Source: Klebsormidium nitens (taxonomy: Eukaryota; Plantae; Klebsormidiophyceae). From it: a stretch of 64,000 nucleotides of DNA. A program made the translations under genes and the position numbers. The stretch covers positions 62,001 through 126,000 of the forward strand of contig DF237114.1 in the NCBI GenBank assembly GCA_000708835.1, in the 5' to 3' direction. Positions 1-64,000 of the stretch are shown here, piece by piece; the stretch's first letter is position 1; every line of letters begins with the position of its first letter. A model generated the notes under the pieces. It made no database searches. It was not told the DNA's origin and was given only the letters and a program-made list of their open reading frames with translations.

Positions 1-1700
1 TATCCTGAACGGCTGCGCTAAACGGAGCCATTGGAGGTGCTTGGGTTTGGCCTTAGAGCCTTTGAAAAGCAGTATAACCGTCTTACAACCGTCTTTTTCG
101 TGGCGACCTTTTGTGTATCGAAGTTCAAAAGTTAAGCTTGTCGCGTTGGCTGGCGGGGACCGGCTGTCGATCTAATTCTTGAAGTGGCTACCAATCGGGC
201 TGTCGCAGCTGTAGCTGCTTATAGGCTGATGGGCCAGCTAATTTTCACAGAACCTCAGAACAGCAGTTTCTGAGCCCGCACGTCTTGTGCTGTCGTAGAC
301 CTGGCACGTAGGATTTTGGTGTCGTTGAGTAAACATGTCCCGTTCCCGGTGACCTGTTTTCAGTCCAAATATCTGAAGGGCTCACCGGCCCGTAATCGAC
401 CAGCCGTAAGCCGGGGTTCTCTACGATATGACATAAAGGACTCACTAGCTCCAGAGGCTAGTAGACCCTTGAGAGTTCAAGCTTCGCAAAATGTGAAGCG
501 AGACTGCCAGCTTGGGTCGTCGGTGCATGGGTAAGCCGCGCGCGCGCCGGCCGTGGCGCGCTGCAACTGGGCGGCCGCGCGCACCGCTGGTCGCACCAAT
601 GGAAGTTGGCACTGGCTTGGCCCGCGTTTCGCCTCAAAGCGCCGCGCGCGCTCGGCTGCAGCAGCGCGCGGCGCGTGTGCGTTTTTTCAATGCATTAACG
701 GACTTCATAACGACGTTCGGGACCTATGGAGAGACGGTGCCATGTTGATGCAAAAGCAGCGTTTGCAGCATTGGCTACGTCGGCAGGCACGCGAGTGAGC
801 CTTTCTTGTATTTACTCAAATACCTTGTGGGCCGATTTAGCTACCGGATGAAAGCTCTCTGGGCCAAGGGAGGCAACGAGCTTGAGTATCTAGAACGGCT
901 GTGCCTAAACGCAGCCATTCCGGTTCGCCTTTGAGCCGCGAGTCGAACCCGCAATATTATTGCAACATGTTCAAGCTAGCAAACCGTCTAAACAGCACTG
1001 CTTTCCTTCTGACCTCTGAAAATTGTCAATCTGCCGTTGTAAGCCAGCGGTAATCATGGGCGTGCGTTCCACAGAACCTCCAACGTCTGCTTCTTCTCAG
1101 CCTGCACGTCTCCTACTGTCGTAGGGACGTAACCTACAGTAGATTCCTAGGGTTTTGTGGTTAGGAATTTCTATGGTGACCCGGTCGTTCTTCATTTGAA
1201 GGGCTCACCGGGGGAAACAGCGGCATAGTGCATGGGACCAGCAGTGACGCTATCCAGATTTGAACCAAGGCGACTGCCCATCAGATCTTGAGACTCTCGA
1301 GCAAGAGGCTTCTTTTTTGCAGATGTGAAATATGTGAAGCGAGCGTGCCAGCTGCGTGTCGCGGGTCCACTTGCGCGCGGCCGCTGCCGCGGCACACAGC
1401 AGCGGCCACGCACGGCGGCCAGCCGGGCGGTGAGTCCGCACCTCAACTTTTGCAAAAGTTTGCATTCGAAAGTCGAGGAGAACTTCTGAGGAGAACTTCG
1501 AGGAAACTTTTGAACTTGTGGAGAAAGTTGTTATTCTAGAGACATTTCTGGAAAGCATAAGGAGGTTCGAGACCGCATTACAGCTAGCAGCGCGCGGCGC
1601 GGGTGTGTTGCACCGGACGTTTACACCGTAACAGCACCTCATGAAGCGTTGCATCATGTTCTGAATAGGTGACTCGCTTAACTTCTCTTACCTAGGGACT
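1..1700. repeat. Degenerate ~850-900 bp tandem duplication
   Basis: Colinear shared blocks: GAACGGCTG..CTAAACG.AGCCATT at ~7 and ~893, CACAGAACCTC at 246 and 1070, GAAGGGCTCACCGG at 375 and 1198, ATGTGAAGCGAG at ~491 and ~1334, GCAGCGCGCGGCGCG at ~660 and ~1590. Confidence 0.6.
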
Positions 1701-4700
1701 GGGCAGCCCTTCGGCCCCCCCGTCTCCTCCGTTTGAGGATTTTCTCCCCCATTAGGAACCAGTGGATCCTGGTCTGACCACTGGCGAGTGACCGACGTCG
1801 TTTTTTTACGCAGTCCTGGACTCCTTGCACAGCCTGCCGATACCCCTCCGATATTGCGAAGGTCGCTTTCGTGAATATGGATATGCCAGGAATTGGACTT
1901 GCGCGTGCCTTGACGTAGTCGGCCATCGGCAGTACGTCAAAGTCGAAAGAGCTTTGCGATGCCGGCCTGCGTATCTTAGCAGTCCTTTTACTCGTCTCTG
2001 TTTTTGTTTGCACGTATTGCCATTCTTAGGCGCGCGTTCGAACGTATAATGCTTCTTTGTTGGAAACATTTATTAAGCTATGATAGAAGGAGGTTTTCTG
2101 GCCGTTACAAAATACGAAGGCCAATGCAACTCGTCGTCCTACCACGTGGTATGAGCTGGCCTTTCTTTCTTTTCCCCCTTTTTCCATTCTTTCGTCTTAT
2201 GTATTTTGAGCACAGAGCGTCCTTGTGAGTAGGCCGGTGAGCGTGTTTTGTACGTTTATTAGTCCTTCAATGCGTATCGTCCTTCTTGCGCGATTTTCTT
2301 CCCCCTTGCTGATGGAAAGACACTTTTGTTGTGCGTTTTAGTTTCCCCAGTCAAATCAAGTAGAAGCGAAGCTTTCGACGTCAGCTAAATCCGCAGTCTG
2401 CTTTGAGAGTTTCTCGATCTCATGACCTTCTGTGGACATCTTCCGCGAAGAATTTTGCCCAAGTGCGGCTTTACGTTGCTTCGTCTTTCAAGGCAGTGAT
2501 GGACAAAAGCCTTCGCCTGGCCATGCATACAGTGGCCAAGAGGATCGTGACGCCAAAAATGTTCCCAAGCCAGGTTCTAGAATCAGTTTGTTTTAAAGGG
2601 ATCTGGAGCAATGAAGCTCCACTTTACCGTTTTTCAATTTACCGCTAGGCACCTCTGCTGGCTTCTTCTGTTCCGACTCACGTCAATACAAGCCAAATCC
2701 CTGAGCCGCCCGCTTCTTGATCAAATTTCAAAAAGTGCTTTAGCCTGGGGTTTCGAATATTGTGAAACATCCCTCTTAAGAACCTAGATTCTCGTGCGCG
2801 CACAGTCATCTGTCCAACGAGACGCCTCAGGACGACTGCGCTTTTACTTTTTGTGTTCTGCATTTATGATGCTTCAATGGCACCCCTATCTTTTTCGAAT
2901 TTCTACCGAAGGGCAGTAGCGAGCGTGGAGCTGTGTCTTGGGTTCAGTACGAGAACCGTGGGGGCCTTTAGATCAGCAGCAGGGTGATCCATTGGATGGC
3001 CGCAGGAAGTCAAAACGGGGCGGCTCCCTCGAGTCACCTCTCTTTTTCCCAAAGGATTGTCATCTTACCCTCACTTTATGGTCGCCAGGAAGGCAAAGGT
3101 AGTAGGCTGTAATGGAAGAAGCGTCTCGAATGCTATCTTGCATTAGAAAGCCGTTCAACCGTCACGATCGGCCCGGGCAAACACTCGAACAGCGCGCGCC
3201 CCGCCGCGCGCATTCTGCACATGCGGCCGCGGCGCTTTGCCCTTTTCATTGGCGGCCTACTCGAATCTGCCTTGTGGCTCCGCCTTCAACGACTGGTTTA
3301 CTGGGCACTGATGTTGAGAAGTACGAATTGCGATAGTGTTCGCATAAAATCATAGTCCATGTGCTTCTCTGAGCCACTTTTTCCAGGATTTGTTCTTGCA
3401 TGCGCCTGATCTTGCTTTCACCTGATGTCAACAGCTGGGCGAGATTTCTTGATGTTTCTATTGGCTGCTTCAGGATGCAGTCACGCATGGAAAGAGCTGA
3501 CAAAAAGAAGAGCCTAACTGAGGAGCGGGCTTCGAATAACCGGTTCAAAGTACTCGCACATGTTCAAGCTTACTCAGCTAACCAGATGTGAGAATTTTGT
3601 ATCCATCAGATTGGCCGGCTTTATATTTCAACTCAGTTCTGAATGTACCCAGCGCAAGTTCACCTTAAAATACTATCAGATGGGTCGTAGACGCGAACCT
3701 GATCCGATATTCCTTTGGGAAGATCGACGCGGCCACTGGCAATGCGCGTTTGTAACGGTGAGATAGCTCATTGGATATATAATTTGCTCCACGTGCTATG
3801 CAGCATCACATGGCTTCGAGAACCGTATCCCGGCACACCCAAGAACTTTGTACTACGATGTTGCAAATCTGCAGGGGCCGCCTTCGCAGACATGTCTCTT
3901 TCCTCCCCACATTCTGTGCCCCAAAGTTCCTGCCGGCTGAGCGGAAGACGGGGATTAGACGGAGTATGGGACACGAGCCTTGATTTCAAGAATGATCGTG
4001 AGAAAGCTTTTCGTGCTGGAAAAGAAGGACACACCGCTCTTCCGGATGGCAAAAAGTGGCAGCTAAAGTGGTACTGGAACAAGCTGTGTCAATGCCTTGA
4101 GTCGGTCGTTACTTTGCTTTCTGCTAAGTGGGCATCGTTCAGAAAAGTGGGACCTGAGTCTCTTTCGAGTCTAGTCGCAAAACTAATCTAAAAGACCCGT
4201 CGGTATCTCTGCCATATTCATACGCAGCACCTGCCTTAGGTCCTGATGGGCATGCTTCGTCCTGCTTAAGCGACTTTTCGCTTCCGTGAGCCTTGTTTTC
4301 AACCAGCCCTCCACCTTCGTCTAGATACCCACAGAGAAACAGCCTGAGGGGCTTTGAGACATGGCATTTTAAGCAGTGAAAGAAGCCGAAATGGCTGATC
4401 CTGACCCGATCAGGTTGAGTGCTTCCTCTGCACAGTCTCAACCATCTCGGATTGAGTTCTCTTCCATGGACACATTCAAAAAGACGTCGTTTCCCTAGTG
4501 CATGCCCCTCAAAGAACGCTCCAGAGAGCCGTCTCGCATCGTGGGCGTTACGCTTTGTAGGGATGTCACCTTCTTACGTCATCGTGCAGTACCCTCTCGA
4601 TCATTCTCAGGAGCCAAATCCGCTTATTTGATTCCAGATTCGCTGGCATACATCACGATTGCGTAATGCCTGTCGACTCGGTGGGTACGGGTCCCATTTT

Positions 4701-7700
4701 GGTCCGTCGAATCACTGCGCTCAGACACCTCGGGCCCGATGTTGGCACCGCTGAGTATATAGCAGACGAATAGGCTCCGAAAACAGAGGTTCGTGTACCT
4801 TTGTATACATGTCGGCTAGGAAGTTCGCGGCTGGCTGCCAAGGCCACTGAAATTCTGCGTTGTTGAGCCGCCCGAGCCGCCGGTCTTTGAAGGCCTCATG
4901 AAACAATCGTCTCAGCCCAGATTTCGTGAAGCCATGTGTTTCGGGCCGAGGGTTGAGCTTTACCTGTGCCCATGAAGCTTGTTCTCAGTCAAAAGATATG
5001 ATTCCCAGAGGCAAAAATGAAGCCAGCCTGTGACTTAGAGAGCAAGAAGCGGGCAAGTGGGCGTGAATCTCTGACAAGGGTTCTGAAACTAAACAGCCGT
5101 GTCGCGAAAGTCTTCAACGTGTGGTGCAAATTTCGGCACGGTTCACTTGATGACGTGCATCTTTCTGCGCGTTCCGTACGGGTTCTGTGAAGGTCTGTGG
5201 GCGCCGTTTCAGCGTTGCGGATTCAGCCCTTGAGTTGTATTCCGGCCGGGCTCTCGCTCATATTATTTTCAAATGACGTACGTCACACTTGCTCGATGAT
5301 GCAGTGGAAATAGATAAGGAAAGAACTTTTGAGTGTGCTGTGTTTGATTATTGACGAGTCCCTCTTTCAGCTCCGTTGATTCTAACATCTTCGAAGTTGG
5401 GATCTCATGTATCCTGTTTCGATAGTTCCAGGCGCTGATGATAGACACAACGGCCGCCTTATCCGCAGCCAGTGATGTATGCTGTGCTTAGTTCAGAGCC
5501 GGTTTTACATGTCGCCCGCAAGAAAGGTACCACCAAAATCCATGTTTTTTGATGTGTGCTTTGGTCTTTTGCTTTTTTGTTGACACTCGTTGCATGGAAC
5601 TTGGATAGGACGGGAAAGGATGTCTTGGATCGTCAGACTGCCGCTCATTTGCACAGCTTGGCGTTCCCTTCACGAAGCACTGTTTCTAGTGCCGTTATTG
5701 AGAACAGTCAACCGAGAAGGCAATGACTGGTGTATGTCTACACTCGATGCTTTCGGGAAGCCAGCAAGCTTTGCTCCAGGGAGCCGATACCAATTGCAGC
5801 ACGTCATGATCCGTCAAGAACCCTTTCTCGAAGATTTGAAAGCTTCTACTTAGAGCTGAACCGATGAATCGTGGGAACTGCGTCAAGAATTAACTTGGTA
5901 GCTAGTTTACAGCCCGTGTTCTTGTTTCATTCTCTCGACTGTCCCGTGTGGCAGAAGTGTCGAGATAAGGTTAATCTGTTTGTGTCGCTGTACAACACAC
6001 AACCTTCGAAATATACTGGGCGCTCGGATCAAGCGACGAATCTTCGTTTCCCTGAGCCCGTTCTTCCTGGGGTCCTTTCTTCAATTGATTATCGGGGCGC
6101 CCACGATCATTCAGGAGGTGTGTTTCGCAGGGCCCCGTCACCCTGTTTTTTTTGAGCTGCCAGCGATACGGTGCACACTGCAAAGTCCGGCTTAACGGAC
6201 CCTCCAAGGAACGAAAGAACGATGGTTGAACGGATTGCTTGGCAAGTGAGTTGATTCCAGGGTATTTCCATTCGCTTTGCATGGAGAGCCATGCATATCC
6301 CTTTGACGAAGTCACGCCATCTTCATCTTTTATGGGCTTACGTACAGCTCGGCAACACTCTTTGAACTTTTTGGTGTTCTAGCTATGAGGAGGAGGACGC
6401 CTGGTCTGCATCTGGCCGACTATCTATAGGGGCCATTCTCCAGGCGTACGTTCGGCTGAAGCTGCAAATGCATTGCAATAATACATTGGTCATGTTCCGT
6501 GCAGAAAAACATATAGGTAGGGTATCGTTTCCGACTCTCGGTGCACTATAGAGAATTGGATGGACGGCAGTGATGGGCAAAGCGCCTGCTGAAGGATCCT
6601 TCATTGGCGATGAAGTACACCCCTTGTGCTTGTCCGGCCATCGTTGCTCTCTTCTACGCTGGATAAAGCTTCCCAGAAAACCTAAGATTGCCCGGACCAT
6701 GTTGATTCTTCTGTGCTGCTTGAAGCGGCGTTTTATACAAACTTAGCCTCAGCAACGGGGGCCTCTTTCGTGTACACTATCACCCAGTTGTCTGCGAGAC
6801 TTGCATAAGCGGGTCTTTTAGCATGATATGAGTTGGGACTCTAGCAACTCGAAATTGAACTTGGATTAAGGAGCATTGGAGAGCCTGGGCCCCGGATCTG
6901 GGCGCTATAATGTTATCGCTTTAAAGCAGATAAGCACTCCAGAGTGCAGGTTCAAACTTTTGTGCAAAATTGTACCGTGCCTCGCGGGCTGGCTCCTCAA
7001 AGGCTCTCAACGAATACGGTGTTCAGGTCTAATAAGCGTTGGAGTTGGCGGTCGCGGGGGCTCGCCAAAACAGGGGCCGGTAATTCTTTCGGCACACGCG
7101 AACAATCTACGTAGACAGCTGAACTCAAGCTGAGTAAATTCTAGCGGCGCCAGGATTTGAAAGACTGCCATCATTTCTTCAGCGCAGTGGGTTCCCCAAG
7201 CTCCTGTCTGGCTCGTCGCTTTCTTGTGGGCAGGCCGACTTCATTTCATTCAAATCGTAGTGCCAAATTAATATCCAGGACAGCACTGATACTACATTTT
7301 ATCCGTTCCAATACTGAGGATCGTGCGCGCGTGTACCGCGCGCATGAGCTGGGATCGCGCGCACCCATCCCGAGTGCGGCGGGCGGAGCGCGCCGAGCGC
7401 GCGCGCGTGAAGCAACTAGAACTTTACGGCACGCACTTCCTGGCTGTTCCCGCTCCTCAGCGCGCGAGCGCGCGGCCGCCTTAAAAGGGCGTGCGCGGGG
7501 GCTTGGCATCAAGCGTAGCGGCATTGTGCGCATGCCACACTTGCTCTAACCTTCATTGGCCCTCGAGATGCCCCTCGTACTTCTTTTTGTCAACAATGAT
7601 CGATGACGCGTGCGGCCAGGACGAACCGGGTGCTCACTTCAAAAGTGGGCGATATCTTATGAAATGCCAGCCCGGAGACTTTCTCCATCGTGCGCTGGTC

Positions 7701-10700
7701 CTCAAACTTGTCACTACCTTAGAAAATACTGATTTGAAGCGGAAACCTTGGAGCTTTCTACCTTGGGAAGTTTGTTGAGGACTGCCCATATCGTGTGAAA
7801 GAACGGTGCCTAAACGCCGCTTTGGGCCCTTGTCGGGATGTATATTATCACTTGTATGTTTTTGAGTCGTCTGTGATTGGGCAAGGATGTGCAAAATCCG
7901 GCGCCTGGAGTCATCTGTAATTGACAGGATGCGTCGGTCATCGTTTTTTGAGCCCTCTCGGCGTAAAGTGACAAGCTCTTGAACACAACGGAATTTGGAA
8001 GGGGAGCGTCAATGCTAGCAAATGTTGTTTGTGAGACACTCCAACATTGATTGTACAAGCAAAGTAGAACTCTCGCCGAGCCTCTTTATTATACGTTGAG
8101 TGAGCTCGCTACACGACTTTCTCTGTGCTGGGCATAGTCTGAAGCGCTGTGATTGCATGTCCGGTGAAGGCTGCTGATCCAAAGTCGTCCCGTTAGATCC
8201 GTTTCATTTCAAGGCTTCGAATCCTTTAATGGGCACTACGGGGCGCCAGCTCACTTGTAGATTGTAGTTTGCCAGATCGCTGGACGCTTGCGGCTTGCCC
8301 CCGGCTTGCATGTGAGCCGTCATAATCGGTCGACTCGATTCTTTTGCAGCCACGCCACCCGTTGTTCAGGATCTGCCAAACTGCGTCCATTTCGAGCTGA
8401 AGACTTGCTCAGACTGTAAGGATCGAACTAGAAGGAAGATTACAATGGAGTAGAAGTCAAAGTCTTAACAATTTTATCAGCAGGGTCGAAACGACTGCTT
8501 TCCATCGATTCAGGTCCAAACTTACAGGCGATTATGGAATGGTACATCTAAGATTGGCTGCCTTAAGGCTCGGCCAGAACAAAGAGGCTCCCTTGATATG
8601 CCACGTACTTTAAGGGGAAGAGCTCCTTACGGCAAACTCAGGCAGCGCTAAAACGTGAAGACTATCATCTTATAACTAGTGTGAGTTATCTTGACGGCGC
8701 TTTCGCGGGCTCTTACCCAGCTTTCTGAACAGGCTTGCTGCATATCCGGCCGCAAAGATAAGTACGCAGATCTGACACCAGGACTTTCACGGTCCCAAAG
8801 CATCCTATAAAATGGAGCGCGCGCGCACGATCCGCTGATCATATTGACTGGCGGGCATGAAACGTTGCACCAACCCATGCAGTGCGGGGGCGCGGTAAAG
8901 AACCGTTTGTCGGTCTGGATACCGGAATCTTGGACTAGTTGGCTTCTTACAGTTGTTTGAGAAGCTTGCGCGCGGCCAACTTATATGCATGCGGCCGGCC
9001 TCGGCTTCGACCGCGGCGCAAAACCAGTTACTTGCATTCCGAATTCTCTTCTCGTCCTGCTCTTTCTGCTGTCCAAAACAGCAGTCAGTGATCTACCACG
9101 CGGCAAGGACGAGTAAGTGCTCGCTTGAAGATGCGGCGAGCCCAGGTCGTGATGTTTGCAGGCAGTGGCCCCGAGCCGTCTCGGAAGTTCTCCTATTTTG
9201 TCGCTCGTTCTTCTCGACGTTGCTCTTGATCTCGAGGACGATTAGACTAGAGCTTCTTGCCTTCCAGGGTATCTTGAGGAAAGTTCAAAGGGCCTTAAGA
9301 GCAGTGCCATTTGCTGATTGTTGCTCTTGGTAAGGCCCCTTCCTCCGCTCAAAACCGTTTGGCAAGCCCGGCGATTTCTCAGCCGTGCCGCCGGCAAGGA
9401 TCTGCTGCAAGCGACGGCGACTGCCGAAATTTTCATGACTCGGGCACGAGCGCTCTGAGAGGAAGCTTCGTCAGCTTTCCGCATAAATCTAAACATATCT
9501 TGCAGGAACGAAAACTTACATATGACGGCAGTAGTGGCAGCAGTTACATGTTCTTTGAGCGGATCGCTTTTATAACGGCGAAAGGGGCCCCGGGCGATCT
9601 CGCACGTTCTAGGAATTGGTTATCTCTTCCAATTCGACCTTGTGATACAGGCTTACTCTGTACCACGCAATCTGGTTAGCGATTTTCATATATGGTCGTC
9701 GACAGATTATGGGTGCTGAATCAAGAAAATCTACTTTTGTGTTAGCAAAGAATGTGTTTGAAACTAGCGGACATGATGCGCCATGCTCACTTGCAAAAAG
9801 TAGATCTTGCACTTAGTGGTTGCGCTCGGCGGTACGTTTTACTTCGACGGTCGTGCCATCGAACATGCATCCTTGTCTGCCACGTAGAAAGCTCTCTCTC
9901 CACGCGAGCTTCATCAAAATTCAGGCGATGATGTTGACTCCATGATTGGTTGCTGGAAGGCGCGACCAGACAATTTCATCATACTCGAGAGGCCGTTACT
10001 CCGAAGACGACTCTGTTACGGCGGGTGCGTGTACGCCGCAGACCGTTTCAAATATGGTGACGTCACGGGGTGGGAAAACACCCCAAACGCGTTCCAATCC
10101 ATTTAGCCCACTCGCTTGAAATTTTTCTCACCAGAATCATACCAGGAACATAAAATTGTTTGATCAGATTCGCCTTGGCATGTCGAGAAGTCCTTCGGCC
10201 GCGCAAAATCTGGGCTGATCCACGTGTCCGAGATGCGATACGATTCGGACAATGGACTTCCCGAGCCACAACGTCGTGCGTCTGCTGCCAGATAGGAACT
10301 GTTTTGCAAGAACGCTGCTCCTGAGCCGGCTTGTGAGGGCCGACACTGGTTCTGTTTCAATCCCTGAGAAGCTCGTGGCAACCGAGGATGACAACATTGG
10401 GCTGTTCTTCGTTTCACGGTAAAAAACTTTTCAGAGCACCCTTCTCTTCGTATGCATGCATGCGTGCCACTGCGGCAACTGCAAAAGTGTTAGCGCAATT
10501 TTGTAGCTTAATTGTTCAAGGGCGTGTAAATTCTTGGGTTCTTCGCGTCCTACTTGATGTATTTTGGTTCGAACTTTTCTCTCACTTAATGCTTCACGTA
10601 CCAAGTAGGACACGAAGTCTCAGTCTCTCAAGGATGTCTAGGCTGCTGCGATTTACACCCCTGTTGATTGCGAGAATTCCCGCATATGAACCAGCAAGTG

Positions 10701-13700
10701 AGATTTTGCAATTGGGCCGTAGTAGTTCTCAACTTGCCCTCGATCATCTTCATACTCCCACTCTTTCTTGCATTCGATGGGGGCAGCGACAGAGCTTCGA
10801 TTGGAAGAGGCTGCGGCTTGATGGCCAAAGATGGTACCGCTCGCTTCCACGGAGCCGTCTCGACATTCGCAAGAGGACAGTACCTGAGAAGTATAGGTCT
10901 ATATGAGTATTCCACGTACCGACCATGTTTGAGCCACAGCAGTCACGTGCACCAACTGGAAGAGCTGCACTCTATTAGGTGAGTTGACAGGATCTTATAC
11001 CGACGTCAGATTGTACGGTAAGTCCGGTTTGCTTCCTGCGCCAGCTCTCTACTGATTCTGATCGCGCAAGGTCCCGCAAGCGAGAACTTCCGCTGGCCAG
11101 AAAAAGGACTCTTCCTGCTGTACATGCTCGTGTTTGCCAGCACCCTAGTCCGTCTGCTTCTTACCGGCCCCGCGGGTTAGTGCTTGTGCCCTAGTCACAC
11201 AGCAAACCAAGGCCCGGGCTGCCCATCTGAAAAGCTGTGCGGCAAATGCATGCCCTTGATAATGCAGCCCAAAATCAGTCTCCTCCAGGTCTCCATTATT
11301 GCAGTGTTCTCAGAACAAAGTTTAAATCGGTCGTTCGTGGGCAAGGAAGAGCAGTCCGTGAGTTGCCGGGCTCTCATTATCGGCGTGGTTTCTCTTTCTC
11401 GAGCCCTTAAGAAAAGGTCTGATCTGACCGTAATAGAAATTCGACTGTTTCTACAGATCCATTTATGGAGGTCAGAGAACCCTTGTGAAGCACTTGTCCG
11501 TGCAACACCCTTTGGCAGTTACCGTACATGATAGTAAGCATAGTTGCATGAGCTAGGATCGCTCCAAAAAATTATCACGGTCGCTGGATCGTCGCTAGTA
11601 CTTGGTTTTGCAGCTCTCTCAGGGGCACTTGGCTTCAAAGTGTTGAGTAATCAGAGGCACGCAATTTGCGTACCAACTTGTCGACATAAACTCCACGGGT
11701 AGAGCTCGAAAATGTCTTTCGGTTGTCGTTAATATAGTGTTCACCTCCTTTCGGTTCGTGTGGCCGCGGCAACTGGCAGAAAGGGCTGGTGTGTCCGCGG
11801 GATTGCAGAAAGTGCCCGCGAAACCTTCCGATCAGACTTGGTATATCCGAGCAACTGCTTCCTTTTCGCGAATCAAGATTTCACTTGCTTTTGTCTCACT
11901 CACTTCTCTTTTCGGCAAGCCGTCAACGGATAGCAGGCTATGAAGTGATGTGGGCCGCCTGCGTAATTGCTCGCGCAACAACCTTCACACTCAACGTTGC
12001 TGAGCCTTGATCGATGCAGTTTAACTTCTGCCCCCAATCACTTACTGATCTATCTGGCAAATCAAAGCTGGAGAAAGCTGTCGGTATGGGCAGTACCTGA
12101 CGGAGCTCTGGCTTGAAGAGACCGCTCGGACCGTAAGCACTTTAGCGAAGGAACTCGATCTCACAATCGCTATGCCCACGTGACGACGTTCATCAGAAAG
12201 CCGGCTCAAGAGAGTGGCCCGTCGATTTGGGCAGGGTTTAGGTCTGGGCAAAAAACAAACTTAAGTCACAGAATGTTGATCTAGCGGGACCTGCCTGCGC
12301 CCGCGCGCGCTGCAGCTGCGCCCGCGGCGAAGGCATTTGCAGTCCTACAGTAGCTTCTATGCCACCATCCGCAGAAGCTTCCATTGTAACTAAGTCGATC
12401 GGAAGGCAATCTCATTCTATCGGTGTCAACTTTGGGCATCTGACTCAATGCTTTGCAGCAGAGCGTTGCGTCGTGAATTCAAAGGTTTGCGCCGGGTGGA
12501 TAGACTGCTGGATGAAGCTTGTCGATATTGATCCAGTGAAGCGCAAACATTTGGTATTAGTAAATCACGTCTTACGGTAGTTGGTTGAAGCTTGTGGTCA
12601 GAGGATTCCCTGGTCTGAAGATTTTTGGAATGTCAGCGCAGGTTGTCAAAGGCCGTGTTTATGCAACTCCGCTTGCGCAGCCCTTTTCGCAATCTGGGTA
12701 GTCAGGTTGTCTTGAGGCTACTCTAAAAGACTTTTCAAAGCCGGCTTTTGTCTTGGGACCGCTTTGCACGTTAAATAACATCCGCTCAAATACTGGCGAT
12801 GACGACTCTCGCAACGGCTGCATCATATATAGCCATAACTGGGAGATTCTGAATAGAAGCCAGAGACTTGTATTCCTCCTTTGTGTCTAACCACATATAT
12901 ACTTGAAGCAGGATTGAGGCCTTCTGTGCCCCTCCTCCCAAACCCTCGAGCGTCGCTTGAGTGAGTCCTCTTAGTGGAAGCATCATCCTCACAAAGCACA
13001 CGGAACTGTTCCCGCTCGCTCGAGCGGGACTAGTAGTGCTAAACGAACTCTCCAACAGCTTTCAGTCTAAAGTAGACTAATCCCTCCCCACCAAGCTTGA
13101 TAATGTGTTCTTTGCATATCTGGCTATGATCAGACGTTCTCGTCAACCTGTGCGATCCGGCGCTCTGACAAGGCATGAAGAGTTTCATTCCGGCACTTTA
13201 TACTTATACTTCATATACTTTATATACGTTATATACTTTATACTTTATCGCAGCCCACGTGCTAAGCCCGAACGGCAATTGGGATCTAGCACCGATTATA
13301 AAGCATACTTTTTCCGGCCACTTGAATCCTCAGATTGTACATGCCATCTGCTCTCAGATATCCCCAGAGCTCCAGTCGGGCCCCTCAAAGCAGTCAACTT
13401 CCGTTTGATTCGGGCCACGCTATGATGAATCTGCAGCCTTTTCTGTGCTTCGGGTTCATGCAAGTTTTCAAAGTCTTCGCTGTTCGTGATTATACATGCA
13501 GACGTCGATGTTGTGGGATCGGAGAGAGGAGTTTTGGCGGATATCCACGGGCTATGATGAGCAGACTGTGCTTGCCAGCGTGTGTTCTGCTCGCACGAGG
13601 CTTTTCCTTCGTCACTCAGCTTTCCGCGATCGGTTGCCTCTGATCAGAAGCGACTTTTTTACCAAAGGTCGCAAGTGTGCCTAATTGGAGCATCTTGCAG

Positions 13701-14238
13701 ATCGATGACGTTTTAAGACAAACCAAAGCGACGCTCCTTTCTGAGCCGTAGGAACTCAATGGAAACTGGTTTTGCGCGGGTTCCGCCAACAATCAGACTT
13801 ACCCAAAGTGAAGGAATTTTCTGTCGTGGCAAATCAGCTGCGGAACGGGGCCAGAATAACCAGAGGGTTACTTCTCTGGAGCAAGATGCCATGTCTAGTC
13901 TGCTCTGATTTTAGCAAGCCGCCATGTACTGAAGTGTGCTTTCAAGCTTGAAAAAGCTTCTTTTTGCGGCCTGCTTTACCGGCCTCTGTTTTTCGGAAGG
14001 GTTCTCTTGCCAGCTACATGGCTAAGGACTTCAGTTTACATATTCCAGAAGTTTGCGGACCTCATATATCGAAAATGGGTGCGAAAAGCTGCACGCAGAA
14101 GCCGTCAACAAATGCTCGGACTGGTAAGAGGGGAGTGGCGCGCGCATGGATTTCTGTCGCTTTAGTGGGCGATGAGGAGCCCTCCACAACGGTTGCTTTG
14201 ACCGCAGCCATGATGCAGGAGCCGCCTCCGTCAAGTCG

Positions 14239-14676
14239 GGCGTGGTCTCAAAACACATTTACAGCCACTGCGAGAACGCCGACATTTGTTGGAGCGGGGT
14301 GGGGGCCCGGCGGCTGGCGAAAGTGCCCGGCGGCTGAGGGGCCCAGGGGTCCGGCGGCCGGCGGCTGTGCCCGGGGAAAACTGGCCCGGGGTCCAAACCA
14401 ACAAAAAATGCAGGATTCTATGATATGCCGGCGGTTTTCGCAGCCGCTACGCGCTTATGAAAAATAAGAAATAGTTTTTTGTGCTTTTCCGGCCGTATAT
14501 TGCCCAAAAAGTGTCGTATAGCCCCAGTTTTTTGAATTTTGATCCCATTTTTTGGGGGGTCCTAGCCCGGCGGCTGGCCCCAAATCTCTGCTCAAAATTC
14601 AGGGGGGTTGGGGCCCGGCGGCTGGCAAACTGTCGGCGTTCTCGTAGTGACTGCAAATCTGTTTTGAGACCACGCC
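14239..14676. mobile_element. Non-autonomous TIR element (MITE), ~438 bp, candidate 3-bp TSD TCG
   Basis: 14239-14288 (GGCGTGGTCTCAAAACACATTTACAGCCACTGCGAGAACGCCGACATTTG) is an imperfect inverted repeat of 14626-14676. TCG flanks both ends (14236-38, 14677-79). Internal direct repeats of (G)CCCGGCGGCTG. Confidence 0.7.
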
Positions 14677-15013
14677 TCGAGCCGCGCGCACGCGCTGTCT
14701 CGAAAGTTGCTTTGAAATCGCAAGAACTTCGCAGCTGGAAATCTTGAACACGTGGGCTTCTGCAAACGAAACGCTACGACAATCCCCTCTTGCATAAGGG
14801 ATCTCCGGGCCGTCCTTGGGCTTTGGGGGAAGCCGCTCGAAGGGGTCCCGGTGCGTAATATTATAGCACCCAGAGTTTTCATGGTTTCTTGGTGTGAGCA
14901 CGGAGTCTCTCTCACCTCTTAGTTTCGACCTTGAGCGCTGTTGCAAGACGCGCCTAACAAGCTTTTCCGCGCTCCTTTCGCCAATTCCTCTGGCTAGGCT
15001 GGCGGCCGCGCGG

Positions 15014-15275
15014 CCGCCTTGGCTGTGTGACCAGTGCGTACCGGTACGGTAAGTTCCTTCCGAGACTCGAGTACGGTCGGTTTACGGTACCATCGGACTG
15101 GTACCGGTACGTCCGATAAGAGATGAACGAGCCGCGCGGCCCGCGACGCTCGAACCAATTATTAGACCGCTTAACTACCGGCCTCGTTTCGCAACTGGGT
15201 ACCGGTACGGCCTTTACTGAGTCCCTGAGTCGGCACTGGGCAGTGCTCGGCACACGCCTGCGGCGGCCAAGGCGG
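15014..15275. repeat. Possible decayed MITE rich in GTACCGGTAC palindromes
   Basis: CCGCCTTGGC (15014-23) and GCCAAGGCGG (15266-75) are inverted, with inner CCAGTGC/GCACTGG and several GTACCGGTAC palindromes. No TSD seen. Confidence 0.3.
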
Positions 15276-18200
15276 AGTGACGCTTCGATCCAAGAATTGC
15301 TTCGCCATGCACTACCGGTAGCTAGTGAACGGTACTCCTAATATGTACCAAGGTAGGTACTGACGGCCCAGTTTCACGATTTGTTGTATTGTACTGGTAG
15401 TTGTTCAGGTACCTGGAGTACCTAAACGCCTAATTTCCAACTTGCCTACCGTTTTAAAAGGTTTCATGAGAAACTCAACCACTTGTCAAATGTGGGTTCC
15501 AGGCTTGTGAGCTCCCTCTTCTTTCCATTAGGTACTCACCACTTTGAGGGTAAGGTATGGTATCCTGACCGGCATCCCTACCTGGTTTGAGAATATCGCA
15601 CTACCATTTGCCCCTGAACTGCATGAGGACGGTGGACCTGTGACTCTTACGGTGTGAGAGCTAGGAGCAGCTGCCAGCTCACAGGTAGGTGCAGCTCTGG
15701 AGCTGCGCAGTGCAGCTGAGAAACACCCTAGCTACCGAAATAGGTAAGTACAAGCTGTACATATCCATAGCGTATATTGTTCTATGTACCTGGTACCGAC
15801 GTGCACGCCCTCAGGTCCGCTTGACTACAAACTCATCTCGGGCAACAACGTCGCCTGTTTACCTAGTGCATGCATGCAGGCGCAACAAATCTAGGGTCAG
15901 CGAGCGAGTTTGCGAGTCCTCGTGAGTAGTCGCCACGTGGCAGTCTGTACAGGCGGACCCTTATGATCACATTCTTTGAACCCTGAATGCTGCAGAACAT
16001 GATACGGAGAACTACCGTAGCTTGGAGTTGAACACCCCCAGGCGTACTGGCCCCTGGGTGGTACTTCCCGATACAGTATAATACCGTATGCATTGATTCC
16101 AACACGCCACGGCGCGCATGATGCCAGTATGTACTAACATTCATCACCAAGAGTACCAGCTAGCCTCCGCCAACCAATGGTGCTGCTCATTCAATCAACC
16201 GGCCACCGGGCAGCACTGAGGCTGACTCGGACAGAATATTCTCGAGCCAAATGATCATTGCATCATTTCCGACGACTACCCAGGCCGGCTCTTTGCAATT
16301 GCTCTGATCGGGCTGCACAGTGCATTCATATTGTTGGGCAGGCCGGTCCGAGTCGCGGTACTTTACTGCGGCAGTACCTAGCTGGCTAGCTTGTAGTAGG
16401 AATGATTGTGATGTTTATCCTGAGCGCCAGATGTGAAGGCGCGGTAGGCTTAATGCGCCACAATAAGTCCTTTCAATAGCTTATGCAAGAGCCTGCTGTC
16501 GTTGTTAATTTGCGCCTAACGCCGCTGGCGGTCGATTCAATGTGTCGATCATCTGCCATTTAGTACAGATACCATAGCTTATGCGTATGGTGGCGATCTA
16601 TCTGAAAACATTGCCAACGACATCAGCACGACGTCTTACGTCCCTGTCACCTGATCCAAAGTCTGATGGTCGTTGTAAGTTGTGGCGGCTCGACCATATT
16701 GTGAATCATTCTGACAAGAAGCTCCGCAATAATCTCCGAAAGCGCCGCATTCCAAACTCGTCGGACCAAGCTGATTCTGCGCTTTCTCCCGCACCCTGGC
16801 GTAGCTGCAGCGCGCAAATCAGTAGACTCAACAGAAGCGCTTGTACCTTACCACATTGGCAGTCGCGATTACTGACGTCATCACTGATCCACTGAGAGCT
16901 CGATCCAGCTCAATGAGCATGGCTACCCTGTCGGCAAAAAGCGCGGTGTCGGGCGCGCAAAGCAACATCAGCGCGCGCGCCGCCACTGGAGGGAGCACCA
17001 CCGCGATCAAGGCGTATCCGGCCACACAGGTGAGCCGCGGTTTTCTGCTCGATCTTGTATGTTTTCACTTCGTCACGATCTGCCTACTATCAGGTGTGAT
17101 CAATTGACTCCTATGGAATGTTTCGGTTGAGTGGCAGCTCGCGCTTGGATCTTTGAGCTTGGTGGCAATGTAATGGACTCCTGTGCTTTGTATCGGCGTC
17201 TTCGATCTGTGATGTTCCATTTGCTTGGAGCGAGCTGTCCGGAAATTTCCCCCAGCTCGTATTCTCCTTGGCTGACTCACTGGATTTTTTTTCGCAAACC
17301 CCGTATTTGTCCTTTCAAAGGTATGAGCTTGGATTGGTCTAGTACTTGTCTGATATGCTGTATCGATCGCCAGGCTCCAATGCTGAAATCTGCAGCCAGC
17401 TGTGTAGTGTGAGTGCTTCCTCTGCTTCATGGCTATGAGAAAGCGTGGGCTGTATTCAAACCGTGTTTTCCAACTTGGGAAAACCACCTTGGCATGATCT
17501 TATCACAATCATGTAGTGAACTAAATCCTGGCTATGTGGGCATGTACGGATAATTGAACCTTCTCCTTGTGCTTTTACTCTCCTCGATGAACGTTAGATG
17601 CCTGGAGGTCACCCCCAAAGTTCCCCCCGGCCCCCGACACAATCGTATTCGAGCTGGTCCAAAGTCCATCTCCATCTGCATGCATCAGAACCTTAGGTGA
17701 GCTGGTGATCAATTTGGATCAACTGGCCCCTTTTTCTTTTCAGCAACAGCACTAACCGGGTGTTTGGTCTCTCCTCCAACACAGCTGGGTCGCTCATCAA
17801 GCCGGCGCTCGTTTACTGTGTCAAGGGGAGCTGAGAAGCGGGCTCCCGTTAACAAGTCAGTCAGGTGAGGTGTTGATCTGGCTCCAAAGGAGCTGGGGAC
17901 CAGTTGAGTTTGATAAGGTCAAAGCGATTTTTGCATTCCGGGAGAAGCGCCATTGGGACCCCTTGGTCCTGCGCGCATGGATCCAGAGCAGGGCAGTTGG
18001 ATGCTGACGATCTGATGGATCTGAACAGTGATTCCTAGCTATGTCTATATATGATAGAACCGCATGCGGGCCTATTTTGTCTATAATGGAACCGCATTCG
18101 GAAGGTCGAATAAAAACCGCCCTGCATTGGATACAAAAATATAGAGTGTCTGAAGCTCTGTGCAAGAAAACCACAAAGGTTGTGCCACTTAGTTTGCAAT

Positions 18201-18513
18201 CGATTGGAATCGCTTTAATCTGTCTTGAGACTCGGAGCAGTTAGTAAGGAATCTGTTCGATCAGGCGATGCAAGCAAAAGCTTGACGTGCTTCAAAAAGA
18301 CACATGTGTGCTGGTATAACTCAAATTTGAACCAGAGTGCTTCCATTCAAAAAGACCTTCACTGTCAATTGCCAGTGAACAGTGCCCACTGCAAGCCTGC
18401 TTCCCCAATCAACCATTTGCCGCACCGTTGGTTCCTGAATCTCACTTACTGTCACGCAGTGACGTTTTGACTCAGCGATTGTGATTTTAACAACTAAAGG
18501 TGCGTGCATGCAG

Positions 18514-21500
18514 GTGCATCGGGGTCGCGCCCCTTGGCGGGGGGCTCGGAGCACTCCCTCAGCAGCCGGCGGTCCCTCAATTGGGTGCTTCCCCGCAGCA
18601 GTTCACCCAGGGGCTTCCAGTCTCAAGCCCAGTGCCACAAGGCCTCCCCACTCCAAATGGACTTGGTAAGTTCTGGTGTTTGGAAGAGAGAGGCTACTCC
18701 CTGAGACATTGTGTGCCTGTCTTCAAGGTTGGCCTGGAAGTCTGTAGACTTATGGGCCAGGTGTTGTGACAGCTTCTTATGTGAACGAGGCTCACTCGAA
18801 GGTTTTTGAAGAGGCTGTAGCATCTATTATCGATCTCGAGTACTTTCCTTGCATGCAAAACAGAAGCCTCCGAAAAGACGAACGAATTTGGTCGACTTCA
18901 TTGCCCACTGATAATTGTCGTATGATTGAGAAGGACTTCCTGCTTTAGGTATCGGCCATGACTTCAGTTCATCCGATCCTAAGTGCTCCGACGCCCTGTG
19001 GACCTATTGTGCTTAGTTGATCACCCGTCAATGAAACTCTCAAGAAAGTTGACTCGCGCAAAGCCGAGACCCTGCCATCGTAACAACTGCTCTACGCTAA
19101 ACGTCTGTCCTGAAAACGAGAGAATAGCTGAGGAGAAATTGCGTCATTAAACGAGGGCATCATCAAACGAGGGCAGCTTATTTTGCAGGCGGGCAAGCGA
19201 CCGGGCTCCTTCCCACCGTGGAGAGAGTGGTTGGAGTCGGCGGCGCACCGGGAGTTTCCGGGGCGGGTGGCCTAGGTAACGCCCTTAATCGACACACATC
19301 GTGTTCAGCTGGCACCAGATCTCTGCTTTTAAGAACCGGATTATGCTCATCCATGCAGCCTTACACCAGTGACTTGGAAGATATAGCTGGCTGCCGTTGA
19401 GTCCGGCGCAGGAAGGAACGAAGAGCTTTACGATTTTCAAACAATTTCAGCTTTTCTGTAAAGCTGAGCTGGATTCGAACATTGATTGTCCAGCCAGAAT
19501 AAGAGTGTTTCGACTCGAAGATGACTTGCAACTGTGTGCCATTTGTTGACTTATGAATGTTCGTAAGTGAGGACGTTACCTTGAAAGGTTCGATTGGGTG
19601 AAGGTTCGCTTTTGTGAATTTATATCCACGTTAACGCAAGTTCACTTCGTGAATGCGTTAGGGATTCCCAGCTTGGCTGATGCTAGTAAGGCACATACCT
19701 TCCTGTGGACGTTGTTAATTTCGACGCAGCGTTTCAAATATCTTGGACGCAACCAAAGTGTGACTCTTGTACCACTCAGTCAAAACACAGTCCAGCTACG
19801 AGCCCTTGCCTACTTTCTGCACCTAAGCCTCGATTATCAGCGCGGCGCGACTTACTTTCGCAAATAAGGAAGCTTCTCGAACGCTTTTTAATCGCGTCAA
19901 CCGTTCTCTCGAGCTTCGTAGTTGTCTTCCAGTCAATAGGGGCCCTGTTGCTCTCTCTCCGTTTGTTACAGACGTTCCCGATTCCGTTTGTCATAGATAT
20001 TCCGTTCCGATTGTCAAACCCGTTCCGTTCCGTTTGTCAAAAATTTTTCGTTCCTTTGTTTACAGGTGGCGGACAGGCATCTGGGCTCCTGCCGACCGTG
20101 GAGCGCGTCGTTGGTGTCGGAGGGCAGCCGGATCAGTCGGGCCAACAAGGTAAGGACACGTGTCAATAAGCGTACCGCCATTTTTGCAACTGAGCTGGAT
20201 CACAAATCGAGTAAAGAGCGGAGAGAACGCGGTTGGCTGGGCCTCTCACTTTTCGACTGCCCACATGTCAAAATTGATAGTACAGCTGCGGTCTACTTGG
20301 TCTACTTTCAGTCGGCAGCTGTTTTAAATCCCCCCGACTTCTATCAGATTTGTTGCGACGTTGACACAGCTCGCCTCGTCTGTTTTACTTTGTCGGGACG
20401 TCCACTTCCACAGACTGTCCGACTACCACAGATCGTCCTCCTTCCTTATACCTTCTTCAGTGAGGACTCGGAAGCTGTATTTGTGTTAGCTTTTTGCCCT
20501 ACGTACAAATTTTCTGATGTACATTACAAAACGTCGTATCCGTTCCTACAGGCTACGCCCAGCAGCCCGGTGCTTACCAAGGCCAGAGCTCCTACGGCAA
20601 CGGCCAGGTTCAGCAGACGACAGATCCCTACTATGGGCAAAACGCGAACTATGGAGTAGCCCAAGCGCCTGGTAAGCGTTCTGCCGGCTAGTCGCAAACC
20701 AATGGTCGGAAAACTTTGGCTGAGGTTGAGTTCAGAGGATCTTCGCCAGAAGCTGCCCGTCGTTGTTTGTTTGTACGAACCGTTTGTTTGCTGCACATTT
20801 GGCGACGTAACGCTTGTACGTGCGTCTAAGAATTCCGCACCCAGATCTCGGGCAACATGCGGCGTATGTGTCGTTCTGCGCAAGCAGTAGTAGGGTTGTT
20901 ATTGCTTTTTGAGAGGAGCGGTTCTTCTGCACAAAGGGCTCTACAGTAGCCTATGGCTGTGGTTGTGAAAGCGACAGTTTTTGAGGGCATTTTATGCGCT
21001 GCAGGAAACCAAGCCGGTGGGCTCCTTCCGACGGTGGAGAATATCCTGGGCGTTGGAGGCCAGCAGGGAGGGCTCGGAGGCGTTGCAGGTAAGTGCTCGT
21101 ATGTGCGGATTTTGCTGCATCGTCCCGGCAAGGGCTGCGTTTACTTTCGCCTAACGAATAAGTGTGCCCCTTGAAAACAAACAGCTTGAATAGACAAAGG
21201 TATTAATGGGGAAAACTTAATCTGAATCAAGGCATTCTTGTTTCGGCGTTCTTGCGGATTTTTGTGGTGTGGGGCTTTGTCCTCGTTGGAGTGCCCTTGC
21301 AAAACTCGACACCGCCCATGACGCGTAAAGCGTCCACCGGTATAGCGTGTGCATCCTCATGGTCCTTCTTCTGTGTCGATTGATCGTCCTGTCCCCTGAA
21401 ACCGCGGGCTGGTAGGTCAGAACGAATCTGGTCAATTTGTCCCCGCCCTCCAGCTTCAACGCAATCCCAAACTTCTTCGATGATTTTCACATTGCCTAAT

Positions 21501-24500
21501 GCGCGCTCTTGTGCAGGTGGGCTGCCAGGTGGCGTCGGGAGTGCCGTCCCCGGGGGAGCCCTCCCTGGAGGTCTTCCTGGAGGTGTAGGGCAGCAACAAG
21601 GTTAGTTTTTTATTACCACACGTTATACGAAAGATTTCGGACTCAAACACCTATCTTAAAACCCTGCAGACTCGGAAGCATGTCAAAAAAGATGGGAGTC
21701 TTCAGAGGTTCCCTCGGTCTTCATCTCGCTTGGAGGCGGAAACACTACTCCTTATGCATGAATTTTAAGTTTCAAGACTGAAGGTGCTTCCTTCCTTCCT
21801 TGCTGAAGATAGCTGCGGAGCGAGAGACAGCTGCCGGTCGCACGGGGGGTCGTTGAGATTTGCGCAAGCCCGTTTGCAGTCTGGAGAACGCTTCTGCAAG
21901 GGTTGTTGAGAACGTGCCTGCTCTTTTGTTTTCAGTCAAAAAACACCGAGCTTTGCTCACGGTGGTGTTGCTTTCTTGGTCGCAGATTATGGTAACCAGT
22001 CCGGCGGTAGTCCGGCTACCGGCCTGCTCCCCACCGTCGAGAGAGTGGTGGGCGTTGGGGGCGACCAAGGTGACTTTGAGGGACAATTCAAAGAGTCGAG
22101 AACAGAAAGATAGGACTAGTGGATCTTAGAACCCCGTTGCGAGAATCCTTACTGTTGCTGGTCACAGACCTTTATATCGTACTCGAGTTCGCACACATAT
22201 CTGTGAGTTTTTAATGAATTTTCAAATGAGCTTAATGAGCTTAATGAGTTTCAATGAGTGTATCTCGTATTATGTGAACGTGCTCTCTCGCAGGTGGGCT
22301 TCCAGGAGGTGTCGGATCTGCCATTCCGGGGGGTGCCCTTCCTGGAGGCGCGGGCCAGCAACAAGGTAGATTTGTAAAGTACTCGATAAGCAATGGACTC
22401 ATGCAAGTATGTGTACGTAGAAGTGCATGAAAACCACCGTCAAGAATTATGAGGCTTCTTTGGGTCTCCTGCATTTGTGATGTTTCTTCTCAAAAAACTC
22501 AACAAGATGTTAGTTGTCTGGCAATGACTACTTCATTGTATATGAACAGTAGCTTTGGTAGCCCTCGTCTTGACAACAATGTCAAGCAGCGATTGTGTTT
22601 GTGGAGCTGCAAAACGACGCAGGGCGACTGCGTCTGATATCCTGGTTTCGATCTTTCGAAATTTAGTTCTGTGATATTTCAGAGGATGGTCCGCGAAGAT
22701 TGATGATATAACGAGGGGCGCGATCAAAGGAACTGGGTTGAGCAACCAAGAATTCGAGTGCCAAACTGGAGTTTTCACAATAATCAAAATAGAGTCGTGT
22801 TGAACGGCTGGTGACGTTTTTTTCGCAGGTTATGGCAACCAGCAGCAAGGCGGTAGCCAGCAGTCCGGCCTTCTCCCCACCGTTGAAAGAGTGTTGGGCG
22901 TTGGGGAACAGCAAGGGCAGCAGGGAGGCTTGGCAGGTGAAAGCGAACGCATATATATTGCATCGATTGATTGGGTGGACAAAACTACTTCTTTTTGCGG
23001 CTTTTTGTGGATTCAACCCTCTCGTAGGCTTCGTTCGTTCGATTGAGGGCGTTCTGGATTTTTCCCATATTGTTTGTGTGAGCGTTGCCCAGAGCAGGTC
23101 CGCCTTTTACAGCTTGATCTTTGCCGGCCATCAGATCGGGTATCCGTTTCAAATCAGATGTTAGATAGCTAGCTGCTTGCCTAAAACCATCTTCGTCCCT
23201 GAGTGTCAACTGTTAGTCCTCCAAAGAGGCATATCGACTTCATTAATTCTTTGGACAACACACTTTTCAAAAGGTACCCGATCATTGTCAGACTCTTCAA
23301 ATGACTACGGTCACAAAAGACTTTCTTTTACTTTGCTCAAAACCTGCAACCGTGCAGGTGGGCTGCCAGGTGGTGTTGGTTCAGCCATTCCTGGGGGCGC
23401 CCTTCCTGGAGGCGCAGGGCAACAGCAAGGTTAGTTCGTGGAAACTTGTTTGTGTTCGAGGTGTAGAACGTACGGTCAGACTTTGATTTTCGCAACTGGT
23501 CTCGTATCTAGCGAGAGTGCCGCATTCTTAAGAATCCCGGACAATCAACTGCCGCTCAGGAACTCACCATTGAGTGGTAGCTTCACAACCCATGCCTGAT
23601 CATGATACCAAACGATGCAGATGAAAAGAATGGAATGGATTCTGCTAATTGTTGGATGTTGTGCAGTGGATCGACACTTTTTGCACAATCCCGGAATAGT
23701 GAGACGTTTCCGCAAGCGTGATAACAGAACGCGCGCGCTCTCTCAAACACGCGAGCCCGTGTAATTAAAGAGCTCGTACCTTTGTGCTTGCAGGTTACGG
23801 TAACCAGCAGGGTGGTAACGGGCAGCAATCCGGCCTTCTCCCCACCGTCGAAAGAGTGGTCGGCGTTGGTGGGCAGCAGGGAGGTGTAGCAGGTAACAGC
23901 TGCGCAGTTTTCTAAAACCGCTAATTTGTTGAAGTGCGGCATCGTCTCCTTGACCTTGGTCACTTTACTTTCCGGCCTCTCGCGTAAAGATGGTATTCAG
24001 GATCTTCGTCAAGTCGGTAGAATCTTTCAAGCTCAAACCCTTCCGCAGTATGGCTTGTCTATACTCTTTGCTTTCTGCTTTATTCCAACTCACAGGTCCA
24101 TACGACTCGCTAGTTGCTCTGCATCTTCCTTCTCTTCGCGATTGTGGAATTCCGGGCTGCCACTCTTGGGTCTTTCGTGCAGTTTTCTCTAACTCGTCGA
24201 CTCTGGTCCCACAAAGCTGCCTTATTTCCTTTGTAAGTTACTCATCGCGCCCTCTCTCACAGGTGGGCTGCCGGGTGGTGTCGGGTCTGCCCTCCCTGGA
24301 GGCGCTGGACAGCAACAAGGTTGGTTCTCAGTTTCTACATTAAGCACTTACTCTGAGCCACGTCTCTTCATGACTTGTTGAATTGAACGTGCAAGAACAT
24401 ACTGTCGCTGATGAAATCCAGGATCTTGCCCTTGCTTATTCGATTTATTGCATGGCCAATCTGCGAAGCTAGCGAATCCTCTTTTGGCGGTACTACTAGT

Positions 24501-27500
24501 CCCTGCAGCGCCCTTGCTTATTCGATTTATTGCATGGCCAATTTGCGAAGCTAGCGAATCCTCTTCTGGCGGTACTACTAGTCCCATACTATATCGTCGT
24601 TGCTAAATGAAAGCTGCGCAGCGAAAGCTTCCGTTTTGTCACCAGAAGAAAGAAGTATGCCCGAGACCTGTATTGCAATTTTGACAAGGTTGCTGCAGCG
24701 ATGGAAGTGAACGAAGCACGCGCTGAATATCCCCCGTATCGAATCATGCACATAAACTCATATGAGCAAACGGTACGGTTTCGGTTCTACACAAATTCTG
24801 ACACGTTGCTTGCAGGTTATGGCAACCAGCAATCCGGCGGTGGCCAGCAGTCTGGCCTCCTCCCCACTGTTGAGAGAGTGGTCGGCGTCGGAGGACAGGG
24901 AGGCTTGGCAGGTAATTTTACACTTGTAACATGCTATTCCTTTCTCCGCTCTGCGCTATTCCGCTCTTCGCTCTCGCGCTATTCCGCTCTCGCTCTCCGC
25001 TCTCCGGTCTGCGCTCTCCAGCTCTCCGCTCACCGCTCTGCGCTCTCCGCTCTCGACATCATCTCCGCTCAAATCGGTTACAAATTTTGGGATCAGTGTC
25101 GTGCATGCACTTTGCTTTCGGCTTCACCATCCGGATTCGCAAAACCTGCCACGTCATCCAAACGTCGTACAACGCGCGCGCTCTCGCAGGTGGGCTGCCC
25201 GCTGGTGCAGGGTCTGCCGTCCCTGGAGGAGCACTCCCCGGAGGCCTTCCTGGAGGAGTGGGGCAGCAACAAGGTGGGCTTACAGAGGTTCTAATCGTGG
25301 AATTGCACATTCGGTTAAACCTGGCCGCCTAACCAGAGTTCACTTTGAGCCGAACACAAAACTTACCTTTGAATTTAGATCCTCCGATGATCCGCATGCC
25401 TCGCATCGAACGGCCCAAGTTCTGCGGCTCGAGAAAAGGTCTGCGACGGGGTCGATCGGACTCGGGTCAGGCGGCCAGGTTTGACAGAACCTGCAATAAA
25501 CCCATCTTGAGCCCATTCTCGAGTCTGTCTCTCTTGTGAGCTCCCGATTGAATGTGCCAAGGGATTTCGGACACCGATGCGGGAAAAACCCTGATGATAA
25601 GCTCTCCCTGATTGCGCTCTTGCTCATCCACTTAAGGCGGGTGGTTCCGAATTACTCCCCTAGCGACCGTAGCCCCATACATCGGTGTTGGCATGTGAAA
25701 GCTGCGAGCGAAAGGTTCTATGTGCCGTCAGAGAGCTCAGTGGCTATTCGAACGGAGCCTGCCCGATGAAACTTCCTACCAAAACGGATAAAATCGAAGC
25801 ATTCTGCAGGCGTTTCAGGACACCGAGTTGAACGCTCCTTCACCCAATCGTTTATGAGCCTCTTAGTGATAAAGCCGATTCGTGACGACTTGCTCGCAGG
25901 TTACGGCAACCAGCAGCAAGGCGGCAGCCAGCAGTCCGGCCTTCTCCCCACCGTCGAGAGAGTAGTGGGCGTCGGGGGACAGCAGGGAGGTGTGGCAGGT
26001 AATTTCACGCTTGCAATACAGCGCTACTCTTCTTCCTGGACGTTCTAACACGCGCCGGACGTCTTCTCTACTCAGGGTTAAGCTTTCAATGCGTCCCTTC
26101 GCAAACCTGACTTGTCTTTTGAAACTATCTCAACGCGCGCTTGTTTTGCAGGTGGGCTGCCGGGTGGTGTCGGGTCGGCCATCCCGGGGGGAGCACTTCC
26201 TGGAGGCGCAGGACAGCAACAAGGTTAGCTTTTACATACACTCGGGACTTAATCTATGAACTCATATCCTATGCTTTAGTGGACTCCTATCTTGAATGTG
26301 TCAACATCCTGACTTCGAGCGATCCACAAATGGTCGTAACCTTCTTGCCCACTTCAGGTGGTGGCTCTGAATAGTCACACGTCGATGTTGCTTTCCTAGA
26401 AGCTCCGCAGCAAATCTGTTTGCCGTTCGTATGCTTCTTTGAAGGAATTTCAATCGATGTTTGCCTGAGCCCGAATGCAGCTTTGAGAAGCCTTGTTCAG
26501 TAGAATCGATAAGAACGAAGTACGCGTTCAAAGAACACAAGGTCAGATCCTCGAGCACACGCTCGAAGAACACTGCATTCAAACCCTCCATTACACCATC
26601 TCGTATGAGCAGATGATGTGCACGTCGTTTTCAAACCGTTCGTAACTTCTTGCACGCAGGTTATGGCAACCAGCAGCAGGGGGGTGGCCAGCAGTCCGGC
26701 CTTCTCCCCACTGTCGAGAGAGTGGTGGGCGTTGGGGGACAGGGAGGTCTGGCAGGTGACTAAATCACTTCCCAGAGGCGGGTCCGCTCTTTATTGACCT
26801 CGAACCGTTCTCCTGTCTACTGACGTACGTTCATATGAGCCTAGCTGAGTGTTTCGTTGTCGATTACGGCTGGTAGGATCAGTATTTGCCTGCAGTTTGT
26901 TTGCCGAGTCGTACGACTTTAGATCTGACGTTTTTGCGAAATCTTTGACACTCTTTTCACGAACGCGTGCTCTCCCGCAGGTGGGCTGCCGGGTGGTGTC
27001 GGATCTGCCATCCCTGGGGGCGCAGGACAGCAACAAGGTTAGTCAAAACACTTTACCCGGTTTAGTTTAGTGACTTCACATTGTTCTTTGAAAGTTGCGG
27101 AGTGAGAGCTTGCCCCTGCCGCTGACATGCAATGTTTGGAAGAGCTGGATCATACATGGGTTGCCCAAGCCCGCCTTGTCCACTGAAAAGCTTCCTGCCT
27201 AGACTGGTGCGAATAATATTGTGCGCATGTTTAGGAAACTGTCATCAAAACGGTGCATCACTTCTTAGCAGATAACGTTGCTTTTGAAACGATTCGTGAT
27301 AACTTGCCCGCAGGTTACGGCAACCAGCAGTCCGGCGGTGGCCAGCAGTCCGGCCTTCTCCCCACGGTTGAAAGGGTTGTAGGCGTCGGGGGACAGCAAG
27401 GTCAACACGGCGGTATGGCAGGTGAATCTACAATCCTGATGCGGATCTACTCACCGCTGACGTTAACGTCACGCTTTCGGCTTACGTCCTTTTGACTGCC

Positions 27501-30500
27501 TTTCAAAAGTCGAGTTGGGACATTTCTTGCGGCTGGTACCTGATAACTTGCCTTCGAGTTTGTAAGTTTTGATGGACCCTCACCAGTGCAGATTCACCGT
27601 CCCCGCAAAAGTAACTCCTTTCCTCTTTTATCTCTCTCTCTCCATCTTTTCTTTTTTTTCTCTATTTTATTCCCCTAAAACCCCAAAAATTCTAAAACCA
27701 TAAAACCCTAAAAAGCTAACGCGCGTTTGTCTTGCAGGCGGGCTCATGCCGGGAGGTGCCGGGTCGTACCCCGGGTCGCGACCTGGAGAGCAACAGAATG
27801 GTTAGTCTATGATTGTTTAGTATTTAATTCGTACCTCTGTGATTGTGATTTGTGTATGAATGTCTAGTATTTCATTCGTACCTAGCTCTTCGTGAATTAG
27901 CATTGACGAAGGTATGCACTCATAAGAACAAGTAATGTCGTTCAGTCTCGTGCTCTAGCACGCGTTTTCAAGGCCAAATGTCGAGCAGAGAGAGTTGTCT
28001 CAAACCGGTTGCTTGCGCGCAGGTTACGGTGGCCAGTATGGCGGTAACCAGCAGTCGGGCCTTCTCCCCACCGTTGAAAGAGTGGTGGGAGTTGGTGGGC
28101 AGCAGGGTCAGCTGGGTGGCGAAGCAGGTACATTTTAGTTGCGAGTTAATATTTATTTCTGCTTTGGAAAACTGCCAGTACGTGTTTATTTGCTTGGCTA
28201 GAAACGCTCTATCAGTAGGTTCGTCGATGACCACCAAGTAAATGTGAGCGTTTAAGCCGGTTAGTATCTGGAATTATCCTCTCCCTCTTTTTGATTGCGA
28301 TGAAAAGGCTTCGAGGTGCACGTCCCGTTTTCACACGCGCCATCAGTTTCTTCCGTGTCCCTACCTGCTTCCTGCGAGACCCGTGCGCGCCCCTTCATGA
28401 TTTCCTGGCGGACCCGTGAAAAAGAACCTCTGAATCATGCTTCCCAAGCCTACAGCTGTCCTGGTTTCTCCTTGGCTCGTGATTGCAGATAAATGTTCTT
28501 TCTTATCTGAAACCCGTTCGATCTGATTTGTTCCATGCAAGAAGCAGTCTGAAGTCCGCTTATGACTCGCTCGAGCGCAGTCGCTCATTGGGCTTTCGCT
28601 CGTGCAGGTGGGCTGCCTGGAGGCGTCGGTTCCGGTCTTCCGGGCGGCGTTGGTAAGACAGCGGAATTACGACCTTTCAACAGTTCTCCCTTTCGAATGA
28701 AGCTATAACAATTCCCGAGCGATTTCAGGCTGTGCTGTGCGGCCAATACGTGTAGTTGTTCACTCTTGCCCACGATTCCTCCGCTTCGAGACCTTCACGT
28801 TGGGAATAAAGTATTTTCCTTCCGGCCAACCTGGAGTATAACTTACACTTCTCGAGCAGAAAAATCTAATGAATGCAGTGCTTCGAGCCAGGACGTTTCA
28901 AACATGTGTTCGACTTGACGATCGGTACGTCAAGAACCGTTTTGCCGTCTGCTCTGTTGGAAATCACAGCGATGTTTCGACTGAAATTGGCGCTTCTCTA
29001 GAGAAATAATGCGTGATGGATTGTCGTCTTTCCAGAATCTATTATCGAGGTTGGCTTTTCACTTGTGCAGGTGGGCAGCAGGGAGGACTTTTGCCAACCG
29101 TCGAGAACATTCTCGGCGTCGGCCAGCAGCCGGGTCGGGGCCAAAGCCAGGGTTACGGCCAGGGTTACGGTCAAAGCCAGGGTTACGGCCAGAGTTACGT
29201 CCAAGGTTACGGCCAGAGCCAAATCCAGGGTTACGGCCAGGCCCAAGGCCAGGGCCAGGGTTTCGCCGGTGGAATGGCAGGTAGGTCGGCGCTCCGATTG
29301 TTGCATTCTGGAAGCCGCCAAATCTGGTTTCAACCGTGCTTTCTTGGTGAGCCTGATCCTAAAGAACTCGACCAGTATCGCCCTTATACTTGCTGCCTGC
29401 AATTGGGACAACTAGGCATGCGTTTCATCCGACGTTGGTGGGAAGTAGACTGCAACAACATGCCTTGAGTTTTCGGCTTTCTCGACGGCGAAATTACCGT
29501 CGAGAGATTGATTTCGGCTCGATTGCTGCTTTGTGGGCTTTCTCATTCATGAGTCGAAGTAAGTTGCCGACTTCTTGCAACACTGGAAGTCGAATTTGAG
29601 TCTTTGAATGAACAGGTTTCCTTTGTCACCTCTGCAAACTTCTCAAAATTCAGCATAGCCTGTTTGCGTAGGGGTGTTTCTTATCCAAATGAATCACGAA
29701 TGCCAGCCCGGTGTGTCAGATTGAAAGTGTTTTAGGTAAGCTCAGGGAACGGAGCCACACTCAACGAAAACAAGCAGGGTATTCCAAACGAGCAAATTGT
29801 CATAGAGGTGAGACGCCTGGTGTGAGTTTTACCAAAAGGAGCCACATTCGACAAAGACGGGCGGGTTTGATTAATTCCGACTAAAATTGTCGTTAAATAA
29901 CACTGATTGGGTTTTGCCGTGCGCAGGCGGCCGTCCCACCGGTCTCCTGCCGACCGTGGAAAATATTCTGGGCGTCGGGCAGAGCCAGGGCCAGGGCGTT
30001 GCCGGCGGTGAGTGGCACAATAATACTAAGGTTCTTTTGGTTTAGTGAACAGCAAGCTCAGTGAACGGGTTGCATTTTGGTATTACCAAATATCGTGATC
30101 TAAAAGATCACCCGATCTGCACCCGTACCCACCGGCCTAACCCTCTACCCAATTCCACCCGTCTCGGTTCCTGTTCACTAAATGTTACCGTTCACTAAGT
30201 CGATCAAACTATACTTTCGTCCAACCTGCATTTTGCAAACGAAGAATGTTTCAAAGCCGTCTTGCGCATTTACTGCGAGAGGGCCTCCTACACAACTTGG
30301 CAATCCAGAAGCATTGCTTGATTGATGTCTGTCGAACTTGCTCGAATTCTGGGTTATCAATCTAAGCTGAAGAATTCTCTTCTTTCACTCATGCTCGTAT
30401 TTCAATCAACCTGTAGAGCGATGATTCCTCGGTTTTCGCAGGACTGAACCCAACCTTGTGCATGCAGGTTATCAGGGCGGCTACCAACAAGGCGCCTACC

Positions 30501-33500
30501 AGCAGGGCGGTTTCCAGCAGGGCGGCCAGCAGCAAGCTTCTAACCAAAGGGGTCCTGTCTACCAGCCGGGCGTTTACCAGCCTGGGCCCTTCCAACCGGG
30601 CACCGGTCAGCCGCCGGCCGTTGCCGGAAACGGGCGCCCAACCCCGACCCCGCTTCCTGCTCCGTTAACCGACACCAATGCGACCACTGGTACGTACCGC
30701 CAGAACCGTCCGTTCGGAGCCTCAATTCGCTCTGAATTTGTCACGTATGCCGGGGTCGTACGCAGACTGCTTGAAGAGCCACACTCACAAGGGCTGCTTG
30801 TTGAGTTAGTCATCTTGCGCGCGTCCTGTTGTGTTGACACGTGGCATCCCAAGCCGGGAGCCACATTTAGTACTGCAAGGCTGTTTTGAGCCACTGACTT
30901 TTGGAGTCTCACAGTAAAGCTTCGTATCAAGCCGTTCTGCGGCCAACCACTTTTTTCTGCAGTTTTTGACATGTCACCACGTGGCTTTCATGCAGGCACG
31001 CACAGCTGGACCACTGGGAGCTATGAGGAGGGCACTGCGCAGGTGCACCACCACGTGATCAACATCCACATGTGCGCTGATGGGCGGGTGGTCCCATCGA
31101 CAGGATTGACGAGTAAGTACACGCGATCGTCTATGTTGCTTCGAGATTCCTGCGATTGGACCGCTTTTTAGTTGGATGCGTTTGACTTGGATGAAAGATT
31201 CCTATCGAGGTTGCTCCTTTTGTGGGCTCTCAATCTGCTCTTCTAAGCCGCATCCCAAAGGTGCCGTATAGAGTTTACTAAAGAGCAATTTCGCTCCTTA
31301 TAGCCAACGTTATCCTTATACTTCAGCTTTTGAGATAACCTCGTTTCATTTGTAAAAGTATCCGTTAGCGAAAAAGAGGTGCAAGCTGCGCGAGAGCCTG
31401 CGTTCAAACCAAGCATCTGCTCTGACTAGAGTTTAGACATTCGAAGGTTCTCTTGTAGTAACGTAGAGCGTTTTTTGATGGCGGGGAAGCATATGATTCT
31501 ATTCGACGCCCCAGCTTCTTGCCGGATGAAGCATTGTGGTTCTCGCCGCTCACATCAATTCCTCCAGCGAACAGCCCAATGGCTTCGATATCCGCTCTCT
31601 TTATGAATCCCAGCCTACTAGCGATGGGGACGTATCGCATCGTGCGCCAAACGGGCCGTTTTGTGGTGCGCGTATCAGCTTTCAACTCCAAACTGAAACC
31701 GACATTCCAAGAATCTCAAAAGACATTGAGAGCGAATTGTCAAAAACTCCAGACGGCATCAGGAGCCAATTTTGAAGAACTCAGCCGACATGGAGAGCAG
31801 ATTTCAAGAACCTCAAACATTCATCTTCGTCTCCCAGGTGTCACCGGTAGGCCGGTCGTTCGTGTCAGGCTCCCGACCACCGGGGCCTCTGCTTTTAATA
31901 CTTGTACACTTGCTTTGATCTGAGATGACGTCTCTTCGCGCGCCAAATTTTGGTCATCTCCGGGGTGCGAGTGTCAACCCACAACAGCCATGTTTCACAC
32001 CCACTTCTCAATGGTTTAATACGAAGTTACCTCTCGTTTCCAGGTGTAACCGGTCGGCCGGTCGTTCGCGTGAGGCTCCCGACCAGCGGGGCTTTCTTGC
32101 ACGTGGAGGCGCAGACGGCCGAAGAGGTCTCCCAGTACTTCTTTTCCCTGGGGCTCGGCAGCGGGGCGCTCCAATCGTCGAACAGCGTCGGGCTGCTGCA
32201 ACCGGGCACTACGTTGACCCATGGCGCGGAGTATGTCTACATCTCAAGCAACCTCTCAGGTGGGTTAACGCTCTACCACAGAAAGATTTGGCTGCTAACC
32301 AGGCTCGCTAACCAATCTTCAGTCTGGTTCTTGACCAATACCCGCGTCATAGTCATGTGAGAAACCTGGTCACCACTCGATTCTGGACAGTTGACCAGCT
32401 TCGAACCAGCCCGTAACCTACTATGGGTAGCCGCCAAAACCCTTGTGTACTTACTGATTTTGACAGAACGGCTCGTCAACAAAGGTGGCGATGAAACGTT
32501 GGTCTGGTCCTTTATCACTTCCTTCGCCGGGGTTGGCACTAACGTATGATGATCAAGAAACGTTTATCTCGTAATTTCAGTATCCCAAATCCTTTCCACC
32601 TTTTCCAAGTGGTCTTTAAATTCGTAATCTATCTACGATCCCGTAGCTTGAAAGGTTAACGTCGTGCCCAATCACGAGGGTGAGAGACCAACAGAAACAC
32701 ACACCAGAACTTTCACAAAAGCCTTGCAGATGTGATAAACACGGCGTTCAGTCGCGAAGCTAAAAAATTTCACACATTACAATCCCAAAAGCTGACAGAC
32801 CTTGGAAAGCTTGGACGTTGAGAGTGATGTCGCGAATCTTTTCTCCCCTTGCTGACGTAACAACGCTTGCACTTTTCTACTCAGAATTCCCCCAACCCCA
32901 CTGCCAGTTGAAAACTGTCAGACCTGCGGACAGATCACATGAACTTTAATCGTGGTTGAGGCGGCTTATCGCCAATCGCAGTCTAATGCTTAACCCAGTC
33001 TAATGATCGAACCAGTCTGATGCTTAACCCCTTCCGTGCAGGTTTTGGCTCCTCGACTTCCGGAGGATGGAACACAACTTCCGGGGGATGGAACAATGGT
33101 GGTAAGAGCTCGAACTTGAATTTGCTCAAACTGACTATGGGGTTGCTGCTCGGACCTTGCGTTTCAGTTGAGCGCGCCGCATGGATACTAGCACGTCTTA
33201 TGGCAGATCAGGCTCGTCCTCTCTTAAGTCCAAACTCATCCTTGAGTTTGCACAGGTACATATAGAAGGTCGGAATCCAGATTGATTGGATTTGGTACAA
33301 GACCGCCATGGCTTGACGCACTTGAGCTTTCTCTAATGAAAGCAGCCGTGAACGATTGAATGAATAGAAATGGGAAAAAAACTGGTTTTTCGAACTTTGC
33401 TCCTTCACTTTCTGTCAGGCGTGGGCACCCTTACTCAGGCGCGTCCGATGATCGCCCCTGGATTTGGAAGCTTCGGTGAGTATTCGTAATGATTGATGGG

Positions 33501-36500
33501 AAACTAAGCGCGAAACTTTTACACCGGCGTCTCGTGTTACGTATGGGTCTTCGAAGGGTAACAGAGATGCGTCTGGAACGAAGTTAAGTGCGACCACAAC
33601 TTCCTGGTCATCGCTGCAAAAGGAAGGAGGACTATTGTTGCGGCGGCCTCAAGCCGAAATACCAACTTAACCGTTCCTCCGCACTGATTCAGCGTCCCCT
33701 TAAACCACCAACCCACTGCTTTTGAAGACGTCATTTGCGCCAGCCTGTTAACCAACCTCTTTAAGAGAGTTTCTAATCTACGCGTTTCTAAGAGGTTGCG
33801 TCTCCAGTCTTCCGAATCCTCCATCTTTATACCCTTTGGTTATCCTCATGTGCAGGCGGTCAATTCAACCAAGGCGGTCAATTCAACCAGGAGCAGTTCA
33901 ACCAGGGTCAATTCAGCCAGGGACAGTTCAACCAGTTTGGACAGGGCGGCGAGGGTTCCGTGATTACCGGCGGTGCTGTAGGCGGTAAGCACCTTCACGA
34001 CGCTTCTCCTTGAGACATCTGGTATAAGATCGAAAAAGTGGCCCGGAATCTGCGGTTCAAAAGCGCGCAGCCGTATGCCGCAGGAAAAGGTCGAGCACCC
34101 GTTGACACTAACTCAAGACAAGCGGTGGCGTAAGCTCTGGTTCAATTCAAAATTAGAGGGTATCGAACAGGTTTTGTCTGGACTGTTCACCCGATTCTTC
34201 AGACGTTCCCGCGTCTACAAACAAGAGCTTCTGTGAGCAGGCGCGACAGGTCGAAACTAGTGGCAGTTTCGTTTGACCACCCCGCACTTCCTTCGGTGTC
34301 CCCAGCTCCTTCTAAGCAACTCTCCACTCCGTTTTTTTCGTCAGCAATCCGGATGCAATTTGTCTTTTCCTTCTTCCCAATTAGCCTGTACGGAATAACG
34401 CAGCAACTTCTACGAGCTTCTGTTGGGCTTCGATTCCAATTTTGGAACTTTTGGTGTGGCATGCAACTCTGCGCGTGTTGGAACGGAGAACAATCTAGAA
34501 TAGGATTCAAAAAAAATCGAAGTTAGAGGTATCTAAATCTCACTCACTGCTCTCACAGGAGCGGCGTTCATCATCGTTCAGAGTGCCAACGGCATCGAGA
34601 CGATCCGCGTCCCGCAGCAGACCGTCGGCTCGGCCCTGGCTTACCTACGTCAGCTCGGGTTCGGCGAGGGCGTGCTCCTGGGCGTCGACGGAGCGCAGCT
34701 GACGTCACAGAGCATCCTGAGTAGTGGCGGACAGTACTTCTTCCGCACCCAGAGTGAGCAGTGCTTGCGTCAGCCCACATATTCCCGTATTGTTCTAGGA
34801 AGTTTTCTGGCAGAATGGTACTCGTGTGGTTCACAAGCGGTTCCGTTTGTTATTGCCATTCTGAGAAGGGTTATGCTTGAAGGCCTAGGTCCCCCTATCA
34901 CAAGAGTGTAGGCCCTACTAAACGTAAAATTGGTCTAACGGTAGTTTTCCCAGTTGGGCGCTAACCCTCAAAGCATCCCCCCCTGCACTTAACACGTGAT
35001 TTGAGACGGGTTTGATTCACTTTGCAACAGTCATAGAAGGATCACCATTTTCTTTCGACCAGATTGTACCCGTTTTGCAGATCGGATTTGACATGCTTGC
35101 CGCACGCATGCCTTGCTAATTAGTTTGGCTCGAAACTTTCGAGGAGATAGTTGCTGATGTATCATTCTCCTGTCACAGCTGATTTCAACTCATGGGGCTC
35201 GGGAGTAGCTACGGGGAGCAGCAGCGGATTCGTCACTTCCGGCCAGCAGGGCTTTGGTTCCGTCCAGCAGGGCTTCGTCGGCCAGCAAGGCTTCGGTTCC
35301 GGCCAGCAAGGTTTCGGATCCGGCCAGCAGACCGGCAATTTCACTTCCGGCCAGCAAGGCTTTGGTTCCGGCCAGCAGACCGGAATCACTTCCGGTCAGC
35401 ATGGCTTCGGTTCCGGCCAGCAGACCGGTTTTGGTTTCGGCCAGCAAGGCTTCACTTCTGGTCAGCAGAGCGGCTTCACTTCCGGCCAGAGCGGCTTCGG
35501 TTCCGGCCAGCAGACTGCCTCCATTACGTATCCTGCACCAGGTTTGTGTCTTTTGTTTTCTGAATTGACCCCCAATTGTTATTATGTCACGCGCTTCTGG
35601 TTACATCCCTATCACGGTAGGACTCGGCTGGAGAATCAGCTGAGTCTATTAACAAACAAGGATCAAACGCGCAGCTCGTTTCTTTTTCGAACGTCATTCG
35701 TACTTCGTAGAGATAGTTTTGATCTTTCGGCATGTGGAGTAGTGGTGCCGTTTATTCCTTTTTGTAAACCCCTCGAAAGCGTGCAGTGCAATTACCCCAC
35801 AGCTGGTAATATCCGGTGAGACCGACTCTCCGAACCCAGAGCGCTCAACCGCATCCTTCACCCGATCCTCAACCTATTTCATGACCCGCTTTCTAACCTC
35901 TAAACTCCGCTGATTTTAGGACCGTTTCAAATCATCCAACCCGGTTCATAACCTAATTTTCTAACCAAATATTCATTTTCCGTTTTGCAGGACCGTTCCA
36001 AATCATCCAGCTGCCCAGCCAGCCCGTGAATGTGACTTCGTTCCAGACTGTGGGCCAGATTCTCCAGATCCTGGCCACACGGCCGGGCTACGGACCGGGC
36101 GTGCTTCACGCCGGTAACGGCGTCGTTCTGCAGCAGAACGAGCTGGTGCTGCCCGGGAGGGACTATTTCTTCGTCGCCCAGTCGCACTTCTCAGGTAGGT
36201 CGGGTGATTCGAAGTCAAGAGTCTTGCGCGCATGTGGGCGACGCAGGACTTCGGCGCCGTAGTACCTGCCAATAGGCAATCGGATCCCTCCACTAGAACC
36301 AAAACTGCTTTTTTTCTCGTGAAGTTTTCAAATAACGAAACAGAACCCAATTTGACCTTCTTTCTGAGCCAGCTTGTCACCTAGTAGGATAAGAGTAGGG
36401 TTGGTACAATGTAAACATGGTCTGTCCATTCAAACAAGTGGACGCAAAGGCAACTCTTCGTGGGAAGTCCAATTCAATCGAAATGAATTTTTTTCATAGC

Positions 36501-39500
36501 TGCTCCATCCTCGCTAAATCTACGTACGTTTCTGCGTACTTTGGCCCGAGACTGCAGGTCGACGACTGACGGATACCCTCGTATTCTGACAGCTCGTTCT
36601 GGACCTTCAGCGAACTTGATTTGTTTTCAACAGGAATCTTTCTCTGCGGATGCAAGACTTCTCCAGGATCTCATCGCCTCGCAAAAGGACTTTTCTTGCG
36701 TCAGATTAATACTAAGCATGTGTGATCCCTTGTGGTTTGCAGCATCCAGCTTCAACTGGTTCACGTCGGGCGGCTCCACGGGAACGGTGGGCACTTCCGG
36801 TGGCATCGGAGGTCAGACCGGTACGTTTTTCCACAGCCACTTTTTTGGATTTTCCTTTGTTCGATTCTATGAAGTAGTTGTAAAACAACGCTCGTCAAGC
36901 AGGGGAGGCCGTTTCCTGCTTACTCTGCCAAGAAGTGACGACACCGAATAAGGCCGAGCAAAGACTTCATGATCAAAAAAACGAGAAAATACCTTGAGGA
37001 CCAGCCAGTAAAGTCTTGGGGATTTGCATTCAAGAATGGTAGCTGGCAACCTGGAATTGTACCGACGACCCCGTTCTCGAGTTCCAATCCGCCTCCCATT
37101 ATGATGCGTAAACTCCCACGTATCTTCAGAGTGATTGCCTGACCGTCTTTGTAGCTGAAGTCATCAAATGATTGACTCCCCTCCGATCAAGCTTTCTGCC
37201 CACGCGGTTCAAAAATGCAAACTCCCCTTGATTCGGCGAGAGTAACCTGGATTTGCCAGGAAACGTCACCCATCTGACGTGTGATTGCGTTTCCTCGCAT
37301 CTGGATCGTTACGGAATGTCACCCATCTGACAAGAGTCACTGCGTTGTTTTGCTCGCAGGTAACCCCGCCACGACCAGCCCCGAGATCCGCATCACCAAC
37401 CCCCGGGCCGGGGTGTCCATGATTGTGCGCGCGCAGACCGCGGCGGAGGCGCTGGCCACGCTCAAGCCGTTCATGGGCGAGGGAGTGCTTCAGTTCCCCA
37501 ACGGAACGCTCGTGAACCCCAACGCCTTCCTCTCGCCGGGGCTCGTGTACACCTTCGTGCCTAGCATCCCCAGTAAGTCGTTTGTCCTTTGAATATTCTG
37601 CTTTCCAAATCTGAGGATGGCGAATGTGAATCGAAATGTTCTAGCAGCAGAAGCAGAGCCTGCTTACCGATTGAAGAAGCAGGTGGACGTGCAAACGCAG
37701 TGACTTTTAATGTGTATTGTGATGATCAGAGGAGGAAAGGGAAGCTCCAAAGAAGTAATGAGCGGGAGTGCGGATCTATAAGGTCTCCTCACGACTGTTG
37801 TGTGCCCATGTGCAAGAGCAACACGCGTCGAAGTCTTCTCGTCTGAACTTCAATGGTGAACTCAAGTATCGTTGAGCTTTACATCGTTGCTTTTGGGAGA
37901 ATGTAACGTCGGTTTAGGAGGATGTGACGGTTTGCTGATGACGCACGTCACTAAGAAAGCAACCGTTGGTACAGGCGGTATTGTGCCTGGAGGAGGCCAG
38001 CAGCCTGCCGGCGGTATCGTGGGTGGAGGTCAGCAGCCTACCGGCGGTATCGGTGCAGGTGGGTATTGCTGAATGAAAGTTGCACCCAGAGTTTACCGTT
38101 TCATTCTCATTCTTCCAGAAGGGGAGTCTGGCGGTCAGAAGACGCTTCGCTGGGTCTAGCCTCAAACTACGAGCCATGTTCAAAGACAATGCGCAAATCG
38201 CCACCGCTCCACTATTCTCAGTACGTTGAACCCAAGCAATGCGCACAATCCAGCAGTTGGCAACAATTGGAGTCACGGACGCCAGAAGGAAAAGTTAAGA
38301 GTTTCTTTCGTGGCTGCTCAGCGAAGCTTTGATGCAGAATGAGCCGATCACAGCTCGTTGTGCATCGTATATTTGTTCTGTTCTCCGCGTGATTTGTGGA
38401 TGGTGTCGAGCGTCGGATGCTTCACGGGTCCCATCATTTTGTAGTCGAGAAGAAGTTTCGAGGATGCGTGACTCAGAAGATGCTGCCCAAGTTGCCTTGG
38501 CGTAGCTCCCCTAGTAGCCTCTTCCTTCATTGATCCGGTTACTCTGCCGATAAACGCTTGATTGCAGAATAAGTTGTAGATGAAACCTGGCAGGTCTTTC
38601 TGTTCATCTTCCTGAGAGCACAATACCTCCGAGCGTTCTCGCAAGTGCAACTTTGCAAATCAGATTTCTATCTTAAAATAGTCACTGAAAGTCATTCCCC
38701 GTAGACTTGCATGTCAGCTTCCAGGGGAAATCCAGCGGCCAATTTATCGGTGTTCCATTTGGGCCACATTCGAATTTTCAAAAACTAGTGGGCACTTGGA
38801 CGCTCAGCGAAAAGTTGAAAGTGCCCAGTTGCTCGAACTGTGACCTTAACCGCGCCCAATTCACGTCGCCGCAGGTCCGACAAACGGCGCGGCGAAGGCT
38901 ACCGGTCAGGTGGTACGCATCACCGACCCCTCGGGAAATGTTGTGGCGACCGTCGAGCCGCAGACCGCGCAACAGGCGCTGGAGTACCTGAGGCGCAGGA
39001 TCGGGGACGGAACTCTGGAGTACCGGAACGGAACCGGATTGGCGCCCTTCACGCCTCTGACCGCTGGGATTGACTACGTCTTCAGACCGGTCACGCAGCC
39101 AGCCGTCCGGCCTCCGGCACCGGTCACGCCACCCACAGGTACGTACCGGATGTGATTGCACGGTTCCAACACGTCTGCTCCTAAAATCTTCACATCCCAA
39201 AAGCCTCAATGTTGACCTCTCGCTAATGTCGTGGGCGCTTTCACTGGTGACGTTGGTAGTTCTAAGTAATTGAAGACTTGCTTATTGTGTGAAATTCGCA
39301 CCCGCTTCTCTGGCAACCGGCTGCTGCGGTAATCCGCGTGAAAGTTCTTCTAGAAAGGTTCACGTTGAGCGAACGTACCCGCACAGGTGTCCCCGCTACC
39401 TATCAGGACACACAGGAATCTCTTCCCCTCACTTGCTGCCGGTTGTGGGCGCCCGACTTGCTGTTCATTACTAATTAGTTTCACCCGGTGTTTCCTAAGC

Positions 39501-42500
39501 ATTTTGGCTTCAGAAGGCTCGTCAGCCATGAGGTCAGCACGCGTCGACAGAGATGGCCACGGGTGGGGCCCACTTCAGCGGCTCTGTCGGCTGCTGATCG
39601 AGCGGGCGCATCCTTAGCTAACAACTTATGAAGCTGTTGTAATTGCTGAAGAACGTTCCGGTCCACATGATGCCAACTTTGACTAACTAGACAACTTTAA
39701 ATTCCAGGGATCGCTCAGCCGCAGCCCGTTATTCCGGCGCCCGTGTACCCGCCGCAGCCCATTTCCCCGCCGGAGCCCGTTTCCCCGCCGGAGAACTTGG
39801 TTATCTGCCCGCCGGCACCCCCTCGCCCCGAGCCGGTTCCAATGCCGATCCCGGTTAACCCGCCCGTCAACCCGGCCCCCATTAACCCGGCGCCTGTGGC
39901 CCCGCCGACCGTTGCGGGGCCCACCCTGGATGCATCGGGCAACCTCCCAGCAGACACAAAGAGTCTCCTGAGTGAGTTTTGGAAGACGGATGAGTTTTGG
40001 AGGACGGATGCTTCACTTACTTGAACACTTTTGACGACTACATAAACAGAAAGTAGAGTGACAGGTCCTCAATGAGAAGGTGTGTGCCGCTTCAAAGTTG
40101 CTTCCTCTAACGCTATTCCCTCTATGATGACCAGCAGTTCTGAAATCGCACAGAATTTTGGCGTGGAAAAGTGTCCGCGACTCCAGAGACTCATTCACCG
40201 ATCACGAAAGGTCACGCTTTCCAACGAGAAGCTCGTCAGCCAATCTTCTCCCACCAGGCCCGCTGAGCGCTAAAACCTTTTGAAATTCTCCAGGTTGAAA
40301 TCTTGCTATTTGTCTTGCTAATATGTTGACCAGTGTCCATTCTGAGGTCGCGCTTAGTAGTCATGCTTAACGACACCTTCCTTTCAGTCCACGAGGATTA
40401 ACATTCTAACTTTGAGCGGCGCAAACGCTATTGTCATCAAGCAGCAGGGATTCGCCTGAAACAGCCTGGCGGAGGATCAGCTGCGCTGATCACAAAACGA
40501 ACTGCGCGTTTAACAGACTGGTTCTCGTTCTCGTTTTCATCTTCGCAGAAATTACCGCAAGTCCTTCTCCATCATTGTCAAAAGACGGCGTCCCCAATGA
40601 TGAGACCTTGTTGAAACTTAATCTTCGCGGAAGCGTGCTCACTTCTGCTTTTCTGACGTCTCCGAAACTTTGCTGACGTCTCTCAAACTTCCTTCTCTCA
40701 GGGAACTGGGACTTCGAAGAGGAGAGTGACGCAGTCAAAGCAGCGTGCAAGAATGGGGCTTACCGCGCCGGAACCTCAAGCAAGGACATCACCTATTGGA
40801 AAATCACCAAAGGCGAGGTTGAGCTTATTGGCAGCGGTTATATTCGTGCTGCGCACGGTGACTACTACGTGGATGTCAACGGGTGGGGGAACGGCGGCAT
40901 CGAGCAGGTTAGACGCTAACGCAAACTGGGTTAACGCGTGGTTAAGCGCATTCCTCAGCGGCTGGAAACGCGGCAGTTCGAGCACGTGAATGCGCTGTTG
41001 AGTTCGTTTAACTCTCGGAAACCCAGATTAGTGAGTGCGCCAGGTGTTCTGTTCCCATTCTCAACTCTGTTCGGGTGGCTGTGGCAGAATATTCGGTTTG
41101 CTAGCTGCCAAGTACAGGTTTGAACGTCTCAATCTTGTATTGTTACCTTCCAACTGGCGATAGTGGCGCCCTCGTCTTGTGACCCATGGTTTGTGACTGA
41201 AAAGAAGGTTTTCCAGCGGGTATCTATGTTAAAACCTCATGCTGAAACCGCTATTCAATTGAATCTTTTGTCCGACCAAAAGGATCTGAACAATCTACAC
41301 GATTTCTGACCAGAGACACAGGAATCTTTTCCCCTGTTAACTATCTTTGGTCACCCGCCCTTCAACCAGCTTCTCCTTGCTAGAAAACCGCTTAACTGGA
41401 GAATAACCAAGCTCGGTGACTGCAATGTTCCCCCTTTCAGAGTGGCCTGGACCCTAACCCAACCTCGTTTCATTCATGTACCGCAGTCATTTGACACCGA
41501 GCGTGGTGCCACTTACACCGTCACCTTCTCCCTCGCGGCCAACCCCGAACACGTGGGAACCGACATCGTCCACGTGTCCGTGGGCGACGTCAGCCAGCCG
41601 TTCACCAGCACCAGGTCGCCGTTCAACAAGGCGGCGGGCCTGCCTTACCCCATTGACTGGAAGGACAACACGTTCGTCTTCACGGCGCAAGAGTCGGTCT
41701 CGACCATCAAGTTCGAGACGCCTTATGCGAACAAGTCGCCGTACGGAGCTTGCATCGACAACATCAGGATCGTCAAGGGTGAGCCGGCTCTAGCTTGGGG
41801 AGGGCAATTTGGCTGTCTGTAACCACAATGATTTTTGGCGGTTAACCATAGTTGGTTACGGGCTGGTTTGGAGCTGGTCAACCGTCCAAGGACCAGACTC
41901 GAGCACTGTGACCAGGTTTCTAACATGGCTATAACGCGGTTATTGGTCAAGGAAGCAGACTGAAGATGGGTTAGCGAACCTGGTTGGCAGCCAAACCTTC
42001 CTGTGAACAACAATAATGGTCAGATATTATACTTCTGTGGCGCAACAGTGTTTTCATCTCTGCACGTACGGGTTAGGGAGGCGGTTGCCCAGCTGCTGTG
42101 CTTCAAGGAAAGAGAAGAGAGAAACGAACATGAATCATAAGAGGGGCATGATCCTGCAAGTTATGATCGGCAGAGAAAAAACATCCCGTGTTTTCACGGA
42201 AGCAGCGCTTGTCTTGCCTACGCTCACTTCGATTTCTCATTTGCGTCTCTTCCAACTATGCAGGTGGTGTGCCGAATCCCCCACCCCGCAACCTCATCAG
42301 TGAGTCTGTTCACATCAGTTCCGGAATTTGCTGCATTGATGACGCAGCTCGTGTCTCTTTTGAACGCATAAGGCTTGCACTTGGCACACACGGTCACAGG
42401 AGGTTTTGCCTGCTAAGCAGGTTGTTTCTCAGATCTGAGTCTCGGGTTAGCGAACAGTCATCCGGGCGTCAAAATTGTTCGATAGCGCCCAAGTTAATCA

Positions 42501-44450
42501 TAGATGATTATGGGCTGTTTAGAAAGTGGTTTCCTGTTCGATGAATGAACTTTCTAAACAGCCCATAATCATCTATGATTTAAGGGCCAGAAATTTCTGT
42601 GGGTCTGTCCGGCTTTCATCTACTTTGTGGGAGACACTCACACTGCATCCAGATCTGTTGATGTCACTCGCTTACGTCACAGTCCTAGCTAATCCCACTT
42701 GAGCAGTGTGCGTCTGGTTCGTAGGTAGACGGTTTGTATCTAGTCAAATGCAAGTATCCCTTGTCTACTCGAGCGCACGTCCACAGGATTATCTGGCTCC
42801 TAAGCAGGCTGCTTATCAGACTCAGGTTTCAACAACGGCTATCGAACCTTCTTCAAAATCTGGTAGTCCCAAATTTGGTACCAGGATCGGTTCCAGCTCA
42901 CCGCCAGTTCATAAGCATCCACGCTTTGCTTGGCTATCCCCCGCTTGTCACCATCCATGGTTTAGGTACAATTCGTGATTCCTTCCTTGTAACGCTGTTC
43001 GTCCTGACTGTCCGCTCTCCACCCGCGCTCTTTGCGGTGCCCCCCTCGGACCTTCAGCTCCACGGGCGCGGGACTTTTTGATGAGCGCGCGCGCGCGCGC
43101 CTTCCACACTCTCGCTTCCAGGCGCGCGCCTACTCGCGCCCTTCAAAAAGACCCAACGCGCACTCCCGCTTCTTGCAGAGAACGGCGACTTTGAGGAGGT
43201 GACCACCACCATCGCTGACCAGTCGCAGGACTACAAAGTGATCTTAAAGGGCCAAAGTCACATCACCCACTGGGACATCACCAAGGACAGCGTGGATCTC
43301 ATCCACCGCGGGCCTTGGGGCTTCGGCCAGTCTGGGGACTACTTCATTGACCTCAACGGCAATGGGCCCGGCGCAATTGAGCAGGTGAGCGCCCACTAAC
43401 TAACTTTAATCGCTGGATCCACGCCTCTCCGTATGGTAAATAGTTTTGTCCGCACCCCTAGTTGAGAGACAGATGGGCCCGGCGCAATTGAGCAGGTGAG
43501 AGCCCACTAAGTGACTTGCATGAGCGCTGGATCCACTCTCTTCTTCTCCGCACCTCTAGTTGAGAGACGGGTCCCATTTGCGGTTCGTCAATGGCGACGG
43601 GCCCGGTGCAATTGAGCAGGTAAGAGCCCACTTACTGGCTGGATCCACGCCACTCCGTATGCTGATTCTTATTTTAGCACCTCTTGTTGAGAGACAGGTG
43701 TCCCATCCGTGGTTCGTCAATGGCAACGGGCCCGGTGCGATTGAGCAGGTCGTGAGCGCCCACTTACTGACTTAGGCGGCGGATGGATTCATGCTTCGGG
43801 TGATCTTCTGTTCTGCATCTCTGCTTCAGAGACAGGGGTCTTCTTCTCCGCACGTACCCCTATTTGAGAAACAGGTGTCTTCTTCTCCATGGTTAGGAGC
43901 CAGATCTTTCTTTCCTGCATTTCCTCTTCCCGCCGACTTGACACCGTCCCGAACGGCCAGTACACTGCACACTCGCAGTGTGAAGCCCAGCTATGTTCTT
44001 TTCTCCCGCAGAATTTCGACACCGTCGCCAACAAACGGTACACCGTCCACCCTTTCAGTGTCAAGCCCAGCTAGGTCCTTGAACATTCTCTTTTTCCCGC
44101 AGACCTTTGACACCGTCCCCGGGCAGACGTACACCGTCCGCTTCGCCATGGCGGGTCACCCCGGTCTGGGTAACAGCCGGGTCGGTCAGACCCGGCCCTT
44201 CACCGTCACGGTCGCTGACGTCACCAAGAACCTGGAGACTACCCCGGGGCGGGCCGCGACCGACATCGACTGGAAGACCGTGACGTTCGAGTTCACCGCC
44301 AAGGAGAACACGTCGACGCTCAAGTTCGAGAGTCGGGAAACCAAGGACGCTTGGTGGGGCGCGTACATTGACAACGTTGCAGTGACAGAGTCTGCGCTGG
44401 CTGGGAATATTGCGGAAGTGCGCCCGCAAGCGAGGTTCCTGTCCAGATAG
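18514..44450 (+). CDS. Giant multi-exon Gly/Gln-rich repetitive protein with five beta-grasp-like repeats and two DUF642/choice-of-anchor-C-like domains (5' end unresolved, about 1,920 aa)
   Basis: 43 GT-AG-bounded exons join in one frame: 18514-18665, 19189-19275, 20066-20149, 20552-20671, 21005-21088, 21517-21600, 21986-22069, 22294-22365, 22829-22936, 23358-23429, 23794-23892, 24263-24319, 24816-24911, 25190-25273, 25900-25998, 26152-26223, 26660-26755, 26981-27037, 27314-27421, 27738-27800, 28023-28127, 28608-28652, 29071-29280, 29927-30007, 30468-30689, 30996-31112, 32044-32259, 33042-33101, 33419-33475, 33856-33984, 34559-34753, 35179-35541, 35991-36194, 36743-36820, 37360-37572, 37975-38058, 38875-39138, 39708-39971, 40702-40907, 41487-41778, 42264-42299, 43179-43384, 44103-44450 (TAG). 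They sum to 5,773 nt. Repeat exons differ mostly at synonymous positions. Confidence 0.85.
24428..24585. repeat. Intronic tandem duplication, 2 x ~76 bp, period 82
   Basis: GCCCTTGCTTATTCGATTTATTGCATGGCCAAT(C/T)TGCGAAGCTAGCGAATCCTCTT(T/C)TGGCGGTACTACTAGTCCC at 24428 and 24510. Confidence 0.9.
24943..25070. repeat. Intronic degenerate 7-mer minisatellite (CTCCGCT)n
   Basis: Run of CTCCGCT/CTGCGCT/CTCGCT variants. Confidence 0.8.
27672..27714. repeat. Degenerate interstitial telomere-like (CCCTAAAA)n tract in an intron
   Basis: CCCTAAAA CCCCAAAA ATTCTAAAA CCATAAAA CCCTAAAA, just upstream of the 27738 acceptor. Confidence 0.45.
32044..39138 (+). other. Five exon-encoded ~60-aa homologous domains (putative ubiquitin-like beta-grasp fold) within the giant gene
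   Basis: Exons 32044-32259, 34559-34753, 35991-36194, 37360-37572 and 38875-39138 share the pattern [VI]x[VI]...QT[AV]xxx[LV]xx[LF]...GxGxL...[ND]G..L.....[LV]..G..YxF. Confidence 0.7.
40702..41778 (+). other. DUF642 / choice-of-anchor-C-like (galactose-binding-like jelly-roll) domain 1
   Basis: LL(R)NWDFEE...ITYWKITKGEVELIG...GDYYVDVNGWGNGGIEQ|SFDTERGATYTVTFSLAANP...IDWKDNTFVFTAQESVSTIKF...YGACIDNIRI matches the family pattern NGxFE...W.V..G.VD...DLNG...G.I.Q.F.T..G..Y.V.F.LA.NP...GP.LDNV as I recall it. Confidence 0.8.
42496..42580. repeat. Perfect 32-bp inverted repeat hairpin (21-nt loop), possible Tourist-like mini-MITE
   Basis: AATCATAGATGATTATGGGCTGTTTAGAAAGT (42496-42527) is the exact reverse complement of 42549-42580. 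TTA occurs at 42494-96 and 42580-82. Confidence 0.85.
43361..44102 (+). repeat. Intronic tandem copies of the upstream exon end plus donor (3 extra) and of the downstream acceptor plus exon start (2 extra)
   Basis: GGGCCCGG(C/T)GC(A/G)ATTGAGCAG|GT ends at 43384 (functional), 43495, 43619 and 43748. GACACCGTC-containing exon-start copies lie at ~43935 and ~44011, before the real acceptor at 44102. Confidence 0.9.
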
Positions 44451-45363
44451 AGTGGGGATGTCGCGGCGGTTTGAGCGGGGATTGGGGGATGCACGAAGTG
44501 GGCACAGCAGGGAGTTGGGAATGTGTTGTGTGAGCTGGGAAAAGAGACGCGCTCGAATGCGAAGGAAAAGTTTTGTAGTAGTGTGGAAGTTGTTTTTTCT
44601 CCACATTTGGTTTGGGTTAGTGCAGCGGATTGTGTTGCGGGTTGGCGAGATTTGGGGGGCAGTTTTGGGTTTGGTTATAGCTCCCAGTTTTGGATGAACG
44701 GAGACTGTATGAGTGAAATATCTGGGGTAGATGTATACTCCAGACGTCGTAGAGTGTTTAACTTGGGTGGGGGATGGTTAGTTGTGATGCGTAATCAGTG
44801 CGGCTTTGTTGTCAGCCGGAAAACTTTGAACACGTGTACCATACCTTCAATTCCTGAATACGAAAACTTTTGATTGTTTTACGACGGTTACAATCCGTGC
44901 GATGTGGAGATGTATGATTTGCCGGTCAATTCAAATACATGGAGTAGTTTTCTTCGCTTAAGTTACAGACCCGCAAATCGCAACAATCCCGTTATGATCC
45001 ACTGTTTAAAAAGCTCTGCCCAGATCAATTCCGAACTTCAGAACGAAATTGCAGTTCAGACAGGTCTGGATGGGATTCGGACACGTTCCGGACTCACTGG
45101 ACCAAACTGTGGCGGTTTTATTTTGGACCTTATTCATTTCGAATTCGCACTCTCAGGCTGTTCGGACTCGTTCTATCCCACATAATCCATCTGAATCAAT
45201 CATTTCAGATCCAATTGTGGACTTGGAAACGTGTCTTAGTCAGGACTGAGTGGGATTCGAAAGCGCTTCTGAATCCGAGGTTCGGATCAGGCTATGTCTG
45301 TTGAGCTGTTGGAATCCGCTGCTGCGTAAAAGGCTTTGTCAAACCTCGGATTCAGTTTCGAGA

Positions 45364-46533
45364 CCTACGCTAGCTTATCAAAGGGAGCGCGGGTGCGCGG
45401 CCTCGTCGTGAGATCTGGTGACCAATTCCACGGCCGGGTGACTCGTTCACTTGGGTTCGCGTAGGAGAATGAAAGAGCAACGCGGAACCGGCTGCAAATT
45501 CTAGGCAATCCGCAAATACATCCTCGACCCAGCAAGCGAACGGCTGAGAGGAGTTCGTACCGGCTGTCATGCACAGCTTGGAGTCGAACAAAGAACCCGC
45601 TTCAATCGAATTCACGAATTCCTGAAAATTGGTGAATGCTTTCCGGAATGATCTTAAATTGCGAGACGAGGCTGCTTGGTACGATAATCTCGGCTATCGA
45701 TGAAGCTTAGGCGGCTGCAAGTTTTCGTGGCTCCGCAGCAGAGCTCGCCAAGAAGCTGCTCACAACGTTGGGCTGTTTATTACGCTAGGGCGATCCCGCA
45801 TCATCGCAAAGAGCTTGAAAAGCAGGCTGACCAGAAAGGACTTCTGCCATTGAGGATCGAATGCTGCACACTTGTTCGACGAAGATTCGAAAGATGATCG
45901 TTAGGGATGGGATCCGCAGCATGTGCGTATGCGAAAGCCTGTGGGCCGGACCTCCAGCTCAGCAACGTTGGCATCAGCACTGCTATTGAGTACCGGCTTG
46001 TGCAACGAGGCATCTGATCTCTTTGCTGTGTCCTGAACTTCCGATACTATCCTGCTTCCGGAGTTTTCTAGTGTCGAGTTTCTCAACTCTGCAACTAGAA
46101 GTTCTGGACTTCCCGGTCTTTCAAACATTCTCAGCGTACCGGCCCTTGAGTTTTCCGTCCTTCAATTGCGGCTGCGCATCTTCGACTTGTTTCCAGTGCG
46201 GCAGCTTTTCTCCTGTCCGTTCAATCTCGTCTAGGGCTCGTCTACAATTCATCGCAGACCTTTCAGCTCAACGAGGAATTATGTGACGGTCCAATCGATC
46301 CGTCAACGCCTGGCACGTCTTCTCGCGCGCCTTTCTGACCGGTTCGGTCTCCACCAGGATCGCGACGAGACTCGACCTGCATCAGTTTGACCTTGAAGGA
46401 ACTCGACATGATAGCACGTCGATGTAAGCCGTTAACGGTGTTCAGGGAGACTGGGATACCATCACGGTTCCCACACTGTCAAGAAGGCGGCCAGGCAAAA
46501 CGGCCGCCGCCCGACTTTTGTTTGATTCGCAGT
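45364..46533 (-). pseudogene. Disrupted ORF of unknown family
   Basis: A protein-like frame (AILVETEPVRKAREKTCQALTDRLDRHIIPR*AERSAMNCRRALDEIERTGEKLPHWKQVED...) is broken by several stops. A donor at 46707 and an acceptor at 46534 lie upstream. No family recognised. Confidence 0.3.
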
Positions 46534-47595
46534 CTGTAAGAACGAACATGAGAGGCACGAGCGCGCCGTGGACTCACACTCGTCTTACTGCTTGCGTACG
46601 TGCAGGTCCACATGCATGATGATATGAAATTTGTTACATGGACGATCGAGGGAAGGTTGAAGGAACGTATGCATGGCCGAAGCACGTACGTTTGGAAACC
46701 TACTTACCTCATGCCCACCGTTGCCGCGCGCGCGCGGGCCTATATAAAATGCATGCAACGTGAATGATCTTGGGCCGACCGTCGATTGAACGGGGATCAG
46801 GGTGACTGGCATGCAGTGCACACATGGCATGCGAACTAAGTTGATTGGGTCGGAACGGGCTCATATATATAAGCTTATTCAAGAGAATTCAGTGAGCCTC
46901 GACGAGTCATGCACGCTTAATTTTCAAGTAGAAATGCGAGCATGCGATGCAGTGCAAATTTTACCATCATATACCCAATTCAAGCAATGGCTACTCCGAG
47001 TACTGTGTCGATTGCATTGTGTGACCACGTGCGGCACGTTGCATGAGCTTCAAATGATGTCGGAAATTGACGAAGTGATATCCAACACAACCTGGCCGTA
47101 ACTAAAGTTGAAAGATTGGTGCATGCCTGGTTAAAGCAGAACATATGCATGGGGCTTAAACCATGACACTGATGCACATGCATGATCGAACCCAAAATTT
47201 CAAGTAATGCAACTCTGAACCACGAAGCAATGTAACTTCTTGCATTTGCTCTGACCGTACAAATACCCGCTGCGCCAGTTGAACAGATTCTGTAACTACG
47301 ATTCGAAACCGTCCTTCTCAGTGTCCGACAACCAGCCTCCCTGTACTCGAACTGACACCGTCCTGCTTGCCTGCTACTGCGCTGTTCTCTCTAACCTGAC
47401 TCAATCATTACCCCCGTGTCTATTCCTAAGCGGCTGCAATTGTGGAGGATTATTGCACAAAAGAATCTGCATGCTGTTTCCGCGACGAAATTGCCATCCC
47501 GGCTTATCCGGACAAGCCAGGAGGAGTCGCTCAGCACCCTCTATGGCACATAATCTTTGTTCTTCTTTTTAAAACTGCTTTTTTTTAGCAATGAA

Positions 47596-50352
47596 TCAAA
47601 CGCCGGACCAACCACTTGCGGCTTTTGTAAACGCCTCGTTGATCCCCTTCGCATCCTTTGCATATATGTACACTTTGCTCATCTTGTTCTCCTCGAAGAA
47701 AAAGATGTACCCGAGATCTGTTTCGTACGTCTTGCCAGTCGCGCGCACCTGCAGACAAGGAGCAGCAGACCTCTCGGATGAGTAGAGTAGTTGTGAAACC
47801 AACACTCTCCATTTGGATTTTCAGGATCGACGTTCTCTAGAACAAGTTTGATGACACTTTTGAATGCAGATCGTGCCCAGGAAGAACCTCCACCAGTTTC
47901 CGTTACTCTAATCACGGTTCCGATGCGTTGGAGGTTGCAGTTAGATAACCAAACGAGTCCTGGAGATTTCCGCAAAGCTTGAAGCGTTACAAAGAGCAGA
48001 GATACACGTCACTCGATAATAGTAACAATCCATTCCTATACTATTATAAGCCTATCCGTCAGCAAGTGTGTGACATCCGATGCGGCAGATCGGCATAGAC
48101 AACAGTGACTATCTTGACTACCCGGTAGAGGGTAGTCAAGATGGGGTGCAATGAGAGTTCGACAGGAGATAGCGATAGCGACCCGCTCTGGGGCAGTCGC
48201 AAACTTTATCGTGCCAACAAAGCAGTTGCTATTTTGGAAAAAAGCAGCGGTGAAACTTGTCAGGCAGGGGTGAAGCGAGCATGTCTGCTTGAAAGCCGCT
48301 TTGAAGCTGCCTTGAACTTCGAAAAAGCAAGGTCCAGACATCTCGGGTGCAAACAGGAGGAGAAGAGCGTCACAAACTAAGTGCGTTCAGAACCAACTTC
48401 CTGATGGCGGCCTGTTGGCACCGTCAGAACTAAAAATAGTTGAAAGGAAAAGACTCTGCGTCCTTGACGGCCCTATAGATTCTCACATGCAATCTGCAAT
48501 GGCTCACTGCGGGTCTCGAAATAGGCTTGAACTTTGCAAAAGTGGCAACGACTCGTTCGGTTGCTAACCGCAATCTCTGGTGTCAAGGAAAGGTGACGTA
48601 ACATAAAAAATCCGACCGAGCCGACCACCGCTTAACTTACCAAAGCTTTCTCGAAGCCTTGGCAGGATACCCTATGCCCGTACACACTCACATGGTCCTG
48701 CATCAAAGCACGATGACTTAGTCAGCCGGACATTTTCGCAAGCTTCAAATATCCAGCATCACACAAGCCCTCCGCAGCGCTCGTACACGAAGTCGCCTTC
48801 CAGAGCTCCCCAGAACCCGCCTGAGCTGACCTCAAAAAGTAACCTCGTTGCATTTCAGATTGACTGGCTCAGCGGAACATCTTCTCAAAGCCTTAATAGA
48901 CATAGTTTGGATTAGGTACACAGATTGAAGCCAGTCGCTACAAACAACAATTTTCAACTACGTTTGTTTATTCTCTCCCAGGCAAAAAAGCACCATGTTG
49001 AGCTTTCGGGCAAAGGGCTGGAGCACATTAACGGCAGATAAATCAAGCAGGATGGAACCGAAGACAGGAGATATAAAGGCTGGATGCATGTCCTGGTGAG
49101 AACGAGAGCAGCAACACTCGATCTTCTACTTCAATTTTGGACGACCTGCTTCTTCTTTTTAAAAAGCAGGGGCAGTCTTCTCTACACTCACACTCAAAGG
49201 CAGCCTCTTGGATAAGAAGGAATTACCAACTGCTCCTGCCAAAGAAACCTGACGAACTCTCCGAACGGCCCCCATGGGGGCCTTTGATAATCACTCCGCA
49301 TTGATCCATTTTTAGTGGACAAACGCTCCCTGCCCAGGAGGGAGCCACGTCACTCCATACCTGGCACGATGAGAGGAGTGAGCGGGCGGAGAGAACTGAG
49401 GGGGCAACAAGCCCCCCGTTTGAAGGGAGGCAAGTGGATCGAGTATGTGGTCCTCACCCAGTCCATCTTCGCCTCCTTGACGTCCAACAGCTTTTGGATG
49501 CGTTGCAGGTGCTTCAGCGTGGCCTTTCTCCCTTGCTTAGTCCCAAACAGGGGCGCCTGCCAGAAAGAGAAAGACAGATGTTCAGAGATGTTCAGAGATG
49601 TTCAAAGTCCTAATATCCCAGGAAGAACACTGCAATCAGGACGGATGAAAGGAGCAAGCAGACTCCCAGCAAGCCCTTGCAAGCCCCCTTGGCTGTTATC
49701 CAAGGGATAGACAGTTGACTTCAGAATGTAGAAGGGTCCTTGAACGCTGGCCAGAAGTCCGCGTTGGCCCTTCCATATATGGTCAGTCAACAACGGGGAA
49801 ACAAGGAACCACCTCTACAATCAATCTGTTTAAGGCGACACAAATACCCAGCACCGCAGGCCCTTAAAAGGGAGTGACCCTGAATAAGTCATAACCAGGC
49901 TACTAATTCTGCAGCCCAGACTTTCAACAGCGACAAACCTAAACCTCAAGACCTTGAGAGGAACGACACCCTTCCCTCAGGACCTTGAAAAGCGCGCCTG
50001 CATTTCGCAGCGGCATACGACAAGTGGCCCGGCAAATGTGCCATAGCTGCAGCTCGTGTACATAAGCGGCTATGCATAAGCGGCCCTGCATAAGCACCAA
50101 AAGTGTGAGGCGTCTCTCCAGTTTTGCAACCGCTCTCACCTCCCCTGCGTTCACTCCACTCGCCGCGTAGTTCCACTCAATGTCCTCGCACATTGCATCC
50201 CCTATTGTTTTCCAGTCCCATGAGCTTAGGGCGCTAAAGATTACACATATCAGGCCAACAAGATCTGTGTCTGGTGGCTTTTGACTCGCCCCCTTTTGGC
50301 CTTCCGGTAATCTAAGATCGGCCTTGGCGGCCCCAAGAACAAGGGTCGGCAT
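47596..50352 (-). CDS. SnoaL-like / NTF2-fold (ketosteroid-isomerase-like) protein, about 173 aa, 4 exons
   Basis: Exons 50352-50140, 49556-49458, 48697-48641 and 47748-47596, all phase 0, give ...IFSALSSWDWKTIGDAMCEDIEWNYAASGVNAGE|APLFGTKQGRKATLKHLQRIQKLLDVKEAKMDW|DHVSVYGHRVSCQGFEKAL|VRATGKTYETDLGYIFFFEENKMSKVYIYAKD... This fits the SnoaL pattern (F..GD......D..W...G...G..AV...GD.V...G....VRATGK.FE....F....GKI). The start codon is uncertain. Confidence 0.7.
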
Positions 50353-50765
50353 GAGCTTCAGCGTAAACTATGCCTTTTTATCTAGAAGCAGTAACGAGAG
50401 TCTCCAAATGATTCTGACTTGCCTCGTTCGTGTTCCCTGTGTGTTCACAGCGCCTACTGCTTGTTGTCCCTCGTGACTTATATACTTTTCCTTGGCACCG
50501 GTGACTTCGCTTGACGATCTGGTCTGTACCTTCGACCAACCGCACAAGTTGGTCAGGCACTTGGCCACTTTGAACTTTCTGACGTTGACAAGAGAGAACT
50601 GGCCGGCAATACCCCTTGCAGTGCTCCCTGACCAACACAGGGAAGGCAGTGCGTGATCTGTAGAACCTTGTGGATGGTGGATACAGATCACAAGTGAGCT
50701 CCTGAAGGCTTTAAGTTCAAGCTCAAGCCTCAACTTCAAGGCTGGAGCCTGAGGGCCAGTGAGGC

Positions 50766-51091
50766 AAGAGGCACAAAGCAGCCGAACTTTTCTTCGGAAA
50801 AACGGACGCGGACATCGTACGATTTCAATCACCGGGCACATGTTACAGCTACCGGGGAGCCGTTTCAACACTAAAACCCTATGAATATGCCTGCGCCGTT
50901 AGTATTAACCCTAATCGTAGTTCAGTCACAGTAGGGTTGCGCGACCCTAACAAACCGTCACAGGCTTGCCACGTAACCCTAGTGTCACAGGCGATGCCCG
51001 GTCGCTCGTCGGCCGTTCGAGGTCCGATCCCTGACAACCTGCGTCCGCAACATTTTTCCGAAGAAAAGTTCGGCTGCTTTGTCCGTTTTGT
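50766..51091. mobile_element. Candidate Mutator-like MITE (~330 bp; 30-bp internal TIR; 9-11 bp TSD)
   Basis: ACAAAGCAGCCGAACTTTTCTTCGGAAAAA (50773-50802) is inverted at 51052-51081. GCCAGTGAGGC is directly repeated just outside (50755-65 and 51092-102). Confidence 0.6.
50874..50982. promoter_or_regulatory. Cluster of telo-box-like motifs between divergent genes
   Basis: AAACCCTAT 50874, AACCCTAAT 50907, TAGGGTT 50932, ACCCTAA 50944, AACCCTAG 50975; about 500-600 bp upstream of the uL24 ATG. Confidence 0.4.
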
Positions 51092-51491
51092 GCCAGTGAG
51101 GCCCAGGGAAGGCAGGTGGAAGGGGCGCTGCACGGAGAGTTCCGCTTGGTTGGTAAATATGCAAGTCGACGAACGGCGGAAGCAGGTTTGCGACGGAACG
51201 CCGTTCAGTACTCGCGAGTGCTGCAGCCTGCGCTGCCTGCAGGCTGCCGGTTCCGGCGTTCCGCCAGATCGTCTCCGGCCTTGACTCAAGCTGCGCCAGC
51301 ATGGTGGTTGGCGCAGATTAGATTTTGCAAGTTGCACAACTCCTTGGGGCTTGAGCAAAAGAAAATCAGGGAGGAACGATTTTGTCTGAGGTCAGCTTTC
51401 CTCGGCCACAAGTATCTTCCGAGCCTCCCACTCAACGGTCTCTGCATACAGAGGGTCAAAAGGAGCTTCCGTTTCCAACTGGAACGAAAAG

Positions 51492-54189
51492 ATGAGGGGC
51501 CGGGGCCTGCAAGAAATGTTCAAGCGGTGGAAAATCCTGCGGGGAGATAGAGTGAGCCCGTATGCTCTTTGGCATCCGGTCAGGCGTTATGTTGCCCGCA
51601 TAGTATGCTCTTGTTTACTTGAAGTGTGCTGACACCTTCTTTTGACGAGGGTGGTTGTCAGAAAAGGGTGGTTGTCAGGGTTCTTAAACGAGGTGAAGCA
51701 CATTATGGCCACCACTGGCGGAGGACTGGTGATCTTAATTCCTTCTGAAAGTGGAGAAGCCAATCTGTCGGCAAACAAATCAGTCCGTCGCAGAAAGATG
51801 TGTCGCTCTGGACAGTGTGTTTTTAATCATGTGGTGCTAAGCTTCGCTTATTGGATGCCGATTATGGTTGCAGTGACAATGCTCATCCTTCCCAAGCATG
51901 GCAGTTCAGCTTTACTTTGTCTCGTCCTGCACGGTGGTGGTATGTGATTATAGGAAGTGATTACCTCCAACTCTCACATTTGATGTGTTTCTCAGGTAGG
52001 AGACCATAAACAGAGTTTTTAACCTGAAACTATTTACCCCTGATGCAGGTGCGCATCATGACGGGGAAAGACAAAGGGCAGCAAGGCACAGTGATCAGAG
52101 TTTTCCGAGAGAAGAACCGCGTCTTGGTCGAAGGGCAGAACCTGGTAAGTCGTTCTAAATACAGGAAGTGTGATGATATTGAGCACCAGTATGTGACTCC
52201 TGGGGGCTGTAGAGATCCGCTTAGGTCCTCAGGGGGTTGGTTTGCAGACACTCTGAGCTGGCCCTAAATATCTGCCAGTGGGCGTTTTAAAGGAAGTCTT
52301 CAAAAGCTTCCACTTAAAGCCTTTTTGGAGAAAACTTATCTGGAGATTCTAAGCTTTCTGGAAATGTTGTTTGGTTTTGGACAATGTTCTGAATGTCTGT
52401 GAGCTTTCTCAAGTTGCAGTTTCAGTGGACATACACGTCCAAGTCGATTTAGCAAGTGCGCAACTGAAGTGCAGATGCTGATGAAGCCCACCCTTGATGT
52501 GGGGCACACATTCCTTCACCTGATCACAAACTCTGGGCGAGCTTTGTCACCCACAGAGCAAGAGTGTCCTGTGGGGCTTTCAGTATCTGCCCTGGGGTCG
52601 CATAAATGCGATCTTGATCTCTAAAAACGGCCCATTTTGTTTCTTGAATCCGGGCTACGTGGATACCTCCTCGCATGGGGCAACATCGGCCGCACGACTG
52701 AAGAGCAGCCACCACTCCGCTGTAGCTTGCTTGTAAAGAACTCGTTCTCGCTTGACTTGTTTGCAAAATCAGCGTCAAATATATAGCAATCGAGTTTAAG
52801 AGTTCTTGTTCCCATACCTGATGTCTTTGTCAGTATCATTACTCCTCTTTGACTCCATCGCTCAGCCAGTCACTTTGCAGCCTTCTTGGCTTGCATCCAG
52901 GCGCAGAACCTCGTTTCCTGTCTCATCGCCTGGTTCTGTCCGCCCCTTATGCTGACGCTTTTACGCCCTCTCTGCCAGGTTGTAAAGCACATGAAGCCCC
53001 AGGAAGGGAGACCGGGGCAGAAGGTGCTGATCGAGATGCCGGTCCACGTGTCGAATGTACGGTTACTGCATCCGGTCACGGGGTGAGCTTTTCTCGTAGC
53101 CTCCGTTTGAATCAAGCCTTTGCAGCCGTTCCTCAAGTGATCGATTGCTGCGGGGATGCGGTGCTGTGGTAATGAGAGGAAGTTTTGCAACTCGCAGAGA
53201 TTCCGTGGGCTAAGGCGTGGAGTTACTGCATGATTTGATTTGTACTTTCGGATGTGCGCAAACGGCATGTCAGTAGTGGTTTCCGGATCAAGCAGTTTCT
53301 TACAACACCCCTCAACTGACTCCGACTGTCCTTCAAGGCTGATTATTCATCTGCTTTCACACCATCAAATTCCGTCCCATGGGAAACGACGCTTCTGACA
53401 CTTCTTCGTTGTGTTCCAGGGAACCATGCGCGGTAACATGGAAGGCTACAAGGGAACCAATTCCCGGCGCAGTTGACGCAGAGAGAAACCAGAAGTTCCG
53501 GACGGTTAGGGAGCGAATAGTAGCATCTGGTGACCGGACCGGAGAAGACATCCTGGTGCCGCGGCCAGCTGGGTTAGCAGATCGGAAAAAACCCAAACCC
53601 ACGACAGGTCAGCTGCATCCCGGGAGCTCTGTTCGTTTGGACCATTTTTATGGCTCCTGCACGGCGCGCGATCACCGTTTCATGGTCTTTCCACCCCCCT
53701 GGTAACTTTGCTCTGCAATGCTGTCCACGATCTATGTCGCCCAATCACGTAAAACTGGGGGAGATTTGGAATTGGAGCCCTTCCGGGCTAGAGTATGAGT
53801 CGAAAAAGCAGCACAATGCTCAAGCAAGCCTGTTGTGTCCGCTCACCCGTTCACTTCAGCTATCAGACTCATCTTAAAAGAGATTTTTAATCAACGCTGG
53901 CGAAAGTCTCAGCAATGGCAATCTGATCAAAGAGTGCGTAGATACTTGAGTGACGTTAGCAAACCAACCTTTCCCATGCTTTGCAGCCGGGCTAAAGGAC
54001 ACCCCCCGAGAAGCGGTTCGAGAGCGGACATTCGATCCTAGTAGTGGCATTGGCGGCTTGCCCCCTTTAGAAGAGCTCCTAGATAAGCTGAATATCAGGC
54101 CGCACTTGCGGGAAGGAACCGCTCAGTATCTAGTGCGGGAGGAACAGCGACGCGGGCAGGAGCGGGAAAGACGGAGAGTGAGTCGATGA
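51492..54189 (+). CDS. RPL24: Mitochondrial-type ribosomal protein uL24 (KOW), 216 aa, 5 exons
   Basis: Exons 51492-51551, 52049-52144, 52979-53082, 53420-53607 and 53987-54189 give MRGRGLQEMFKRWKILRGDR|VRIMTGKDKGQQGTVIRVFREKNRVLVEGQNL|VVKHMKPQEG...EMPVHVSNVRLLHPVTG|EPC...PRPAGLADRKKPKPTT|AGLKDTP... The KOW motif and the PTTAGxKDTP tail are typical of plant mitochondrial uL24. Confidence 0.92.
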
Positions 54190-54808
54190 TGGAGAGAACG
54201 GAACGAACACACGGATTGGAATCAGATGTCGTTGTGTAGGGAGCTTGTGGACACTTTTGGATACATGGAAGACGAGAAAGGAAGCACGTTATGAACAGCT
54301 ATGATCGACCAATTGTGAACCGGAGCTTGCTGCTCAAGCCTCGTGTTTGTATGTGTTGAAACACCCCAAGATGCTCTGATATGGCGGGCTTGGCAAACAC
54401 TGCTGCTTAAAGAATGTACCAGGGCATCGGTATGGGTGCTCATGGCTTAGGTGCTCGGTACTTACTGGGAGTTGTTCTGCATGAATATCCAGAGTTGTGC
54501 ACACAAATTGTGCATTTGTGAGTACCGTACTAGGCCTTTGGGTCACGAATATGGCTGCATCCTGCACCAACAGAGACGTTTGATCCCAAGCTATTGCCGG
54601 CCACCATGATGGACTTGCGATAGTCAAGCTCGCCCTCAATGTACCGTGCAGCTGGCATTTTCTTTCATTTCCAATATCGGGTTCAAGCACTAGGCTGGTG
54701 TCCAGCTGAATTGAAACGACATTCAAAAGCATTCATCAGGTTCATGAATCAGGACGTTTCGTGTGACATGGTGACATGGTGCTTTCTGTTCAATGCATGA
54801 TGGAAGAA

Positions 54809-55773
54809 CACGGGACATTTATGGGGCGACTTCGGTACCTAGGTATGGTCCGAAAACTCCCCGGTACGACCCAGGTATTACCTAGTTTTCGCCGGTCCGT
54901 CGCCGGTTTTCGGCCAGTTTTGCGGAGGTTTCAAAACCGCCGGCCGGAGGTCACGGGTAAGAATATTGTGCTAGCACCCAGGTAACACCTAGGAAAATTT
55001 CACGAATACCTAGGTATAACCTGAGGGCCTAGGTATTTTTAGTGCAATAAATAAATATCGTTTATACACCCAAAACCTAACCAGAACACCTTAGGCGGAG
55101 TTCTCCTTTGCATGGCAATCAACCCTATGGCTGGACAATCGAAAACCCTATTCGGATGGACCCAAAAGTCTTAGGAACTCTCTCCTATATATAGGTTTGT
55201 GGAAGCCATTGCGCTTGCTTTTAAATCTTAGTGTAAAAGCGCCATAGCTCCAAAGTCTCCTCACTCATAAACTTGGCTTCTTCCCCTTCTAATTGAAAGG
55301 AGAAGGCCTTGTCCTAAGAGTAGCCAGCAACGAGCGAACTCAGAAGCTGTCCCCGCAGCGCCCAACGAATCTCCGACGGGGCCCTTTCGGGTCATCTCCG
55401 TACGGTACAATTCGAAATTGCCATGTGATCACTCCTTGCTTTGACAGCCAATCGACACAAAACTCCGTTGCTGATCGACGGTTGCGATCATTGCATAATT
55501 TAGTTCGTACGGCGGTATGGTACCATGTTGCAAGGTACCCTTTTTTGGTATACATGGCTAGGTACCGGGGTTCATGCTGGTGCGGCTCGGTGACATGGGT
55601 CGAACGGCCAAGTCCGTACCTAGGTCCTACCTAGGTGAAACCTCGTTCAGACCGGGCGGCCGGAGGTGGAAATTGGTTTGAACCGGTCGGTATTGGGCAG
55701 GTTTACCGCCGGAGTACCGCGGTATTGCCGCGGTATCCGACCTACCCCCAAGTTGCACCCTAAATGTCCCGTG
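54809..55773. mobile_element. Non-autonomous CAC...GTG element (CACTA/Mirage/Chapaev-type), 965 bp
   Basis: The TIR CACGGGACATTTA is perfect over 13 bp and 23/27 overall. AA flanks both ends. Many subterminal ACCTAGG copies and a CGGCCGGAGGT direct repeat. No transposase ORF. Confidence 0.7.
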
Positions 55774-56475
55774 AAAGTCACGGTGCCATTGCTCCGGCCA
55801 TTGGTCGCATGGCAGCTGGTCGGGTTATGCATAACGACAACGCTAACGGCACATGTTAACCATGTCCAGAGTCTGACGTGCAGCTGAGGAATAGCACCTT
55901 GACACGTTGCACAGGTGCGTACCGGGCGTTGACCGATGCCATCGGTCCGGTTCATGGACGTGGCGACTCACGTGGAGCGACCGGCCGCACGAGGGACGCC
56001 TTCGTCGATGGTTCGAAAAGCTGCACACGTCGAATGCAGAAGCGCCTGGAGGTGCAGGAACGCGGACCGACGCGTAAAACATAATCGATTTTCGAAAGTG
56101 TGCGCTCGTGCTGGAAAAATCTCGATCTGTGTCGGAGGTCAACAGACAAATTTCAAATTCTAGCAGCTGTGCAGGGCGCCTTCCTAGACCTTGTCGGGCG
56201 CGAGGGGTTGCCCTGCACGTAGGTAGAAGAGCTCGTCAGAAGAGGGTCAAAAGGGCTTTATATCTTGTTCTACATCCGTTTTCCTTCATCGTGTCGGTGG
56301 ATGTTTGTGGGGGGTGGATAAAAGCAGCATAGAAGAAGGTTTGCTTGTTTTAGGAGGGGCGACGTCAGCCAGAAGCGAGCAGCGCCAGGTGCATAGCTTT
56401 TGCAGTCAATCTTACAGGTATTGTGTTTGTGAAAAGGTATTCACCTCTTCTTGAGGGTATCTGCATCTTCTAGAT

Positions 56476-58799
56476 ATGGAGGCAACTGCGGCGGGGTCGG
56501 CTCTGGCGGGGCACTCTTTAGCGGGCGGCCTTGCTCTGCAGAGATCCAAGTCTTGCTCCAAGCCCCATGTTGTTGGCACCAGCGCTTCTAGCAGGAGTGT
56601 AGTCTTCCCCCATTATAGTGCTCGCCCCGCATCCTTAGAGGCGAGGCAACTCTCCTCCAAACTTGCATCGTCTAGCACCCTCATTCAGCAGGCCGAAGCA
56701 TTCCAAATAGGACGGCCCCAAATAGGACGGCCCCAAGGAAAGCGCGGAGCAAAGGTCGTTGCTCTCGCGGGAGAATTGGAAGAGGCGTTTGCGGCTAACA
56801 AGATTGCACGGGGCTGGTCGACAGAGCAGCTCGTCTTTCCTGTGGTTGAGGAGAACAGAGCAGACGACAAGTGGCTGCAGAACCCCTTGTTGAGGCTGGA
56901 GAGGTTTGGCGTGGGTTGGTTTGGGATCATTCTTGATTGGGAGGGAGTCCTGGTGGATGAGGATCCAAAGATTGAGAGGCAGGTGTGGGAGGCGCTTGCA
57001 GAAGAGGAGGGGCGGTCTCTACCCCCTGCTTGGCTCTTGAGGAGAGCTGAAGGGATGAAGACAGAGCAGGTGGTTGCGGAGGTGCTTTGCTGGACGCGGG
57101 ACCCCATGCAGGTGAGTCAAGCTTCTTGGATGTGTGTTTACGAGCTCTTGAAGCTGCTGAAGAAGGGGAGGAGGGTTGGAGGGTTGGATCCACTTTTGAA
57201 GAGCTCTTGAAGATGCTCAGAAGGCTGGGATGTGACGAGAGAAGGTGTTAAACTTTCTATGATATGCAGAAGGTTTGGGAAGATTGTGGGTCAAATCAAA
57301 ATGTCTCTGGTTATTTGTGAACTTATCTTGCTGCAGAGCAGGTCACGGTTGCAAGTTGGTTCGAGTGTCCCCCAAACGTGCAGAGCAATCGGCGATTGCA
57401 TCCAGTTTTTGCCTGGAAGCCTGGAAGACACCTGCTACAGCGTCTTTTGGCTCGAAACAGGCTTGAAATCTGGTTTCTGGTCTAGGTTTTGGTGTTGCTT
57501 CAGCAGCTACTTCGTTCTCTCTTGAGGTCGCAGTTTTTCAGAGAAGCATTTCAAATGCAGAAACTGCTGGTTGCTGGACTTGCTTGATGGTACTTCGGTA
57601 TACATCCATCTACCGTAGTGCGTCTCTGTCTTCTGGTCTGCAACTTTGTTGCCTGTACACATGTTACACAGCCCATATTTGCGCCTACTTTCACCTCTCG
57701 CTTCTTATCTGCTGCATTCTACAAGAGTCCTGTCCTGCAAACTTCTGATCATACCTCTTCAATTTTGGGGAGGGTGTTTCTACAAGGTCAATGCTGATCA
57801 TGTTTTATAAGGTCTAACTGCAAGCATGGAAGCACGCATAATATGTTGTCTTGTTGGTCTTGGTGCAAGTTTGCTGCACTGTAAAGAATATCAATTTCCT
57901 TTGGTCGCACCTTATCCATCTCTTAGGGTTCTACCAGCTCTTCAAGTCACATTCGCCTTCCTAAGGGCTCTCGAGTCTTAGGCTTCTGTGGTATGAGGTT
58001 TACCATTTTCCAAGTCTTTGAAGTGGAACGGATCTGAGCAGACAGATTCCCTTTTTGCACAGATGCTTCTCCTCCTGCCCTGCGTTAAGTGCAATTTATA
58101 TGTAATGAGTACATGCGCCCAAAAGGTGACCCTTCGCATCATCTAGGAACGAAACGCTGGCAACAGACGCCCTGGTCTGATAAAATCCTGACTGTTCAGG
58201 GGGTGTCCTTCATTGCTGACCTTGACAATCTTGTTCTGCAGGTCCGACGAATTGCGCGGCGGCAAGAGCACCTTTTCCAAGAGGCTGCCGGGGGCCAGTT
58301 CACCCTCATGCCCGGCGTGCGGCACTTCCTTGACACCGTCAAGAAGTATGGCGCACCCATGGCGCTCAGCACGACGAGGCCCCGCGAGTACGTCGAGCAG
58401 GGCCTCTCGCAACTAGGGCTGCAAGAGTACTTCGACGCAATCATCGCGCCAGACGATGTCGCCCGGGGAAAGCCTGACCCGGAGATGTACTCTTACGCCG
58501 CGCAGGCAATTGGTAGGATACCGTCAAGGTGTGTTGTGATCGGGAGTGTGAACGCGTGCACGGAGGCGGCGCATGACGCTGGGATGAAGGCGATCTCGGT
58601 CGCAAGTAGACACATGGTCTGGGAGCTGAGCGCGGCAGATTCAGTTGTCCGGAGTTTGTCAGATCTGGACATCAGGGGGCTGAAGTTGATCATCTCTCAG
58701 GAGCAGCCGCAGCTGCAACTAGAGATGGAGATGGAAGAGGAGATGGAGGAGCCAGAGGCGGAGCCCGAGAGCAGGATTGGGTTCAGCGACGACTGGTAG
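56476..58799 (+). CDS. PYRP2: Plastid HAD-family phosphatase, ortholog-like of Arabidopsis At4g11570 (ARPP phosphatase, riboflavin pathway), 397 aa, 2 exons
   Basis: Exons 56476-57111 and 58242-58799. Ser/Ala-rich transit peptide, then NPLLRLERFGVGWFGIILDWEGVLVDE...GMKTEQ...LCWTRDPMQ|VRRIARR...PMALSTTRPR...GKPDPEMY...EAAHDAGMK...WELSAADSVVRSL. Confidence 0.9.
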
Positions 58800-60495
58800 C
58801 AGTAAGACAGGATTGGGGGTGGCTGGAAGTGCTTGCAAGCTCCTCAGGTGGAGCTTGTCATAACCAGACGGGGATGGTGCTGACTGGTAATGGCAGGGCG
58901 TGAGGAAGGAAGGTGGTAAATTGGTGGTGCTCAGCTTTGTGCGGAGATAGTTGGGGCGCCGGGAATGTGCTAGGGGGATGGATGTCCAGAATCTGAGCTA
59001 AGCTGGCTCAAATCTGGCTGGACAAAGGACCGTGTTGGTGGAGAACGGGTGGATAGAAGGACTACAGCAGCGGAGAGTCCTTATGTTGTAAGTTAGTGGG
59101 AAAAGCTTTCTTGGGGCACCGCATGGAGGATTGATCTGCAATAAACGCAGGTTGTCTTTGTGATGTTAGCCGCTTGAATAGTGACCTGCATTGGGAAAAA
59201 GCAAGGCAGGTGGCTCATATTTGCTGAGAGCGTGTTGATTTGCACCGCAGTTACCATTGGCTCCATAGGTCAGATTGTTTGTACATATCGACGGTGCATT
59301 AGATAAGACAATTGGCAGGGAACATTCATTGCCAGGTCTGACATGAATCTGCTGGACCTTTGTAAAGATTGTTCTGAATTGCTCTTTGTTATTGTTCATC
59401 ATCCATGCTGGTTCTTTGAAAAGGTCTTCTCTTTTTGGATCTACTCATTTGATGTTATACTCCCTTGCAAGATCTGGCCACACAATCCTGCTTTAGATTG
59501 CCTTGTTGCTTCATTGCTTGTAATTATGAAGGCGCTTTGTCACTTGTTCTGCATGTTGTTGACAATCATTTGTTGCAATGCATGTAGCCCCTTGCATTCA
59601 GTGAATATTTTGCAGCTAAGATTGACACTGAGCTAGCGTGGGTTGACAATCCAGTGGACGGCGCGCAAAATGTTCGCCAAAGAGATACAACTGGAATTCT
59701 CGAATCTGTCGGGTGTGCGGAGCTATAGCTAGAGTAGCACCATCATGTGCCAGCAGCTAGGCTGCATGCAATTCAGGTTGCATGCATGGCTTGTAAGCTA
59801 GCTGGCCCAGTGCATTTGAGGACGAACATGCTTATATAAACCGCATGTGTACCGTCAGCTATATACACACATTGAACTGCTTATACCATGCACCGCCTGG
59901 CAAACGTGACATGGCACGCGCGTGGCACTGCAACCTTACAGAGTTCCAAGCATGCACTGGTTTGGCATCGAAAAAACCAGTTTTTCTGCAAGCTCTTCAT
60001 GCATTATGGTAGCAGCCGTGTGCACCTAGCCATGTGCTTCAGTGGACCGTCAGTTTCTTGACCTTTGTGAGCATGTCAGCAGTGCGGCCACCGCCGGGCC
60101 CTATACATCGTAAGGGCCGCCCGTTATGCAACTTCATCGTGATTCATGCGCAATGATGCTAGGACTCTTGAACATTCCAAAGGGCGAGCACTACAGTGTG
60201 CAGAAAAGCGTGCCTTACAGCGGTGCCACAGAACGTACTCTCGCCCACAAGTCCGCAGCCCTCCTTGCTATCAGTCAGCCTGCTGTATACACGACCGTCA
60301 TGACCGAGCGACCGCCCACTCGCTCTCGCTCCTAAGGACCGTCCACCTTGTCACCCCTTCCTTACAGCTTCTTCCAGGCAACGTGCAAGTCCTAGGGTCA
60401 GCCAATCTCATATGCTCCCACTCGACACCAGACTTGACTTATATCCTCTAAGAGTGGCAGGTTGCTCGGAATCCACTCCCTTCAGACCCGGGCTT

Positions 60496-63400
60496 CTACC
60501 ACACTGCCCTCTTCCCCGCACCCTCGTGGAACTGCTTCGTCTGCCACCCCTGCCGCTTGACCTCGTCCAGGAACGACGGCAGCTTCGATCCTAGCTTTTT
60601 GTACGCCGTTTTCACCTGACCCGTCGGGTCGCTTGCCTTCTCGCCCTTTTGAGCGTCATCCGCAACATAAGCCGCCAGCAGCCAGCCCCTGCGGAGAGAA
60701 TCAGCTCGCGTTATGTGAGGAATTGTTTATGCTTTTGATGGCTCAGTTTCGTTTTGTATGCAGCTTTAACCAGTTGGTGGGTCATTCGCTGTCTGGCCCT
60801 TCTGAGCGGCGTTTTGCAAAACAACCCGCCAGAAACCAGCCTCTGCGTACAACGGAACGACCAACCTTTCGAGAAACTTTCAAGGATCAATAACGACACA
60901 ACGATAAGCCGTGATGGAAGTTCCACGAGACAAAACAAAACCGGTCAGTGAAGCGCGACCACTCCAGATGGTCCGGGTGCTCGTTAAAGCTTGCACTGCT
61001 TTGAAAGGGGTTTGACAAAAGGATGTAAGATGCCCTAAAAAGGCCTTAGCACGAGGCAACTTCCTGAGGATTCGAAATGTAAGGCGCTCTCTACTTAGGA
61101 GCTTCTCTAACCGGGAAATCAACCTCCGACCACGTGTTCGGTGGATCGAAAAGGTGGTCGTGACCTCTGAAGCCGTCTTCCAGAACTTCTCTCGACCGCT
61201 CTCAGTACAGAATCTGTCCGTCGGTCCATTGTTTGAGCACTCCACCACTGTAGCGCTCTGCTTTCGCATGTGTCGGCTTTCAAGACATGACTGAAATCAA
61301 CTGAAAAGTTTGCCAGCTGACGGCTGAAGCACAACCTCTTGATTCCGAAACCGAAGTACATCCAACGTTTTGAATCAAAATTAATCGCAAACATCCAAAC
61401 AACAGCTCACTTGAGAGCGTCTTCCCCGGTCGCATCCCGGTGCAGCACCATGTCCGCGTGCCCGTCCCCATTCACATTCAGCAGAAAGCGCTCGTTCTTG
61501 AACGTCTGCCGCAGCTTCGCGAAGTCTTTCGGACTGCGGACGGCCGTACGGAGCGGAGCCCCAACGCGGACGCCCCCGGCCGCCAGGTTGATGCCCGGGG
61601 GAAGGAGCAGCTTCTCGCGGTAGCGCAACTGTTTAAAAGGAGTAAGGAGTGCTTCACTTAGTCTGCGACTTTCAATTTCGACTTGTCTTGCAGCGTTCTG
61701 CGCTAGCTGCACCTGGCTTTCTGCTAAAATGTATCGAAGTCGGATTGAATCTCGTGGTAGCGCAACTGTGAGAAGTAGATCGGACTGCTTCACTCCGTCT
61801 TCGTCGTCTGGTCTTATTCCTATCCTTCAGTATGTTGGCGTGGGTGTACCTGACTTTCTGCTCGAGTGTATCAAAGTCAAGGGTTCGTTACTGTGGCAGC
61901 CTTACGGCGCCCTTAATCACCGCACTCCCTCTGCTTTCATGCGGCTGCCAATCTGAGGCCTAAGAAACACCGATCTGGTAGAATCACGTAAGACGACGGA
62001 CGAGAGGGAACCGATTGCGAGTGGAGATGTACCACACGAGGGTAGATGAGCGGGATAGCACGTTGTTTGGGAAGTGGCGCAAGACTGACCAAGAGGGCAG
62101 AGAGGCGGCATATAAAGAAGCTGAAAGCTTGTGACCAACAAATGAGGGCATACTGACAGCGAGGACCTTAAAATTCAAAAACGAGAAAAGCACAGGGTTC
62201 TAAAAGCACAGGATTCCCTCTATTGCAGTGCCTATGCTTGCCTAGAAGGACGTAGCGAGGAAGTAGGACAGTGTAGCGACCGTTCAGAGTAGAATGGTTT
62301 TGTCAGAGAGCATCAGAGCACTTTCACGTCCGACGAAGCAACTCATAGAGGAGAAGAAAGAAAGAAGCAAAGAATGGCAAACGAGGGAGAGTAATCACAG
62401 GAGGCGAGAGCATATTATGCACACTAGCAGCGAGACGTGAACCAATTGAAGCTCAAAAAGACAACCTGCGTTTACGCCAAAACGTAAGCAACATTAACTG
62501 CCAAATCCGCCACGAAAGGAGACTTGCGTTTTCAAGAAAACGACAGTAATTATGACGAGAAAGAATTTTATTTTAGGACTTGTCGATACGCGACATTGGA
62601 GCGGCACTTTACCTCGGGCGGGGAGCGGACGACGCCGTGCTTGACGAAGAAACATTCTTCTCAAAGAGAACAAACAGTACTGATGACGAGCCAGACAAAC
62701 AATCTTGGAAACTTGTCTTAACACGCAAGATCCGGGCGGATCTCTCACCTCGGGCGGGGAGCGCACGACGCCGTGCTTGACGAAGTCCTCGACGAGCAGT
62801 GCGGTCCTCTGCGCGTTCAGGAAGTTCATGGGCGCGGCGCGCATCTCCTGGGCAACGCAAAACACGTGGAGCCCGGAGAGGAACGGAAACGCGAGCAGCT
62901 GCGGAATGGCGGGACGGGAAGGAGCGCGGGTTAGGAATAACGGGTCAGCGCAATTATAGCGACTATGGAGAGGGGGTTGTCAAGATGGTTTGTAGCGAAC
63001 CCGGAAAGGAAAGATAACGCGAGCAGCTGAGGAGCGCCGGCGAGGGGCGGGTTCGGGGTATTGCGTCAGAGAGAGAGCCGAGCAAACTTGGGAATCGGGG
63101 TGCGCTTTTCTAAAAATGGTTGAGAGCGACTTCTAGAGACTCTCGAGAACGGGAACAGTGGCGAAAAATGTCCGAGCATAGTAGAAGAGTAAAGGAAAAC
63201 GGGAAGCAGCTGCGCAAGGGGGAACGGACTCAGAACTATTGCTGTTAGGGCAGACTCAGAGAGGGGGAGAGAAGTTTGCGATCGTGGGGCACGGGGTAGG
63301 ATACAAGTGCCGCACATACAAAACCTACGAAATACGGGATACATTATCCATCCCTTGCCCTTTGAGGAGGCGCAGATCAATCCCGAGTCATCTGCCACTT

Positions 63401-63876
63401 TGGACTGCGCCAGAAGCGCCTTTCCCTTGGCATACAAGTCGCCGACAACGGTTTCTAACTTGAAAAGCATAAAAATGCCAAACTCACAAGAAAGGGGTTG
63501 CGGGATCCCGTACCTTGCCCTGTGGAGAAGCGCAGATCCCAGATGCAAGCTGGATGCCGAGCCACATTCCCGCCACGTAGGAGAGGGCCGAATGCGCCTC
63601 TCCCTTGGCGTACAGATCGCCCAATCGCGTTCTTACTTCAGAGGCAGAAGAAAGCCAAATCTACAAAGAAAAGGGGATTGCAGCGGAGTCCCATACCTTG
63701 CCCTGTGGAGAAGCGCAGATCCCGGACGCGAGCTGGATGCCGAGCCACATTCCCGCCACGTTGGACAGCACCGAAAGGGCCTCTCCCTTAGCGTACAAAT
63801 CGCCCACGTTCCCGTGCTTCGCGAATGCGGTGTAGATGGGGAGGCGGGTGGAGCGGGCGGCCAGGAGAGCGATCCC
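60496..63876 (-). CDS. RUS6: ROOT UVB SENSITIVE 6-like protein (DUF647 / RUS family), last four exons; 5' part lies beyond the window
   Basis: Exons 63876-63697, 62898-62749, 61628-61411 and 60688-60496 give GIALLAARSTRLPIYTAFAKHGNVGDLYAKGEALSVLSNVAGMWLGIQLASGICASPQGK|LLAFPFLSGLHVFCVAQEMRAAPMNFLNAQRTALLVEDF...SPPE|LRYREK...DMVLHRDATGEDAL(K)GWLLAAYV...GWQTKQFHEGAGKRAVW*. These match RUS6 motifs as I recall them. Confidence 0.88.
62611..63622 (-). repeat. Intronic partial copies of RUS6 exon boundaries
   Basis: 62611-62649 copies 62747-62785 (38/39 identical). 63001-63026 copies 62873-62898 (22/26). 63514-63622 and ~63355-63445 copy the exon end 63697-63805. Confidence 0.9.
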
Positions 63877-64000
63877 CTGAACAGAAAAAGAGGGTCAATG
63901 TTTATATTCTTCCTTCCCCGGAGATGAGAACTCGAGATCAAAAGAGTGGAGACTATGAAAAGCGCCATTGGCACTTGTTTAAGTGCTTGGCAAGGAGAAA

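Follow-up and report, generated by a model that had tools for sequence, protein, structure and literature searches.

The locus described here raised the question of whether a long series of short exons, many of them repeated, belongs to one giant gene, and what the product of such a gene might do. The window (the whole 64,000-nt stretch of Klebsormidium nitens DNA that was analysed) had been read in a first-pass annotation as encoding a protein of ~1,920 aa from 43 exons, starting at 18514 and ending at 44450.

Gene model and conservation

Chaining of 44 GT-AG exons yielded a single reading frame that stays open over 5,844 nt, with no internal stop, and encodes 1,947 aa (a protein of ~1,950 residues). 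The intact frame reported earlier was therefore retained and its size revised. The locus is a 28-kb, 44-exon gene on the + strand, extending from 16.87 to 44.8 kb, and is real, conserved and transcribed (Table 1). Its coding region runs from the ATG at 16919 to the stop codon at 44448-44450, the end originally given; the former start at 18514 turned out to be the acceptor of exon 3, with two more exons preceding it. All elements of the modular layout described at first were found on the + strand. The 5' two-thirds of the model is based on comparative genomics, k-mer shares and contig-length arithmetic. An ORF-only view misses the gene, as had been anticipated: a profile search of 1.84 billion proteins returned exon-sized ORFs only. 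As this search found no predicted protein with such an architecture in the searched collections, gene annotation evidently misses the gene.

Table 1 Exons and other features of the gene along the window
Feature	Position	Strand	Remarks
Exon 1, conserved 5' leader and start codon 16919 (MATLSA...)	16865-17029	+	Phase-0 donor CAG/GTGAG; conserved block with 15-nt in-frame indel vs L005; same ORF and donor in L008
Exon 2, second half of basic Ser/Thr-rich presequence	17785-17864	+	80 nt, phase 0 to 2; acceptor AG and donor common to window, L005 and L008; 1-nt indel intronic, just upstream of acceptor
Exon 3, Pro/Gln/Gly-rich	18514-18665	+	Phase 2 to 1; ~81-83% aa identity to L005, 6-nt indel; counterpart in divergent locus L007 with same phases and same Cys-x-Gly start
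A1, A2, A3 (no B exon between)	19189-19275, 20066-20149, 21005-21088	+	LLPTVE matches, phase 1-1 splice sites; each kept in L005, no other conserved block between them
B1, A4, B2, A5 (start of B/A array)	21517-21600, 21986-22069, 22294-22365, 22829-22936	+	Splice/phase scan
B3, A6, B4, A7	23358-23429, 23794-23892, 24263-24319, 24816-24911	+	Splice/phase scan
B5, A8, B6, A9	25190-25273, 25900-25998, 26152-26223, 26660-26755	+	Splice/phase scan
B7, A10, B8, A11, B9	26981-27037, 27314-27421, 27738-27800, 28023-28127, 28608-28652	+	Splice/phase scan
A12 (motif and QGYGQ-type tail), A13	29071-29280, 29927-30007	+	Kept in L005, 84-89% nt
GQ1, Gly/Gln/Tyr/Pro-rich	30468-30689	+	Phase 1-1, kept in L005
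Exon X, unique His-rich piece	30996-31112	+	Phase 1-1; L005 87% nt
D1, beta-grasp-like domain	32044-32259	+	93% aa identity to L005
Spacers S1, S1b, S2, Gly/Ser/Trp/Asn- and Gln/Phe/Asn-rich	33042-33101, 33419-33475, 33856-33984	+	Splice sites and frame kept in L005; 42-nt in-frame indel in S2
D2, beta-grasp-like domain	34559-34753	+	
Spacer S3, GQQGFGSGQQ-type repeats	35179-35541	+	Tandem repeat period 21/45, phase 1-1, kept in L005
D3, beta-grasp-like domain	35991-36194	+	
Spacer S4	36743-36820	+	
D4, beta-grasp-like domain	37360-37572	+	
Spacer S5, GGQQPxGGI repeats	37975-38058	+	Donor confirmed by loose end of RNA contig X9#15; acceptor kept in L005, with 33-nt in-frame deletion in L005
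D5, beta-grasp-like domain	38875-39138	+	RNA joint 39138/39708 in X9; core pLDDT ~90
Short-transcript leader	39206-39707	+	Inside long-form intron; start near 39206-39215; 7 upstream ATGs
Pro-rich linker exon, 36% Pro	39708-39971	+	In-frame RNA joints both sides
DUF642 domain 1, two exons	40702-40907, 41487-41778	+	RNA joints in 4 runs
Mini-exon between DUF642 domains	42264-42299	+	36 nt; joints 41778/42264 and 42299/43179 in 4 runs
DUF642 domain 2, two exons	43179-43384, 44103-44450	+	RNA joints, frame checked
3' untranslated region, approximate end	44451-44818	+	Contig X12#1 extends 218 nt past 44600

Two exon candidates were discarded during assembly. Placing exon 2 at 17744-17864 brought in stops and a frameshifting 1-nt indel relative to L005; the acceptor at 17785 cures both, and L008 agrees. 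A 36-nt candidate at 37732-37767 was dropped for its poor amino-acid conservation. When the introns of the window were compared with those of L005 for further conserved exons, only S1b was gained. A pattern scan of JGI metagenome contigs for the spliced junction of exons 1 and 2 gave 0 matches, which is uninformative either way.

Exon order is kept at the orthologous locus (L005), where no stops occur and dN/dS is 0.20 at a dS of 0.40; indels between the relatives are multiples of three. The 13 cores of the repeated A motif, which are paralogous to one another, show a pS of 0.62 and a pN of 0.16. Ten of their residues are invariant in 13/13 copies although synonymous sites are near saturation. 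The synonymous-biased divergence that had been taken as a sign of function was thus confirmed at both levels, and the gene is, to judge from these substitution patterns, under purifying selection. The same data bear on the proposal that only the DUF642 part is functional, the long transcript reflecting condition-specific transcriptional noise across duplicated exons in decay. Such noise would fit the RNA data, as 3 of the 24 runs listed for the A/B stretch contain the long form, and a highly repetitive, low-complexity sequence. It is at odds with a 1,947-codon frame open across 44 exons, with the low dN/dS and stop-free relative, with the invariant motif residues and with the indels in multiples of three, and we regard it as extremely improbable. 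At a divergent, paralogue-like locus (L003/L007), Gly-rich tandem exons are likewise followed by five D domains, and these by two DUF642 domains.

Repeat array, D modules and DUF642 pair

In a six-frame search LLPTVE was located 13 times, always inside a short exon (the A exons) and as part of the motif GLLPTVE[RN]..GVGG. This 14-residue motif recurs about every 56 residues (spacing 27-70, mostly 51-63). Nine B exons (GGLPGGVG...QQQ) alternate with A exons between 21.5 and 28.7 kb. Similarity between array units is limited to the exons. The A, B, D and spacer exons are without exception of phase 1-1, flanked by ...CAG/ and /GT, with ...G/GT donors and AG/G.. acceptors, and a Gly codon is therefore split at each junction. 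The 22-exon A/B array clearly illustrates expansion through duplication of symmetrical phase-1 exons, and the A-exon copy number varies between close relatives (13 versus about 10). The array encodes ~650 residues (649), with 35% Gly, 16% Gln, 16 Tyr and 0 Lys, and is acidic (pI 4.84). The model of an A exon was disordered except for one short helix over the motif, predicted with low confidence.

The tropoelastin gene (ELN) likewise has two alternating exon classes whose lengths are multiples of 3, splits Gly codons as G/GN and encodes GGxPGG-type segments. The algal array also alternates two phase-1 exon classes that split Gly codons and is Gly/Pro/Val/Ala-rich, of the GGxPGG type. Unlike tropoelastin, it lacks exons of the Lys/Ala cross-linking class (its 649 residues include 0 Lys), is Gln-rich and carries a conserved non-elastin motif, in a protein without a signal peptide or sequence homology to tropoelastin. 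The likeness, drawn with the general design of ELN rather than with its sequence, is thus an analogy of gene design and not family membership; the A/B exon expansion would be convergent with the elastin gene.

Downstream of the array lie five related domains of ~65 residues (D1-D5), one phase 1-1 exon each, with the signature Q-T..(A)L..L...G.G.L...G...L..G..Y.F. An AlphaFold model of D5 had a pLDDT of 80.6 overall. The D model superposed on ubiquitin, NEDD8 and SUMO with Z of ~7 (6.7-7.3) and an rmsd of ~2.1 Å over ~62 residues, a range in which caution applies, as Z below 8 can mean merely a common arrangement. Nearly all of the top 50 PDB matches listed per aligner were ubiquitin-like domains. 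D1-D5 are therefore predicted to adopt ubiquitin-like beta-grasp folds, the predicted strand-strand-helix-strand...strand topology superposing on that of ubiquitin-like domains. They differ from ubiquitin in having no C-terminal Gly-Gly and in forming five internal repeats. None of 16 members of the Pfam ubiquitin family matched the D domains at E up to 1, and the best score for D5 in Protein Atlas was 0.59, therefore indicating no relatives there. Among the 1.84 billion proteins, sequence relatives were only unannotated exon-sized ORFs from a few related algal contigs. The five repeated domains, first described as novel, are accordingly novel in sequence and not in predicted fold; structure prediction had been suggested then as a check. 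The D modules would constitute a new domain family with a ubiquitin-like predicted fold.

The Pro-rich linker that follows had been called extensin-like; it contains 0 extensin SPPPP motifs, and that description was abandoned. The assignment of the two C-terminal domains as DUF642, or carbohydrate-binding-module-like, held, with matches to both Pfam PF04862 and TIGR04362 (choice-of-anchor C). On PF04862 the C-terminal half-domains alone scored 34.0 bits (E 3e-8, domain 1) and 39.4 bits (E 7e-10, domain 2), both exceeding the gathering score of 27 bits. TIGR04362, a bacterial profile, was the top profile for all four half-domains (profile positions 2-157), with 36.9 and 60.8 bits for the halves of domain 1 and 54.2 and 70.9 bits for those of domain 2. 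The rough sums of these separately scored exon halves are 98 bits for domain 1 and 125 bits for domain 2, against a cut-off of 120. The domains score about twice as high on TIGR04362 as on Pfam DUF642. Each is split by one intron, which occupies an identical position in the two copies, and the protein ends 20-25 residues past domain 2 without a hydrophobic anchor. A PDB sequence search with a DUF642 half gave no match. Word-indexed homologue searches returned exon-sized ORFs from relatives (two for the C-terminal half of DUF642 domain 2, one for exon 3), none of them bacterial or plant.

Although TIGR04362 is the best-scoring profile, the algal domains differ from their bacterial counterparts in being eukaryotic, intron-split and tandem, in having no PEP-CTERM-type anchor and in standing inside a giant modular protein. 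The tandem C-terminal pair is common to the algal protein and to the seed-plant DUF642 proteins BIIDXI (At4g32460) and TEEBE (At2g41800). The latter, at ~370 residues, consist of a signal peptide and the pair only, whereas here ~1,590 residues precede the pair and the N-terminus is, by its composition, not a signal peptide. DUF642 has been reviewed as a spermatophyte-specific cell-wall family (PMC6651502, PMC13516882). We found no paper connecting Klebsormidium with DUF642, and a tandem pair in this genus would widen the range of the family and offer a possible ancestral context for it.

Long and short transcripts

RNA contigs were placed on one 5.8-kb stretch (38800-44600). In a contig of 3,821 nt (X9#15), D5 is linked to the Pro linker, DUF642-1, the mini-exon and DUF642-2 by GT..AG joints that preserve the frame as far as the stop. 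A further 2,523 nt of this contig lie upstream, compared with 1,938 nt for the modelled exons GQ1-D5, and it should therefore reach exon A10. Words from 18401-28400 were present in runs X9-X11 only, at a share of 0.12-0.13, compared with 0.116 calculated for the 20 spliced exons of this region. The earlier claim that the exons lie on one transcript was thus upheld between the last repeat domain and the stop by RNA contigs, one of which extends 2.5 kb further upstream; for the A/B exons it draws on the k-mer share in the same runs. The three runs with the long form all come from one study.

A short transcript comprising the linker and DUF642 pair only is much commoner, being abundant in most other RNA runs. 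The contigs from X5 and X12, which start at 39206 and 39215 respectively, are unspliced to 39971, and one from X17 begins at 39558. In these three runs the depth over D5 is zero and the share of the A/B region 0.00, yet the DUF642 exons are strongly expressed. Intron 39139-39707 also contains islands conserved relative to L001, as would be expected of a promoter or leader. These observations could be taken to mean that two adjacent genes are present, one for the repeats and beta-grasp modules and one for DUF642 with a promoter at ~39.2 kb, the long X9 contig being a read-through or conjoined product with no separate function. Several features argue against such an arrangement. The upstream part has neither a stop codon nor a terminal exon of its own, and the phase 1 end of D5 joins the linker in frame. 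The depth of X9 over 39188-39575 is 0, and all DUF642 RNA in that run is therefore the long form. In the short RNA a stop interrupts the frame just ahead of 39708; this RNA also contains 7 upstream ATGs, and its first ATG in the frame, at 39842, would start a product without a targeting signal. Lastly, the D domains and the DUF642 pair have stayed together at the divergent locus. We therefore consider two separate genes unlikely.

The two promoters behave as mutually exclusive in the inspected runs. As the commoner short transcript starts internally near 39.2 kb, the giant protein is best described as a condition-specific isoform. A choice of promoter that decides between a 1,947-residue scaffold and its DUF642 end only would make a tractable case of isoform control.

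N-terminus and proposed role

The 5' exons are kept in frame in three genomes (window, L005 and L008). The first 65 residues that they encode are rich in Ser, Thr, Ala and Arg, with 11 basic residues and 1 acidic, and have no hydrophobic core (maximum Kyte-Doolittle 8-mer value of 0.68). By its composition, and given the comparative 5' model, this N-terminus resembles a transit peptide for an organelle, most likely the plastid. A search of 12-19 kb of the window and of the upstream region of the relative for an ATG exon with the required phase-2 donor and a hydrophobic signal-peptide core revealed none that was conserved. A Tat (twin-arginine) lumen signal was also considered and rejected: the SRRSF of exon 2 is peculiar to the window, not being conserved in L005 and L008, and is not followed by a hydrophobic region.

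The first-pass annotation had proposed an extracellular wall scaffold. Since the conserved N-terminus has no hydrophobic signal peptide and resembles a transit peptide, the extracellular reading is unsupported and is not the favoured location. A secreted elastomeric or adhesive wall protein, whose DUF642 pair would bind wall polysaccharide and whose Gly/Pro/Val/Gln repeats would be elastic, nevertheless accounts for several features. The B exons are like the hydrophobic segments of elastin, the repeat exons are of phase 1-1 with split Gly codons, and the 16 Tyr of the array could cross-link. TIGR04362 domains occur in bacterial surface proteins. Bacterial choice-of-anchor-C proteins and seed-plant DUF642 proteins are extracellular, which fits a secreted protein better and counts against the favoured reading. 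The seed-plant proteins reside in the cell wall and have pectin methylesterases as interaction partners (PMC6651502, PMC13516882). These points are opposed by a basic, Ser/Thr-rich N-terminus kept in three genomes without an h-region, by the missing upstream signal-peptide exon of the required phase in the window and the relative, by an array with no Lys for elastin-type cross-links and by a linker without extensin motifs. On balance, secretion appears fairly unlikely.

We favour, at about an even chance, a reading in which the whole locus is one nuclear gene with two promoters, giving the long and short transcripts, and the long form is a glycan-anchored, multivalent sticker-spacer scaffold or tether. 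The subcellular location, binding partners and scaffold function are inferred. A presequence of ~65 residues would lead into the A/B array, followed by the five beta-grasp modules with their Gly/Gln/Phe-rich spacers, the Pro linker and the DUF642 pair. The array may act as short conserved 'stickers' set between disordered, elastin- or glutenin-like 'spacers'. The C-terminal pair of lectin-like DUF642/choice-of-anchor-C jelly-roll domains would anchor the protein to glycan, while the repeated motifs and beta-grasp modules could make many weak protein contacts and the low-complexity spacers could give extensibility or promote condensation.

A narrower version of this scaffold, with import of the long isoform into the plastid to tether a glycan (starch or another plastid polysaccharide, through the DUF642 pair) to a protein assembly (through the 13 motifs), strikes us as very unlikely. 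If true, it would mean that a streptophyte alga has a condition-induced condensate, or a scaffold of the pyrenoid/starch sheath, with an elastin-like exon design, and tandem DUF642 proteins would predate seed plants and have begun with a different cellular role. Our literature search brought up neither a pyrenoid linker nor a glycine-rich wall protein that matched. The pyrenoid linker EPYC1 is a strongly basic, abundant and constitutively expressed sticker-and-spacer protein that binds Rubisco. The algal array shares with it a possibly helical short motif every ~50-60 residues in a disordered chain, and the algal protein a presequence-like N-terminus. It differs from EPYC1 in that the array is acidic and without sequence similarity, the protein is far larger with folded modules, and the long RNA is rare, three runs alone containing it. 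An acidic array and a rare long form are unlike known constitutive plastid linker proteins, an observation that speaks against the favoured reading.

Gene model and domain composition

A six-frame search of the window (eukaryotic, ~51% GC) located 13 plus-strand copies of LLPTVE between 19.2 and 30.0 kb. All-against-all comparison of the stop-to-stop segments defined the A segments (GLLPTVE[RN]..GVGG) and nine B segments (GGLPGGVG...QQQ), together with five mutually related segments of ~65 residues (D1-D5, at 32.0, 34.6, 36.0, 37.4 and 38.9 kb) and mutually matching segment pairs at 40.7/43.2 kb and 41.5/44.1 kb. All repeat exons were flanked by CAG upstream and GT downstream and were of phase 1-1, opening on codon positions 2 and 3 and closing on position 1, with a split Gly codon at every junction. 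Scoring of splice sites with weight matrices derived from the unambiguous exons, combined with comparison with an orthologous contig, gave 44 exons. Joined, they form 5,844 nt (1,947 codons) free of internal stops, with canonical GT-AG at every junction. The modular layout and the intact reading frame described in the first-pass annotation were hence both recovered on the plus strand. Of its proposed span, 18514-44450, the end was correct, being the stop codon, but the start proved to be the acceptor of exon 3.

Coordinates of the modelled exons in the window
Feature	Position	Strand
5' exons (1-3)	16919-17029, 17785-17864, 18514-18665	+
A1-A3	19189-19275, 20066-20149, 21005-21088	+
B/A alternation, first nine, exons 1-5	21517-21600, 21986-22069, 22294-22365, 22829-22936, 23358-23429	+
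B/A alternation, first nine, exons 6-9	23794-23892, 24263-24319, 24816-24911, 25190-25273	+
B/A alternation, last eight, exons 1-4	25900-25998, 26152-26223, 26660-26755, 26981-27037	+
B/A alternation, last eight, exons 5-8	27314-27421, 27738-27800, 28023-28127, 28608-28652	+
A12, A13	29071-29280, 29927-30007	+
GQ1, X	30468-30689, 30996-31112	+
D1	32044-32259	+
Spacers S1, S1b, S2	33042-33101, 33419-33475, 33856-33984	+
D2	34559-34753	+
S3	35179-35541	+
D3	35991-36194	+
S4	36743-36820	+
D4	37360-37572	+
S5	37975-38058	+
D5	38875-39138	+
Pro linker	39708-39971	+
DUF642-1	40702-40907, 41487-41778	+
Mini-exon	42264-42299	+
DUF642-2	43179-43384, 44103-44450	+

The last two segment pairs matched Pfam DUF642 above the gathering score (E = 3e-8 and 7e-10), in agreement with the tandem DUF642-like domains originally claimed. 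All four halves also matched NCBIfam TIGR04362 (choice-of-anchor C) with approximately twice the Pfam bit scores, together spanning profile positions 2-157. DUF642 is spermatophyte-specific according to reviews (PMC6651502, PMC13516882), and a literature search found no link between DUF642 and Klebsormidium.

The D family had no Pfam match and no Atlas neighbour. An AlphaFold model built on a 16-sequence alignment (pLDDT 80.6, ~90 in the core) showed the order strand-strand-helix-strand...strand, and its best Foldseek matches (PDB, AlphaFold-DB) and VIA re-alignment were almost all ubiquitin-like domains (Z ~7, rmsd 2.1-2.5 Å over ~62 residues). As Z below 8 can reflect a common arrangement according to the aligner's notes, beta-grasp is a predicted-fold assignment and no proof of ancestry. 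The five domains are therefore novel, as first described, in having no Pfam or Atlas relatives, but not in their predicted fold. For the A exon, the low-confidence model is disordered except for a single short helix over T-V-E-R-V. The array is 35% Gly and 16% Gln with no Lys and 16 Tyr (pI 4.8); the linker, previously called extensin-like, is 36% Pro but carries no extensin motifs. The claimed likeness to elastomers was upheld for elastin in exon design and composition, but not in cross-linking chemistry or homology.

Several minor features were observed nearby: an 82-bp unit (1.9 copies, 97% identity) at 24428-24585 in the B4-A7 intron, a (TCTCCGC)n-type microsatellite at 24933-25071 in the next intron, and a ~22-codon partial duplicate of the D1 start at 31822-31887 in its upstream intron, within an otherwise unconserved stretch. 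ORF translations, examined by eye, suggested a neighbouring gene at 56476-58799 (+), Ser/Ala-rich at its N-terminus and with a body of the haloacid-dehalogenase-like hydrolase type.

Relatives and selection

The gene is real and under selection. A profile built on D1-D5, run against 1.84 billion proteins, gave 19 matches, 12 at E ≤1e-10; the credible ones were exon-sized ORFs from contigs lacking annotation, and the architecture was not seen in any long predicted protein, as expected from the claim that an ORF-only view misses the gene. The orthologous locus, contig L005/L001 (JGI metagenome 3300060284), has identical exon order from exon 1 to D5, with 72-90% exon DNA identity and most introns unalignable. 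It contains no stops, its indels are multiples of three, and 20 unique exons gave dS 0.40, dN 0.08 and dN/dS 0.20, bearing out the reported synonymous bias. The A exons number ~10 there and 13 in the window, where their mutual similarity ends at the exon borders and the motif core has pS 0.62 vs pN 0.16; they are old duplicates maintained by peptide-level selection.

A divergent locus from the same sample, L003/L007 (~45-50% domain identity to the window), carries a different Gly-rich exon at 770-bp intervals, followed by five D domains with Gly-rich spacers and by two split DUF642 domains, as well as an exon sharing the phases and Cys-x-Gly start of window exon 3. Since both loci share the layout, it is a conserved family design. 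The ~770-bp unit (L003 700-7100, L007 9240-15900) is nearly identical over at least nine tandem repeats, each with one Gly-rich exon (..GGGATDPAGGAGAPVADGG..GVIGQLGDVV..), and this amplification is much more recent than the window's. Contigs from RNA runs X17 and X18, labelled 'organism B', were identical to the window over >1 kb; these probably derive from the window's own strain, with a different species name attached, and so provide no independent evidence of conservation.

N-terminus and proposed function

Exon 3 has no in-frame ATG and the upstream sequence was therefore examined, where comparison with relatives showed two conserved blocks. In the first lie a conserved ATG, at 16919, and a donor of phase 0; the second, with its acceptor placed at 17785, yields an open 80-nt exon (phase 0 to 2) compatible with exon 3. 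This arrangement also holds in L005 and a third genome, L008 (Logan assembly), with indels among the three only upstream of the exon 2 acceptor. An extra ATG lies in frame 6 nt 5' of the start in the window (16913) and out of frame 7 nt upstream in L008 (~1028), and is missing in L005.

Residues 1-65 comprise 28% Ser+Thr and 18% Ala; basic residues outnumber acidic ones 11 to 1 (pI 11.9), and hydropathy averaged over eight residues peaks at 0.68. Judging by composition, we take them to lack a secretory signal peptide and to resemble a presequence for plastid or mitochondrial import; scanning upstream in the window (12-19 kb) and in the relative revealed no other first exon that would encode a signal peptide. 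These features run counter to the extracellular location first proposed: on N-terminal evidence there is an even chance that the protein resides in an organelle, probably the plastid, and secretion seems unlikely.

The architecture is new: a domain type already known is combined with a new family of beta-grasp domains and with an elastin-like array of exons. The DUF642 pair would bind glycan within a multivalent scaffold, in which regularly spaced motifs and beta-grasp modules could make many weak contacts and low-complexity spacers may allow extensibility or condensation. The initial observation was overall confirmed and extended, and its interpretation partly supported.

Long and short transcripts

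The gene, with the modular design as modelled, shows condition-specific transcription. RNA contigs were aligned to 38800-44600, a stretch running from just before D5 to past the stop codon. Contigs of four runs contained the GT..AG joints 39971/40702, 40907/41487, 41778/42264, 42299/43179 and 43384/44103. One 3,821-nt contig from run X9 added 39138/39708, splicing D5 in frame to the Pro linker, and continued 2,523 nt upstream, its first loose letters being the end of S5. In the model, the exons from GQ1 up to D5 total only 1,938 nt, so this contig should reach the A/B array near exon A10, unless introns are retained. The exons are thus joined in one transcript from D5 to DUF642-2 and, by contig-length arithmetic, probably back to the A/B array. 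Among the 24 RNA runs listed for 18401-28400, the stretch was present only in X9, X10 and X11 (one study), with shares of 0.12-0.13; this fits the 0.116 expected if its 20 exons (1,763 nt, ~1,163 genome-identical 31-mers) are spliced.

A second promoter is present. Contigs of X5 and X12 start at 39206 and 39215 and run unspliced to 39971 before using the same downstream joints, while that of X17 starts at 39558; D5 depth was zero in all three. The A/B share was 0.00 in X12 and also in X7 and X14, which come from the same two studies as X5 and X12; the DUF642 shares of X12, X7 and X14 were 0.26, 0.61 and 0.24. Depth in X9 was zero over 39188-39575, so all its DUF642 RNA is of the long form. The short form was the commoner among RNA runs, and the two starts look mutually exclusive in these data. 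An in-frame stop lies immediately 5' of 39708 in the short RNA, which also has seven upstream ATGs; from the first ATG in frame (39842) the ORF spans 405 residues and includes no targeting sequence. Intron 39139-39707 is unusually conserved against L001 10310-10829, with islands such as ~39440-39470 and 39535-39590, which is consistent with a promoter or leader of the short transcript.

Within the intron that follows the N-half exon of DUF642-2, at 43381-43772, lie two extra partial copies of the exon 3' end (..NG[ND]GPGAIEQV..) and intron start; the first donor, 43384, is the sole one used in RNA. At 41742-42006, very deep RNA contigs from elsewhere (word depth up to ~1,250) match over ~40 nt at 90-95% identity and diverge beyond, which suggests that the intron after DUF642-1 holds a short repeat or mobile-element fragment.

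Follow-up and report, generated by a model that had tools for sequence, protein, structure and literature searches.

A 64,000-nucleotide stretch of the Klebsormidium nitens genome (GCA_000708835.1, DF237114.1:62001-126000), hereafter referred to as the window, harbors an expressed gene in which two kinds of very short exons, termed A and B, strictly alternate and where, as judged from codon comparisons, the peptides encoded by both are evidently under strong purifying selection. We propose, with a probability of about one half, that this array serves a large modular protein as a multivalent region of stickers and spacers.

The array extends from position 21005 to 28652 on the plus strand and was defined by six-frame motif scans and splice-site mapping as a sequence of 18 short exons, nine of each type (Table 1). 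All 18 are flanked by ag and gt, have a length divisible by three and are in phase 1-1, and in 17 of them the first two bases form the end of a split Gly codon, with A1 as sole exception. For nine A and nine B exons in shuffled order, strict alternation would be expected with a probability of 2/48620. An earlier note on this sequence had described nine strictly alternating pairs of symmetric exons that are split within Gly codons, and both parts of this observation are confirmed, the former also by spliced RNA contigs. The description needs to be amended in that B8 is divergent, B9 is short and the core of A0 is an ENIL variant, and in that the range given in the note encloses the A/B pairs but not the unpaired A-type exons A-2, A-1, A9 and A10. 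B exons encode 15, 19, 21, 24 or 28 residues, and the tails of the A exons are variable too. In total, the array accounts for about 500 residues (495 counted) of a protein of about 2,000, and across the gene 36 exons of phase 1-1 follow each other in unbroken succession.

Table 1. Exons and domains of the deduced gene, with positions counted from the first nucleotide of the window.
Feature	Position	Strand	Basis
Exon 1, with start codon; N-terminus rich in Ser, Ala and Thr	16913..17029	+	ATG conserved in L002
Exon 2, Arg/Ser-rich, second part of transit-peptide-like N-terminus	17785..17864	+	Acceptor and frame conserved in L002
Exon E1, Pro/Gln-rich segment	18514..18665	+	In-frame exon chain
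A-2, A-type outside array, no B after	19189..19275	+	Motif scan, splice mapping
A-1, A-type outside array, unpaired with B	20066..20149	+	Motif scan, splice mapping
Tyr/Gln-rich exon	20552..20671	+	Splice mapping
A0, ENIL core variant	21005..21088	+	3' end as loose end joined to B exon in RNA contigs
B1	21517..21600	+	Splice mapping
A1, begins with Asp instead of Gly	21986..22069	+	First 33 nt found in RNA contigs
B2	22294..22365	+	Splice mapping
A2	22829..22936	+	Splice mapping, RNA contigs
B3	23358..23429	+	Splice mapping, RNA contigs
A3	23794..23892	+	Splice mapping, RNA contigs
B4, short form	24263..24319	+	Splice mapping, RNA contigs
A4	24816..24911	+	Splice mapping, RNA contigs
B5, long form	25190..25273	+	Splice mapping, RNA contigs
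A5	25900..25998	+	Splice mapping, RNA contigs
B6	26152..26223	+	Splice mapping, RNA contigs
A6	26660..26755	+	Splice mapping, RNA contigs
B7, short form	26981..27037	+	Splice mapping, RNA contigs
A7	27314..27421	+	Splice mapping, RNA contigs
B8, divergent B	27738..27800	+	Splice mapping, RNA contigs
A8	28023..28127	+	Splice mapping, RNA contigs
B9, short, last array exon	28608..28652	+	Splice mapping, RNA contigs
A9, ENIL core then GYGQ repeats	29071..29280	+	Start is loose end behind 28654 in RNA contigs
A10, ENIL core	29927..30007	+	Motif scan, splice mapping
Tyr/Gln/Pro-rich exon	30468..30689	+	Splice mapping
Exon G1, then β-grasp exons D1-D5 with linker exons between	30996..39138	+	All phase 1-1
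Ubiquitin-like β-grasp D1	32044-32259	+	
Ubiquitin-like β-grasp D2	34559-34753	+	
Ubiquitin-like β-grasp D3	35991-36194	+	
Ubiquitin-like β-grasp D4	37360-37572	+	
Ubiquitin-like β-grasp D5	38875-39138	+	
Pro-rich exon	39708..39971	+	In-frame exon chain
Two tandem DUF642/choice-of-anchor-C domains, then stop codon	40702..44450	+	Pfam and TIGR profile matches
DUF642-type region, four exons	40702-40907, 41487-41778, 43122-43384, 44103-44450	+	

The gene is expressed, as is evident from spliced RNA contigs of three runs (X1-X3), all originating from a single study (P1). These contigs contain every GT..AG joint from A2 to B9 and are devoid of intron depth, their loose ends provide the order A0>B>A1>B>A2, and they run on from B9 into the exon starting at 29071. 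Contigs of 4,534-4,576 nt that begin at 27337 have the length expected for 4,164 nt of exons up to the stop codon followed by a 3' UTR of about 0.4 kb. Five β-grasp and two DUF642/choice-of-anchor-C domains are encoded by the same mRNA as the array. Of 24 listed runs, 21 (from 8 of 9 studies) contain nearly none of the sampled words of the sequence, and although contigs cannot prove absence, expression may be limited to some conditions.

The deduced gene, located at about 16913-44450 on the plus strand, contains 43 exons with a coding sequence of about 5,991 nt corresponding to about 1,996 amino acids, which form a stop-free in-frame chain with ag/gt borders that is collinear with and conserved in the loci L002 and L004. 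In L002, the start ATG is conserved with an in-frame stop located 14 codons upstream. The predicted protein comprises a transit-like N-terminus, the 13 copies of the core, linkers rich in Tyr, Gln and Phe, five β-grasp domains, a Pro-rich stretch and two DUF642-type domains, hence in total seven folded domains. Its first 65 residues are composed to 48% of Ser, Thr and Ala, a feature that is conserved in the relative, and exons 1 and 2 together encode 10 Lys or Arg compared to a single Asp or Glu. With a peak nine-residue Kyte-Doolittle mean of 0.8, hydropathy and composition reveal no h-region of a signal peptide in the deduced N-terminus, which by its residue composition alone looks like an organelle transit peptide rather than a signal peptide.

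The exons D1-D5 alternate with linker exons rich in Trp, Phe and Gln, in a region that shares 74-94% amino acid identity with L002 and L004. The β-grasp domains were predicted by AlphaFold2 with a mean pLDDT of 83, and their best Foldseek matches are ubiquitin and NEDD8 (TM about 0.7). The tandem domains at the C-terminus, which are directly preceded by the Pro-rich exon, resemble seed-plant DUF642 and bacterial choice-of-anchor-C proteins. PF04862 scores on single exons of 29.7 and 41.4 bits both exceed the cut-off of 27, and the match to TIGR04362 is stronger, with half-domain scores of 35.8 and 57.4 for domain 1 (sum 93 bits, below the cut-off of 120) and of 52.2 and 71.1 for domain 2 (sum 123 bits, above the cut-off). 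In plants, DUF642 proteins are small, consist of two domains and carry a signal peptide, whereas here the pair closes a protein of about 2,000 amino acids without recognizable signal peptide. The family, which one review has termed spermatophyte-specific, is in seed plants located in the cell wall (PMC6651502).

The selection acting on the array is manifested in its codons. The core GLLPTVE[RN][VI][VL]GVG, found in 13 copies in the protein and spaced by 51-63 residues within the array, is unchanged in 10 of 13 positions over all copies, although every codon is synonymously variable, with 527 synonymous compared to 96 non-synonymous codon-pair differences. Likewise, the peptides of B2, B3 and B6 are identical despite 10-11 synonymous changes in 23 codons. 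The DNA similarity between units ends about 20 bp beyond the exon borders, which argues for selection on the peptide and against recent gene conversion. Such strong selection would be expected of a binding or association motif, the candidate role that had been ascribed to the LLPTVE core. The conservation of B exons is no less strict than that of A exons, which would be unusual for a mere spacer, and they may have a specific role or structure of their own. The array is composed of 36% Gly, 15% Gln and 7% Pro and contains few charges (9 Arg, 0 Lys, 12 Glu and 2 Asp). Its value of 2P+G amounts to 0.67 in B exons, 0.39 in A exons and 0.51 overall, and each A exon carries one Tyr in a GYG motif. 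An AlphaFold2 model of a lone A exon, taken out of its context, shows a mean pLDDT of 64.5 with the highest values in the core block (70-79) and lower ones in the flanks (about 48-56), and contains a five-residue helix (VERVL, residues 19-23).

The distribution of the array is narrow. When 1.84 billion proteins were searched with a profile, it was recovered only as two ORF fragments from a related species, where the order is the same with about six units compared to nine in the window and the core sequence is identical. We found no match of the array in Pfam and none in PDB sequences at E ≤ 10, and public protein sets seem to lack the repeat region. The only multi-copy matches in the profile search were actinobacterial TPR repeats with ALLPDVERVLGP, which have the short pattern LLPxVERVLG in common with the array. 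These bacterial helical repeat proteins differ in repeat length and have unrelated flanks, and we regard the match as short and either due to chance or convergent. Because TPR repeats are helical, it may be taken as a hint that the core can adopt a helical conformation.

In the proposed sticker-and-spacer arrangement, the invariant 13-residue core of the A exon would act as the sticker, probably as a short amphipathic helix that mediates specific association or binding, whereas its flanks, rich in Gly, Gln and Tyr, and the B exon, rich in Pro and Gly, would provide a flexible chain with a spacing of about 51-63 residues between consecutive cores. A chain carrying 13 cores could cross-link a binding partner or the protein itself into a reversible network, such as a gel, a condensate or an elastic matrix, which the two C-terminal domains of carbohydrate-binding type would anchor to polysaccharide. 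Since every exon is in phase 1-1, A+B units could be added, deleted or skipped with the frame left intact, and valency would be changeable in evolution.

The earlier note had pointed to a resemblance to tropoelastin. In tropoelastin, all exons are in phase 1:1 and encode one domain each, the replicated region grew by the copying of exon pairs, and the sequences, above all those of the hydrophobic domains, have extensively diversified (bioRxiv 10.1101/2024.12.03.626628). The array equally consists of short phase 1:1 exons with one domain each and two alternating types, has grown by exon-pair replication with a copy number that differs between species, and includes one domain type rich in Gly, Pro and hGG-style motifs, as illustrated by the Pro/Gly-rich B exons. 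In contrast to tropoelastin, both exon types are exactly conserved instead of showing the sequence diversity reported for tropoelastin, the array is Gln-rich and forms one section of a protein that also has folded domains, the N-terminus is basic and lacks a recognizable signal peptide, and the C-terminal domain with two Cys and RKRK is replaced by a DUF642-type domain. As the array does not contain a single Lys, it is devoid of KA/KP cross-link domains and can form neither elastin-type nor intra-array Gln-Lys cross-links. We found no homology to elastin in Pfam, in the PDB (E ≤ 10) or in the profile search, and the protein is not an elastin relative. The analogy is valid for the gene architecture only.

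The hypothesis of a convergent elastomer design in the alga would imply an extracellular cell-wall protein resembling elastin or resilin, with B exons as elastic elements, A exons mediating association or cross-linking via the core, Tyr or Gln, and the DUF642-type domains as wall anchor. The gene architecture, the Tyr in each GYG motif and the Pro-rich exon adjoining domains whose seed-plant counterparts are cell-wall proteins would all be in line with this reading, but the conserved transit-peptide-like N-terminus without hydrophobic signal core, the lack of Lys and the residue-exact conservation argue against it, and we consider it rather unlikely. According to what Rauscher et al. reportedly described in 2006, self-assembling elastomers are found at 2P+G of about 0.6 or more, a line that is exceeded by the B exons but not by the entire array and that the A exons miss by far. 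The array is also comparable to resilin, HMW glutenin and flagelliform silk, which are similarly rich in Gly, Gln and Pro, low in charge and provided with GYG and PGG-type motifs. No homology to these proteins was detected in Pfam or the profile search, and none of them is known to contain a strictly invariant hydrophobic or charged core such as LLPTVERVV.

Alternatively, the N-terminal features could direct the protein to the chloroplast, where the 13 cores would bind a multimer such as Rubisco and the C-terminal domains starch. This plastid scaffold or tether appears unlikely too. Targeting is judged from composition, and the transcript is lacking in most listed runs, which would be surprising for a pyrenoid protein that is abundant and constitutively made. 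As in EPYC1, CsLinker, PYCO1, SAGA1 and SAGA2, a short, locally structured motif recurs along a chain that is taken as disordered, here in a protein with a possible plastid-targeting N-terminus. The FLIPPer criteria for pyrenoid linkers describe structured elements that recur at intervals of 20-120 residues within a protein that is mostly disordered (PMC11570498), a range that includes the spacing of the cores, whose predicted helix has a pLDDT of 70-79, but the protein also contains its seven folded domains. In SAGA1 and SAGA2, Rubisco-binding motifs are joined to starch-binding domains (PMC10473226), which is reminiscent of the carbohydrate-binding-type domains found here. On the other hand, the array is unrelated to pyrenoid linkers in sequence, and the protein is far larger and equipped with five β-grasp domains. 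Its core is unlike the Chlamydomonas Rubisco-binding motif, and the array is weakly acidic as judged from its residue counts, whereas EPYC1 is strongly basic. We also know of no DUF642-type domain that binds starch. A doubtful extension of this reading would be a giant tether whose 13 LLPTVERVV cores attach to Rubisco or some other stromal multimer and whose DUF642-type domains hold starch, an organizer of the pyrenoid matrix and starch in streptophytes that would have evolved independently of EPYC1 and SAGA1 and whose tropoelastin-style array of cassette exons would change valency by whole units. We found no report in the literature of a pyrenoid linker for the lineage nearest to land plants.

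It is improbable that A and B together form one repeat unit of a regular fold, for instance a polyproline-II bundle rich in Gly, a β-spiral or a solenoid. The abundance of synonymous change at residue-exact conservation in both exon types would be expected for a packed repeat and the Gly content is very high, but the different lengths of B exons and variable A tails poorly suit a strict structural repeat, the confidence of the AlphaFold2 model is low beyond the core, and PDB and Pfam matches are lacking. A passive flexible linker without specific function, preserved for length and composition, would agree with the low complexity and with the copy number varying between species but is very improbable, because a constraint on composition would not account for B exons with 0 replacements and a core largely invariant over 13 copies in two species.

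Beyond vertebrate tropoelastin, few genes are known in which tiny symmetric exons of two kinds alternate and have multiplied pairwise. Since selection holds both peptides constant, the array offers a defined motif to test, and as the repeat region is apparently absent from public protein sets, pipelines searching annotated proteomes for repeat-based linkers or cell-wall proteins would miss the gene. As a cell-wall protein, it would be an elastic or gel-like component made of protein in a Klebsormidium-type alga, which tolerates drying by means of flexible walls. If located in the plastid, it would be a possible organizer of the pyrenoid in the lineage nearest to land plants. At either location, it may, with even odds, be a natural sticker-and-spacer polymer whose 13 identical stickers and variation in unit number, nine compared to about six, would be useful for studies of phase separation.

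A six-frame scan of the window located peptides of the LLPTVE type (A) and the GGLPGG type (B) on the plus strand only, and splice-site mapping resolved the array into 18 exons in the alternating order A0, B1, A1 ... A8, B9. All 18 have ag/gt borders, a length divisible by three and phase 1-1, and their first codon is a split Gly with its last two bases in the exon, except in A1, where it encodes Asp. In contigs of three RNA-type runs of one study (P1), the exons within 22700-28699 are covered and intron depth is zero, the GT..AG joints from A2 to B9 are all visible exactly at the predicted borders, and a loose end past B9 corresponds to the start of exon 29071. The order A0, B, A1, B, A2 could be read from loose and inserted letters of the same contigs. 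Since the contigs cover the exons, skip the introns and show the predicted joints, we conclude that the array is real and belongs to an expressed gene whose splicing agrees with the mapping. The alternation of two exon types described for this region in the earlier note is thus confirmed by splice mapping and RNA contigs; the range assigned to it holds for the array itself but is too narrow, as A-type exons without a paired B are also found outside of it.

Between A0 and A1, the RNA contigs have a B exon that aligns to B5 with 0 other letters, its genomic place being B1; between A1 and A2, they have one that aligns to B6, its genomic place being B2. The genomic sequences differ at 14 of 84 bases for B1 and B5 and at 10 of 72 bases for B2 and B6. 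This mismatch may stem from gene conversion or divergence between strains, from a chimeric contig or from an oddity of the tool, and it leaves the A/B order unaffected. Two features were observed in introns of the array, an 82-bp tandem duplication (97% identity) and a CTCTCCG-type microsatellite, the latter leaving the frame open through the A4-B5 intron and thereby creating a mechanical ORF of 197 residues.

The deduced gene comprises 43 exons, 36 consecutive ones of phase 1-1, and encodes about 1,996 residues without internal stops. Its exon chain was curated manually from conservation with the related locus of a second species, open frames, third-position GC and splice phases; this curation replaced a greedy dynamic program, which was dropped as it over-called filler exons. 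The joined spliced protein was subjected to a local frame check only, searches and folding being carried out on single exons. RNA contigs beginning at 27337 are 4,534-4,576 nt long and the exons from there to the stop codon sum to about 4,164 nt, which leaves a plausible 3' UTR of 0.4 kb and thus places the array and everything downstream most likely on a single mRNA. Two ORF fragments led to the related locus, which is present in a Logan assembly (L001) and on a JGI metagenome contig (L002, L004); its collinearity with the window extends from 16.8 kb to 44.4 kb or beyond.

A conserved 5' block contains the palindrome TGACGTCA, situated some 35 bp before the start codon, and the corresponding site in the related locus reads TGACGTTA. 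A block in intron 1, with 72% identity over 93 bp to the related species and no obvious open frame, may be a regulatory element. The upstream 17 kb contained no clear coding signal in a GC3 scan and Rfam returned no match over the whole window. For an exon of the downstream HAD-hydrolase gene, the closest match of a word search was a JGI metagenome sequence with 91% identity.

Similarity between units amounts to 72-87% at the DNA level within exons and is gone about 20 bp outside, the introns being unrelated. In the 13-residue core GLLPTVE[RN][VI][VL]GVG of the A exons, 10 of 13 residues are invariant over 13 copies, and synonymous variants occur at every codon. Codon-pair comparisons of the core yielded 527 synonymous versus 96 non-synonymous differences, nearly all of the latter originating from the linked ERVV/ENIL alternative. 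B2, B3 and B6 are separated by 10-11 synonymous differences and, free of replacements, encode one and the same peptide of 24 residues. Abundant synonymous differences, rare replacements and the confinement of similarity to exons thus show both the A and the B peptides to be under purifying selection. Recent gene conversion as the source of the repeat identity was ruled out by the heavily diverged synonymous sites and the unrelated introns. In the related species, the core is unchanged and the order of A-like exons, A/B pairs, a B9-like exon and two ENIL exons is kept, with about six A/B pairs versus nine in the window and a different consensus of the flank preceding the core. Judging from this comparison, whole A/B units have evidently been gained or lost, a change for which symmetric phases leave room.

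Of the N-terminal 65 residues, 48% are Ser, Thr or Ala, ten are Lys or Arg and one is acidic, and the highest 9-residue hydropathy is 0.8, a pattern kept in the relative. In composition, this segment resembles an organelle transit peptide and not a signal peptide. The SRRSF sequence of exon 2 was ruled out as a twin-arginine (Tat) lumen signal, as the RR is missing in the relative and no h-region follows. Past the motif and linker region, AlphaFold2 models of the five ubiquitin-like domains reach a mean pLDDT of 83, with ubiquitin and NEDD8 as top Foldseek matches (TM about 0.7); the domains share 74-94% identity with their counterparts in the related species and match no Pfam family. For the C-terminal DUF642 pair, the bacterial choice-of-anchor-C model TIGR04362 yields higher scores than DUF642 itself. 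Since a review restricts DUF642 to seed plants (PMC6651502), its presence in an alga is notable. The same reading chain includes low-complexity exons of the distinct styles GGW, QFNQ, GFGSGQQ and GYGQSQ; GFGSGQQ is reminiscent of the cohesive nucleoporin FG repeats, and GYGQSQ of the low-complexity domain of FUS.

Features of the gene and its surroundings (window positions, plus strand)
Feature	Position	Description
Palindrome	16874-16881	Upstream of start codon
Start codon	16913	ATG
Intron 1 block	17220-17311	Conserved in related species
Unpaired A-type exons	19189, 20066, 29071, 29927	
A/B array	21005-28652	18 exons
B1	21517-21600	
B2	22294-22365	
B5	25190-25273 (aligned stretch in the RNA contigs: 25186-25273)	
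B6	26152-26223 (aligned stretch in the RNA contigs: 26150-26221)	
Intron features	24428-24585, 24933-25071	Tandem duplication and microsatellite
Mechanical ORF	24701-25294	
Motif and linker region		Begins with a Pro/Gln segment, followed by 13 A cores and nine B exons and finally by Tyr/Gln, Trp, QFNQ and GFGSGQQ linkers
Low-complexity exons	33042-33101, 33856-33984, 35179-35541, 29071-29280	
Five ubiquitin-like beta-grasp domains	32044-39138	64-87 residues, divergent, one phase 1-1 exon each
Pro-rich exon		Between beta-grasp domains and DUF642 pair
Two tandem DUF642 domains	40702-44450	
Stop codon	44448-44450	
Downstream neighbour	52037-52144	Exon for ribosomal protein L24/KOW-like peptide
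Downstream neighbour	56809-58796	HAD-superfamily hydrolase gene (Pfam HAD_2, E = 1.9e-20)

A profile built from 12 A exons, searched with HMMER (with its composition filters as a caveat) against 1.84 billion representative proteins, obtained ten matches. Two of them are true and correspond to fragment ORFs of the related alga; the others, actinobacterial TPR repeats with LLPxVERVLG in common, were ruled out as homologues and attributed to a short-motif match. Since a full-length protein containing the array was missing from this library, the repeat region seems to lack annotation. Pfam and NCBIfam returned nothing meaningful for single A, B and linker exons, a PDB sequence search with the A and B profiles found no match at E <= 10, and a feature search of the ESM Atlas with exon 29071-29280 provided no usable match. 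None of 51 pattern matches from a metagenome scan with the A profile was upheld by tblastn, owing to the shortness of the query, and the sole product of the scan with the third beta-grasp domain, a 3-kb contig (L003), was read and discarded as unrelated.

The three runs of P1 (X1-X3) contain about 14% of the words sampled from the stretch, near the exon share. The spliced transcript was found only there, 21 of the 24 listed runs (X4-X24, same species label) being nearly without its words, which suggests condition- or strain-specific expression of the array gene, although contigs cannot prove absence.

In tropoelastin genes, all splice sites are of phase 1:1 with one exon per domain, the replicated region arose by copying of hydrophobic/cross-linking exon pairs, and the exon design permits cassette-like splicing (bioRxiv 10.1101/2024.12.03.626628). 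The algal gene shares these architectural features with respect to phase, the correspondence of exon and domain, and pair copying. In contrast, its array is devoid of Lys cross-link domains, and its protein lacks a recognisable signal peptide, the conserved C-terminal domain of tropoelastin and any homology to it. The resemblance proposed in the earlier note thus stands for gene architecture and fails at every protein-level feature, which excludes membership and leaves a gene that is tropoelastin-like in design only.

The array is composed of 36% Gly, 15% Gln, 10% Val, 9% Leu and 7% Pro, with no Lys and with Glu and Arg each at about one per unit. The quantity 2P+G is 0.67 in B and 0.39 in A exons; the line for elastomeric sequences reportedly lies at about 0.6 (Rauscher et al. 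2006), which would put B exons within their Pro/Gly-rich range and A exons outside. When a single A exon was modelled from an alignment of its paralogues, confidence peaked at the core, where a five-residue helix was predicted, and the flanks were floppy; neighbouring cores inside the array are 51-63 residues apart. The simplest model using composition, fold and spacing is an associative polymer with stickers on a flexible chain, to which we assign a probability of about 50%. In this polymer, the 13 identical short cores would act as stickers on a flexible Gly/Gln/Pro chain, which past the array would continue through folded beads and more linkers of a cohesive aromatic/Gln type, and the two C-terminal carbohydrate-binding-type modules could anchor the polymer. 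One weak point is the conservation of B, which is stricter than a spacer requires.

A cell-wall elastomer, as envisaged in the earlier note, would account for the DUF642-type domains, the Pro-rich exon and the B-exon composition, but is unlikely in view of the missing signal peptide, the lack of Lys in the array and the residue-exact conservation. We also regard as improbable a plastid scaffold or tether, and as less probable still its specific pyrenoid form, despite the transit-peptide-like N-terminus, a compatible sticker spacing (PMC11570498) and the precedent of SAGA1/2, which combine Rubisco-binding motifs with starch-binding domains (PMC10473226): residue counts indicate a slightly negative net charge of the array, the core bears no known resemblance to the Chlamydomonas Rubisco-binding motif, and the transcript is nearly missing from most listed runs, within what contigs can tell. 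The varying exon lengths make a folded solenoid quite doubtful, and the selection data render an inert linker very improbable.

Follow-up and report, generated by a model that had tools for sequence, protein, structure and literature searches.

Tandem β-grasp modules have bacterial precedents in secreted proteins, among them streptokinase, the Ig-binding domains and assemblages that combine SLBB with fasciclin domains (PMC1949818, PMC1796856), and Eap from Staphylococcus aureus is described as a secreted protein of tandem β-grasp modules (PMC9996362). The SLBB domain itself is mainly bacterial and is often found in multidomain proteins alongside glycan-binding domains (PMC1796856). In algae, a different kind of multivalent protein is represented by SAGA1 and SAGA2 of Chlamydomonas, which carry Rubisco-binding motifs together with a starch-binding domain (PMC10473226).

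The window considered here, the whole 64,000-nucleotide stretch of Klebsormidium nitens DNA that was analysed, encodes five copies of a small module for which a ubiquitin-like fold within a putatively extracellular protein had been proposed. The accompanying remark, that tandem ubiquitin-like (Ubl) modules in such a protein would be unusual, needs to be narrowed given the bacterial secreted precedents. If the protein were secreted, it would place tandem ubiquitin-fold beads in the wall of a desiccation-tolerant alga, which is rare for a eukaryote.

Five paralogous module exons and their relatives

The module is cysteine-free, ~65 residues long, and present five times in the window, with one copy per exon on the + strand. 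Module 1 occupies 32044–32259 (216 nt), module 2 34559–34753 (195 nt), module 3, in which the first hairpin is shortened, 35991–36194 (204 nt), module 4 37360–37572 (213 nt), and module 5, which has a Pro-rich tail, 38875–39138 (264 nt). All five lengths are multiples of three, and each exon begins and ends in phase 1, between an AG acceptor rich in pyrimidines and a GT donor. The copies have the motifs QT, GxGxL, N/D-G and GxxYxF in common, with seven invariant columns and pairwise identities of 29–36%. In leave-one-out profile searches, the omitted copy was the sole extra match among 1,478 six-frame segments (E 1e-9 to 1e-15), and a profile built from sequences outside both the window and its orthologue retrieved exactly the five window segments and nothing else (E 1e-10 to 1e-25). 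Because both kinds of profile recover precisely these segments, the repeats exceed chance, and they are paralogous copies of a small, presumably globular module, located, motifs included, where the original prediction had placed them. A sixth copy is absent from the 64,000 nt, where the only further trace is a pseudo-exon fragment of ~50 nt (31839–31890, + strand), a partial duplicate of the module 1 exon at its 5′ end.

An orthologous contig (L005) contains the same five module exons in identical order, with 86–90% nucleotide identity in exons, against about 70% in introns where these match at all. Across the modules the dN/dS between window and orthologue is 0.15, with individual values of 0.08 for module 1 (L005:4003-4209, 93% amino-acid identity), 0.17 for module 2 (L005:6093-6293), 0.08 for module 3, 0.35 for module 4 and 0.13 for module 5; by these ratios the modules are under purifying selection. 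Each window module groups with its own orthologue at 97–100% support, and the five copies are therefore old. The arrangement of modules ahead of a DUF642 pair is kept in L002/L003 (five copies) and in L007 (three copies), and a third locus, L001, has at least three modules before the contig ends. Copy number in the related loci thus ranges from three to five and, since each module is a symmetrical phase-1 exon, copies could be gained or lost by exon duplication with the frame intact. For a streptophyte alga this is a clean case of domain shuffling via symmetrical phase-1 exons, the number of copies varying between related loci.

Searching 1.84 billion proteins with a profile gave 17 matches. 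The 15 genuine relatives among them are all short single-exon ORFs that lack annotation and lie on environmental contigs of algal type; none of the relatives in this collection is bacterial. Two matches were rejected as spurious: P0003, a tandem low-complexity artefact, and P0015, a bacterial filamentous-haemagglutinin-type repeat protein matched over 20-residue stretches. The only protein returned by a word search with module 5 (P0018) was considered as a fragment of a spliced transcript, and discarded as genomic on finding that it runs into an intron. Searches of Pfam, NCBIfam and PDB sequences with single modules, with 26 family members and with the profile yielded chance-level rows only (MORN, RHS, FlgD_ig and PADRE, E above 0.02), and an Atlas feature search gave no usable match. 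PADRE, the top Atlas row by shape (TM 0.55) with one Pfam row at E 0.098, was set aside, the sequence signal being inconsistent. The expectation that the repeats belong to no named family was borne out by these searches. We take the module to represent a new family, restricted in lineage but of known fold, which so far is found only on Klebsormidium-type algal DNA. The β-grasp fold would thereby gain a family that matches nothing in Pfam, NCBIfam or PDB sequences, and whose gene is absent, among 15 billion sequences, from the protein collections that were searched.

Predicted fold of the module

AlphaFold (AF2) models were obtained for module 5 (pLDDT 81, with a core of about 90) and module 3 (pLDDT 77). 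In the former, DSSP assigns strands at residues 13–16, 22–26, 45–49 and 67–71 and a helix at 31–41; the helix and last strands of the module 3 model are as in module 5, and the order in both is strand-strand-helix-strand-strand. All of the top 50 chains in each of two wide structure searches are ubiquitin-like β-grasp proteins, as are the top Atlas structure matches. The best structural match, to the module 3 model, aligns 65 of 67 residues at 2.2 Å rmsd with a Z of 7.3, and the best Foldseek E is 0.014, with TM scores of 0.5–0.6. With Z below 8 and Foldseek E above 0.01 these matches are of moderate strength, and they give moderate support to a predicted ubiquitin-like β-grasp fold, in keeping with the fold originally suggested. 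Of the invariant residues, the model places Q-T where the helix begins, GxGxL in the connection from the helix to the strand that follows, and Y-x-F in the last strand, positions which we read as keeping the fold rather than as catalytic.

It is very unlikely that the model is a shallow-alignment artefact and the module has some other small α/β fold or is partly ordered. The alignments hold just 5 (module 5) and 26 sequences of the same family, so the two models are not independent, the Z of 7.3 falls in a range that the tool calls common, and pLDDT is only 45 over the initial 10 residues in the module 3 model, leaving the first hairpin at low confidence; against this, a confident core emerged from only five sequences, two different targets and alignments produced the same element order, a single fold fills the top 50 of both wide searches with near-complete alignment, and the Z at rank 50 (5.8–6.0) is above the 4–5 typical for the tool. 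Within the β-grasp fold, the module could alternatively be a very divergent SLBB or classical ubiquitin-like member whose ligand is soluble or whose partner comes from the ubiquitin system, which we also hold to be unlikely. Ubiquitin-like domains are the best structural matches, and the G-x-x-Y-x-F-V-P ending of the last strand is reminiscent of other β-grasp families. Ubl, RBD/RA, FERM F1 and MoaD/ThiS domains share the element order and size of the module, with Z scores of 6–7.3 and near-whole-module coverage, but differ in sequence: none of the 26 members matches the Pfam ubiquitin family (PF00240 and relatives), ThiS or other β-grasp models even at E 10, and the modules have no C-terminal diglycine for conjugation, ending instead in Y-x-F-(V/R)-P and continuing into linkers. 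The algal module is further distinguished from Ubl-type domains by its fivefold repetition on low-complexity linkers in a giant DUF642-bearing protein. SLBB would have in common with it the β-grasp and perhaps a conserved glycine before strand 3. As judged against the text description of that domain only (PMC1796856), the invariant GxG between helix and strand 3 lies near one of the two SLBB hallmark glycines, and no conserved glycine is seen after strand 2, where the other would be. There is no match to Pfam SLBB (PF10531) at E 10, neither model has an SLBB structure among its top 50 matches, and bacterial relatives are lacking among the 1.84 billion proteins.

Gene architecture and the putative N-terminus

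Between the modules, also on the + strand, come uncharged linker exons rich in G, Q, S and F. A small conserved exon lies directly upstream of module 1 (30996–31112), and modules 1 and 2 are separated by a G/S/T/W-rich exon (33042–33101; 65% amino-acid conservation in L005), a probable small linker exon with strong splice signals (33419–33475; 72%) and an exon of GQFNQ repeats (33856–33984; 78%). A long, uncharged exon of FGSGQQ-type repeats follows module 2 (35179–35541), another linker exon follows module 3 (36743–36820; 80% conserved in L005), and an exon of GGGQQP repeats precedes module 5 (37975–38058), all of these linkers being phase 1-1; in L007 a GGGQQP-type linker stands upstream of each of the three modules. 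The module block as a whole sits between an array of Gly-rich motifs and a Pro-rich exon (39708–39971, + strand), the end of which is conserved in L007:5631-5777, and which leads from module 5 to the DUF642 pair. The latter is encoded by several + strand exons (40702–44450, stop codon 44448–44450), with two matches to Pfam PF04862 above the gathering score of 27, at 34.6 bits (41445–41777) and 41.4 bits (44073–44447), with E-values of 2e-8 and 1.6e-10, and one below it at 8.7e-5 (22.8 bits). There is also a weak CBM_4_9 match at the C-terminus (E 0.0014). DUF642 domains occur in plant cell-wall proteins; a search found no literature on DUF642 in Klebsormidium. The pair also lies downstream of the modules in L002 and L007, and splice signals, phase continuity and conservation together suggest that the exons form a single gene and transcript.

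The putative first coding exon (16919–17029, + strand) opens with an ATG that is conserved, with its frame, in a related locus (L008), where an in-frame stop lies two codons upstream. It would be joined to a second exon (17785–17864, +, phase 0 to 2), the splice sites and phases of which are likewise conserved in L008, and to a third (18514–18665, +, phase 2 to 1), in which the Gly/Pro/Q-rich region begins and whose frame is 81–83% conserved, compared with 45–66% for the other frames. Reading these three short exons as joined, the first 64 residues include 18 Ser/Thr (28%), 12 Ala (19%), 11 Arg/Lys and a single acidic residue, giving a net charge of +10, a composition that looks like an organellar transit peptide. 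This N-terminus contains no hydrophobic signal-peptide core, the highest 9-residue Kyte-Doolittle mean being 1.1, and no alternative signal-peptide-like first exon was found within the 6.5 kb from 12 to 18.5 kb. Among hydrophobic ATG ORFs considered as signal peptides, that inside the gene at 20857 is not conserved, and those upstream at 13554, 13557 and 16402 are not conserved and have no usable donor. The paralogue on L009 has, near L009:1800, a hydrophobic ORF as a candidate N-terminus. N-x-S/T sequons are 2.5-fold enriched in the family (19, versus 7.7 ± 2.6 in shuffles), a hint of secretion that is at odds with an N-terminus of transit-peptide type. The description of the protein as putatively extracellular and structural is not supported: the conserved first exons give an N-terminus rich in Ser, Thr, Ala and Arg and nearly devoid of acidic residues, and no signal-peptide exon lies in the 6.5 kb upstream.

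Possible scaffold roles and described counterparts

If the invariant residues keep the fold and are not catalytic, the modules would therefore be non-enzymatic folded beads. On balance, we favour as probable a reading in which these β-grasp modules of an unnamed family act as beads of a scaffold, with the DUF642 pair holding glycan. The gene would encode one giant modular protein, consisting of a transit-peptide-like N-terminus, the Gly-rich array, five modules, a Pro-rich hinge and two DUF642 domains. Its uncharged linkers may serve as a flexible string between modules, the folded modules would contribute spacing and multivalent contact in a beads-on-a-string arrangement, and the carbohydrate-binding-type C-terminal pair would grip the glycan.

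Where such a protein would operate can be read in two further ways. Secretion to the cell wall or extracellular matrix, with the modules as mechanical or structural beads anchored by DUF642, is a tentative alternative, consistent with DUF642 domains above the Pfam cut-off, low-complexity exons rich in Pro or Gly, the excess of sequons and the need of Klebsormidium walls to flex during drying (PMC10762512); it is opposed by the missing hydrophobic core and signal-peptide-like exon, by the conservation in L008 of the ATG, splice sites and phases of the N-terminal exons, and by modules without cysteines. Import into the chloroplast as a multivalent pyrenoid or starch linker, in which Gly-rich motifs and modules would make the contacts and the DUF642 pair would bind glucan, appears improbable: the transit-peptide-like N-terminus, the repeats on flexible uncharged linkers, the carbohydrate-binding-type C-terminus with its weak CBM_4_9 match and the lineage-specific repeat character of pyrenoid linkers (PMC10473226) point towards it, but DUF642 is not known to bind starch, and the sequons and the known context of DUF642 favour the cell surface. 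Should the transit-peptide-like N-terminus hold, an architecture regarded as wall-type, with its Gly-rich and Pro-rich parts and DUF642, would be that of an organellar protein, and the protein would become a candidate pyrenoid or starch scaffold in the algal lineage nearest land plants.

The scaffold-bead reading invites comparison with several described systems. Streptokinase and the Ig-binding domains also place several small β-grasp modules in a row, where they serve as contact modules (PMC1949818); these proteins and Eap are bacterial virulence proteins unrelated in sequence, whereas the algal protein is eukaryotic and has one exon per module. A more specific and quite improbable proposal, made by analogy, is that the protein scaffolds the pyrenoid or starch sheath in the chloroplast of this streptophyte alga; Rubisco or another client would be contacted by the five modules together with some twenty Gly-rich motifs, and DUF642 would grip glucan. 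EPYC1 and SAGA1/2 likewise have repeated contact units, flexible linkers and lineage-specific sequence (PMC10473226). SAGA1/2 resemble the algal protein further in having a carbohydrate-binding end, and the putative organelle-type N-terminus of the algal protein would be another point in common with such linkers. These likenesses, and that to CcmM, are analogies only, no starch-binding family being recognised among the domains of the algal protein. In cyanobacteria, CcmM uses small-subunit-like modules as a multivalent scaffold of the CO2-fixing condensate; beside it, the pyrenoid reading would make the algal protein a convergent linker built from folded modules.

Module exons and the architecture of the giant gene

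When the six frames of the window were scanned for the motif, there were five matches and no more, each of them on the + strand and in a place where the original prediction had put one of its five repeats. These ~65-residue modules occupy one exon each of a predicted giant + strand gene: module 1 at 32044–32259, module 2 at 34559–34753, module 3 at 35991–36194, module 4 at 37360–37572 and module 5 at 38875–39138. Each module lies within a single exon, which opens with a pyrimidine-rich AG acceptor, closes with a GT donor, begins and ends in phase 1 and has a length divisible by three. The copies share 29–36% identity, and seven positions never vary (Q, T, G, G, L, G and Y). In leave-one-out profiles the omitted copy was each time the sole additional match among 1,478 six-frame window segments (E 1e-9 to 1e-15), and a profile built from other loci, leaving out both window and orthologue sequences, found the five window segments and nothing else (E 1e-10 to 1e-25). 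The exon signals and both kinds of profile thus bear out the predicted repeats, and no sixth copy was found in the window, which is eukaryotic DNA of ~51% G+C with short exons and no tRNA or Rfam match. The start of the module 1 exon (acceptor and first codons) is partly duplicated 205 nt farther upstream, at 31839–31890; this ~50-nt copy has no open continuation and is therefore a pseudo-exon.

A scan for phase 1-1 exons revealed low-complexity linker exons in alternation with the modules, located on the + strand at 33042–33101, 33419–33475, 33856–33984, 35179–35541 (with FGSGQQ-type repeats), 36743–36820 and 37975–38058. The linkers carry next to no charge and have a composition rich in G, Q, S, T and F, by which 35179–35541 and the other linkers recall cohesive low-complexity regions of the FG-like or prion-like type. 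Upstream of the modules is a Gly-rich motif array (LLPTVERVVGVGG motif), and downstream is a Pro-rich exon (39708–39971, +), followed by two DUF642 (PF04862) domains, two of whose exons score above the Pfam cut-off, and by the stop codon that closes the reading frame (44448–44450, +). A small phase 1-1 exon at 30996–31112 encodes a His-rich stretch, its protein being 84% identical in the orthologue.

This orthologue, on metagenome contig L005/L008 (JGI 3300060284), has five modules in identical order, and its linker exons are kept, differing by repeat-unit indels. Between the window and L005, the part covering the modules, DNA identity is 86–90% in exons, whereas introns are about 70% identical or unalignable; the five module exons together give a dS of 0.34, a dN of 0.05 and a dN/dS of 0.15. 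A tree joins every window module to its L005 counterpart (97–100% support), each pair on a long stem; the five copies are therefore old rather than recent duplicates.

Related loci on algal-type environmental contigs include L002/L003, where two DUF642 domains come after five modules (three near-identical), and L007, where three near-identical linker-plus-module units precede the Pro-rich exon and a DUF642 pair. Two further loci thus keep the order of modules before DUF642, with copy number shifting by exon-unit duplication. The three L007 units (700–4900), each a linker exon and a module exon, show that this exon pair was duplicated in tandem recently. The contig of L001 breaks off after at least three modules. 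On the same contig as L002, a paralogous gene (L009, 3400–10200) contains genomic repeats of about 770 bp in tandem; the exon in each bears, instead of the LLPTVERVVGVGG motif of the window, another Gly-rich motif (GVIGQLGDVVLG type). A divergent single module copy at 3789–3935 of L004 has no DUF642 nearby, and may represent a second architecture for the module; about 0.6 kb downstream, an ORF (4516–4986) contains a Walker-A-like GPSGAGKT motif.

An unnamed sequence family and its predicted fold

No module or relative matched any Pfam-A family, including ubiquitin, SLBB and ThiS, even at E 10, and searches of NCBIfam and PDB sequences with the modules were likewise blank, in keeping with the original prediction, which recognised no named family. 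Against 1.84 billion representative proteins, the five-copy profile gave 17 matches at E up to 0.001, two of which were rejected as artefacts. The other 15 are short proteins (69–157 aa), each consisting of one module plus intron read-through. They derive from contigs that lack annotation, in two JGI metagenomes, a few Logan runs and ENA; among the representative proteins there was no long or annotated protein with a module, and no bacterial relative. By these searches the family is unnamed and narrowly distributed.

An AlphaFold2 model of module 5, from an alignment of the five window copies only, had a mean pLDDT of 81 (core near 90) and the order strand, strand, helix, strand, strand. Module 3, modelled from a 26-sequence family alignment (pLDDT 77), had the same helix and last strands, with a first hairpin of low confidence. 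Foldseek against the PDB returned ubiquitin-like proteins only (best E 0.014, TM 0.5–0.6). In a wide search independent of Foldseek all 50 matches listed, for both models, were beta-grasp, among them Ubl, Ras-binding, FERM F1 and MoaD/ThiS domains; 65 of 67 residues of module 3 were aligned at 2.2 Å, and the best Z of 7.3 is a moderate score, values below 8 being common. Weight comes from the match lists, which show one fold only and span the module's entire length; the modules likely adopt a beta-grasp fold, which lends moderate support to the earlier guess of a ubiquitin-like fold. In an Atlas shape search beta-grasp entries were in the majority (ubiquitin, ThiS, Ub-Mut7C and EccD, which has a ubiquitin-like domain), the other entries including PADRE, FtsA-type and Coilin. 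The module is classed as a new sequence family with a probable beta-grasp fold, set in an architecture that is likewise new.

The putative N-terminus and cell location

A putative 5' end came from comparing the window with L008, which covers the orthologous contig farther upstream. There, three conserved exons join up in either species with identical splice sites and phases: 16919 (ATG)–17029, ending in phase 0; 17785–17864, phase 0 to 2; and 18514–18665, phase 2 to 1 (all +). The frame of exon 3 is 81–83% conserved, versus 45–66% for the other frames, and L008 has an in-frame stop two codons ahead of the ATG. The gene model was searched and folded exon by exon, these three short exons being the only ones joined, to read composition. 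The first 64 residues would include 18 Ser/Thr, 12 Ala and 11 Arg/Lys, with a single acidic residue, a composition resembling that of an organellar transit peptide.

An organellar location is accordingly given about an even chance. Secretion, which the original prediction had tentatively assumed, would suit the exons rich in Pro or Gly and the family context of DUF642. It would also suit the N-x-S/T sequons, which are 2.5-fold more frequent in the module family than in shuffles (19 versus 7.7 +/- 2.6, an excess inflated by relatedness among the sequences). However, 9-residue hydropathy peaks at 1.1 in the putative N-terminus, which therefore lacks a signal-peptide core, and a search of the 6.5 kb upstream revealed no candidate first exon that is hydrophobic and has a usable donor. 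An extracellular protein is thus not supported and is given lower odds than an organellar one, and a location neither organellar nor secreted is less probable still. The transit-peptide-like N-terminus (16919–18665) bears on the reading of the whole giant gene.

A possible scaffold and its known counterparts

In the model, Q-T marks the helix start, GxGxL lies between the helix and strand 3, and G-x-x-Y-x-F forms the last strand; these invariant residues are read as probable fold-keeping positions. The module sequences lack cysteines and show neither clustered histidines nor paired acidic residues of a kind to hint at catalysis or metal binding. Flexible linkers carry the modules, whose number differs between loci. 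Most economically, the modules are read as non-enzymatic folded beads of a scaffold; the beads would act as spacing and multivalent contact units, and the C-terminal DUF642 pair would tie the scaffold to a glycan. Ubiquitin and protein G domains withstand end-to-end pulling well, and in a wall protein the beads could also bear load. In a plastid protein, they would be comparable to the recurring contact units found in linkers of pyrenoids and carboxysomes (PMC10473226).

By predicted fold the module groups with ubiquitin-like beta-grasp domains, and by sequence with none. Unlike ubiquitin, it has no diglycine tail and does not match the ubiquitin profile; nor does it match the SLBB profile, having one of the two hallmark glycines when judged against a published description (PMC1796856). 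Tandem Ubl-like modules in a putatively extracellular structural protein had been called unusual. Bacteria are known to have secreted proteins with beta-grasp modules in tandem, and fasciclin domains, which are beta-grasp-derived, have been described as typical of secreted proteins (PMC1949818). Given these precedents, the description holds mainly for eukaryotes and for the particular architecture found in the window.
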